Shown: piece by piece, positions 1-42,687 of the stretch | How positions within the stretch are numbered: the first letter of the stretch is position 1 | How the letters are laid out: every line of letters starts with the position of its first letter | Origin: Promethearchaeota archaeon | GTDB lineage: Archaea > Asgardarchaeota > Lokiarchaeia > Sigyniarchaeales > SOKP01 | Length of the DNA: 42,687 nt | NCBI GenBank assembly: GCA_019058365.1 | Contig: JAHPZE010000033.1 | Span: forward strand, 1 to 42,687 | Direction of reading: 5' to 3' | Position numbers and translations under genes: made by a program | The notes under the pieces: generated by a model | Database searches by the model: none | What the model was told of the DNA's origin: nothing | What the model saw: only the letters and a program-made list of their open reading frames with translations

Positions 1-104
1 GTATGCCGATCATGAGAAAATAGATAAAAAAAATAAAATACTTAAATACTGAATAGAAAAATAAAAATTTGATTGTTAGGAAGTTTGTATTTATTCTTAA
101 AATA

Positions 105-947
105 TTATTGTTCTTTATCATATAATCCTGTTTTAGTTAAAAAATATTGTTTTGAATGGTGAGGTCTTCTAATTACTGTATTGTTATATTTCTCAATTTC
201 TCTTGCTTCATCACACATTAAAGCAGCAGTTCTCATCATTTCATGAGCAGCAGCTAAAAGTGGTATATACTCAGACCTCTCTTTTAATTGAAAACAAGCT
301 TTTCCAGTAACCTTAGAAACTGAAGTGGCTAATTCAAAAGCCGCGATTGCTTTAGCTTTTGCATATGGATTCGAGAAATTTGCCGCTTCTGAAGCTGTAT
401 TTGCGTCAATAATAATTTGAGGTAAAGTAGGTGGCCTTGATTCAAGCATATCTATAATTACTTTATTTAACTCTTCAGCAATTACTTGGAGTGCTCCTGT
501 GATCGCTAGAACTTTTAGTAAATCTGAATTGTATATACTCATTTCAATTTGATCAAGAAAAGGTCTACGTGCTCCGATCATACTATCACAATCTACTAAT
601 ATGTAACCCATTTTCTTTTCTTTTATTTCTTCTACTGCTTTTTTAGCAGGAGCATCAGAAATCACTATACATGGAATCCCACCAGCCATTTCTCTAGCAG
701 CTTTTGGCCCAGGTAAGGCAGCATTTGGACTTGACATAATTAATAATTCTGGTTCAAATTCAAGTAATTTTTTCATGGTATCTATACAATGGTTTGCTGG
801 ATGCATTTTTGCACCAGAAGTTACTTCTCTTACGTTAATTCTCGTAGCTTCTGCTCTCTCGTCCATTAAAAAAGCTAGCAACAAAGATGAGCCAATGGTT
901 CCATTTTTAAGAATACCTATCTTAAGTATTTTACCTTCTTCGCTCAT
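105..947 (-). CDS. mtd: F420-dependent methylene-tetrahydromethanopterin dehydrogenase
   Basis: KIGILKNGTIGSS, DERAE, TSGAKM, SPNAALPGP, DSMIGARRPFLD and NPYAKAKA match the Mtd family throughout. Start placed at ATG 947 (MSEEGK), preceded by an AGGTG SD-like motif; the ORF track starts at 956. Confidence 0.93.
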   Translation of the reverse strand: MSEEGKILKIGILKNGTIGSSLLLAFLMDERAEATRINVREVTSGAKMHPANHCIDTMKKLLEFEPELLIMSSPNAALPGPKAAREMAGGIPCIVISDAPAKKAVEEIKEKKMGYILVDCDSMIGARRPFLDQIEMSIYNSDLLKVLAITGALQVIAEELNKVIIDMLESRPPTLPQIIIDANTASEAANFSNPYAKAKAIAAFELATSVSKVTGKACFQLKERSEYIPLLAAAHEMMRTAALMCDEAREIEKYNNTVIRRPHHSKQYFLTKTGLYDKEQ

Positions 948-984
948 TTGAAACACCTTATTTTATAATTTCAAATTGTTATAT

Positions 985-1050
985 TAAAGGTATATAACCT
1001 TACAATTTTTCAATGTTTTTATTTTTTTTTTAAAATTTTATATAAAATAG
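985..1050. promoter_or_regulatory. Divergent mtd/ftr promoter region with two palindromes
   Basis: Inverted repeat AAGGT-ATATA-ACCTT (987-1001) and perfect 14-bp palindrome ATTTTATATAAAAT (1035-1048), which reads as a TATA box on both strands. Confidence 0.4.
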
Positions 1051-1120
1051 AATGCTATAAGATAATACAAATTAGAAAAAATTTAATGATTAATTTCGAC
1101 TTTAAGGAGAAGTAAATATA

Positions 1121-2035
1121 ATGGAGATCAATGGTGTAGAAATTGAAAAAAATGCCTACTGTGAAGCATTTGGGGCTGTTTTTAGTAGAATTTTAATAAC
1201 TGCTAAAAATGAAAAATGGGCTAAAATCGCTGCTCAGATTACCACTGGATATGGAACCTCAACTATTCATTGCGATGCAGAAGCTGGAATAGATTTATAT
1301 ATCTCACCAGAAAAGACTCCTGACAACCGTCCAGGAGTAATTCTAATGTTCTTTAAAAATAAAAAAGAAGAAATGAGTAAAGTAGTTATGAATCGAGTAG
1401 GACAATGTGTTTTTACCTGCCCTACAACTGCATGTTTTGATGCATTAGATATTTCCTTAGATCCAGAGAAAGTATTTGAAATAAAATTAGGGGCAAATCT
1501 AAAATTTTTTGGTGATGGATTTCAAGAAAAAGTTGAAGGAAGATATCCTTTTGAAGCGTGGTCAATTCCAGTTATGGAAGGAGAATTTATAGTTCAAAGT
1601 ATTGCAAAAGTTGGGAAAGGCATTGCTGGTGGCAACTTTTTAATAATTGGAAAAGATCAAGACTCTACGTTAGAAGCAGCTCAAAAGGCAATAGAAGCTG
1701 TAAAAGATGTTCCTAATGTAATAGCCCCATTTCCCGGTGGTATAGTACGTTCTGGTTCGAAGGTTGGCTCAAAGTATAGCTTTCTTAATGCTTCTACCAA
1801 TGAACCACTTTGCCCAACTTTAAGAGAAAAAATAGACAATTCACAATTAAGAGAAGGAGATAATTGCGTCTATGAAATCATTTTTGATGGCGCTACTGAA
1901 GAAGCTATTAAAACCGCAATGAAATTGGGAATTGAAGCAGCAGTTAAAGTTCCAGGGATAAATCGTATATCTGCAGGGAATTATGGAGGAAATCTTGGTA
2001 AGTTTCAGTACAATCTATATGAGCTCTTAGGATAA
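1121..2035 (+). CDS. ftr: Formylmethanofuran--tetrahydromethanopterin N-formyltransferase
   Basis: MEINGVEIE..YCEAF, GYGTSTIHCDAEAGID, TPDNRPG, RVGQCVFTCPTTA, GIAGGN, PFPGGIVRSGSKVGSKY and ISAGNYGGNLG are hallmark Ftr motifs. AAGGAG lies upstream. Confidence 0.96.
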   Translation: MEINGVEIEKNAYCEAFGAVFSRILITAKNEKWAKIAAQITTGYGTSTIHCDAEAGIDLYISPEKTPDNRPGVILMFFKNKKEEMSKVVMNRVGQCVFTCPTTACFDALDISLDPEKVFEIKLGANLKFFGDGFQEKVEGRYPFEAWSIPVMEGEFIVQSIAKVGKGIAGGNFLIIGKDQDSTLEAAQKAIEAVKDVPNVIAPFPGGIVRSGSKVGSKYSFLNASTNEPLCPTLREKIDNSQLREGDNCVYEIIFDGATEEAIKTAMKLGIEAAVKVPGINRISAGNYGGNLGKFQYNLYELLG

Positions 2036-2083
2036 GGCAATAGATATAATTTTGAAGATATAACAAAATAAAAGTTATTTTAA

Positions 2084-3793
2084 TTATAATTTTCTTTTTA
2101 TTTTTCGTTTAGGAATACCCTCTTTTTCCTCATCTTTAACAGGTTCAATTTCTTCAATTTCTTTTTCTTCAAGTTCCTCTTTAATTGATTTTGATTTTTC
2201 TTTTTTCCTGCGGAATGTCTTTTTAGTAGGTGTTTCTTTCTTTTTATTAATAATATTTTGAGATTCTCCAAATTTAGTTTTGAAATAACCATAAATAATA
2301 CCAATACCTGAAAGAATCCCAATACCTAATCCTGCAAAAAACAAAATCCATAGTAAAAAATTACTTAAAACATCTGGAATAATTCTGATTCCTTGAGGAG
2401 CTTTATCGTAGTCATCAATAAGACTTGTAACTGCACCATCTGAATCAATAACATAAAGATATACATCCCAAACTCCTGTTATTAAATCATAAGTCCTAAA
2501 GGTAATTTCAGTGTTTTCTCCAATATATTCTCGAGTTATATTAAACCATTCATTATTTTGATTTAAAAGTGCAACCTTAACATATGATACTCCTTCTTTG
2601 TCAGATACATTAAATTTAAAAACTATATTTCTACCATAAGGTATAGAAATAGCTTGATCCATACTTAATCCATTTATAGTATAACTATGAATTTCAGGGG
2701 CATTGTTCTTCACTGTTAGAAAAGTTTCTTTTGAAAAAGATCCTCCATGTTCATCACTCACCCTCACTTCAATCTTATATTTCCCAATAGGATTATATGC
2801 TGGAATATAAAATGTATCGGAAAATGAATTTTCACTATCAAATTCTATTAAATTTTGAAGCACAAGAGCACCTTCAGCATCATAAATATACATTGTTGGT
2901 ACTAAATTTTTGGATAGCGTTTCTATATCAGTGCAATTAAATGAGATAGTACAGTCCTCTGTTCTAAATATTTCATCAGGAGAAAATTCAATATTTGAGC
3001 TAATTATTGGATCATTATTTCTTACGTAAAAAGGAAAATATGCTGTTCCTTTTTTTCCAACGTTTTTATCAGTCATATTTAATTGTATATAATAGAATTG
3101 ATTTTTCTCAATGAAAGTCTCATTTTTTATCGGAAATGTGAATTGAACAATATTTTTTCCAAGGTTTAGTAGATCATTTTGGATCAGTACGTCTAAACTA
3201 TCAACAACAGTAACATTCCATGTAAAATCATAAGTTGAAAAATTGCTTACTATCATTTCAGCATTTAAAAAATCTTCAATATAATATTCAGAACTATTTA
3301 GATTTACTAAATAATTTGTCACAATTGTGAAATTCGTGTAAGTAGTATGTGAATTTAATAATGTATTTGTCTCATTGTAAATTAAAAAACTTACATTCTG
3401 AAATCCTAATGGTGCATTATATTCAGGCTTATATTCATAGAAGTATTTGTCATTACCAACAAAAGCCATGTCATAATATCTTGTTGAACCATTGCTAAAG
3501 GTAATTTGCATTTTTGAGTGATCCACGTCATCAATTTGTTCTAAATCAAAGGTATCAATAGTGAAATTGATAGACTCAAACAGACGATGAATAATTGTAG
3601 CATTTTGTTCTATTGTCCATAAAGGAAAAGCATAATCAGCAGTTTCAGGACTAAAAAGTTCTTCATTTTGGTAATAATCGGAATTTACATCAAGAAATTG
3701 CAAATTATTTATTGATAAATTAACCAGACTAGAAAAAGAGCTGAAAAAAATAAAAAGAATTAGTACTGTTATCTTATATTGTTTAGTTACCAA
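2084..3793 (-). CDS. Type I membrane/surface glycoprotein with repeated Ig-like beta domains
   Basis: N-terminal hydrophobic signal, beta-rich repeats beginning V(R/K)NNxPxI, many NxS/T sequons, C-terminal TM helix (FLLWILFFAGLGIGILSGIGIIYGYF) and a Lys/Glu-rich tail. TTG start. Confidence 0.7.
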   Translation of the reverse strand: MVTKQYKITVLILFIFFSSFSSLVNLSINNLQFLDVNSDYYQNEELFSPETADYAFPLWTIEQNATIIHRLFESINFTIDTFDLEQIDDVDHSKMQITFSNGSTRYYDMAFVGNDKYFYEYKPEYNAPLGFQNVSFLIYNETNTLLNSHTTYTNFTIVTNYLVNLNSSEYYIEDFLNAEMIVSNFSTYDFTWNVTVVDSLDVLIQNDLLNLGKNIVQFTFPIKNETFIEKNQFYYIQLNMTDKNVGKKGTAYFPFYVRNNDPIISSNIEFSPDEIFRTEDCTISFNCTDIETLSKNLVPTMYIYDAEGALVLQNLIEFDSENSFSDTFYIPAYNPIGKYKIEVRVSDEHGGSFSKETFLTVKNNAPEIHSYTINGLSMDQAISIPYGRNIVFKFNVSDKEGVSYVKVALLNQNNEWFNITREYIGENTEITFRTYDLITGVWDVYLYVIDSDGAVTSLIDDYDKAPQGIRIIPDVLSNFLLWILFFAGLGIGILSGIGIIYGYFKTKFGESQNIINKKKETPTKKTFRRKKEKSKSIKEELEEKEIEEIEPVKDEEKEGIPKRKIKRKL

Positions 3794-3800
3794 AATATCA

Positions 3801-6596
3801 TCATCTTCTTAATTTCTTATGTTTTATATCTTTATTTTTAAAATACAAGATAATTCCAATAGGCACAATACCAGGCAATAAATAGAATAAAATTAGATTT
3901 AATGTTGATAATTCAAGAGATACTCCAAAATAGAATAATGCGATTTCTTGATCTTTACTATCTGTTAATTTTACTCTATAACTCCTTATCCCAAATTCAT
4001 AAGGATTTATAGTTGGTACAATTTTTGCTACAATAATATTTTCTCCAGTATTTAAATCTGCTATATTTGTCCCAATTTTTATATCATTTATATACAATGA
4101 GAACGCTTCTGAAATTTCTTGATTATTTGTGATTATAATTATTAAGTACGCAGTCTTACCTTGTGGGATGCTTTTAGGAAATGTGGTGCTTATAATTTCA
4201 AACTTTGGTATAATTTCTACTGTAAAGATTTCTGAATAGTATTCTGTAGTATTTATTGAAATTTTCATTTCTATTCTAATTGTATCATTCAATATTGATT
4301 CTAATGTTTTTAAATTGTAAACTACAGTTATTGTTTCTTTTTCGCTTAAACTTTCCTCTGTTATAATATCTTCAATACTATTTTCAGTAATTCCAGTAAA
4401 ACTTACATTTAAAGTTTGAGTTGCATTAGGGAGAAAATTTTTCAGATTCATAGATACAAGTAAATTTTCTCCCTTCACCACTTTATCTTGATAGAGTAGG
4501 TTACTGTATTCAAATGAATATCCAATCTCTATTATCTCTTTGATTTCTAAATAAAGTATAGAACCACTTTTTATTCTGAAAAATATTTCACTACTTCCGG
4601 GTTCTGCACCAAATTTAGCTGTAAGGTTAAAATCTATCTGGATTAATTCTTCAACAGTGGTAAAATTAATTTCTTGAGAAGGAAAATTAACAATATCTTG
4701 ACCCTCAATAGATGCTGTTAAGGTTAAATTATTATTACGTGTATAATTTAAAAATAGAGAAACATTTACGATTGGCCCCTGATATAAGATTCCTGGTAAG
4801 CCTTCAATTGATTCATTAATTAATCCAGAAACAACATTAAACCGCTTAAGAGTGTTTGTTAGTTTAAAGAATGTTGTATTCGCCCACACATAAATATAAT
4901 ATCCATCAATTATAGGTAAGGTTTCATTAATTTCATAAAGTAGAGAATAGGAAGTTTTAGGGTCAATAATTATATCATCAAATTGATAAAAAAAAGTTCC
5001 ATTAGGATATTTAAAAATATAATTAATACTATAATTGGAAATATCATATTGTGCAGTAAAACGTCCATAAGATTCATTTTCAGGGTTATAATATTGACCG
5101 ATTTTTCTAAATGAATAGGTTGAAGTTAAATTCATGATATCTTGATTGAAGATAAAAGATGGTGCTTCTCCTGATACATTATAATTTACATTTATAACTG
5201 TGCTATTATAAATTTCAAAAGCATTCAAATAAGCTTTACTTAATTTAAGATTTGAGTTAAATGATTTAGTACTATTAGTGAAGGAAAAATCATAAACATG
5301 GTTAATATTATCATATAGATTATATTGGATAGACTTGTATATTTCCAATGCTTTATTGTAGTATGTTATATTTCCCGTTACTTCAAAAAATTTCAAACAA
5401 GCACTCATCATTAGGGCATTATCATTAAGGTTTAGACTATTATCAAATGTAGTCCAATCAGGGTTAACAATTCTCTTGTAAAGATTTACAGTATCATTCC
5501 AGAAATGTGAATTTAAGGTATTATAAAGTTGGTTGGCTCTTTTCAGATAAGTAGAATCATTTTCCATACCCGATGCAGTCCAAAATTCTAACAATGTAAA
5601 GAGTCCTAAAGCATTTGTACTTAAATAATAAAAATTATCAGTCCCCCCTATAGGCACCCAATTTTCATTTCCTCTATGATAAAATGCCTTATCTGCTGAA
5701 TCCCACATATGTTCATTAATATCATTCATGGTAAGGTTTGCTAGTTCGTAAGCTCTATCTTTTATAGAATTATCTAAACCGAGATCTTGATAAGTTTGGT
5801 GAATTAAGAGATTTGCTAATATGCTATAAAAATTACTTTCAACATGCTTTGTATTCGAAGAATTGTAATCATAAAATCCATTATATAAATATCTATCATC
5901 CCAAAATTCAGACGAGTTTATTAAATAGAACATTTCGTTAATAGACTGTCTTGGAGTTGTTCCACTAACAGTGAAGCTATTAATATCAGAACCTATATTT
6001 TCAATTAATAGGAAAATTGGCAATAAATTATCAATTAAAAATCTATTGTTATTCTTGATTTCCCCAGTTGTGTTATCAATCGATTTAACAAAACCATATT
6101 TGAATTCATTAACATCACCATTATACCAGAGTGTCGTATCCTTCAAATTTAAATATATTTCATATGTTTGAATATCATCAATTTCCATTTTCATTAATGA
6201 GTTGTAATAGAGTAAATTATCTTCCGAGAAAATTGTACCATCTAAAATATCGCCATCCTGGTCTCCATATCTATAATAAAGATCAATATCAAAATCTAAG
6301 TCAGATTGATATTTATTTGTAAAAAAATTACGTAGTAGAGTAAAATTCTCTGTAAATGGATCTTGAAGCATTGAAGTTGCAGATGTAGTTTTCAAATTAT
6401 TAATTATGGTATCAGAGTTATCATTATTATTATTAGAGAAATTATCATCGGAATATTTAATTCCAAAATGATTTCCGTTAATATATATAAAATTTAATAT
6501 AATCAAAAATGAAAAGAATAAGCATATTATTATTTTTAGTCCTTGCTTTTTCAACTTTCCCCTTTTTCTAATATTTAACAAGTTTAAAAATCTCAT
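3801..6596 (-). CDS. Large surface glycoprotein: (alpha/alpha)6-barrel (GH76/AGE-like) domain, Ig-like domains and C-terminal TM anchor
   Basis: N-terminal signal/TM. Repeated helix-hairpin motifs FWDD..GFY, MWDS..AFY, FWND..LY, LYD..VY and DNALMMSACLKFFEVTGNITYYNKALEIY. Beta-rich C-terminal half, TM at the end with a basic tail, more than 20 sequons. Confidence 0.65.
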   Translation of the reverse strand: MRFLNLLNIRKRGKLKKQGLKIIICLFFSFLIILNFIYINGNHFGIKYSDDNFSNNNNDNSDTIINNLKTTSATSMLQDPFTENFTLLRNFFTNKYQSDLDFDIDLYYRYGDQDGDILDGTIFSEDNLLYYNSLMKMEIDDIQTYEIYLNLKDTTLWYNGDVNEFKYGFVKSIDNTTGEIKNNNRFLIDNLLPIFLLIENIGSDINSFTVSGTTPRQSINEMFYLINSSEFWDDRYLYNGFYDYNSSNTKHVESNFYSILANLLIHQTYQDLGLDNSIKDRAYELANLTMNDINEHMWDSADKAFYHRGNENWVPIGGTDNFYYLSTNALGLFTLLEFWTASGMENDSTYLKRANQLYNTLNSHFWNDTVNLYKRIVNPDWTTFDNSLNLNDNALMMSACLKFFEVTGNITYYNKALEIYKSIQYNLYDNINHVYDFSFTNSTKSFNSNLKLSKAYLNAFEIYNSTVINVNYNVSGEAPSFIFNQDIMNLTSTYSFRKIGQYYNPENESYGRFTAQYDISNYSINYIFKYPNGTFFYQFDDIIIDPKTSYSLLYEINETLPIIDGYYIYVWANTTFFKLTNTLKRFNVVSGLINESIEGLPGILYQGPIVNVSLFLNYTRNNNLTLTASIEGQDIVNFPSQEINFTTVEELIQIDFNLTAKFGAEPGSSEIFFRIKSGSILYLEIKEIIEIGYSFEYSNLLYQDKVVKGENLLVSMNLKNFLPNATQTLNVSFTGITENSIEDIITEESLSEKETITVVYNLKTLESILNDTIRIEMKISINTTEYYSEIFTVEIIPKFEIISTTFPKSIPQGKTAYLIIIITNNQEISEAFSLYINDIKIGTNIADLNTGENIIVAKIVPTINPYEFGIRSYRVKLTDSKDQEIALFYFGVSLELSTLNLILFYLLPGIVPIGIILYFKNKDIKHKKLRR

Positions 6597-6822
6597 ATTG
6601 ACTTAAATATAGCAAATGAATAAGTATTTACCAATGTTTACTTTTTAAATTATATTTGTAAAAAATCCTTCTCTTTAAAATTTTTTTGGAAGGAATCATA
6701 TAAATCATAATATTTAGCAAAAGTGTAAGATTTAATTCTTTTTTGTTGATTTTTTGATTCTACAAATTAACTTTGAAACACGAGTCTTAGCTTCTTTAAA
6801 AAAAGATTCTTAGAAGTATAGA

Positions 6823-8322
6823 TTATTTAGAAGTATTGAGTTTTTTTCTTATTAGCTGAATCAAATCAATAACTTTAACTCTATCTTGTTTCATTGAATC
6901 TCTATATCTAATTGTAACGGTATTGTCTTCTAAAGACTCATAATCAATTGTAACGCAATACATTGTACCTATTTCATCTTGCCTTCTATATCTTTTTCCT
7001 ATAGAGCCCGTAGCATCAAAAAAAGAACTAATTCGATTTTCTAATAAATCTCTGTGAATCTTAAGTGCTAAATTTCTAATACTTTCTTTGTTTTTAACGA
7101 GTGGAAAGACAGCAACTGTATTGGGAGCTAAGTCTGGAATGAGTTTTAAATTTATTCTATCTTCTTCTACATTAAAAGTAGTTTCAAGGAGAGTGTAAAT
7201 AATTCTGTCAATTCCAAAAGCAATTTCAAGAATTTGAGGAATTTCTTTAATTTCTGAATCAGGACTCATACTTACTTCAAAATTCTGGTTTGAAAATTGA
7301 CTATGCCTTTTTAAATCATAATTAGTTCTATCATGTACTCCACAAATCTCAACCCATCCAAACTGTCTTGTTTTTATCTCTAAATCCCAAGCATCATCAG
7401 CATAGTGAGCACGTTCATTTATTGAATGTTGTCTAAATCTAATTACTTCTTCTGGAAACCCTAGAATTTTAGTTAAATAATAACTTATATACATACAATA
7501 AGCATACGCAGGTTTTTTTAAAATCTTGGTTTTGATTGCCTTCTCAAGTGAAATTATATCAGGTCTATCAATAATTTTTTCTTGGAGTGGCCAATCTAAT
7601 AATGGTAATGTCGATTTTTTGATTTCCTCATAATCATCAAATACCATTTCTTGTTGCTTACCGATGAATATTTGTAATTCAAATTGATCAAATGCTCTCA
7701 TTCGAAGAACTCCTTGTCGTGGAGAAATTTCATTTCGATATGCTTTACCAATTTGGTAAATTTTAATTGGATATTGCCTTCTGGCATCTTGATCTAAACG
7801 ATTAAATAATAAATAAGTTGTTGTTGCTGTTTCTGGTCGTAAATATGCAGTAACATTGTTTCCAACAGAAGTTTTCAACATCAAATTATATTCTTCAATT
7901 TTTTCAAAATTACTTCCGCATTTTGGGCAATTTAATTCATGTTTTTTGATTAAATTTTCCATTTCTTCAAATGACAAGCCATCTATCATTAATCTGGGAA
8001 GGTTTTCTTGAAGAAATTTATCTGCCCTATACAACGTGTTGCATTTATTACATCTCATTACAGGATCAACAAATCTTTCTAAGTGTCCTGAAGCCTCCCA
8101 AACGATACTCGGCATGATTGTTGGGCACTCAACCTCTCCAAAACCAAAATAACGACATTCTCGTCTAAAAAGATCTAAGATATTGTTTTTAAGAGCCATC
8201 CCTGCCGGACCATAGGAATAGAAACCGGCAAGTCCACCATAGATTTCTGGAGAAGGCCCCCAAATGAACCCACGGCGTTTCATGAGTGAATTAAACGTCT
8301 CAATGTTATTCTCGATTTTCAT
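6823..8322 (-). CDS. glyS: Glycine--tRNA ligase (archaeal/eukaryotic homodimeric type)
   Basis: RRGFIW..EIYGG..GFYSYGPAG, YLRPETA, QIGKAYRNEISPRQG, ERAHYA, GWVEICG, GIDR and GSIGKRYRRQDEIGT. Confidence 0.97.
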   Translation of the reverse strand: MKIENNIETFNSLMKRRGFIWGPSPEIYGGLAGFYSYGPAGMALKNNILDLFRRECRYFGFGEVECPTIMPSIVWEASGHLERFVDPVMRCNKCNTLYRADKFLQENLPRLMIDGLSFEEMENLIKKHELNCPKCGSNFEKIEEYNLMLKTSVGNNVTAYLRPETATTTYLLFNRLDQDARRQYPIKIYQIGKAYRNEISPRQGVLRMRAFDQFELQIFIGKQQEMVFDDYEEIKKSTLPLLDWPLQEKIIDRPDIISLEKAIKTKILKKPAYAYCMYISYYLTKILGFPEEVIRFRQHSINERAHYADDAWDLEIKTRQFGWVEICGVHDRTNYDLKRHSQFSNQNFEVSMSPDSEIKEIPQILEIAFGIDRIIYTLLETTFNVEEDRINLKLIPDLAPNTVAVFPLVKNKESIRNLALKIHRDLLENRISSFFDATGSIGKRYRRQDEIGTMYCVTIDYESLEDNTVTIRYRDSMKQDRVKVIDLIQLIRKKLNTSK

Positions 8323-8441
8323 ATAGATTTTAAAAGTGTATTATACTATTTGTATTTTAAGATATTACAAGTAAATTAAAATAAATTTTTATAATAGGAA
8401 TATAATAATATTATCATAATTAAAAAAAAATGTGTTAGAAT

Positions 8442-9296
8442 ATGTTGTTTCAAGCGAATTTCCAATATTTCGGCTTCTGGGACGCTCTTGAGTTTGGGCT
8501 CTATTTTGTTATTGTTGGGTATTTCTTCCTCTTATTTTTCTACTTCCTATTCATACGATATAGAACTTCAAGGAAGTTGTATTGGCTGTTTTTTAGCTTG
8601 TTTTTTCTATGTTTTGGTATTGCACGCGTATTTTTCATTGTATATTATTTTTTCGGTCCAGAACTATTCGATGGAGGTAATAGTATAGAAGTTGTGGCTT
8701 TTTTAATGATAAATTTTCGCTTTGCTACATTCTTTACTTGGATGGGGGTAGCTTGTGCTGTTGGAGTTTTAGGAATTCTCTTGTTTCCACCTGAAATAAA
8801 AGAGGAAAAAAAAGGAAAAAAATCATTAGTCGAATGGTTTAAAAATAAAAAAAATCTCGAATTACTTATTCGGATAGGATTATTTGCTCTTCCAATTATT
8901 ATAGGGATTCTTGCATTAACATTATCAGATAGCTTATTTATGGATCCTGATTTTCGTGATGATTATGGTATTAGTGTTGAATTAACGTTGATAAGATTTG
9001 GTTCATGGGAATATCCTCTTGGTAGATTTCTGTTTAATTTTATTTTTATGCCCTTATTCCTTGTTTTAATCCCATTTGTCTTTCTTTATCTAGCTTGGAA
9101 AACATTTGGAGTATTAAGAAAATCATATGCTTTAAATGCTATTGGGTTTCTTCTTTATTTTATTGGAGGGAGAATAATGCAAGGAGTATTAGATGTAGCT
9201 ACATTACCCCATTTAAGAGCTGTAATGCCCCCATTACTAATATTACTAGCACTTCTTATTCTAGTAATTGCAAATAATTACGAACAACTTAAATAA
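8442..9296 (+). CDS. Stand-alone seven-transmembrane membrane protein
   Basis: Seven hydrophobic segments by inspection, a Lys-rich loop after TM3 and no soluble output domain. Confidence 0.7.
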   Translation: MLFQANFQYFGFWDALEFGLYFVIVGYFFLLFFYFLFIRYRTSRKLYWLFFSLFFLCFGIARVFFIVYYFFGPELFDGGNSIEVVAFLMINFRFATFFTWMGVACAVGVLGILLFPPEIKEEKKGKKSLVEWFKNKKNLELLIRIGLFALPIIIGILALTLSDSLFMDPDFRDDYGISVELTLIRFGSWEYPLGRFLFNFIFMPLFLVLIPFVFLYLAWKTFGVLRKSYALNAIGFLLYFIGGRIMQGVLDVATLPHLRAVMPPLLILLALLILVIANNYEQLK

Positions 9297-9498
9297 AAAA
9301 GTTTTACTTTTAATTCTTATAATTATTTTAATCATTTTTTATTCAAAACCAATTCATAGGATAAATAGGAACAATTAAAGAACCAGTTTTTAATTACCAA
9401 TTGAAAAAAAGATTAAAAATTTAAAATTGAATCTCTTTAAATTTAATATATTTGAAATATATAATATAGAAATTAATTAAAAATTCAAGATATTATCC

Positions 9499-11133
9499 AT
9501 GTCTGTCCACGGAAATCAATATTTGTTACCATTTTTTATCAGAAAAGATTCTCGTCCCCTTTCAATTCAAGGAAATGACGAATTAGCTCTCGCATTTTAT
9601 TTATTATCAAAAGATTTAAGAAAAAATGAAAAGACTATTTCCCTTTCTAAACTTCTTTGGCCTATATTAAGCATTCAAGGAGTAATTAGCACTCACATAA
9701 TGCTAGATGGATTGAATTTGTTTAATGAAAGCGGACGGTTTTCTAATCCCCCTCGACAACCTTTAATAGGCCATATCCTAAGAAATATTGAAAATCGAAC
9801 TAAAGTTGAACAATTAAACATATTAATAGATATCTTATCATATAAAGATAAAGAAGCTGAAGAGATTGGGGAAGGGGAAGAGTCAGAATTTCACACTCTT
9901 AAAATTAATGGTTTAATTAATCCAGAATTTCTCCAATCGCTAATTAAAATTATCCCATTTACTGATTATAAACCTATTGCCGATTATACAGTATTAGATA
10001 CCAGTATTTCTACTGAAAATGCGTTGAATATTTCAGAAGAATATCGGCAGATTATCAATACAATGAAAGGAAATGCTCTAAGATGGAAAACTCAGATTGA
10101 ATTAATTGAGAAGGAAGTAAGTAAATGGGTTATAGAGATAACTGTTCAATTAAAAGATATAAATTCACGCTATTCTAGCCAAATAACTAAAACTTCTTCA
10201 TCAATTGATACATCTCAAGTAGATGAACAAACAAAACTAGAACAAGATAAAATTGATCAATGGAACGTTAATGAGAAGAAAAAGATAATTGAAAACATGT
10301 TTACTTTGTTTAAAACATCTGAAAGATACCTCGAAGAAATTATAAAGAAAAATAAATTCTTTACTGGTGGGGATTCTTTAAAAGCTAGAGTTTTTGAAGA
10401 TATCTTACCTCATTTTGAAACTCAGTTTGCTTATTTAAAAGAGGAGGGTAAAAAGTTTTTAGAATCTCTTGATGAACTTATTCAAAAGTTTAATGAGTTA
10501 AAAGAACGAGCTTCTCAGATTGATAATGAAGCAAATCAAAAATTAACAGAATTTAAGGATTCTTTAGATGGAAAACTAAAAGATAGAAATAAACGTTTAA
10601 CTGAGTTTGAGAGTGAAAAACAAGTAAAAATCTCTGAGTTAGAGAATTCCAAAACTCAAATAGAAGATTTATTCGCAAAAATAAAAAATATTATACAAAT
10701 AAAACATAACAGTTGCTTGCAAGAAGCTCAAGCATTAACAGAATGGTCTCTTAATGATAACCAATCAGATTTATTTTCGAGACCGATACAATGGATTTAT
10801 ATGCCAATATATGCGATGTTTATTGAAGATAAAGATAATATGGAAGAGTATATGAATATTCTTTTCCCAGGATATATCACTGATGACCCAAATGCTATAT
10901 ATGAACATGTTTCTGATGCTTTCATTAGTTTAAAATCCCTAATAAGTGAGAGAATTGAGAATGATATGGCTACTAGATCAAATTTTGAATTTTCATCCGA
11001 ACGGAAAAATTTGATAAAAGATCCGAATCTTAAAAAGAGACTCCAGTTAGGTATTTCAAAATTAAGAGAAAAAATGCTTCTTAATGAAACAATGGAAAGA
11101 ATAATTCGAGATAATTCAAATATTTTAGCATAA
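9499..11133 (+). CDS. Hypothetical protein with long central coiled coil between globular termini
   Basis: Roughly residues 175-420 are heptad-rich (E/K/Q/L). Termini are globular. No Walker A motif seen. Confidence 0.7.
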   Translation: MSVHGNQYLLPFFIRKDSRPLSIQGNDELALAFYLLSKDLRKNEKTISLSKLLWPILSIQGVISTHIMLDGLNLFNESGRFSNPPRQPLIGHILRNIENRTKVEQLNILIDILSYKDKEAEEIGEGEESEFHTLKINGLINPEFLQSLIKIIPFTDYKPIADYTVLDTSISTENALNISEEYRQIINTMKGNALRWKTQIELIEKEVSKWVIEITVQLKDINSRYSSQITKTSSSIDTSQVDEQTKLEQDKIDQWNVNEKKKIIENMFTLFKTSERYLEEIIKKNKFFTGGDSLKARVFEDILPHFETQFAYLKEEGKKFLESLDELIQKFNELKERASQIDNEANQKLTEFKDSLDGKLKDRNKRLTEFESEKQVKISELENSKTQIEDLFAKIKNIIQIKHNSCLQEAQALTEWSLNDNQSDLFSRPIQWIYMPIYAMFIEDKDNMEEYMNILFPGYITDDPNAIYEHVSDAFISLKSLISERIENDMATRSNFEFSSERKNLIKDPNLKKRLQLGISKLREKMLLNETMERIIRDNSNILA

Positions 11134-11156
11134 TTTTATAATTATTTCCTTTAATC

Positions 11157-11840
11157 ATGTCAGAATCACATTTAGAACGGAAAAAAAAATTGGATCTTAA
11201 AAAGAAAAAAATCCGAGCTTTTTTCTTATCTGTTGAAACAAAAAAGAAGAAAAAGTTGGAAGTTGACAAAGCTACAGAAGAACTCTATCAAGATGGCATG
11301 GTTTATATCCAAATGAGGCTTCCTGTAGAGAAGATTACTAAAGAATTTGAGAGTAAATTAAAAGATAAAATAGAACATAATATTATTAAAGCGAAAATCA
11401 GAGAGGCAACCGAAAGTGATTTAGAAACTTTAAAGAACATTTATAATCGTGCCTGGCTACTTTCTAATACTCCCTACAGGCCAATAACTAAAACTGATTT
11501 GAAAAAACTCCTTGATTATCCTGACACTGTTTTTCTTATTGCAAAAGTGTATGGCATTGATGCGGCATTTGTACTTTTAGATTTTGAAGGGGAAAATAAA
11601 GAGATTGCTGTAATTGCCGCTTTAGCAGTTATCCCCCGCTTCCAAAGAAAAGGGGTTGGCACCATTATAGGAATGTCGGCATGGAATTTTTTAAAGCAGA
11701 ATTATAGTAATGTTAAAGAAGTAAGAGCAGAGGTATATAAAGACAACGTTGTTTCATATTCTTTTATTAAAGGAATTGGATTTGAAGAATTTGATAGGAA
11801 AGTTTATAAGAAAGAAGATTTCGAGATTACAAGTGATTAG
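11157..11840 (+). CDS. GNAT family N-acetyltransferase
   Basis: IREATESDL, acetyl-CoA motif A LAVIPRFQRKGVGT and C-terminal N..S..F....GF. Charged N-terminal extension. Confidence 0.88.
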   Translation: MSESHLERKKKLDLKKKKIRAFFLSVETKKKKKLEVDKATEELYQDGMVYIQMRLPVEKITKEFESKLKDKIEHNIIKAKIREATESDLETLKNIYNRAWLLSNTPYRPITKTDLKKLLDYPDTVFLIAKVYGIDAAFVLLDFEGENKEIAVIAALAVIPRFQRKGVGTIIGMSAWNFLKQNYSNVKEVRAEVYKDNVVSYSFIKGIGFEEFDRKVYKKEDFEITSD

Positions 11841-11889
11841 CAATCTCTATTAAAAGAAATAAATTGCATTTTCTCATATAATTTTTATC

Positions 11890-13311
11890 TTAAAATTTTA
11901 ATGATTTTATTTTTTCATTTAATAATTCAGTACTATATTCATCTTTGATTTTCTGATAATACGTCCGAGCCTTTTCGAAATATAAGATGGCATTTTCAAT
12001 CATCCTCTTATTAAGATAAATATCACCCAATTTATGAAGAATTAAAGCACTTTCTTTGATATATGCCAAATCTTCATAAATATCCAATGCTTCTTCGAAG
12101 AGGTTTATTGCTTTTATCTTGTCTTCTTCAAACTCTAAATATATATTTCCTATTTTGACTTTAAGCTCAGCATTTTTGATGTTATCACCAAATTTAAAAA
12201 AGATTTCACACGCTAATTCATAATATTCAATTGCCCTTTCAATATCTCCCTTGGATATATATAACTTTGCTAAGTTTTCTAAGATCTCACCTTCTTTAAT
12301 ATTATCACTTATCTCAAAAATACGAACAGCTTCTAAGCTTTGTATAAATAAATTTTCTGCTTTAGTACTATTATCCTTTAATATGTGTATTTTTCCAAGA
12401 TATAAATAACATTCCCATTCTAATTTTGCTTTAATATAAACCGAAACATGATCTCCTAATTTTTTAATTAACTCTAAGGCTTCATTGAGGTGTTGAGACG
12501 ATTCATCATAGTCTTCTCCTATAAGATAATACAACTTTCCATATTTTATTTCTGTTTGAATTATCCCATAAATATCCTCATCTTCTTTGAAGAATTTTGA
12601 ATTTTTTTCTAAGATTTTTTTAATTCGGTCATAATCATGTAGTAAATAAAGAACTTCCACCAAATTACTAGAAGATTTTATCTCATCAAATATTAAATTT
12701 TCTTGTTGAGACAGTTGAAATGCCTCTTGATAATAATTATATGATTGTTCTAAATCTTTAATTATAAAATACACATTTCCAAGATTGTTTAATATTTTTA
12801 TGATTTTACTTTTATCGTTTAGATCTTTAAGAATTTCTAGAGATCTATTGAAATTATAAATAGTTTGGTCAAAAAATCCATTATCTTCTTGAATTATTCC
12901 GATCTCATTATAGCAAGTAGCGATGTTAAGTAAATCGTTTTCCACTTTAAAATTTTTTAGAGCTAATTCAATGTTTTTTAATGCTTCCGATAAATCTCTT
13001 TTTTTATAATATAAACTTGATTTCTCTAATAATAATGTTCCAGGTATTGGTTCTCCTCGAACTTCTTTACTCTCTAAATTATCATCAATTTTTTTAATTT
13101 TTTGATCGATTTCTTCATTTTTTATAACAAGGTCATCAAATGGATCTTTTTCTTCTTCCAATTCTAAATGATAAATCTCTGGCTTATCATAAGGAAATTT
13201 CACGTTTCTATCCAAAACATCTTCTAGATTTGCAATTAAAGGTTTATTACAATTTCTACAATAAGACCAATGTTCTTCAATTGGAAATCCACAATAAGGG
13301 CATGTTTTCAT
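11890..13311 (-). CDS. Zinc-ribbon plus tetratricopeptide-repeat protein
   Basis: N-terminal CPYCG..YCRNC, followed by many TPR units (e.g. ILNNLGNVYF..A, ILHKLGDIYL..AILYFEKA). Confidence 0.88.
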   Translation of the reverse strand: MKTCPYCGFPIEEHWSYCRNCNKPLIANLEDVLDRNVKFPYDKPEIYHLELEEEKDPFDDLVIKNEEIDQKIKKIDDNLESKEVRGEPIPGTLLLEKSSLYYKKRDLSEALKNIELALKNFKVENDLLNIATCYNEIGIIQEDNGFFDQTIYNFNRSLEILKDLNDKSKIIKILNNLGNVYFIIKDLEQSYNYYQEAFQLSQQENLIFDEIKSSSNLVEVLYLLHDYDRIKKILEKNSKFFKEDEDIYGIIQTEIKYGKLYYLIGEDYDESSQHLNEALELIKKLGDHVSVYIKAKLEWECYLYLGKIHILKDNSTKAENLFIQSLEAVRIFEISDNIKEGEILENLAKLYISKGDIERAIEYYELACEIFFKFGDNIKNAELKVKIGNIYLEFEEDKIKAINLFEEALDIYEDLAYIKESALILHKLGDIYLNKRMIENAILYFEKARTYYQKIKDEYSTELLNEKIKSLKF

Positions 13312-13426
13312 ACGTATAAAAAATTAAAAATATTTAAAATTAAAAAGAAAATAACTTTATTTATAATTATTTAATATTATTTCTGAAAGTAGAGATTTGA
13401 AATTCTAAGAGTTCTATATAAAAAAC

Positions 13427-14137
13427 TCAAATGATACTATGAATAATAGGTATTACTTCAGAGATCTCTCGAATCTCATAATCTGGTTTGATTTTCTTTG
13501 ATTTTTTAGAGAATAAATCATTAAACCAAATGGTATGCATATTACATTCCTTAGCTCCTTTAACATCTGTTTCCAAAATATCTCCAATATGAACGGCGTT
13601 TCTTGGATCACAACCGAGCTTTTTTAAAGCTGTATTGAATAATATTGGATGTGGTTTATAATATCCAATCTCATCAGAGAAAATCTTCACTTGAAAATAT
13701 TGGAGAATATTATATTCTTGAAGTACTTTAATTATAATTCGTCCTGGTGTTATCCCCGTATTGGAAATGAGACCTATTTTATAATCTAAGGATAATGTTT
13801 CTAGTGTTTGTTTGGTTCCTTTTTTCAAAGAGGGAGGATCAATCAACATTACTTCTTCAAATTCCTTCTTAATTAGAGCTTTATCTTTTTTAGATAAGTC
13901 GATTTTAAGAATTTTGAGCACCTTAAATATTCGATCTTCTGTATATATATGATAATTCTCTTTAAAATCACGTTTATTTAAATGAAGGCCAAATTTAAAA
14001 GCATTTTCTACATCAATTTCAGACTGAGAAATACCTCTTTCATTTAAAAATTGAGTAAACCAATGTAATCGCATCTCTGTATAAACCCTATTATTAAATA
14101 TTGTGTTCCATAAATCAAATGTAATAGCTTGAATCAT
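13427..14137 (-). CDS. HAD-superfamily hydrolase (subfamily IA)
   Basis: Motif I FDLWNTI, motif II ISNT, motif III KP and motif IV HIGDILETDVKGA. Confidence 0.92.
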   Translation of the reverse strand: MIQAITFDLWNTIFNNRVYTEMRLHWFTQFLNERGISQSEIDVENAFKFGLHLNKRDFKENYHIYTEDRIFKVLKILKIDLSKKDKALIKKEFEEVMLIDPPSLKKGTKQTLETLSLDYKIGLISNTGITPGRIIIKVLQEYNILQYFQVKIFSDEIGYYKPHPILFNTALKKLGCDPRNAVHIGDILETDVKGAKECNMHTIWFNDLFSKKSKKIKPDYEIREISEVIPIIHSII

Positions 14138-14323
14138 AATTAAGTTTTAAAGTGATTAAGTATGAGTAATTGAACCATCCTATTTTTTTAATGTTTACTT
14201 CTTGCTTCAATAAATATAATATGTCAAAATAATTCGGAATTTTCTAAATTTAAATATAAGTAATAAAAAGGATCATTTTTTTCTATCTTAAAAAAACATA
14301 GAATTTAAAAAAAGTGAGGGATA

Positions 14324-14485
14324 TTGGACGCAAAATTATTTAAAAAAACTTTTCCTTACATTTGTGATGAATGTAAGCAATTCGCTCATACATTACATGA
14401 TTTTTGTGATAAGTGTGGTGCGGATTCTTTAAGAAAAGCTCTTAATGATGATTATAAAAATCATAATAATTCAAAGAAGAAGTAA
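14324..14485 (+). CDS. Small (53 aa) zinc-ribbon protein, not in the ORF track
   Basis: Hand translation from TTG 14324 (preceded by GTGAGGG): MDAKLFKKTFPYICDECKQFAHTLHDFCDKCGADSLRKALNDDYKNHNNSKKK*, containing CxxC-x10-CxxCG. Confidence 0.75.
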   Translation: MDAKLFKKTFPYICDECKQFAHTLHDFCDKCGADSLRKALNDDYKNHNNSKKK

Positions 14486-14536
14486 CAGGTTTGGCTAAAT
14501 AAGTAAATTTTAATTCTCCTAAGTGACATTTCATTT

Positions 14537-15448
14537 TTACTTTTTCTCAAATTTAGTTAATTCTTCAAGAATGTTTTTATCCTGCAATCCCAGTGATTTT
14601 AAAAGAATTTTAAGTTGAATGATGGCATTTTCAGCCCTTATCTCTTTAGCAATATGTAATGCGCGAATAAATTGATTCTTTGCTTCTTTAATTCTTCCCA
14701 AATAGAAAAGTGCTTCACCAATATATCCAAGACCTTTAATGATTAATTCCGCATAATTTGCAGCAATTGCTAAATTAGTCCCTTTCTTGAAATATCTTAC
14801 TACTTCTTCTAAATTATGTTCTTTCTTTTGGAGTATTCCCAAATTGAAATATGTAGTGATTAATCCTTTATTATCTTTAATTTCTTTAAATGCTTTTAAA
14901 GTTTTTTTATATAATTCAAAAACCACATCCCATTTTTCATTTGTTTCATGGATGTAAATTAGATTTCCTAAACAATCTAATAAATTATAAATATCATTAT
15001 TCTCTGAACAGATCGCACTACAATCTAAAAAAATATCACAAGCTTCATCATATTGATTTAATTTTAAAAAGCTATTCCCAATTCCTTTTAAACAAGTGAT
15101 TTGTTCATGAGGTTGTTTTAATTCCTCATAAATATTATATGCTTTTTCGTAAGATTTGATAGAATTATTATAGTCACCTTCTTTATAATGTAAAGTGCCT
15201 AACACACCATAAACTGCTGCTTGGCCTAATCGATCTTTTTGTTTTTTAAAGTGTTTTAAACAAATTATGTAATTTTTCTCTGAGTCTCTAAATTTCTCCA
15301 ATTGTAATTGAATTAAAGCAATATCACTTAATTCTTTAATATAGTTTGAATTTTTGCCAATTTCTTCTAACTCTTTTAAATTTTCCAACTTTTTAGTTAA
15401 TAAATGTTGTAATTCCTCTTTTTTTAACTCAGTTTCATTCTCTGTCAT
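14537..15448 (-). CDS. Tetratricopeptide-repeat protein
   Basis: Consecutive TPR-like units (AAVYGVLGTLHY..G.Y..S...YEKA, TYFNLGILQ, LGYIGEALFYLG...EA...F.RAL). Confidence 0.88.
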   Translation of the reverse strand: MTENETELKKEELQHLLTKKLENLKELEEIGKNSNYIKELSDIALIQLQLEKFRDSEKNYIICLKHFKKQKDRLGQAAVYGVLGTLHYKEGDYNNSIKSYEKAYNIYEELKQPHEQITCLKGIGNSFLKLNQYDEACDIFLDCSAICSENNDIYNLLDCLGNLIYIHETNEKWDVVFELYKKTLKAFKEIKDNKGLITTYFNLGILQKKEHNLEEVVRYFKKGTNLAIAANYAELIIKGLGYIGEALFYLGRIKEAKNQFIRALHIAKEIRAENAIIQLKILLKSLGLQDKNILEELTKFEKK

Positions 15449-15487
15449 AAAATTAATTTAAAAATTGTATTTCCTTTATTTAATTCC

Positions 15488-15922
15488 TTATAATATATCC
15501 TCTAAAATCTTAGCCGAATCCTTTACATACTCAAGACATTTCTTTTCAAAAAAATCATTTTGATCATAATATTCCCTTCCTTCAAGAGTACTAATATCAC
15601 ATCCTAGCAGTTCCTTACAGTTTATAGAGCCATGAATTTTTTGAAATCGATTTGTAAATTCTCTTACAACCTCGTATGTTTTATCTCTTGCTTCTTTATC
15701 TCCAGTTTTACCCATACCATATCTTAAACCAATAACCATAAAAGCCCCCGACACAGTACCACATGTATTCTGCATACGACCCATTCCACCCCCAAATCCT
15801 GTAGCCAATTTTAAAGCTGTATCTTCCTCAAGTCCATATCGAGTAGCAAATGAGCTTAATACTGACTGAGCACAATTAAAATCTCCTCTAAAAGAAGAAA
15901 TAGCTTTTTCGATTCCTGACAT
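15488..15922 (-). CDS. C_GCAxxG_C_C family putative redox-active protein
   Basis: NCAQSV, GFGGGMG, CGTVSG, INCKELLG and KKCLEYV pattern. Confidence 0.9.
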   Translation of the reverse strand: MSGIEKAISSFRGDFNCAQSVLSSFATRYGLEEDTALKLATGFGGGMGRMQNTCGTVSGAFMVIGLRYGMGKTGDKEARDKTYEVVREFTNRFQKIHGSINCKELLGCDISTLEGREYYDQNDFFEKKCLEYVKDSAKILEDIL

Positions 15923-16043
15923 ATTGAATATATCCTATTTTTTATAAGTAATACAAATTAAAGGTATAAGAAATATAAAATTACATGTCTATTATATATC
16001 TAGTGATACAATAAGCAAATAATTTCTGAATAGAGGTAGCATT

Positions 16044-17156
16044 ATGAAATTGAAAGCAAAATTATATGATAAACTAGATGATAAAAAAGTAAAATGTCAT
16101 GTATGTGCTAACGAATGTACAATACTTACTGATAAGGTTGGGATATGTAGAACAAGAAAAAATTTTGATGGAGATTTATACACACTAATTTATGGCTCAA
16201 TGATATCATCTGGTAGTTTAGATCCCATTGAGAAGAAGCCACTGTATAATTTCTGGCCTGGTGCTACAGCATATTCAATTGCATCTATTGGATGTTCTTT
16301 TAAGTGCCAGAATTGTCAAAACTGGTCGATCAGCCAAGCAAATCCAACGGATAATGGAAAAGATGGATTTTATGATCTTCAAGGTTATGAAGGTCGTGGA
16401 ATGTCTCTAGTCGAAATGACACCCGAGCAATTAGAAAGAAAAGTTGTTAAGAGTGGAGCAAAAACTTTAGCTTATACTTATAACGAGCCATTAATATGGC
16501 ATGAATGGATAATAGATACAGTCCCTCTTCTAAAAAAACACGGTATTAAAACAATTTTAGTAACAAATGGTTATTCTACACCCGAAGCAACAAAAGAGTT
16601 AATTGACGTAGGAATTGATGCTGCAAATATCGATATTAAAGCAATGTCGGATGATTTCTATAAAAAAATATGTGGTGTCAAATCAGTTAAACCTGTTTTG
16701 GATACATCTAATCGTTTTAAATCCAACGGAGTTCATGTAGAAATTACTAATTTAATAATACCCGATTTAAACGACAATAAAGAAGATATTCAAAAACTAT
16801 GTACGTGGATAGTGAATAATTTAGGAAAAAATACTCCTATTCACTTTTCTGCATATCACCCTGATTTCAAAATGCCCTCAATGAAACGTACGCCTTATGA
16901 AACATTAAATATGGCTTATAATATTGCTAAGGAAACAGGGGTATATTTCCCATACATAGGAAATATAAACCATGAGGAGGGAAGTAAGACGTATTGTCCA
17001 AATTGTAATCATTTGCTAATAGATCGAAGAGGGTATAACTTTAAAAATATCAATGTCACTGAAGATAATAAATGCCCAAATTGCTCATATGACTTGAATA
17101 ATGATATCATTGGAGAAATAAATAAAAATCCTTCACATAGATTTTCTTTCTTTTAA
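16044..17156 (+). CDS. amrS: AmmeMemoRadiSam system radical SAM enzyme (PFL-activase-like)
   Basis: N-terminal C..C...C......GIC..R.N, DPIEKKPLY.F.PG, radical SAM motif GCSFKCQNCQNW.ISQ, YTYNEP, HVEITNLIIP and C-terminal TYCPNC...LI.R.GY..CPNC. Confidence 0.9.
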   Translation: MKLKAKLYDKLDDKKVKCHVCANECTILTDKVGICRTRKNFDGDLYTLIYGSMISSGSLDPIEKKPLYNFWPGATAYSIASIGCSFKCQNCQNWSISQANPTDNGKDGFYDLQGYEGRGMSLVEMTPEQLERKVVKSGAKTLAYTYNEPLIWHEWIIDTVPLLKKHGIKTILVTNGYSTPEATKELIDVGIDAANIDIKAMSDDFYKKICGVKSVKPVLDTSNRFKSNGVHVEITNLIIPDLNDNKEDIQKLCTWIVNNLGKNTPIHFSAYHPDFKMPSMKRTPYETLNMAYNIAKETGVYFPYIGNINHEEGSKTYCPNCNHLLIDRRGYNFKNINVTEDNKCPNCSYDLNNDIIGEINKNPSHRFSFF

Positions 17157-17187
17157 GTTTAATAAAAGATAAAAAAAATTATGAGAA

Positions 17188-17859
17188 TTAAAAATAACCA
17201 GAAATGCTTACACCAACCACTAGTAACAAAAATCCTTGAATGAAGCAGAAGATTGCGAAGATAACTGCTAATGGTGGCCATGAGATTACTTTTGAGACCG
17301 CCATAAACGCAGACATATAGAATTTTGCGGTGAGCGCAACTATTGCAAATATTATTAGAAATATAATTGCTAAAACTATCTTTGGATTAACAAATACCGC
17401 AATAACATCTACTATTTGTTGGGGGATTGCTAAAGCTATAATAATTACTACTAAAGTAGCAGCTAATACTCCAATTAAACTTGAAAGTGGCATATCGTTT
17501 GCTGGTTTTACAAATGTTAGAACTCCAAAAATAATCAAGAGTATTGAAGTAAACAAATTTCGACTATTCTCAGAAGTAGTAGCATAAGCTACACTAGGTG
17601 GAATATCAAACATCAAACCTGCAACCCCAGAAATTAAAGCTAATATACCTATAATGAATCCTATATAAGTTAGACCTTTTAAGAACTTAGTAACGTTGAA
17701 ATCCCAATCTTCCACCTTCCTTTTCTTGAAGGATTTCCTCCTACTAGTCTCGTAAGCGGCATAAACAAGCCAAATAATTCCTAAAAGGAGCATTAACCAA
17801 CCGCCAAGTTTTCCTAGTGGTTTTAAAATATTTTCTGTAAAATCAAATTGAAAAATCAA
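17188..17859 (-). CDS. Multi-pass membrane protein of unknown function
   Basis: About six hydrophobic segments with a basic loop after TM1. TTG start. Confidence 0.7.
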   Translation of the reverse strand: MIFQFDFTENILKPLGKLGGWLMLLLGIIWLVYAAYETSRRKSFKKRKVEDWDFNVTKFLKGLTYIGFIIGILALISGVAGLMFDIPPSVAYATTSENSRNLFTSILLIIFGVLTFVKPANDMPLSSLIGVLAATLVVIIIALAIPQQIVDVIAVFVNPKIVLAIIFLIIFAIVALTAKFYMSAFMAVSKVISWPPLAVIFAIFCFIQGFLLLVVGVSISGYF

Positions 17860-17968
17860 TTATTTTCACTCTTAAATGTAAATTTAGATTTGTTATTATA
17901 TTGTATATACAAACTTAAAAATATATTTCAAAGGGAGTCCAATAATTCAAAATTAGTATTTATAAGGA

Positions 17969-19654
17969 TTAGCTTATGAAAGAAGTAGTTTTCTTAATGT
18001 AATCCATATAAAACTCAATCTCTTGATTTTTCTTGTTTTCATCCCATAAGTATTCATTTGCCATTAATTCAGCAACTTTGTTAGCAGCTTCAAATGCTTT
18101 TTTATGATGAATCCATAGAGCCATTTCTGTTCGTCTGCAAAATACATCAATTAAATGAGGCGTTAATTCATAACGTAATGTATAAAGTACCTCGGCTTTT
18201 ATAAAATTATTTTCTTCGATAATTCTATCTCCTAATGATGAATCTTCTTTAATTAATTCCAAAATTTTTATAGCCCCTTTTCCATATTGATGATAGATAT
18301 GATCTGCAATATCATTTTCTATTTCTAACTCCGTTTGTTTTAACTCTTTTAGCCAATCTTCTTTTTCAAGTCCAATAATGAAAGGTTGCTTGCTAAAATG
18401 TTTTTCTTTTATAGCATTAAGAAATAAGTTTTCATTTGTTATATGATCAAATACATCTTCAGCCATCGCTCTCCATTCGGTTAATTTACCCCCGGTTATA
18501 GTAAGCAATCCACCTTCAGAGAAAAATATGAAATGTTTACGAGAGACTTCACTCTCCGATTTCCCTTTCTGCATCACTAGTGGTCTTATTCCCGCATATG
18601 TCGATAATATATTTTCATATCCTATCTGAGCATTAGGAAAATAAAATTTAGCGGATTCAATTAAGTAATCAGCATCCTCTTTATTACAATAAGGATTAGC
18701 TAAGTCTCCTTTAAAGTCCGTATCTGTTGTACCGATAATAGTAAATTCTTCATTTCTTGGTAAAATAAAAAATGCTCTATCGTCTTTTTTCGAAAAAACT
18801 ATCGCAGCATTCTGATTATTAATGTATTTCCTTCTATATTGAAGGTGAACTCCTTTCGTTGGACGAATCAAGGGATTAGGTATTTCATCGGGATAAATAT
18901 CGATTAATTGATCAGTCCATATTCCTGTAGCATTTACTACTAATTTAGTTTTTATTTCAAGATCAACATTATTTTCTAAATCAGTGCATTTTACTCCAGT
19001 AATTCTCCCTTTATCTTTTATATAACCATTTACTTTACAGAAATTTACAATAACTGCCCCCCGAATAACAGCTTCTTTAATTATTTCTAAAGTTAGTCTC
19101 GCATCATCTAGATTTGTATCATAATATATTGCTCCACCTAAATTACCCTCTCTTATATATTCCGGTTCTATTTCAAAAACCTCTTCTGGTGAAAGCATCC
19201 GAAATTTCTTATAATTTTTAAATTCTGACTCATTATCGCTTAAAAAATCATAAACCTTTGCTGCACCTTTTATATCACGTATTTTATATTTTCCTCCCTC
19301 TAAATGAACAAATAAGAATGGTATTGGTCGTATAAGGTGGGGTATATGGGCTCTCATCCAATTTCGTTCATGTAATGCTTCCTTTACTAAGTCTAAATCT
19401 CCGTGAGCTATGTATCTAATACCTCCATGTCCAAGTTTTGAACTCCTTGAAGAGGTTCCTGCTGCAAAATCCTGCATGTCTACACACACAACCTTTAATC
19501 CCCTCATGGCTGCTTCTCTAGCAACTCCCGCTCCTGTAACCCCAGCACCTATAATTACTATATCATAATCTGTCTCTTGTAATTTTTTAATCATTTTGTC
19601 CCTATTCATATGATTCCAAGAACGATCAAACAGTTTCTTTTCTAAATCTTCCAT
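17969..19654 (-). CDS. glpD: FAD-dependent glycerol-3-phosphate dehydrogenase/oxidase (GlpD/GlpA family)
   Basis: IIGAGVTGAG, DFAAGTSSRSSKLGHGGIRY, DDARL, NATGIW, PTKGVH, IGTTD, AGIRPL and GGKLT..R.MAE. Start placed at ATG 19654. Confidence 0.92.
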   Translation of the reverse strand: MEDLEKKLFDRSWNHMNRDKMIKKLQETDYDIVIIGAGVTGAGVAREAAMRGLKVVCVDMQDFAAGTSSRSSKLGHGGIRYIAHGDLDLVKEALHERNWMRAHIPHLIRPIPFLFVHLEGGKYKIRDIKGAAKVYDFLSDNESEFKNYKKFRMLSPEEVFEIEPEYIREGNLGGAIYYDTNLDDARLTLEIIKEAVIRGAVIVNFCKVNGYIKDKGRITGVKCTDLENNVDLEIKTKLVVNATGIWTDQLIDIYPDEIPNPLIRPTKGVHLQYRRKYINNQNAAIVFSKKDDRAFFILPRNEEFTIIGTTDTDFKGDLANPYCNKEDADYLIESAKFYFPNAQIGYENILSTYAGIRPLVMQKGKSESEVSRKHFIFFSEGGLLTITGGKLTEWRAMAEDVFDHITNENLFLNAIKEKHFSKQPFIIGLEKEDWLKELKQTELEIENDIADHIYHQYGKGAIKILELIKEDSSLGDRIIEENNFIKAEVLYTLRYELTPHLIDVFCRRTEMALWIHHKKAFEAANKVAELMANEYLWDENKKNQEIEFYMDYIKKTTSFIS

Positions 19655-19738
19655 ATATATCAATTTGAAGAATTATTAAATCTAAATTAATTTTTCTTGA
19701 TATGATAATTTTGCAGAAATATTTATTACAACTTTTTT

Positions 19739-20710
19739 TTAAAAATTGTCTAGAAGATTTTTAAGAATTAAAGGCATGGAGTAAATATCATAATAATTAT
19801 GCTCTATAATTTCCTTTATTAATCCTATATATCTTTTGGGATTATCTTTATATTTACGATAACAGAGACCAACTAAATTACTTGGTAATGTATTATTTCT
19901 GGTCCATCTTAGTAGTTTTTCTTCCATACTTGTCAAAGAGTAATTATTGTATTTTCCTTTATATAGGCGACGACAATGATGGTATAGATCTATATGATGA
20001 AATTTGGTATTACTTTTTTCATATGGGGGATCATCTTCAGAAATCATAGGATTTTTATCAAAAAAATACAAAAATCGATTTGCTAAATATGGTATATCAA
20101 AGGTTTTTCCATTATAAGTAATGAAAGATTTAAAATTCGGAAATATTTGAGTTCTTAGATGTTCGTAAATTGCTATTTCTTCTTCAAGTTCTCTTGTGAA
20201 TAAGAGATGGATTTTAAATTTGTTATTTTTAAAGAAACCAATCCCTACTAGGATGATAGGACTATCAATGATACCCAAAGTTTCAATATCTAAAAATAAA
20301 AAATCTTCAATTTTAAAGCAAAAACTTACATCTAAATCATTGATATGTCTATTTTTAGCCAGCGTTTTATAATCCTTGTTTTTAATTAAGTTTATAATTT
20401 GATTCGCTAGACTACTAAAATTTAAATTGTATCTTAAGTCTATGAGAGTTTTTATTCCTCTCTGATTTAATTTTTTTTCAATATACTCGCCTATATAATT
20501 TACAGTTTTAAGATTATATAACAATTTTTTCTGAGTCTTAAATAAATCTATATCATTTGGAATGTCTTTTTCCTCCCAGAAAAATTCTATAAATTCCCCC
20601 ATATTATTGCTAATGGTACGATGATTTTGATACAAGTCTTGTAATCTTTTTCCACGATATTGTTCTACTAATGGTGTAATATCGAAGCTTTCGAATTTGT
20701 AATAATCCAT
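19739..20710 (-). CDS. YprB/MrfB-like RNase H-fold (DEDD) exonuclease
   Basis: FLDIETLG, TYNGKTFDIPYL, HIDLY and IIEHNYYDI, with an upstream HhH-like segment (LKTVNYIGEYIEKKL..GIKTL.DL). Confidence 0.88.
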   Translation of the reverse strand: MDYYKFESFDITPLVEQYRGKRLQDLYQNHRTISNNMGEFIEFFWEEKDIPNDIDLFKTQKKLLYNLKTVNYIGEYIEKKLNQRGIKTLIDLRYNLNFSSLANQIINLIKNKDYKTLAKNRHINDLDVSFCFKIEDFLFLDIETLGIIDSPIILVGIGFFKNNKFKIHLLFTRELEEEIAIYEHLRTQIFPNFKSFITYNGKTFDIPYLANRFLYFFDKNPMISEDDPPYEKSNTKFHHIDLYHHCRRLYKGKYNNYSLTSMEEKLLRWTRNNTLPSNLVGLCYRKYKDNPKRYIGLIKEIIEHNYYDIYSMPLILKNLLDNF

Positions 20711-20829
20711 TATCTATCATTAATTAAGATGTTTTATTTAATAATGAATTCTCTTAAGATTTATAGTAAAATTAAAAATTTATTGAACCTTTAGAGATCT
20801 TTAGCTATTATCTAGATTTTGCTTTTTCA

Positions 20830-22119
20830 TTATTTAGTTTTAAAAAATCTTCTAGATTCAGCATCTCCAAGTATATAATGGCTCCCACCACCGTGTATCA
20901 TACAGTACGCATCAAGAAGTCCAAATTGATTGCAATATTGCTCTGTAAATGCTCTTCCACCCATGGTTCTAAATAAATCTATGGAACTTTGAAATGCTAA
21001 TTCACATGTTTGAATTTTTAACCCGATTACTTGATTGGCCATCATTTTAGAATCTGCGATTTGTGAACGATTATCGATCTCGCGAGCATAATTCATTAAA
21101 GCTGAAAGGTATAAATTTATTCCTCGAATATTCTTAGCAATTGGAAACCTAATAATTTGATATTGATGTAATTTGTGTTTAAATTGTTCGCGTTGAAGAG
21201 CAAAAGTATGAGAATAAAATAATTTTTTAATACTGTCACCTATTGCTTCAGCACTTATAACCAAACGTTCTTCAGTTAATTGATGAAACATTATATCTAG
21301 TCCATCACCATCGAGAAGATTATCTCTAGGAAGTTCAACATCATCAAAAACCAAACGGCTAACAAATGCATCATTCATACCATAAGTTCTTACTCTAGAG
21401 GATTCAAAATTTTTCAATTGTTGATGTTCAGTATCTACGATTATTCCGCCTAGTCTCCCATTATTTAATCTTCCATAAAGTATAAGGTTCTCAGCTAACA
21501 TCCCATTGGTTATAAATAATTTTTTCCCATTCGCGATAACTTTATCTCCTATCTCATCTAGTTTTAACTCAATTCTAACAATGTCACTTCCTGCGTTAAA
21601 CTCAGTCATGCCAGACGCTGCCATCAAACCATTTTTTATCACAGGAATGAGATATTTTTCCCGTTGATAATCATTAGCTTTATAATTTACAGGATTACAA
21701 TAAAGTGTACCTCCCGATAAACGACCCATTTCAATACTCCAATTCCCACTGACATATCTATCACTATTAGGTGACCAAAAGCCACCACATAAGGATAAGG
21801 CTATTAGAACATTTCTAGTAACATTCCCAACTTCATGATCATCAAAATCAATAACCGTACTATAATAACCCTTTTCAGCTAATTTTTTCATAAAATTAAC
21901 GACGATTTCACTTTTCTTTTCTTGAATTGGTTCTTCTGCCTTATAATTTAATTCTTCCAAGCTTTTTAAATCTTCTTCAAGATATTTTTCCATATATTCA
22001 TAAAATTCAGCTAGGAAATGCTTTTCTTTCACATTAAATATTGGGTTATTCAATATATCCAATTCTGGAATATATTTACTAATTTCGAGTTTCGGAAATT
22101 CTGGGAGTCTTGTATCCAT
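20830..22119 (-). CDS. Acyl-CoA dehydrogenase, divergent, IVD/LCAD-type catalytic Glu position
   Basis: GMTEFNAGSD, NGKKLFITNG, L.FDDV.LP..NLL, LTEERL, REQF...L..YQ.I, MGGRAF and IHGGGS. Start placed at ATG 22119. Confidence 0.88.
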   Translation of the reverse strand: MDTRLPEFPKLEISKYIPELDILNNPIFNVKEKHFLAEFYEYMEKYLEEDLKSLEELNYKAEEPIQEKKSEIVVNFMKKLAEKGYYSTVIDFDDHEVGNVTRNVLIALSLCGGFWSPNSDRYVSGNWSIEMGRLSGGTLYCNPVNYKANDYQREKYLIPVIKNGLMAASGMTEFNAGSDIVRIELKLDEIGDKVIANGKKLFITNGMLAENLILYGRLNNGRLGGIIVDTEHQQLKNFESSRVRTYGMNDAFVSRLVFDDVELPRDNLLDGDGLDIMFHQLTEERLVISAEAIGDSIKKLFYSHTFALQREQFKHKLHQYQIIRFPIAKNIRGINLYLSALMNYAREIDNRSQIADSKMMANQVIGLKIQTCELAFQSSIDLFRTMGGRAFTEQYCNQFGLLDAYCMIHGGGSHYILGDAESRRFFKTK

Positions 22120-22311
22120 AATAAATAAGACAATTTTCACATGATTTTAAATTTTCTTTTCCATTAAGTTGGATTTTATTCCCATCGATGTAAATAAGTT
22201 GATTAGTAATCTTTTAATCAAAACAAAACATAACAATAAAATATTAAATCTATTTGAAAATAAAATTTTTAAAAATTAAATTGATATAAAATATCTAAAA
22301 GTGAAGATATA

Positions 22312-23733
22312 ATGATTAAATTTAGTGATAAACAATTAAAAATACCTAAATTACTGCGACCAGTCTACTTAGCTACAGTTGGAATGTCAAAATTCGATCG
22401 TGCTTTTCCTGAAACGAGGACGGAAGAATTATGTATTCAAGCTTTAACAGCTGCTTCAGATTTTGTTAATATGACGCCAGCAGAATTAAAAAGATTCATT
22501 CATACTGCTTATTATGGTCATTTTGCCGATCATTTCGGTGATCAATTACTTGGAGAGGCTGTGATTCATGATAGACTCGGACTTGATCCTTTAGGAACTA
22601 TTGGTATCAAGACGGGGGGCGCAACAGGTGGATCAACAATGTGGGAAGCGATTAAAGCCGTTGCTTCAGGATATAGTGATTGTGCTTTAGCCTTAGGATG
22701 GGAGCGAATGGATGAAGTGCCTACTGATGAAGGTAATCATCTTATATCATGTGCTGCAGATAAAGATTGGGAAACTCCCCTGGGACATATATATACTGGT
22801 TATTATGCTGTTATGGCTCAAAGATATTGGCAAATTTTTGGGAAAGCTGAAGATTCTTTTAGAAAAACAATGGCAGAAATTGCTGTTAAAAACCGAGGCT
22901 ATGCAAGAATGAATCCTCATGCCCATGGCCCCATGGACATCACTGTGGAGGATGTAATTAACTCTCCTGTTATAGCATATCCTCTTCGCGCTTTAGATTG
23001 TTGTTTGATGAGCGTGGGCGCAGCATGTGGAATTGTATGTGATGAAAAAACAGCCTATGAAATAACGGACAACCCACTTCGGATCTGGATAGGTGCGGGG
23101 AGCCATACACTTAGAGTTGCGGATCGTCGTGATATGAAGATCCCACTTTTACCAAATGAGGAATCAGGGCAATATGATGATTTAGGTAAAAAATTTCCAG
23201 GAGGAGATAGATATCCCGGATTTAGCAGCTTCTTAGCTGCTCGAATTGCTGCTTATTATGCGTATAATATGACGGGTGTTGTTGATCCCAGCGAAGATTT
23301 AGATGTTGTAGAGCTTCATGATGCTTTTACGATTAGTGATATTCAAACCTACGAAGATATTGGAATTCGACCGTATGGGGAAGGCAGGGATTATATTGAG
23401 TCTGGAGATGCGTATGTGATTAATCCAAATACCAATAAACCTGGAAAATTACCTAGCAATCCCTGTGGTGGTTTAATAGGGTGTATGCATGCGGTAGGAG
23501 CTACGGGATTAATGCAAATTGCGGAGATTGGTTACCATATTTGGAACAGATGGGATGAAATCCATGAGCCTGAGGAAAAGTGGAAAGAATTTGGTCGAGA
23601 AAAACCAAAAGATTGGACTAGCTTACAGGTCAAAGGAGCTAAACGAGGGTTAGCCATCAGTCATGCAGGTGTCGGTTCTCATGTAACTTGTACTATAATA
23701 ATGCATCCAAATCATTTAATAAAGGAGGATTAA
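22312..23733 (+). CDS. Thiolase-fold (SCP-x type) protein lacking the nucleophilic Cys
   Basis: Thiolase fold motifs (VGMSKF, GWERM, AVKNR....NP.A, PLRALDCC, VELHDAF, NPCGGLIG.MHAVGATG). The Cys loop reads KTGGATGG. Confidence 0.88.
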   Translation: MIKFSDKQLKIPKLLRPVYLATVGMSKFDRAFPETRTEELCIQALTAASDFVNMTPAELKRFIHTAYYGHFADHFGDQLLGEAVIHDRLGLDPLGTIGIKTGGATGGSTMWEAIKAVASGYSDCALALGWERMDEVPTDEGNHLISCAADKDWETPLGHIYTGYYAVMAQRYWQIFGKAEDSFRKTMAEIAVKNRGYARMNPHAHGPMDITVEDVINSPVIAYPLRALDCCLMSVGAACGIVCDEKTAYEITDNPLRIWIGAGSHTLRVADRRDMKIPLLPNEESGQYDDLGKKFPGGDRYPGFSSFLAARIAAYYAYNMTGVVDPSEDLDVVELHDAFTISDIQTYEDIGIRPYGEGRDYIESGDAYVINPNTNKPGKLPSNPCGGLIGCMHAVGATGLMQIAEIGYHIWNRWDEIHEPEEKWKEFGREKPKDWTSLQVKGAKRGLAISHAGVGSHVTCTIIMHPNHLIKED

Positions 23734-23737
23734 AAAA

Positions 23738-24340
23738 ATGCCAAAAACAGAAGATGAAAAAGGTTTTGTAGATATAGTAAATGGAAGGTATAAAGTGAGA
23801 GGCAAATTTCACATCATTGAAAAAAATCAACCTATCTTTAATAAGGATACAGGAAAGTTAGCAGGTGTTACTAATCCCAGAGATATGACATACATACACT
23901 CATATGGAGGAGAAGGTATATTTTTCGAATCTCTTGGCAAAGGAAAACTAATGGCTACAAGATGTGATAACGATAGATGTGAAACAAAAGGTTCTATTTA
24001 TGAACCATTTCGAATCTATTGCCCAGATTGCTTAAGAAAAAATACTGTTGTAGATATTACTGAAAAAGCTCAAAAAACAGCAAAAATACACTCTTTTATT
24101 ATTACTCATCGTTCTGGAGCTTTTAATACGCTTCCAAAACCAATTAAGTTCATAAACATTGAATTTGATGAAGAAGTAGTCACTATTCTTATGAGCGTGT
24201 TAGTTGTCGGAGAACCAGAAATAGGAAAAAAAGTTGTGCCAATCTTTCGAACCAAGAATCCAACTTATACAATTATGGATTTAATGTTTGTTGTTGAAGG
24301 TACAAAAGAGTCAGAGTTACCTGAAGGTTTTACATTCTAA
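23738..24340 (+). CDS. DUF35-type Zn-ribbon/OB-fold partner of the thiolase-like protein
   Basis: FFESL.KGKLMATRC....C......P.R..CPDC followed by an OB fold ending IGKKV.P.F. Starts 4 nt after the thiolase-like gene with an AGGAGG SD. Confidence 0.85.
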   Translation: MPKTEDEKGFVDIVNGRYKVRGKFHIIEKNQPIFNKDTGKLAGVTNPRDMTYIHSYGGEGIFFESLGKGKLMATRCDNDRCETKGSIYEPFRIYCPDCLRKNTVVDITEKAQKTAKIHSFIITHRSGAFNTLPKPIKFINIEFDEEVVTILMSVLVVGEPEIGKKVVPIFRTKNPTYTIMDLMFVVEGTKESELPEGFTF

Positions 24341-24370
24341 TTTTATTTTTTACAACTCTTTTTTTTATTT
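24341..24370 (+). terminator. Putative archaeal U-rich terminator
   Basis: T-tracts immediately after the stop codon of the DUF35 gene. Confidence 0.4.
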
Positions 24371-24783
24371 AAATAAGCATTTTCATTTCACTTTAAACAT
24401 TTTTTGGAAATTCTATTAAAACTAAATAGAACATTCGTGGTAAAAAACCAACAAATCCTAAAGATTTATTCTTTATTTTTATTGAAAAAATTAATAATTC
24501 AATATGAGGAATTATTAATGCAAATAATTTCGCTAAAGATTTCATGAGTACAAAAAATATAGTTACCTAACGTCCAAATTATAAACGTGAAGCGTCTATA
24601 AAATAGAAAAATAAGCTTTAAAAAAATTTTATTTTACCTCCCCTTTTTTAAAAATATATTTATTGAAATGATAAATTCTTTTATAAAAATTATTTTGTTA
24701 GAATGTAAGTTATAACACGATATTAAAATAAGTAAAAAGTAAAAAAAATTTATTTATAGTTGCTTTTCGGTTTTGATGCCTAT

Positions 24784-25683
24784 TCATAACATTACATGTT
24801 CTTGTTTTAGGTGAAATATTTTTCTTGCCTCTTCACCTTGAGCAATTTCTCGTCCTGCAATCTCAGCAACCTTTTTAGCCCATGCTACTTGCTCATAACT
24901 GCCTTTAGCTAATTCTCCTGTAATAATGCGAGTATTATCTTCTAATCCAACACGGATATGCCCTCCCAAAGCTGCAGCACATAATCCAGCTTGAAATTGT
25001 TGTTTAGAAACACCACATACACTCCAAGTAGCTTCTGGAGGTATTAGATCTAGCAGCAAAGCAAGATTTTTTGGGGAGAATGGAATTCCTCCGAGTACGC
25101 CCCATACAAATTGGAAATGTAATGGTTGTGTGAATGTACCTTCTTGTCTATTTAGAAAAAGCATATTATACAAGCCTCCTAAGTCGTAAATTTCCATTTC
25201 TGGTTTAGTGCCTGCTTTTTTCATCTCTTTCGCAAATTTTGAAATCGTTCTAAATGTATTTGCGAAAATATTATCTACGCCCATACCAACTTTTCCTGTT
25301 CGGTAATCACCGACTGCAAAATTCATGGAAGCTGTATTTAAAGATGCTAGGGGGGGTTTAAATGTTTGAACTGGTGCTATTCTTTGTTTATCAGTTGCAA
25401 CTGAACTAATAGCAGTACTTAAATTGATTATTACATCTGGTGCTTTTGATTTAATATTTTCTAGAACTGCTTTTATTAACTCTAACTCATGCGTTGGATT
25501 GCCTTTCTCTGGATCTCGAGCATGAATGTGGACAATCGCAGCACCTGCATCATAACACTTTTTTGCTTCATCTCCAAATTCTTCTGCAGTATAAGGAACA
25601 TCTGGATTATTAGCTTTAGTTGTAATTGCACCAGCTAATGCTGCTGAAATAACTAATTTATTTTCTGGGTTTGAATCTGACAT
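24784..25683 (-). CDS. Beta-keto acid cleavage enzyme (BKACE/DUF849, 3-keto-5-aminohexanoate cleavage family)
   Basis: ISAALAGA, NPDVPYT.EE, AGAAIVHIHAR, ASLN..SMNF, KPEMEIYD, HFQFVWG..GG and GGHIRVGLEDN. Confidence 0.93.
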   Translation of the reverse strand: MSDSNPENKLVISAALAGAITTKANNPDVPYTAEEFGDEAKKCYDAGAAIVHIHARDPEKGNPTHELELIKAVLENIKSKAPDVIINLSTAISSVATDKQRIAPVQTFKPPLASLNTASMNFAVGDYRTGKVGMGVDNIFANTFRTISKFAKEMKKAGTKPEMEIYDLGGLYNMLFLNRQEGTFTQPLHFQFVWGVLGGIPFSPKNLALLLDLIPPEATWSVCGVSKQQFQAGLCAAALGGHIRVGLEDNTRIITGELAKGSYEQVAWAKKVAEIAGREIAQGEEARKIFHLKQEHVML

Positions 25684-25926
25684 TTAATATCACATTTTTT
25701 TTATTTAGTTTGGATTTATTTTAATAAGAAAAATTAATTGTTTAGTAAAAATTACACATCTTTATATTTAAACTTTAAAAGATCAAAATTCTCTGACACA
25801 AAGCTTGTAATTCTTTGAATAAAATTGAATAAATTTTGTTTGCATAAATCAACTTAAATGTTGAAAATTATCTACTTTGTTCTAATCAGTTAAACTCAAT
25901 TTGATATTTTTTTTATATTATTCAAC

Positions 25927-26060
25927 CAATATTATAATAATTTTAATAATAAATTAAAAAAATGAGAAAATTAAAAATGGATAGAGAAGTTGCAATAGTA
26001 GGATCTGCTCAAACACAATATGAAGCAGAAAAAATAGATTTGACAATTTCAGAATGTGTT
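25927..26060 (+). repeat. Imperfect direct repeat, copy 1 (copy 2 at about 27722-27849), covering upstream region and gene start
   Basis: Both copies begin CAATATTATAAT, continue ATTAAAAAAA.GAGAA...AAAAATGGATA and share the first ~26 codons. Confidence 0.8.
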
Positions 26061-26072
26061 TTAAATATATGA
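25977..26072 (+). pseudogene. Truncated 5' copy of the ltp4-like thiolase-fold gene (31 codons)
   Basis: Reads MDREVAIVGSAQTQYEAEKIDLTISECVLNI* versus MDKVAIVGCAQTKYEAEKIDLTISELVFEV at 27766. 62 of 68 nt are identical over the core. Confidence 0.8.
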
Positions 26073-26082
26073 GGAAATAAAT

Positions 26083-27633
26083 ATGAATCTTAGAGAATTA
26101 GTTAAAAGCCAAGCAGAAAAATATAAGGATAAGGTTTTTTTATATTGGAAAGATATAACGGTCTCCTATTCTCAATTGGATGCATTATCAAATAAAGTAG
26201 CGAATTTTTTATATGATTTAGGAATAAGAAAAGGAGATAAAGTAAGTGTTTACTTACCAAATATACCCGAATATGTGTACTTATACTTAGGTATACCTAA
26301 AATAGGAGCAGTTACTGGTCCTGTGAATGCCTTGTTTAAACCTAGAGAAGTGAAATTTGTCGTTGGGCATTCAGAAGCTAAAGCAATTATTACTATTCCG
26401 AAATTCGTGGAAATAATTAATCAAATTAAAGGAGAACTTCCTAATTTAAAGTATGTAATCATAATCGGAGAACCTGTTGAAGGAACCTTAAATTATAGTG
26501 AATTAATGGAAAAAGCTTCACCTAATGCTCCTCCTGAGGTGAATATCGATGAAAAAAAAGATCCTGCTGCTATACTTTATACTTCAGGAACCACTGGTTT
26601 TCCTAAAGGTGTACTACAAACTCATTTTAACATTAGGAGAAATGCTGAAATGATACGAGATTTCATGGACGCGAAAGAATACTACAGATTTATGCTAATT
26701 TTACCATTATTTCATGTTAATGCTCAAATTGTCACTATTATGGGACCACTTGTAATAGGAGCGAGCTCGATTTTAACACCTGGATTTTCAGCTCAAACAC
26801 ATTGGGAAACTGTTGCAAAATATAAAGCATCTACTTTCAGTTGTGTTCCAACAGTACTTTCTGTTTTACTTAAAATGCCATATGAAAATCTTGATCTTTC
26901 TTCATTAGAATTTATTATTTGTGGAGCTGCTCCTTTACCTGTGGAGGTATTTCGGGCATTTGAAGACACATTTAAATGCAAAGTAGTTGAGGGCTATGGC
27001 CTCACAGAGGGTACATGCGCTTCTTCTGTTAATCCACTACCAACGGAAACCGAAGATAGGCGAAAAATAGGTAGCATCGGTTTACCTTTACCAGGAAATG
27101 AAATGAAAATTGTAGATAGCCAAGGTAACGATCTTCCACCAAATTCTAAAGGTGAAATTGTTGTTAAAGGTGATAACGTCATGAAAGAATATTTCAAAAA
27201 TCCAGAGGCAAACGCTGAAACTCTTAAAGATGGGTGGTTATATACAGGAGATATTGGTCATATGGACGAAGATGGTTTTTTCTACATAACTGATCGTAAA
27301 AAAGATATGATAATCCGAGGAGGAGAAAATATATATCCACGTGAAATTGAGGAAGTGATTTACTCTCATCCAGCAGTTTCATTGGGTACCGTTATTGGAG
27401 TGCGGGATGAGATTTATGGAGAACTTCCTAAAGCTTTTATTGTATTGAAAGAAGGAGAATCTATTGCTGAAGAAGAAATTATCGCATATTGTAAAAAACA
27501 TCTAGCTGATTTTAAAGTACCGAAATACGTGGAATTTAGGGCCAGTCTCCCTCAAACACCTACAGGAAAGATAATGAAACAACCACTTCGCGAAGAGGAA
27601 GAAGCTAAAACAGGGAGAGTATTTAGCACTTAA
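26083..27633 (+). CDS. Long-chain acyl-CoA ligase (ANL adenylate-forming family)
   Basis: YTSGTTGFPKG, LPLFHVNA, EGYGLTEG, GWLYTGDIG, DRKKDMIIRGGENIYPREIE and PQTPTGKI. Confidence 0.94.
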   Translation: MNLRELVKSQAEKYKDKVFLYWKDITVSYSQLDALSNKVANFLYDLGIRKGDKVSVYLPNIPEYVYLYLGIPKIGAVTGPVNALFKPREVKFVVGHSEAKAIITIPKFVEIINQIKGELPNLKYVIIIGEPVEGTLNYSELMEKASPNAPPEVNIDEKKDPAAILYTSGTTGFPKGVLQTHFNIRRNAEMIRDFMDAKEYYRFMLILPLFHVNAQIVTIMGPLVIGASSILTPGFSAQTHWETVAKYKASTFSCVPTVLSVLLKMPYENLDLSSLEFIICGAAPLPVEVFRAFEDTFKCKVVEGYGLTEGTCASSVNPLPTETEDRRKIGSIGLPLPGNEMKIVDSQGNDLPPNSKGEIVVKGDNVMKEYFKNPEANAETLKDGWLYTGDIGHMDEDGFFYITDRKKDMIIRGGENIYPREIEEVIYSHPAVSLGTVIGVRDEIYGELPKAFIVLKEGESIAEEEIIAYCKKHLADFKVPKYVEFRASLPQTPTGKIMKQPLREEEEAKTGRVFST

Positions 27634-27660
27634 TTTTTTTTTAATCTTTATTTTTTTTTT
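27634..27660 (+). terminator. Putative archaeal U-rich terminator
   Basis: Two long T-runs directly after the ligase stop codon. Confidence 0.45.
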
Positions 27661-27765
27661 AATAATTTTAAATCCATTTTTTCTTCAATAATCAATTAAA
27701 AGCTTTTATAGATGATTCATTCAATATTATAATTATTTCTTATTAAAAAAAAGAGAATATGAAAA

Positions 27766-28908
27766 ATGGATAAAGTAGCAATAGTTGGATGTGCTCAAAC
27801 AAAATATGAAGCAGAAAAAATTGATTTAACAATTTCAGAACTTGTTTTTGAAGTTGTTAAAAAGTTACATAATGAGTTAGGAATTACAAATGATGATGTT
27901 GGCTGCGTAATTACTGGTTCGAATGATTTCAATGATGGAAGAACAATAGCGAATATGGCGATTCAAGATGCTGTTGGGTCAGTTAGAAAAGCAGAATCTC
28001 GAGTTTCTGGTGATGGTGCGTTTGCTTATGTGTATGGTGCTATGAGAGTCTTATCTGGAGAATATGAAACTGTTTTGGTTGTTTCACACTCTAAATGCTC
28101 GGAAGGTAATCAGTATCTTATAAACAATTCAATATTTGATCCATTTTATCAGCGACATTTAGGGTTAGATCAAATTTCTTCTGCTGGTTTAATGGCAAAT
28201 ATGTACATGAGCAAATATGGAGTTAGTGAAGAACAAGCTGCAAAAGTGGTAGTAAAAAATCGAAAAAATGCTATTAATAATCCTTATGCTCATCTACAAA
28301 ATGAAATATCCATGGATGATGTTTTGAATTCACCTATGTTGGCATATCCTTTAAAAGAATTAGACTTTCCCCCATATAGTGATGGGGCAGTAGCAATGCT
28401 CCTCACTAATGAGAGCAATGCTAAAAAGTTTACTGATACGCCAGTTTTGTTAAAGGGATATGCAAGTTGTACTGATGCATATTATCTTGGACACCGAACT
28501 ATGACTGATTTAATAGGGTTGGAGCATGCCGCAAAAGAAGCTTTTAAAATGGCTGAAATTAAAGATCCAATCAAAGATCTAGATGTAGCTGAAGTTTTTG
28601 AAGCTTTTTCTGTGCATGAACTTATGATATATGAAGCTTTAGGATTATGTGGGAAAGGAGAGGGAGGTAAATTTATTGAAAGGGGAGAAACACAAATAGA
28701 TGGATCAATTCCAGTAAATCCATCAGGAGGCGTATTATCTAGCAATGTTGCGATGGCTAATGGTTTAATTCGTGTAGCAGAGATTGCTTCACAACTAATG
28801 GGTAAAGCAGAAAAGCGACAAATAGCTGATGCAAAAACAGGATTAGCTTACGGAATGAATGGGATATGCTCACAAGGGAATTGTGTATTAATATTCGGAG
28901 GTGAATAA
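27766..28908 (+). CDS. Ltp4-like thiolase-fold protein (no catalytic Cys or His)
   Basis: L.NELGIT..D.G....GS.D...GR, ESRVSGDGAFA, DP.....L..D.IS.AGL.A, VNPSGGVLSSN...A.GL.R and Q.NC follow mycobacterial Ltp4 (Rv3522) as I recall it. Cys loop replaced by SGDG. Confidence 0.8.
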   Translation: MDKVAIVGCAQTKYEAEKIDLTISELVFEVVKKLHNELGITNDDVGCVITGSNDFNDGRTIANMAIQDAVGSVRKAESRVSGDGAFAYVYGAMRVLSGEYETVLVVSHSKCSEGNQYLINNSIFDPFYQRHLGLDQISSAGLMANMYMSKYGVSEEQAAKVVVKNRKNAINNPYAHLQNEISMDDVLNSPMLAYPLKELDFPPYSDGAVAMLLTNESNAKKFTDTPVLLKGYASCTDAYYLGHRTMTDLIGLEHAAKEAFKMAEIKDPIKDLDVAEVFEAFSVHELMIYEALGLCGKGEGGKFIERGETQIDGSIPVNPSGGVLSSNVAMANGLIRVAEIASQLMGKAEKRQIADAKTGLAYGMNGICSQGNCVLIFGGE

Positions 28909-28911
28909 AAG

Positions 28912-30084
28912 ATGCCAAAAAATAATGTAGCTATTGTAGGAATAGGGCAAACTAAATTTAGAAGTAAAAGAAGAGATGTGAATATTCCTGAAATGATCTA
29001 TGAGGCTGTTAAAATGGCACTTGATGATGCTCAAATGGAGCCTAAAGATATTGATGCAATTCTCATAGGTAATATGGACCATTTTGAGGGTATTAATTTC
29101 TCTGAGATGTGGTGTGGGATTGACGCAGCACCAGGATATTTAAAGCCTGTGGTAAAAATTGCTACAGGAGGAACTACGGGGTCATCTTTAGGTATTTGTG
29201 GATATTATAATATAGCTTCTGGAATTTATAAAAAGATATTAGTTGTGGGATGGGAGAAACTTAATGAGGGAGGGGCTACTACAGGAATAATAACTGCTTT
29301 TGATCCAGTATGGGAACGTCCTTCATTAGCAGGAGCATTAGGTCCACTTGCTTTAATGGCAAATATTTATGCTGCAAAATATGGAATTACATCTGAACAA
29401 GCAGCAAAGGTAACAGTTAAAAATCGAAGTAATGCTGCCAATAATCCGTTCGCACATTTACAAATGCCTAACATTACTTTAGATTATGTAATGAATTCGC
29501 AGATGATATCATATCCCTTGAGATTACATGATTGTTGCCCGCAAAGTGAAGGAGCTTGTGCTGTTATTTATGCAAACGAAGAGGAAACTAAAAAAATAAC
29601 AGATAATCCAGCGTGGTTTAAAGGAGTCTCAACAGCTCACTATTACACTTTTGGTACAGATGATATCATGTATAACCTTCCAACAGCAACCATAGCATCA
29701 AAAAAATTATATAAAAAAGTAGGAATTAAAGATCCCATTAAAGATCTTGACGTAGCAGAAATATATGAACCAACTTCATGGTCAGAACTGAGTTGGACTG
29801 AAGCATTAGGTTTTGCAGAACTGGGTGGTGGTGGAAGATTGTTGGATGAGGGTATTACCCACATGAGTGGCGAGTTACCAGTGAATCCTTCTGGAGGCGT
29901 ATTAAGTACTAATCCGATTGGTGCAACAGCATTAGTTCGGTTTGCCGAGGCTGCAATACAAGTTATGGGTCGAGGTGGAAAGCGACAAGTATCAGATGTA
30001 GAAACTGCATTAGGTATGGGTTTTGGTGGTAGTCTATGGACTGAACTTGCAATATTAGGAATGGATCCAAATCCATTGAGGTGA
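28912..30084 (+). CDS. Ltp3-like thiolase-fold retro-aldolase subunit
   Basis: G.GQTK...KR.DV, D.FEG....E, TGGTTGSS, WEK, NP.AHLQ.P.ITL..VM.SQM, CP.SEGACAV, AEIY.P.SW.E..W.E.LGFA and LPVNPSGGVLS.NPIGA..L.RFAEAAIQVMG follow Ltp3 (Rv3523) as I recall it. Confidence 0.85.
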   Translation: MPKNNVAIVGIGQTKFRSKRRDVNIPEMIYEAVKMALDDAQMEPKDIDAILIGNMDHFEGINFSEMWCGIDAAPGYLKPVVKIATGGTTGSSLGICGYYNIASGIYKKILVVGWEKLNEGGATTGIITAFDPVWERPSLAGALGPLALMANIYAAKYGITSEQAAKVTVKNRSNAANNPFAHLQMPNITLDYVMNSQMISYPLRLHDCCPQSEGACAVIYANEEETKKITDNPAWFKGVSTAHYYTFGTDDIMYNLPTATIASKKLYKKVGIKDPIKDLDVAEIYEPTSWSELSWTEALGFAELGGGGRLLDEGITHMSGELPVNPSGGVLSTNPIGATALVRFAEAAIQVMGRGGKRQVSDVETALGMGFGGSLWTELAILGMDPNPLR

Positions 30085-30089
30085 TAAAG

Positions 30090-30566
30090 ATGGGAAAAAA
30101 AGAAAAAGAATTTCAGATTAAATGGAAAACAGATTTGCCCTATAATTATTCTATAGGGAAGTTGGCAGTTAAATATTTTGAGGAACTTAAGGAGAATAAG
30201 AGGATTATGGGAAGTAAATGCCCTAAATGTGGTAAAGTGCATATGCCACCGAGAACTGTTTGTGCAGATTGTTTAGTAGAGATGAAGCTTGAGGATATGG
30301 TTGAACTTTCTCCAAGAGGTACTCTTGAAGGGTTCACAGTAGTCAATTATCCTTTTATTGATCCAACTACAGGAGGAATGCGTCCATTCCCTTATGGTTA
30401 TGGAATATTCAAGTTAGATGGTGCTGATACTTATATGATGCACTTTGTAAATGAAACTGATCATACTAAATTCAAAATAGGACAACGTGTAGAAGCTGTG
30501 TTTAAAGAGAAAAGAGAAGGAAATATTGGAGATATTCCTTATTTTAGAATTATAAGAGAGGGATAG
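30090..30566 (+). CDS. DUF35 Zn-ribbon/OB-fold protein (Rv3521 first-half-like)
   Basis: IMGSKCPKCGKVHMPPRTVCADC, IFKLDGADTYMMH and GQRVEAVF....G.I.DI.YF. ATG 30090 follows GAGGTGA. Confidence 0.9.
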   Translation: MGKKEKEFQIKWKTDLPYNYSIGKLAVKYFEELKENKRIMGSKCPKCGKVHMPPRTVCADCLVEMKLEDMVELSPRGTLEGFTVVNYPFIDPTTGGMRPFPYGYGIFKLDGADTYMMHFVNETDHTKFKIGQRVEAVFKEKREGNIGDIPYFRIIREG

Positions 30567-30577
30567 GAGGGATAAAA

Positions 30578-31027
30578 ATGAGTGAAGATAAAGAGAAGAA
30601 AATATTTAGAGGGAGAATTAAAGTCCCATATAAACATACTGCTGGAGCATATGTTGAAAGATTTATTACTGAAATAGGAAAAAATCATAAGATTATGGGT
30701 GTTAAATGTCCAAAATGTGGTAAGATATTTGTACCTCCCAAAATGGTATGTTTTGAATGCTTTGAGAAAATGGAAGAATGGGTAGAACTTGGAAACCAAG
30801 GAACTATTAAAGGTTTCACTGTTGTTTCACATTCAACGCCGGTTTTGCCTTTAAAGCCTCCTTTTACTTATGCTATAATTACTCTCGATGGTGCGAGTAC
30901 TGATTTTGTACATATTATAAATGAGAGTGACCCAAAAAAGTTAAAAGCCGGGATGCGCGTCGAAGCTGTGTTTAAAGAGAAACCAAGAAAAAGGATATTA
31001 GATATTGAATACTTTAAACTGATTTAA
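30578..31027 (+). CDS. DUF35 Zn-ribbon/OB-fold protein (Rv3521 second-half-like)
   Basis: YKHTAG, GVKCPKCGKIFVPPKMVCFEC, VEL...GT...F.VV, LKPP...A...LDGA...FVH and GMRVEAVFK......I.DIEYF. GGAGG SD. Confidence 0.9.
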   Translation: MSEDKEKKIFRGRIKVPYKHTAGAYVERFITEIGKNHKIMGVKCPKCGKIFVPPKMVCFECFEKMEEWVELGNQGTIKGFTVVSHSTPVLPLKPPFTYAIITLDGASTDFVHIINESDPKKLKAGMRVEAVFKEKPRKRILDIEYFKLI

Positions 31028-31064
31028 ATATTAATATTAAAGAATTTTTACTTCTTCTTTTTTT

Positions 31065-33077
31065 TTAAATGTTATTGGCTATTTTGTATGCTCTATGAAC
31101 AGCGTCTAGGACAGTTTGGGGTTTTCTTACATCTCCGATTTTCTCTAATTCAATATTATTAAGCTGTTTTATCTCTTTATAAAGAATATTGTTAGGTTCT
31201 ACTCCAGTTGCATAATAGATTATATCGACATCATTTATTAATTGTTCTTTATCAGCAATATCAAGATAACTCACATAATTTTCTCCAATCTCTTTTACTT
31301 TTACACCAGTATGAAATTTGATTCCTAAAGCATCACATTTATCGAGAAGGACCCATTTGGTTGTTTTTCCTAGAGCTGAACCTAACTTTGGTAGTTGTTC
31401 TAATACGGTTACTTTATTTCTTCCCCTATGCAGCATGTTTAATGCTATTTCAGGCTCGAGAGCTTTGTAGAATGTAAGAAAATCAAATGCTTCAAGACTT
31501 AAAGAACCATATTTAGCTAAATAAATGGCAAGTTCTATTCCAGTTGCACCTCCACCAATTATAACATTATTTTTACCAATTGGAGCATCCATACTAAAAA
31601 CATCATTAGCCCAATATACATTTTCTCTGCTTATTCCAGGAATAGATGGTTTTATTGGTTTTGACCCTGTTGTTAGAAGAACTACATCTGGATTGAATTC
31701 CTTAACTGTATCAATTGTAACTTCATGTTCGAGATGTAAATAAATTCCATATTTTTGAATCCAATATGAATAATTATCAATCATTCTTTTAAACTCATTT
31801 CTTCCGGGAGGAATCCAAATAATGTTTAATAAGCCTCCAATTTTATCATCTTTTTCAAAAATGTGAACATCATGACCTCTCATTCCAGCAACTCTGGCAG
31901 CTTCTAGTCCTCCGGGACCCGCACCAATGATCATTACTTTTTTCTTTTCTTTTAAAGGTTTTAATTCTGTCTTGGCTTCTCTACCTGCTCGTGCGTTCCT
32001 TAAACAAGAAATAGGCACTAATTTAAATATCGCGTCAAAACATCCTTGATTACAGCCTACACAAGACATTATATCTCGAAGTTCATTATTTATTGCTTTC
32101 TTTGGTAAATATGGATCTGCTATTAATGATCTACCCATGCAGATAGCATCTGCTTTTCCTGCCATCAAAATTTGTTCAGCTAATTCAGGATTATTGATTC
32201 TGTTGGAAGCAAAGATCGGAATAGATACTTGATTCTTAACATTTTCAGCTAAGTATGAATAACACCCTTCTGGAACATCCATAGTTGTTTGAGGTGTTTT
32301 GGTTTCATGCCAACCTCCTGTTACATTAAAGTAATCCAAATACTTACCTAATTTTTTAGCTATAATAGCTTTTTCTTTATAAGTATTACTTCCTGGAACA
32401 AAATCATCACCAGAAATACGATATCCAATTACAAAATCATCCACACTGGATCTCATTAATTCAATTGTTTCAATGGGGAATCTTAAACGATTTTCGAGAT
32501 TACCACCATATTCATCAGTTCGTATATTTGTTTTTGGAGATGTAAATTGAGTAAATAGATAACCAGCATTAGCGCATATTTCTACGGCATCAAATCCTGC
32601 TTTTTTTGCTCGAACTGTAGCATCAGCAAAAGCTTGTTGCTCTCTTTTAATATCTTCAAGAGTCATCTCTCTCGGAGTTGTTTTACTGAAGTTACTATAT
32701 ACAGCAGATGGAGCAATTGGGGCTTTACCAATTATTTGGGGATATGTATAAGCTCCACTATGGTATAATTGGCAAACCACTTTTACATCTTCTCTAGCTT
32801 TATGTATAGCTTCGGCAAATTCTGTTAACTTTGGAAGATATTCATCACTTTCAACTGAAATCATCATAGGGACCCCTTTTCCATAAAGATCTACATAACA
32901 TCCTCCAACAATTAACATTCCAACTCCACCTTTTGCTCTTTCAGCATAAAAATCAATTAATTCTTTGGTGATAAAACCATTACTTGCAAGGTTAAGATTC
33001 AAAGCAGGCATTATGATACGGTTGGAGATCATCATATTCCTAATTTTAAGGGGTGAAAATAATTTAAAGAACTTCAA
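31065..33077 (-). CDS. fadH: FadH-like 2,4-dienoyl-CoA reductase (OYE family, FMN/FAD/4Fe-4S)
   Basis: OYE barrel (FYAERAKGGVG, AGFDAVEI....GYL..QF.SP.TN.RTDEYGG..ENR.RF), GGWHE, NRIN.P, 4Fe-4S motif CVGCNQGC....C..N and two Rossmann GxGxxG motifs. TTG start. Confidence 0.85.
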   Translation of the reverse strand: MKFFKLFSPLKIRNMMISNRIIMPALNLNLASNGFITKELIDFYAERAKGGVGMLIVGGCYVDLYGKGVPMMISVESDEYLPKLTEFAEAIHKAREDVKVVCQLYHSGAYTYPQIIGKAPIAPSAVYSNFSKTTPREMTLEDIKREQQAFADATVRAKKAGFDAVEICANAGYLFTQFTSPKTNIRTDEYGGNLENRLRFPIETIELMRSSVDDFVIGYRISGDDFVPGSNTYKEKAIIAKKLGKYLDYFNVTGGWHETKTPQTTMDVPEGCYSYLAENVKNQVSIPIFASNRINNPELAEQILMAGKADAICMGRSLIADPYLPKKAINNELRDIMSCVGCNQGCFDAIFKLVPISCLRNARAGREAKTELKPLKEKKKVMIIGAGPGGLEAARVAGMRGHDVHIFEKDDKIGGLLNIIWIPPGRNEFKRMIDNYSYWIQKYGIYLHLEHEVTIDTVKEFNPDVVLLTTGSKPIKPSIPGISRENVYWANDVFSMDAPIGKNNVIIGGGATGIELAIYLAKYGSLSLEAFDFLTFYKALEPEIALNMLHRGRNKVTVLEQLPKLGSALGKTTKWVLLDKCDALGIKFHTGVKVKEIGENYVSYLDIADKEQLINDVDIIYYATGVEPNNILYKEIKQLNNIELEKIGDVRKPQTVLDAVHRAYKIANNI

Positions 33078-33305
33078 TTTTAATTCTCAACATAAATATA
33101 ATTTTTAATTATGAATAACGTGGTAATTTATTAAAATTTAATTAGAATAAAAAAAAGCAAGCTATTTATTATATGTTTTAGTAAAGATAGCAGTAGTTAA
33201 AGTTATTTAATGAAAGCATTTGGCTTTTTTCATTTAAAAAGGGAAATAAATAGTTTTTTTATCCAAATAAAATTATATTACTCAAAAACTAAATTTTAGA
33301 AGAGA

Positions 33306-34136
33306 ATGAAAATGAGTGAAAACGCTGTTTTAATAGATGAAAACGAAGATAAAACAATTACGACTATAAAAATGAATCGTTTAGAAAAGAAAAATGCTAT
33401 GAATTATGATTTAATGGTCGGACTTCAAAAGGCAATTGATAAAGTGGAACGAACGAATACAAGAGTCGTCATCATTACTGGAGGAGATGATTTCTTTAGT
33501 TCAGGTATAGATTTAAACTTTTTAACTGGTCAAGAAAAAGATCCTGAGGGTGTTATTCCTGATTTACGAATTCCGAGGAATTTTAGATATTTTGCTAATA
33601 CATGGATCCATCCAATTTTTACAAAAATAGAGAAAATGGAAAAACCCGTTATCGCTAAAATAAATGGCTATTGTTATGGTATGGCATTTGAGCTAGCATT
33701 AGCATGTGATTTTCGATTTTGTACAGAATCAGCTGAATTCCATATGTTAGAATCTAGGATAGGTATGAACCCAGACGTGGGAGGTACAATCAGGTTAACA
33801 AGACTTGTGGGTATCCAAAATACTAAAGATATCATTTTAACTGGACGTCAATTTGATGGAAATGAAGCTTATAGACTTGGAGTTGTAAATCGGGTTGTTA
33901 AAAATCATGAAGAATTAAATTCAATTATTAAAATGTATACTAATGAACTAATGGCTAGTGGACCTTTAGCAATTGGACTTGCAAAAAAGTTGATAGATGA
34001 TTGTTATGGGAAGGATACTGCTTTTGGTTTAGAGCTTGAAACATTAGTAAGTTCTCAATTACTTCAAACTAAAGATGCTGTAAACGCTGCTTTAGCTCGC
34101 TTAACAAAGACTAAGCCTAAATGGCGATGGAAATAA
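33306..34136 (+). CDS. Enoyl-CoA hydratase/isomerase (crotonase) with both catalytic Glu
   Basis: FSSGIDL, KPVIAKINGYCYGMAFELALACDFR and MLESRIGMNPDVGG. Confidence 0.92.
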   Translation: MKMSENAVLIDENEDKTITTIKMNRLEKKNAMNYDLMVGLQKAIDKVERTNTRVVIITGGDDFFSSGIDLNFLTGQEKDPEGVIPDLRIPRNFRYFANTWIHPIFTKIEKMEKPVIAKINGYCYGMAFELALACDFRFCTESAEFHMLESRIGMNPDVGGTIRLTRLVGIQNTKDIILTGRQFDGNEAYRLGVVNRVVKNHEELNSIIKMYTNELMASGPLAIGLAKKLIDDCYGKDTAFGLELETLVSSQLLQTKDAVNAALARLTKTKPKWRWK

Positions 34137-34149
34137 TTATTATTTCATT

Positions 34150-35997
34150 TTAAAGTTCTTTTAAAGCCAGTTTTTTCAATTTTTCTTGATTTGGCTTTCC
34201 AGTTTCGAGATCCCATTCTCTATAATTATAATACTCTTTTTTTAATTGCTCAAAGTTAGGTGATTTACCAGCGCATTCCATTGCTTTTAGTGGTTCAAGC
34301 AGGATTTTTGGTAATCGATCATCTTTGGGAGAAATCCCCATTTTTAGATTAAATAGTCTTTTTATCATGAAAATTCTTTCACCATAATCTTTAAGTTTTT
34401 CAATATCACAATTTAGCCCTATAGCTGTTTGTACTAATCTAGCAATTATTGATGGTAGTGGATTCGCGAAAACACACATAATTAATGAACTATAAAGAGA
34501 ACGATAATCTTGAGCTCTAGAACTCATTATAGCCATTTCTGAATCATCCTTAAATTTATCAATAGTTTCTATTCCAAATTCTTCAAGAGGAGTTCCTAAT
34601 AAAATAGTACACATATCACAAGAATTATGGCAAGGACCTCTAGGAGGAGCTATTGCATATGCTATTACCATACCGAAATTAGATCTTAGATCATGATATG
34701 GTACTTCCATTCCATATACTGTTGCTATTTCATCTTGATTTATATTAAATTCTTTCCCTATTGCATCAGATCCCTCAGCTAATAAATCCCCTATACCTTC
34801 TCTTAGTGATATTTTTTCAATCATCTCTAAAGCAGGATTAATATCCCCCCATTTAGGATTCAATCCATTTATTTGTTCAGAACTGATTTTGCCCGAACCA
34901 TATAAATAATATATAAATGCTATTATACTACTACAACTAATTGTATCAATCCCATAATCGTTACATAATACATTTGCTTTTACAATTGATTCTATATTAT
35001 CATTTAAAATCATAGAGCCAAAACCAGCGAGAGTTTCATATTCTGGAGCCTCAACCTCTCCATCAGTTTTATAGATTCCTGTTTTTACAAGAGCTTTTTT
35101 AGCACATCCAATAGGACACGAAAAGCAGGGATATTTCCGTTTAATAGTTTTTTCTAGAGCCGTCATTCCAGAAATATTGTAAGCACCTTCCCATTCTTCA
35201 CCAAGGGTCCAATATTTCTTAGGTATTTCTCCAGTTGAATTCCATAAGTCTATACCGGCAGATGTACCAATATCACCATACATTTTGGATGTAAATGCTT
35301 GATTCACATCATTTAATGCTTTCTGGACTGATACTTTGAACTTTTCTGAGTCTGCAACTTCATATTGTTTTTTTTTACCTCGAACAGTTATAGCTTTTAA
35401 CCTTTTTGAACCCATGACTGCCCCCATTCCCGTTCTTCCCGCGGCTTTCTCTTCCGAGGCAATTATAGCATACTTAACTAAATTTTCGCCCGCCTGTCCG
35501 ATGCATGCAATCCTAGTTAAAGGTGAATCTGATTTTTCTTTTAATATTTTTGAAGTTTCTAATATCCCCTTTCCCCATAGAAATACTGCATCCTTAATCT
35601 TAGTACCATCTTCCGTAATTTTAAGATAAACAGGATTTCTTGAAGCACCTTTAATAATAATACCATCATAGCCTGCTTTCTTAAGCTCTGGACCAAAGTA
35701 TCCTCCACAATTAGATTCTCCCCAAATTCCTGTATAAGGAGATTTTGCACATACAACAAATCTTCCACTTGTTGGAATAGTTGAGCCGCAGAATGGGCCC
35801 GTCATAAACATTAAAATATTTCCTGGAGATAAAGGATCTGTATCTTTTTCGAGATAATCATAAAGATATCTACAACAATATCCAGCACCTCCAAGAAAAT
35901 CTTTTGCGATCTCTTCATTAAGCGATTCTTCAGAAATTTCTTGGTTAGATAAATTAACTATTAATAATTTGCCTGCAAACCCTTTCAGAGCCCCCAT
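34150..35997 (-). CDS. aor: Tungsten-dependent aldehyde:ferredoxin oxidoreductase family protein
   Basis: FLGG.G, DPLSP.N.L, KSPYTG, ELKKAGYDGIII.G, IGQAGEN, AAGRTGMGAVMGSKRLKAI, CFSCPIGC, EYET and YY..REWD...G.P. Confidence 0.93.
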   Translation of the reverse strand: MGALKGFAGKLLIVNLSNQEISEESLNEEIAKDFLGGAGYCCRYLYDYLEKDTDPLSPGNILMFMTGPFCGSTIPTSGRFVVCAKSPYTGIWGESNCGGYFGPELKKAGYDGIIIKGASRNPVYLKITEDGTKIKDAVFLWGKGILETSKILKEKSDSPLTRIACIGQAGENLVKYAIIASEEKAAGRTGMGAVMGSKRLKAITVRGKKKQYEVADSEKFKVSVQKALNDVNQAFTSKMYGDIGTSAGIDLWNSTGEIPKKYWTLGEEWEGAYNISGMTALEKTIKRKYPCFSCPIGCAKKALVKTGIYKTDGEVEAPEYETLAGFGSMILNDNIESIVKANVLCNDYGIDTISCSSIIAFIYYLYGSGKISSEQINGLNPKWGDINPALEMIEKISLREGIGDLLAEGSDAIGKEFNINQDEIATVYGMEVPYHDLRSNFGMVIAYAIAPPRGPCHNSCDMCTILLGTPLEEFGIETIDKFKDDSEMAIMSSRAQDYRSLYSSLIMCVFANPLPSIIARLVQTAIGLNCDIEKLKDYGERIFMIKRLFNLKMGISPKDDRLPKILLEPLKAMECAGKSPNFEQLKKEYYNYREWDLETGKPNQEKLKKLALKEL

Positions 35998-36032
35998 AAT
36001 ATAATTCCCCTTCTTAAATTATAGTAATGGTT

Positions 36033-37232
36033 TTAAAAATCAATATCTTTTCCTTCGTAAGCATAATAATATATTTTCCTGTAATATTCATCTGTAATTG
36101 ATCTTGGGGTCATTACACTTGTAGCGTCTTGAAAACAACAAGCAACTAACATATCAATATTATTCTCAAAATCTGTTCTTGAAACTCCTAAATCTTGTAA
36201 TTTAGCGGGAAAATCAACCGTCTTTTGTAGTTCTTTGATTTTATCGACAGCTTTAAATGCTGCTTTTTTGTTATCTTCATCCCATTTAGTCCATCCCAGC
36301 TGTTTAGCAATTTTAGAATATATTTCTAAGGTCTCATCATCTTTATCAGGATTATTCAGACAAAATTGTGAGATATATGGAAGTAAAATTCCAACTGTTT
36401 TTCCATGATGTGTATGAAAGACAGCACCCCAACTATGACCCATACCATGACCAATATGAACTTGAGAGTTGCTGAAAGCTAAACCAGCCATAGTAGCTGC
36501 TTGATGTAGGTAATCTCTTGCTTCCAGATTTTTCCCATCTTTGTAGACAATTGGCAAATATTTAAAAATAAGCTCTATAGCTTTTAAACCCATTGCATTT
36601 GAAAATTCATTCTTCCAATTAGACACCATACCTTCAATAGCATGAGATAAGGCATCAAAAGCCGTATCGACTGTTAAATTTGGAGGCATACCCTTAGGAA
36701 AGATAGGATCCACTATAGCATACGTAGGAGTGATTCCCCTGTGAGCATAAATAAACTTTTTCCATATATCATCCTCAAGTCGAGAAATAATTGTTCCATT
36801 TGTTGCCTCTGAACCTGTTCCCGAAGTAGTTGGAATTGCAATAAATTTAGCTTTTTTACCAGTCTCATACAAATCAGATCTAAAAAGATGAATATCATCA
36901 ATGTTCAATTCTGGAAATTCATATAAAACCCATGTTGTTTTCCCAGTATCTATAACAGATCCTCCACCTAAAGCTATAATTAAGTCGGGAGAATAAAAAT
37001 TACACTGTTCTCTCGCCTTTAAAACGCCTTGTTCCCTTGGATCAGGAATAACTTCATTAAATACTTGGAATTTTTTACCAAATTTTTCTAATTTTTCTGT
37101 CAATATTTTAAGATAACCTAATTTTTCAATATTTTTATCAGTAACAATAAAACATTTATTACCCTTAATATTTTGAATAAAATCAAGGCTATCTTCTCCA
37201 TAAATTATATTTGGACTGTAGAAATACCACAT
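36033..37232 (-). CDS. Iron-containing alcohol dehydrogenase
   Basis: GGGSVID, IPTTSGTGSE, DALSHAIE, AGLAFSNS, HGMGH and HHG metal ligands. Confidence 0.93.
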   Translation of the reverse strand: MWYFYSPNIIYGEDSLDFIQNIKGNKCFIVTDKNIEKLGYLKILTEKLEKFGKKFQVFNEVIPDPREQGVLKAREQCNFYSPDLIIALGGGSVIDTGKTTWVLYEFPELNIDDIHLFRSDLYETGKKAKFIAIPTTSGTGSEATNGTIISRLEDDIWKKFIYAHRGITPTYAIVDPIFPKGMPPNLTVDTAFDALSHAIEGMVSNWKNEFSNAMGLKAIELIFKYLPIVYKDGKNLEARDYLHQAATMAGLAFSNSQVHIGHGMGHSWGAVFHTHHGKTVGILLPYISQFCLNNPDKDDETLEIYSKIAKQLGWTKWDEDNKKAAFKAVDKIKELQKTVDFPAKLQDLGVSRTDFENNIDMLVACCFQDATSVMTPRSITDEYYRKIYYYAYEGKDIDF

Positions 37233-37341
37233 ATTTTTCCCCTATAAAATTAGTATTAATGTTTTGAATATACTCCTTAAATAAAAACTATTTTTCTTTG
37301 AAAAATCCATTCTGATAAAAAAAAATAAAGTTAGAATATTT

Positions 37342-37743
37342 TTATAAAAATTCAAATTCGAAGCGACCAAGACTGTTCACAATCTCTAACGCAGCTTTAG
37401 TATGACGCATTAATTTAGCCATGTCGCCTTCAAGTCTTAATTTACCAGCCATTATAGCTCTTATTGGATCAATTTCTTTTTTCGTAACAGCTACAAAATT
37501 ATCATAAGGTCCAGCCATGGTATATTCTGTTTCTATTTCTTCACTTTCTGGTACAAGTCTAGTTCCTGTACATTCTCCGTGATATAATCCGATAAATACT
37601 CTAACTACGTGATCTAAATTACCACTAGGTTCGATAACAAGAAGCATATTCCCTTCCCAAGTAAGAGCTGATGGTTTGTAATCTGGATTTTCATTTATAG
37701 CCTTACCGAATGCTTCAACCCATTCTTCTGATAATATTTTCAT
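37342..37743 (-). CDS. SCP2 sterol/lipid-carrier domain protein
   Basis: SEEW.......IN....Y......W.G and IDPIRAIMAGKLRLEGDMAKLMR are the SCP2 signature. ATG 37743. Confidence 0.88.
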   Translation of the reverse strand: MKILSEEWVEAFGKAINENPDYKPSALTWEGNMLLVIEPSGNLDHVVRVFIGLYHGECTGTRLVPESEEIETEYTMAGPYDNFVAVTKKEIDPIRAIMAGKLRLEGDMAKLMRHTKAALEIVNSLGRFEFEFL

Positions 37744-37824
37744 TCTTATCACTTTTATATTTCTTCATAATTTTTTAATATATTAATTGGTAAAATTGAA
37801 TTTAAGATTTCAATTTTTTTAAAT

Positions 37825-39024
37825 TTAGATTAAAGTTAAATCAATATGTATATCAGTTAAAGGATATGAAACACATGGATGAATATAACCATAATCTTGA
37901 TCAATTTCTCTTATTGTCACTTCTGGGAGCGTGAATATTTTACCTGATACAAGTTTAGTTCTACACAAAGCACATGCCCCTGAACGGCATCCATTATTAA
38001 TACTTATGCCTAACTCTTTTTCTCTTTCAAGTGTATTTAATAAAGGCTCAACACATGGAGCTTCAATTACTTTCTTAATACATTTTCCTTGTTGTATGAG
38101 TTCAATAGTAATCTTTATAGCATTTGAAGATGTAATATCTTTTGGCCATCCTGTTATTCCTGTTACATCATCAGGAACACCATAAGATTCATATATAATA
38201 CGATGTGGGGGGACCCCTAATTCTTTCATTTGTTCTTTTATGAATGAATACATTGCGCGATTTCCAACTATATAAAAGAATTTGTTTTCAACCAATTTTA
38301 TCTGATCTAAAATCTTATCTTTTGTAATAAATCCACAGGCACCATCCCAATTTGGTCCCGGTTCTGACAGAATATATTGAACTCTGATGTTAGAGCGTCT
38401 TGTCACTAAATCTTCAAGTTCATCTTTAAATAAAATATGATCCTCAGATAAACATCCAAATAACAGCCAAATATTCAATCCTAAGTTCCGTTGAGAGATA
38501 TCTCTTAATAATGAAATGAATGGTGTAATTCCAGAACCACCAGCAATAAAAACTAAATCTTTTCCATGAAAAACACGATTATAATACAATTCCCCTAAAG
38601 GTTCTGTCGCTTCTAATATATCTCCAACTTTTAAGGTATCAAGTAAATAGATACTAACAAAACCTCCCTCTTTTCTTTTTACTCCTAATTCATAATAAGC
38701 AAGTTGATTTGGAGACGAAACAAGTGAAAAAGGTCTAGATGTTCTTACACCATTAATTTCCACATTGAGACCAATATATTGACCTGCTCTGAATGGTGCT
38801 AATGGTTTGTCATACCTTGCTGAAACGAAACGGAATAGCTTAGTATCTTTAGAAAGTTCTTGTATGTCTGTGATTTGCAATAATTGCTTTTCTGGATGAA
38901 TACGTTCACAAAGATTTTCCAATCCATCAAAGTAATATGGAATTGGCTCAACTTCATCTCGCCACTTTTTTAATTTTTCAAGTTTCTGATATTTTTTTAC
39001 ATCATTCATTATCTCTTTTTCCAT
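37825..39024 (-). CDS. FNR-type FAD/NAD(P)H oxidoreductase with C-terminal 2Fe-2S domain (PaaE/KshB/Hcr architecture)
   Basis: FRAGQY, RPFSLVSSP, GFVS.YL, IAGGSGITPF.S and CRSGACALC...L.SG...PCVSYP. Confidence 0.9.
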   Translation of the reverse strand: MEKEIMNDVKKYQKLEKLKKWRDEVEPIPYYFDGLENLCERIHPEKQLLQITDIQELSKDTKLFRFVSARYDKPLAPFRAGQYIGLNVEINGVRTSRPFSLVSSPNQLAYYELGVKRKEGGFVSIYLLDTLKVGDILEATEPLGELYYNRVFHGKDLVFIAGGSGITPFISLLRDISQRNLGLNIWLLFGCLSEDHILFKDELEDLVTRRSNIRVQYILSEPGPNWDGACGFITKDKILDQIKLVENKFFYIVGNRAMYSFIKEQMKELGVPPHRIIYESYGVPDDVTGITGWPKDITSSNAIKITIELIQQGKCIKKVIEAPCVEPLLNTLEREKELGISINNGCRSGACALCRTKLVSGKIFTLPEVTIREIDQDYGYIHPCVSYPLTDIHIDLTLI

Positions 39025-39027
39025 TTC

Positions 39028-40581
39028 TTACCACCTCTCTTCTTTTTCATCTCTTAAATACATTCCAGCAGCAATCCTCCCGCTAAGAATGCTTGTAGAG
39101 AATCCACCACCGACATTAGTCCAAGCACCACTCTGATATAATCCTGGAATTGAGCCTCGGCTTTTTAATCGCAGTGTTGGACCATTTAAAAGATCTTGAG
39201 TATATCCATAGATGGCCCCTTCTATATTTTTTGAATATCGATAATATGTTAGAGGAGTTGCAGCTTCTGCTACTTCTATATACTCACGAATATCTGGACA
39301 AATAGTTTTTTCGACCAATTCAACCATTTTGTCAGCAATATAATCTTTAACTCTAAAATATTGATCAGGAGAAATTGATTGCCATAATTTACCCATTTGT
39401 AATGTAGTAAGAACAAGTTGGGTTGTTCCTGGAGGTGTGATATCATTATAAATATGATTATAGCAAGCGGCTACCATATATTTAGGAGGTTCTAACTTAG
39501 TAAACGTTTCATATGCTTTATTTAAATCATCTGTTTCATTAATAAACATCTCATGAACATTCAATCCCAAATCTTTATATGGAGCGTTTAACCCTATATA
39601 AACTGAGAATGCAGACGGCCCTATTTCTGGAGCATAAATCTTTTTTTTATAATTATCCGGTACGATATCTTTGGGAAGCATCTTCATTGTTGTACATATT
39701 GGATTAACATTTGAAATTACTGCTTTACATTCATAAATGTCACCATTAATAAGTTCAACACCACACACTCTCCCCTTTTGAACTAGTATTCGGTTAACTA
39801 AAGCATTATACCTAATATTACCTCCTAATTCTTCAAAAGCTTTCACAATAGCAGTTGTAAAAGCATGTGATCTTCCCATCGGAAAAGCAGCACCCCATCT
39901 TAAATATGTAATTAACATAGCAATGAATGCATAGGCGTTTAATCTAGAAGGAGGTAACCCCAAATATCCCCACAATTGTGCAATAATTGCCATCAAGCGT
40001 TTATCAGTAAAGAATTTATCGAATACCTCTTGTAATGTAAGCCCAGAAACCCGTACAAGCCAAGGATGTTCCTTAAGAACTTCTGCCTGTGAATATTGAC
40101 CTCTTCTTCTCACCATAAATTCAATACCATCTAATACTTTTCGACACATATCTATAAATTCCTCTATTCCCTTTTTCTCAGAGGGAAAAAGTTCTATGAG
40201 TTTCTCAGTATATTCTTCTAGTCCGATAGGTAAGGTAACATCATATCCATCTAAAAATACACTTCTATAAAATTCTGGAATTTGTTTGAATTGGATTTTG
40301 TTCGGAATTACTCCTATTTTCTCTAAAAATCGGTATAAGCTACCTTTATTGGCTTCTGTACCAATATCACTTAATTCATGTAAAGCACCCTCAAATTCAA
40401 AACGCCCCCTAACAAAGGATGTAGCAAAACCTCCCGGGACATTATGTTTTTCCAATAATAATACTTTCTTCCCAACAAGAGCAAGTTGACAAGCAGCACC
40501 AAGTCCTCCGAGACCAGCACCAATGACAATTATTGGATAGGTGCCCACCACTCTACTTTCATCATAAATACTATCATTCAT
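39028..40581 (-). CDS. Phytoene desaturase/CrtISO/retinol saturase-like flavoprotein
   Basis: VIGAGLGGL, LLEKHNVPGGFATSF.RG.FEFE, S.FSVYIG, ATPLTY.RY....GAIYG and IPGLY..G.W...GGG....LSG..AA. Start placed at ATG 40581. Confidence 0.88.
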   Translation of the reverse strand: MNDSIYDESRVVGTYPIIVIGAGLGGLGAACQLALVGKKVLLLEKHNVPGGFATSFVRGRFEFEGALHELSDIGTEANKGSLYRFLEKIGVIPNKIQFKQIPEFYRSVFLDGYDVTLPIGLEEYTEKLIELFPSEKKGIEEFIDMCRKVLDGIEFMVRRRGQYSQAEVLKEHPWLVRVSGLTLQEVFDKFFTDKRLMAIIAQLWGYLGLPPSRLNAYAFIAMLITYLRWGAAFPMGRSHAFTTAIVKAFEELGGNIRYNALVNRILVQKGRVCGVELINGDIYECKAVISNVNPICTTMKMLPKDIVPDNYKKKIYAPEIGPSAFSVYIGLNAPYKDLGLNVHEMFINETDDLNKAYETFTKLEPPKYMVAACYNHIYNDITPPGTTQLVLTTLQMGKLWQSISPDQYFRVKDYIADKMVELVEKTICPDIREYIEVAEAATPLTYYRYSKNIEGAIYGYTQDLLNGPTLRLKSRGSIPGLYQSGAWTNVGGGFSTSILSGRIAAGMYLRDEKEERW

Positions 40582-40720
40582 AAAAAATAATTCTATTAGA
40601 TAACATTTAAAATTATAGATTTTAGATATTAAAATTACATTTTTTAACAAATAAGAAAAAGAGAATAGTAATTTCTCTTTTGAATGAAGAGTTTACTATA
40701 GATTTTATTAAATTATTTGT

Positions 40721-41536
40721 TTAACGTCCAATAAATATAGGATCTCTTTTTTCTTTAATAGATTTCATAGATTCGCTAAAATCTTTTGAAGTAAAAGCCT
40801 TTCTCAATGCTCTATTCTCCAAATCTAATGTTCTCTCTAATATATCTTTAAAATAAGAATGCATTGTTTTTTTCATTAGCTTTAATGATAAAGATGCACC
40901 TTTAGGAGGGATTAACCTTAAAGCTTGTTCTCTAGCATAAGGTATTAGTTCGTCTGGTGGGAGGATTTTGTTGACGAGTCCTAGTTCATATGCTCTCTGT
41001 GCCGTAATTTCTTCACCAAAATAACAAATTTCTTTTGCTTTTTGAAAACCGACTAATAATGGTAAAAGAAATGAACATGCAAATTCAGGTACTATCGCTC
41101 TTTTGGAGAAAAAAAATCCCAGCCAAGCATCTTCTGCCATAAAAATCAAATCCGCACAAGCTAAAGGCATAGTTATTCCGCCTCCTATAGCCATACCATT
41201 AATTGCAGCTATAACTGGCTTATTAAAATCCCAAAATTTCATACACACCTTTTTTTGTGCGATATCCATGATATCAATTTCTGGATATTTTCTCATTTCT
41301 TCCATCATTTCTGGTTTAAAATATCCTCCAGAGGTAAAAGCATTTCCTCTAGGATCTCCCGTAATGATTAGCACTTTAGCATTTTTATCCTTATCCATAT
41401 CCTCTAGAACTGTATACAATTCTAAAAAACTAATATAAGTTACAGCATTTCTTCCCTCGGGTCTTGAAATAGTTGCTGTACAAATTCCATTATCTTCCTT
41501 TTCATAAATAATATCTTCAAAATCTTCTATTCGCAT
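40721..41536 (-). CDS. Crotonase-family protein, ECI2-type delta3,delta2-enoyl-CoA isomerase-like
   Basis: KPVIAAINGMAIGGGITMPLACADL lacks the hydratase Glu; IVPEFACSFLLP.LVG carries the ECI2-type PE motif. Confidence 0.82.
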   Translation of the reverse strand: MRIEDFEDIIYEKEDNGICTATISRPEGRNAVTYISFLELYTVLEDMDKDKNAKVLIITGDPRGNAFTSGGYFKPEMMEEMRKYPEIDIMDIAQKKVCMKFWDFNKPVIAAINGMAIGGGITMPLACADLIFMAEDAWLGFFFSKRAIVPEFACSFLLPLLVGFQKAKEICYFGEEITAQRAYELGLVNKILPPDELIPYAREQALRLIPPKGASLSLKLMKKTMHSYFKDILERTLDLENRALRKAFTSKDFSESMKSIKEKRDPIFIGR

Positions 41537-41613
41537 AATTAATAATAAATTAAATTTTTGATATTGAATAAATTTTGAATTTTGGAATATTTAAATTTAA
41601 TTTTAATTTAATC

Positions 41614-42546
41614 TTAATCTAAAGGAAAAGAGAGTTTATTTATTGGATGCTTATTATTTATTATTTTATTTCTAAATGTTATTCTTGAATTTAAAGCAAT
41701 CATTGCATCTACGATGGCAACAGCAGGAAAGATGTATTCTGCTTTTTTCAATGCCCCATATATTATATAATCAGCACCCATGGCCTGAGCTAATGCTGAT
41801 CCGGTAGTCTCACATGCTTTTTTAAAATCACCATTAAATATCCTATTTTTTATACACCATCTACCAATTATTCCAGTGGGAGCGGTTCCAGCTGGGAAAC
41901 CAAATTCTTGTTTCAGACCATATATTCCTCTTGAGGCAATTCCTATTGTAGGGAGTTCAAGTACATTTGTAAATAATAAAATATTCTTAATTCCTGCTGT
42001 TTGAGCTTTTTCAATTAAACCAATGTTCTCATCTTTTCCTAATAAAATATCTATCATTCCATTGATTTTGGGATTCCTTGGATTTAAAGATTGAATTAAT
42101 GCAGATTTAACGTGATATTTTTTTATAGCTAATATTTCATTATCTATAACAGCATAATTAATAGAATTATAGATTAATCTTTCAATTAATCCAATTTCTT
42201 CAATATATTTTAGGAGGTTTATTCTAATATTAGTTGGTGCATTTAGTAAAAATGGATCTTTAGTCAAGCCCGATACGAAATCAATATATTTTTGAAGCGC
42301 AAGTTCATTAGTTCCATTAATATCTAGCATACAAGGATTTCCACTTTTATCAGAAATTTCTTTTTGATAATAAATTAGTCTTTCTGCCTCCTTTTTATTT
42401 ATAACACCCAGTTTTTCGTTTAATACTAATTTATCTCCTTTACAAAAAATACTGCCAATTAAAACTGTAGGATTCTCACTTATTTTCCCGCCTAATTTAA
42501 TTCCACAAATATTCAAAATTTTTTGTTCTTTTTTAAAATTCATCAT
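41614..42546 (-). CDS. mtrH: Stand-alone MtrH-family (MtrH/MtxH/MtgA) pterin methyltransferase
   Basis: F.KEQ....I.G.K.GG...E.PTVL.GSIF, SGNP, R.IYNSIN, GLIEKA..AGI, K..FG.P.G and GADYIIYG....A..IFPAVA..DA. Confidence 0.85.
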   Translation of the reverse strand: MMNFKKEQKILNICGIKLGGKISENPTVLIGSIFCKGDKLVLNEKLGVINKKEAERLIYYQKEISDKSGNPCMLDINGTNELALQKYIDFVSGLTKDPFLLNAPTNIRINLLKYIEEIGLIERLIYNSINYAVIDNEILAIKKYHVKSALIQSLNPRNPKINGMIDILLGKDENIGLIEKAQTAGIKNILLFTNVLELPTIGIASRGIYGLKQEFGFPAGTAPTGIIGRWCIKNRIFNGDFKKACETTGSALAQAMGADYIIYGALKKAEYIFPAVAIVDAMIALNSRITFRNKIINNKHPINKLSFPLD

Positions 42547-42687
42547 AAGTTAAATAGCTCTTAGCAATTATTTTAATTGAATTTTCTAGATAAAGTTATG
42601 AGTTTTAAATAATTCAAATTATCGGAAAATTCGGGTATTTTTATAAATGAATGAAGAATTATAAATGTTTTCAACGTTCTTCGTTTA

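Follow-up and report, generated by a model that had tools for sequence, protein, structure and literature searches.

The window analysed here is the entire contig JAHPZE010000033.1 (contig C5, 42,687 nt) of a Loki-type Asgard archaeon (Promethearchaeota archaeon, GCA_019058365.1). Between positions 20830 and 41536 it carries a 21-kb island of 17 genes for acyl-CoA and lipid chemistry, all of them full-length and free of internal stops; a gene for MtrH lies beyond its end. A first-pass annotation had read this stretch as 17 consecutive intact acyl-CoA or lipid redox genes, and Pfam and NCBIfam bear it out. According to paralogue counts the families concerned make up about 2% of the genome's genes, thus a run of 17 is far beyond chance. 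The genes lie on both strands in at least seven transcription units, which excludes a single operon, the island holds no regulator gene, and a search for a shared operator found none. No 3HCDH, SDR or Cys-thiolase gene was detected on contig C5.

On the plus strand, two thiolase-fold genes, ThlA (27766..28908) and ThlB (28912..30084), precede two DUF35 genes. DUF35a (30081..30566), whose start overlaps the ThlB stop by 4 nt, encodes a CPKC...CADC zinc ribbon and an OB fold (Pfam zf-ChsH2, OB_ChsH2_C), and DUF35b (30578..31027) a CPKC...CFEC ribbon and an OB fold (Pfam, ribbon motif). ThlA is of the Ltp4 type and ThlB of the Ltp3 type. ThlA has in common with Ltp4 the deletion of the nucleophile loop (VSG---DGAF), and it carries FEAF at the HDCF/YDHF position and Asn in place of His. 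ThlB reads TGGTTG and Tyr285-Glu-Pro-Thr at these motifs, with Asn334 replacing the His; it shares the signatures T/AG-x-x-GGS, Y-x-P and S/T-N-P-I-G-A with Ltp3, and is 41% identical to Tsukamurella Ltp3, its reciprocal best match. In a maximum-likelihood tree actinobacterial Ltp4 falls within the ThlA clade (support 100/100) and Ltp3 within the ThlB clade (98/97). The NCBIfam scores stay under cut-off (ThlA 197 vs 419; ThlB 376 vs 514), whereas Tsukamurella Ltp3 passes PRK08313 with 734 bits against the cut-off of 514. DUF35a matches both halves of the actinobacterial tandem-DUF35 protein, and the same comparison backs the assignment of DUF35b. Ltp4/Ltp3 and the tandem DUF35 thus have archaeal relatives in ThlA/ThlB with its two DUF35 genes.

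The third thiolase fold, ThlC (22312..23733, plus strand, 473 aa; PDB alignment), scores 668 bits with NCBIfam PRK06365 (cut-off 695). It has Gly at the nucleophile (GGATGG) and HDAF for HDCF, retains the His, and groups in the tree with Cys-thiolases, outside the Ltp3/Ltp4 clades. Four nucleotides past it begins DUF35c (23738..24340, plus strand, 200 aa), a divergent DUF35-like partner that accompanies ThlC in relatives. DUF35c has no match in Pfam; it matches a DUF35 paralogue on another contig (C27:12286-12780, E 3e-8) and has a Cx4C...CxxC ribbon, so that the count of three DUF35 proteins stands. The three Cys-less thiolase folds announced for the island are likewise confirmed. In all three the nucleophile Cys is Gly or deleted and the HDCF motif has no Cys, and in two (ThlA, ThlB) the GHP His is absent, with Asn instead. 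Judged by these residues, none of the three can act as a thiolase.

The Tyr of the ThlB Y-x-P motif, conserved in 87 of 92 ThlB-type proteins, occupies the alignment position of Tyr294 in TcLtp2 and Tyr302 in CtSal, the essential bases of both aldolases (PMC12329534). At the second catalytic positions (Tyr344 of Ltp2, Cys304 of Sal) ThlB has Asn and Pro, and ThlA of this genome has Phe where ThlB, Ltp2 and Sal have Tyr. ThlB is probably the catalytic subunit and ThlA its non-catalytic partner.

Around these genes lie those for activation, dehydrogenation and hydration of acyl-CoAs. The AMP-forming acyl-CoA ligase (26083..27633, plus strand; Pfam AMP-binding, 330 bits) exceeds the cut-off of NCBIfam PRK06187 (526 bits, cut-off 476). 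The divergent acyl-CoA dehydrogenase (ACAD; 20830..22140, minus strand, 436 aa; Pfam Acyl-CoA_dh_M 37 bits, _1 45 bits) has Gly at the MCAD Glu376 position, and alignment to isovaleryl-CoA dehydrogenase 4KTO places its catalytic Glu at the IVD/LCAD position (TEER, Glu291), which fits the dehydrogenation of a branched chain proposed earlier. ECH1 (33306..34136, plus strand; Pfam ECH_1, 152 bits) retains both hydratase glutamates in alignment (AFELA, MLESR) and is a probable hydratase. The second crotonase fold, ECH2 (40721..41536, minus strand; Pfam, alignment), lacks both and carries Glu151 at the position of Asp136, the catalytic residue of PaaG-type isomerases (PMC7497051). ECH2 is probably an enoyl-CoA isomerase, which suits the "double-bond editing" of the first-pass annotation.

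ECH2 is the first gene of a minus-strand block that continues with a CrtI/CrtISO/RetSat-like flavoprotein, an FNR-type reductase, SCP2, Fe-ADH and AOR. The flavoprotein gene (39028..40650; Pfam Amino_oxidase) ends 3 nt ahead of the reductase gene; its product aligns over its full length to PDB 4DGK and 4REP, stays under the cut-off of the NCBIfam carotenoid isomerase at 157 bits, and probably starts at 40581, giving 517 aa, the length of its homologues. The NAD(P)H reductase (37825..39024; Pfam FAD_binding_6, NAD_binding_1, Fer2) has a C-terminal plant-type 2Fe-2S domain and thus the architecture of phthalate dioxygenase reductase, to which it aligns (PDB 2PIA, residues 49-386). The block is completed by an SCP2-fold lipid-binding protein (37342..37752; Pfam SCP2, 36 bits), an Fe-containing alcohol dehydrogenase (36033..37232; Pfam Fe-ADH, ADH_Fe_C) and a tungsten-type aldehyde:ferredoxin oxidoreductase (34150..35997; AFOR_N 263, AFOR_C 334 bits). 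Also on the minus strand are a FadH/BaiCD-type enoate or dienoyl-CoA reductase that joins OYE and pyridine-nucleotide-disulphide domains (31065..33077; Pfam Oxidored_FMN 226 bits, Pyr_redox_2 104 bits; under every NCBIfam cut-off), and a full-length member of the beta-keto acid cleavage enzyme family (BKACE, 24784..25683; Pfam, 308 bits), which is under the NCBIfam cut-offs for Kce and other named enzymes. BKACE enzymes act on free beta-keto acids. The island encodes no source of these, which weakens the earlier proposal that BKACE provides a C-C cleavage step.

The first-pass annotation had named loss of gene order in relatives as grounds for abandoning its reading; we find that the order is shared. 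Among 17 Lokiarchaeial loci the Ltp pair is accompanied by the CrtI-like gene, the FNR gene and a crotonase in all 17 (ECH1 in 13, ECH2 in 14), by BKACE and the ligase in 15 each and by the ACAD in 13, and the linkage is retained in six rearranged loci (L076, L091, L093, L096-L098). Most of the shared synteny is contributed by a single genus, in which unrelated flanks (GlpD, RNase H-like) are conserved too. BKACE is a neighbour of the pair at 11 or more loci in bacteria, its association extending across Jordarchaeia, Chloroflexota, Thermodesulfobacteriota and Spirochaetota, and in some relatives it is absent or replaced by versions 63-70% identical; in bacteria the pair also adjoins MaoC hydratases at 12 loci and ACADs at 9. 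AOR (3/17, missing from the G014 and G016 islands), Fe-ADH (9/17), SCP2 (9/17) and FadH (2/17) are accessory to the island, and the alcohol-to-aldehyde-to-acid and carrier steps that had been built on them lose their support as part of the common route.

HADH and Cys-thiolase had been reported as missing from the window. This holds for contig C5 and for about 34 Asgard loci, none of which has either, and of 80 related loci 2 contain HADH and 3-4 a Cys-thiolase, none of them Asgard. It does not extend to the genome, which has 8 HADH and 5 Cys-thiolase genes, all off contig C5; the island is therefore not self-sufficient. Canonical HADH/thiolase clusters are separate, on C8, C21, C46 and C53. 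Including island copies, the genome totals 22 ligases, 20 crotonases, 12 ACADs and 16 AORs, and no PF01039 carboxyltransferase or biotin carboxylase was found in it. Contig C27 carries a paralogous set (ligase, ACAD, DUF35-ThlA'-ThlB'-DUF35, ThlC'-DUF35-SCP2), and CrtI-FNR pairs stand without the island on C43 and C46.

The island resembles the actinobacterial sterol C24-branch module (FadD19, EchA19) in its tandem of Ltp4-type then Ltp3-type Cys-less folds, two DUF35 units, and a crotonase and AMP-ligase close by. The Tsukamurella locus (NZ_LR134446, L152) reads EchA19, ligase, tandem-DUF35, Ltp4, Ltp3, P450, steroid-thiolase; its DUF35 is one fused gene before the pair, whereas the island has two genes after it. 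The island, in an anaerobic archaeon, lacks P450 and sterol ring-degradation genes and adds CrtI-like/FNR, BKACE, ThlC/DUF35c and AOR, none of which is in the actinobacterial locus. The solved thiolase-fold retro-aldolases, TcLtp2-ChsH2 (PDB 6OK1) and CtSal-CtShy (PDB 9MYR), are also Cys-less folds bound to a zinc-ribbon DUF35, with Tyr first at the HDCF-equivalent position (YDHF, YDCY; YEPT in ThlB), and act downstream of an ACAD and a hydratase (PMC12329534). They differ from ThlB in that they are homodimers rather than a hetero-pair of paralogues, rely on Tyr344 or Cys304 as a second catalytic residue, which ThlB is missing, and use a MaoC hydratase fused to DUF35 where the island has a crotonase; they score only 74-91 bits against ThlB, less than thiolases and the Cys-less 4YZO. 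Proteobacterial Sal-Sad bile-acid side-chain degradation likewise combines ACAD, hydratase, aldolase and aldehyde oxidation. AOR would replace the aldehyde dehydrogenase Sad but, unlike it, is ferredoxin-dependent, and it is accessory. The archaeal thiolase/HMG-CoA synthase/DUF35 complex (PDB 6ESQ) and the Sulfolobus KT/DUF35 fatty-acid synthase complex (bioRxiv 10.1101/2024.07.05.601840) share the SCP2-type thiolase fold with DUF35 encoded adjacent, and it is within this scheme that Asgard KT/DUF35 pairs are at present tallied, yet they have a Cys/His/Cys set and Claisen chemistry; this genome's copy of that type (GACASSG, HDCF, GHP) is on C13, outside the island. A literature search found no description of the module in archaea.

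Given that two Cys-less folds are related to the sterol-side-chain Ltp3/Ltp4, aldol-type chain cutting is probable. We give about an even chance to the island being a co-functioning Lokiarchaeial module in which an Ltp4/Ltp3-type heteromer with DUF35 splits branched or unsaturated lipid acyl-CoAs non-thiolytically, in a retro-aldol reaction. The gene content, the lost thiolase residues, the Ltp3/Ltp4 kinship and the conserved linkage are established by the sequences; from them we infer the aldolase chemistry, the order and direction of the steps and the substrate class, with phytol, archaeal lipids and sterols as candidates; the sequence evidence pinpoints none, and the specific substrates first suggested are not supported. 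The core would be a ThlA/ThlB heteromer held by the two DUF35 zinc-ribbon proteins. The ligase would activate a hydrophobic acid, the ACAD desaturate the acyl-CoA, and ECH1 add water to yield a 3-hydroxyacyl-CoA whose beta-carbon is branched or otherwise blocked for HADH and thiolase; ThlB, with Tyr285 as base, would then release acetyl- or propionyl-CoA and an aldehyde or ketone. ECH2, the CrtI/CrtISO-like flavoprotein and the FNR/2Fe-2S reductase may prepare double bonds, and AOR, Fe-ADH and SCP2, where a species has them, may deal with aldehyde and alcohol forms and with solubility. For ordinary cycles the cell would rely on HADH and thiolases whose genes lie outside the island; re-activation of an acid product by an AMP-ligase in each cycle would cost more than an anaerobe's ATP gain, so the route would serve occasional steps only. 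In its favour speak the Cys-less sites of all three folds, the Ltp3/Ltp4 kinship, the aligned Tyr of ThlB, the linkage in Lokiarchaeial loci, the C27 set, the bacterial MaoC and ACAD neighbours, the rarity of HADH and Cys-thiolase beside the pair and the ThlA promoter copied in front of the ligase. Against this reading count the sub-cut-off scores, the missing second catalytic residue, the Phe of ThlA, the seven or more units with neither regulator gene nor shared operator, the ATP cost, and the lack of a substrate source for BKACE in a genome devoid of PF01039 carboxyltransferase and biotin carboxylase. The earlier claim of aldol cleavage at a branch point stands in part. It accords with the Ltp3/Ltp4 lineage and with PMC6273163, where, citing Wilbrink 2012, the only genetic phenotype is that ltp3 and ltp4 knockouts block only sterols with a C24-branched side chain. 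Our literature search found aldolase activity in vitro for no Ltp3/Ltp4-type protein, the role resting on these knockouts.

Are the Cys-less folds instead non-catalytic scaffolds or lipid-transfer proteins, within an accessory cluster whose ligase, ACAD and crotonases feed straight-chain acyl-CoAs to the HADH and Cys-thiolases of ordinary beta-oxidation, encoded at other loci? The wealth of HADH, Cys-thiolases, ligases, crotonases, ACADs and AORs, the database name "lipid-transfer protein" and the presence of SCP2 speak for this, but we consider it unlikely. From Asgard to Actinomycetota, Ltp3-type proteins keep their signature of Y-x-P, Asn and Gly-rich loop, favouring a conserved active site over decay, canonical HADH/thiolase clusters are separate, every Asgard version of the island is without HADH and thiolase, and the knockout phenotype (PMC6273163) concerns branched-chain sterols only. 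Equally improbable is the reading first put forward, in which the island by itself would carry out the whole degradation of phytol, phytanol or archaeal isoprenoid chains, with aldol cleavage at the beta-methyl branch. The IVD/LCAD-type base, the CrtISO/RetSat-like enzyme with its own reductase and an isomerase-type crotonase, and the SCP2, Fe-ADH and AOR of this genome agree with it, and because the biotin carboxylase bypass of beta-methyl groups used by aerobes is absent, such a route would need a direct lyase there. Yet the genes for alcohol and aldehyde conversion are accessory, occurring in 3-9 of 17 loci, HADH and thiolase would have to be supplied by other loci in every second cycle, a carboxylase would be required for the methyl ketone product, the only candidate being the unlinked Hydantoinase_B on C16, and homology to sterol side-chain enzymes (Ltp3/Ltp4, EchA19-like and BaiCD-like matches) is equal or better.

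An anabolic role, either CoA-dependent thiolase-fold/DUF35 chain elongation or fatty-acid synthesis, as in Sulfolobus, or aldol addition of an AOR-made aldehyde to acetyl-CoA, appears the most doubtful. Thermodynamically, aldol addition meets a lower hurdle than Claisen condensation does, and AOR can reduce acids; however, Claisen condensation requires the nucleophilic Cys missing from all three folds, the island has no SDR ketoreductase, MaoC dehydratase or MDR enoyl reductase by Pfam, and an ACAD with an AMP-ligase is typical of catabolism. In its favour, a KT/DUF35-centred FAS complex has been shown, and of 62 Asgard genomes screened, 67% were counted as having KT/DUF35 pairs, 3.8 per genome, taken as possible synthesis genes (Schmerling et al., bioRxiv 10.1101/2024.07.05.601840). 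Finally, the island's coherence might merely reflect a gene-crowded genome in which independent modules (Ltp pair, ThlC/ACAD, BKACE, CrtI-FNR, AOR-ADH-SCP2) are juxtaposed. The number of transcription units, the species-to-species variation of AOR, Fe-ADH, SCP2 and FadH, the swapped or missing BKACE, the solo CrtI-FNR pairs and a synteny largely of one genus with flanks conserved alike are as this explanation predicts. It too has a low probability, given that CrtI-FNR and a crotonase stay beside the Ltp pair in every Lokiarchaeial locus, rearranged ones included, that BKACE keeps its place by the pair in Jordarchaeia and three bacterial phyla, and that the C27 set again joins ligase, ACAD, Ltp pair, ThlC and SCP2. 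Against it also stands the acquisition of the ThlA promoter by the ligase: directly upstream of the ligase gene, a relic duplicate (25977..26072, plus strand; aligned with 27640-27870) of ThlA's promoter region and opening 31 codons is identical to the ThlA 5' end at 68 of 81 coding bases.

The 17 open reading frames between 20830 and 41536 lie on a contig of 42,687 bases (C5), which the window spans in full, within a genome of 4.74 Mb in 54 contigs and about 30% G+C. Pfam and NCBIfam scans agree with the domains that the first-pass annotation had assigned to all 17, including a third DUF35. This protein (DUF35c, 23738-24340), the sole island frame without a Pfam match, is a divergent DUF35 that matches, with E 3e-8, the DUF35 encoded after the ThlC paralogue of contig C27, carries a Cx4C...CxxC ribbon and always accompanies the thiolase-fold gene thlC in relatives. 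Gene spacing indicates translational coupling of ThlA-ThlB-DUF35a-DUF35b, of ThlC-DUF35c and of the CrtI-like gene with the FNR gene. In the window, neither Rfam nor a tRNA scan gave a match, and a search of nine intergenic regions for a shared promoter or operator motif revealed a duplication of the ThlA 5' region only, with no palindrome common to the units.

The same annotation had reported that 3-hydroxyacyl-CoA dehydrogenase (HADH) and Cys-bearing thiolase are missing. We find neither anywhere on C5, nor any SDR, and no place on this contig where HADH and thiolase stand beside ACAD and hydratase as in a classical beta-oxidation cluster. The absence is true of the contig and not of the organism: a search of the rest of the genome, which the annotation had proposed as a check, yields eight strong 3HCDH genes and five Cys-bearing thiolases. 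HADH is clustered with other acyl-CoA genes on C8, C21 and C53, and a Cys-thiolase is encoded on C8 and C46; the island thus lacks both steps by its own composition rather than through a lack in the organism. Island copies included, the genome encodes 22 AMP-ligases, 20 crotonases, 16 AORs and 12 ACADs. A second, paralogous set on C27 (78-14033) comprises a ligase, an ACAD, DUF35-ThlA'-ThlB'-DUF35 and ThlC'-DUF35-SCP2, and this recurrence of ligase, ACAD, Ltp pair and ThlC is evidence that the parts work together. The C27 cluster also holds a beta-eliminating lyase and two ABC exporters, and its type of Ltp pair is much commoner in the genus than that of C5.

Working SCP2-type thiolases carry the motifs C-A-S-G, HDCF and GHP. 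Alignment with solved thiolases and with the Cys-bearing thiolases of the genome itself, such as that on C13 (GACASSG), reveals that none of the three island proteins has the nucleophilic Cys of the C(A/S)SG loop on which Claisen-type thiolases (EC 2.3.1.9/16) depend. ThlA (27766-28908) has a deletion at this position (SG---DGAF), ThlB (28912-30084) reads TGGTTG and ThlC (22312-23733) GGATGG. The acid/base Cys and the His of GHP are likewise missing from ThlA (FEAF, Asn for His) and ThlB (YEPT, Asn for His), and ThlC (HDAF) retains the His only. All three are therefore predicted from their residues to be unable to make the acyl-enzyme required for thiolysis or Claisen condensation. The missing Cys is not explained by selenocysteine or a mini-intron: the site has ordinary Gly codons or lacks three residues, no stop or insert is present, and bacteria share these residues. 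Asgard KT/DUF35 (ketothiolase/DUF35) pairs have been counted as possible fatty-acid-synthesis genes (bioRxiv 10.1101/2024.07.05.601840). The Sulfolobus KT/DUF35 fatty-acid synthase complex combines an active ketothiolase with an SDR ketoreductase, a MaoC dehydratase and an MDR enoyl reductase; the window has Cys-less thiolase folds and no SDR, MaoC or MDR gene, the MaoC genes of the genome being on C8, C30 and C46. For the pairs studied here, the missing Cys contradicts the synthesis reading. The genome has 12 thiolase-fold genes, 7 of them without the nucleophile, so Asgard KT/DUF35 counts and beta-oxidation calls in metabolic reconstructions are inflated. Another Cys-less thiolase fold, C17:15210-16433, reads NGPASG at the nucleophile, with HDAF and GHP kept.

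What, then, are ThlA and ThlB? A tblastn search of annotated plasmids with ThlB retrieved actinobacterial proteins at about 40% identity. The Tsukamurella locus (NZ_LR134446) encodes, in order, a crotonase, an AMP-ligase, a tandem-DUF35 protein and two thiolase folds, followed downstream by a P450 and a 'steroid 3-ketoacyl-CoA thiolase'. Its proteins exceed the NCBIfam cut-offs for EchA19, for PRK08313 (734 bits) and for PRK07937, a lipid-transfer protein of Ltp4 length (593 bits). A tandem pair with two DUF35 domains and a ligase and crotonase nearby is shared by the window (26083-31027 and 33306-34136) and this locus (4398-10161). When the Tsukamurella proteins were compared by BLASTP with all ORFs of the genome, the Ltp3-type protein found ThlB as its best match (41%, 264 bits), the Ltp4-type protein found the two ThlA-type proteins, and each half of the tandem-DUF35 protein matched DUF35a and DUF35b. 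Active-site signatures are common to ThlA/ThlB and actinobacterial Ltp4/Ltp3. A maximum-likelihood tree, in which the two actinobacterial sequences sit on long branches, resolves three clades: ThlA-type with Ltp4 (100/100), ThlB-type with Ltp3 (98/97) and ThlC-type with Cys-thiolases (100/99). Reciprocal best hits and a clade for each paralogue thus both point to orthology with Ltp3/Ltp4. Because ThlB scores 375.6 bits against PRK08313 (cut-off 514) and ThlA 196.9 against PRK07937 (cut-off 419), we describe them, by sequence, as distant members of the Ltp3/Ltp4 lineage that fall outside the curated families. The three-clade topology makes the A/B duplication older than the spread of the pair in Asgard archaea, Chloroflexota, Thermodesulfobacteriota, Planctomycetota, Spirochaetota and Actinomycetota. 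In two related loci (L093, L097), a single ORF of about 390 bits against DUF35b follows ThlB where other loci have two DUF35 genes; it may be a tandem DUF35 in fused form, like the actinobacterial protein.

According to the literature (PMC6273163, citing Wilbrink 2012), Ltp3 and Ltp4 are required for C24-branched and not for straight sterol side chains, and they are called aldol-lyases there on the strength of knockouts; our literature search found no enzymology of either. In the solved thiolase-fold aldolases the essential base is the Tyr that opens the motif, Y294DHF in TcLtp2 and Y302DCY in CtSal (PMC12329534). ThlB has this residue, Tyr285 of YEPT, at the first position of the HDCF-equivalent motif. 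Y-x-P is retained in 87 of 92 ThlB-type proteins of archaea and bacteria and is present in Tsukamurella Ltp3, whereas the same site is variable in the ThlA type (YDAF in 45 of 81, FEAF in the ThlA of the window, HAPF in Ltp4). From this difference we infer that ThlB would be the catalytic subunit and ThlA its structural partner. ThlB does not conserve the other catalytic residue of these aldolases, which is Tyr344 in Ltp2 and Cys304 in Sal: the Tyr344/His position is occupied by Asn334 and the Cys304/His296 position by Pro287, so that the Ltp2/Sal mechanism is not simply transferable to ThlB.

Of 36 other species of the genus, 10 carry an orthologous island with unchanged gene order and 85-97% protein identity; three closed genomes from within the order (4.3, 4.4 and 6.0 Mb) gave no match to ThlB. 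Synteny within the genus is by itself weak evidence because unrelated flanks are conserved too. A stronger indication comes from species-representative genomes, in which linkage was counted over 17 Lokiarchaeial loci, each 15 kb or longer. Neighbours of the Ltp pair include the CrtI-like gene, FNR and a crotonase in all 17, BKACE and a ligase in 15 each, and ACAD in 13; ThlC-DUF35c, Fe-ADH and SCP2 are each found in 9, AOR in 3 and FadH in 2. Six rearranged loci (L076, L091, L093, L096-L098) retain these neighbours, and BKACE is kept in the Jordarchaeia and Freyarchaeota versions. Bacterial loci have the order DUF35-ThlA-ThlB-DUF35, with BKACE in at least 11 of them, MaoC hydratases in 12, ACADs in 9 and CoA-transferase subunits in 6-7. 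Among 80 related loci HADH is present in 2 and Cys-thiolase in 3-4; the Asgard loci (about 34 island versions) have neither. The survey of gene order proposed in the first-pass annotation hence comes out in favour of a linked set, with order conserved within the genus and neighbours kept even after rearrangement. These counts, and the survival of rearrangement, divide the pathway as first drawn. Its core is the Ltp pair with DUF35, a hydratase/isomerase, ACAD, ligase and BKACE, joined in Lokiarchaeia by CrtI-FNR, while the AOR-ADH-SCP2 block and FadH, counted at first as integral parts, are optional additions in this species group.

The ligase gene carries a probable trace of its arrival. Directly before its start at 26083 lies a copy of the first 31 codons of ThlA (25977-26072; 68 of 81 coding bases identical), and the promoter-like AT-rich stretch of ThlA is copied too, upstream to about 25930. 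Since many relatives have no ligase at that place, the gene was apparently inserted behind a second copy of the ThlA control region, an arrangement that speaks for co-expression.

The catalytic Glu of the ACAD is at the IVD/LCAD position, with Gly at the MCAD position, an arrangement known from enzymes for branched or bulky substrates. The crotonase ECH1 has both hydratase glutamates. ECH2 (40721-41536) has neither, and places Glu151 where PaaG, a delta3,delta2-isomerase homologue, has its catalytic Asp136. Two close paralogues, C19:5742-6575 and C18:21956-22777, also lack both glutamates and resemble PaaG-type isomerases; judging by these residues, none of the three should be annotated as an enoyl-CoA hydratase. 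ECH2, the CrtISO/RetSat-like flavoprotein and the NAD(P)H-FNR with its 2Fe-2S domain are consecutive on one strand and form a putative unit for double-bond isomerisation or saturation. In each of its three occurrences in the genome (39028-40650 in the window, C43:56749-59551 and C46:43197-45991), the CrtI-like gene has an FNR/2Fe-2S reductase gene after it; the C43 and C46 pairs have unrelated surroundings. A homologue search and a protein atlas returned proteins, nearly all from Asgard archaea, that carry only the generic names 'phytoene desaturase family / prolycopene isomerase' and give no functional lead. The pair is a predicted, uncharacterised two-component flavoenzyme of a family nearly confined to Asgard archaea among the homologues found; the annotated TTG start of the CrtI-like copy in the window is probably 23 codons too early. 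BKACE (PF05853) matches over its full length (308 bits), with scores below the NCBIfam cut-offs for Kce (267; cut-off 382) and for the 3,5-dioxohexanoate enzyme (239; cut-off 430).

How could these parts cooperate? One speculative scheme, which we consider rather improbable as a whole, is that Lokiarchaeia use the island to bypass, with neither oxygen nor biotin, a beta-alkyl block in chains of the isoprenoid or C24-alkyl sterol type. A tertiary 3-hydroxy-3-alkylacyl-CoA would arise through an IVD-type ACAD and a crotonase, and the Ltp4/Ltp3-DUF35 complex would split it by retro-aldol cleavage into acetyl-CoA and a ketone. Once the ketone is carboxylated, BKACE would bring the resulting beta-keto acid back into the CoA pool at no cost in ATP, and the CrtISO-like/FNR/isomerase trio would edit the double bonds of the chain. 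Aerobes instead carboxylate the beta-methyl branch. A search of the 100%-complete genome for a biotin-dependent acyl-CoA carboxylase gave no PF01039 match, and the sole match to PF02786 is a carbamoyl-phosphate-synthase-like frame of 1085 aa. With neither carboxyltransferase nor biotin carboxylase, branch removal of the Atu/Liu-like or sterol C28 type is ruled out here and a direct lyase would be needed. The ketone product of such a lyase would need a carboxylase, the sole candidate for which, a Hydantoinase_B gene, is unlinked to the island, and the island encodes no evident source of a free beta-keto acid for BKACE. As the main route of chain shortening, a cycle that joins aldolase, AOR and AMP-ligase would consume too much ATP, and the module most likely deals with blocked positions that arise occasionally. 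Both isoprenoid chains and the side chains of C24-alkyl sterols are compatible candidate substrates.

We found no description of an archaeal Ltp-DUF35 module in the searchable literature. The Ltp3/Ltp4 lineage, known only from knockouts in sterol-degrading actinobacteria, proves here to be an old family of two paralogues that is widespread among anaerobic archaea and bacteria, with DUF35 in every case and in many cases BKACE. Its spread points to a general, uncharacterised C-C cleavage in acyl-CoAs intractable to HADH and thiolase, and the island offers a defined four-gene target for biochemistry. If the bypass is real, Asgard archaea of anoxic sediment could feed on phytol, on the membrane lipids of archaea or on sterols from eukaryotes, and an isoprenoid or sterol substrate would bear on the two lipid worlds in the closest archaeal relatives of eukaryotes. 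On C5 the lipid genes also adjoin Wood-Ljungdahl/H4MPT C1 genes, as the contig flanks (105-2035 and 41614-42546) encode methylene-H4MPT dehydrogenase (MTD), formyltransferase (FTR) and an MtrH-like methyltransferase. Directly upstream of the island (17969-20710) are genes for a GlpD-like FAD glycerol-3-phosphate dehydrogenase and an RNase H-like/exonuclease-fold protein, which occupy the same place in many relatives, among them genomes G005, G031, G009 and G036 and loci L073, L083 and L088; a tie of the GlpD-like gene to the catabolism of lipid backbones is possible.
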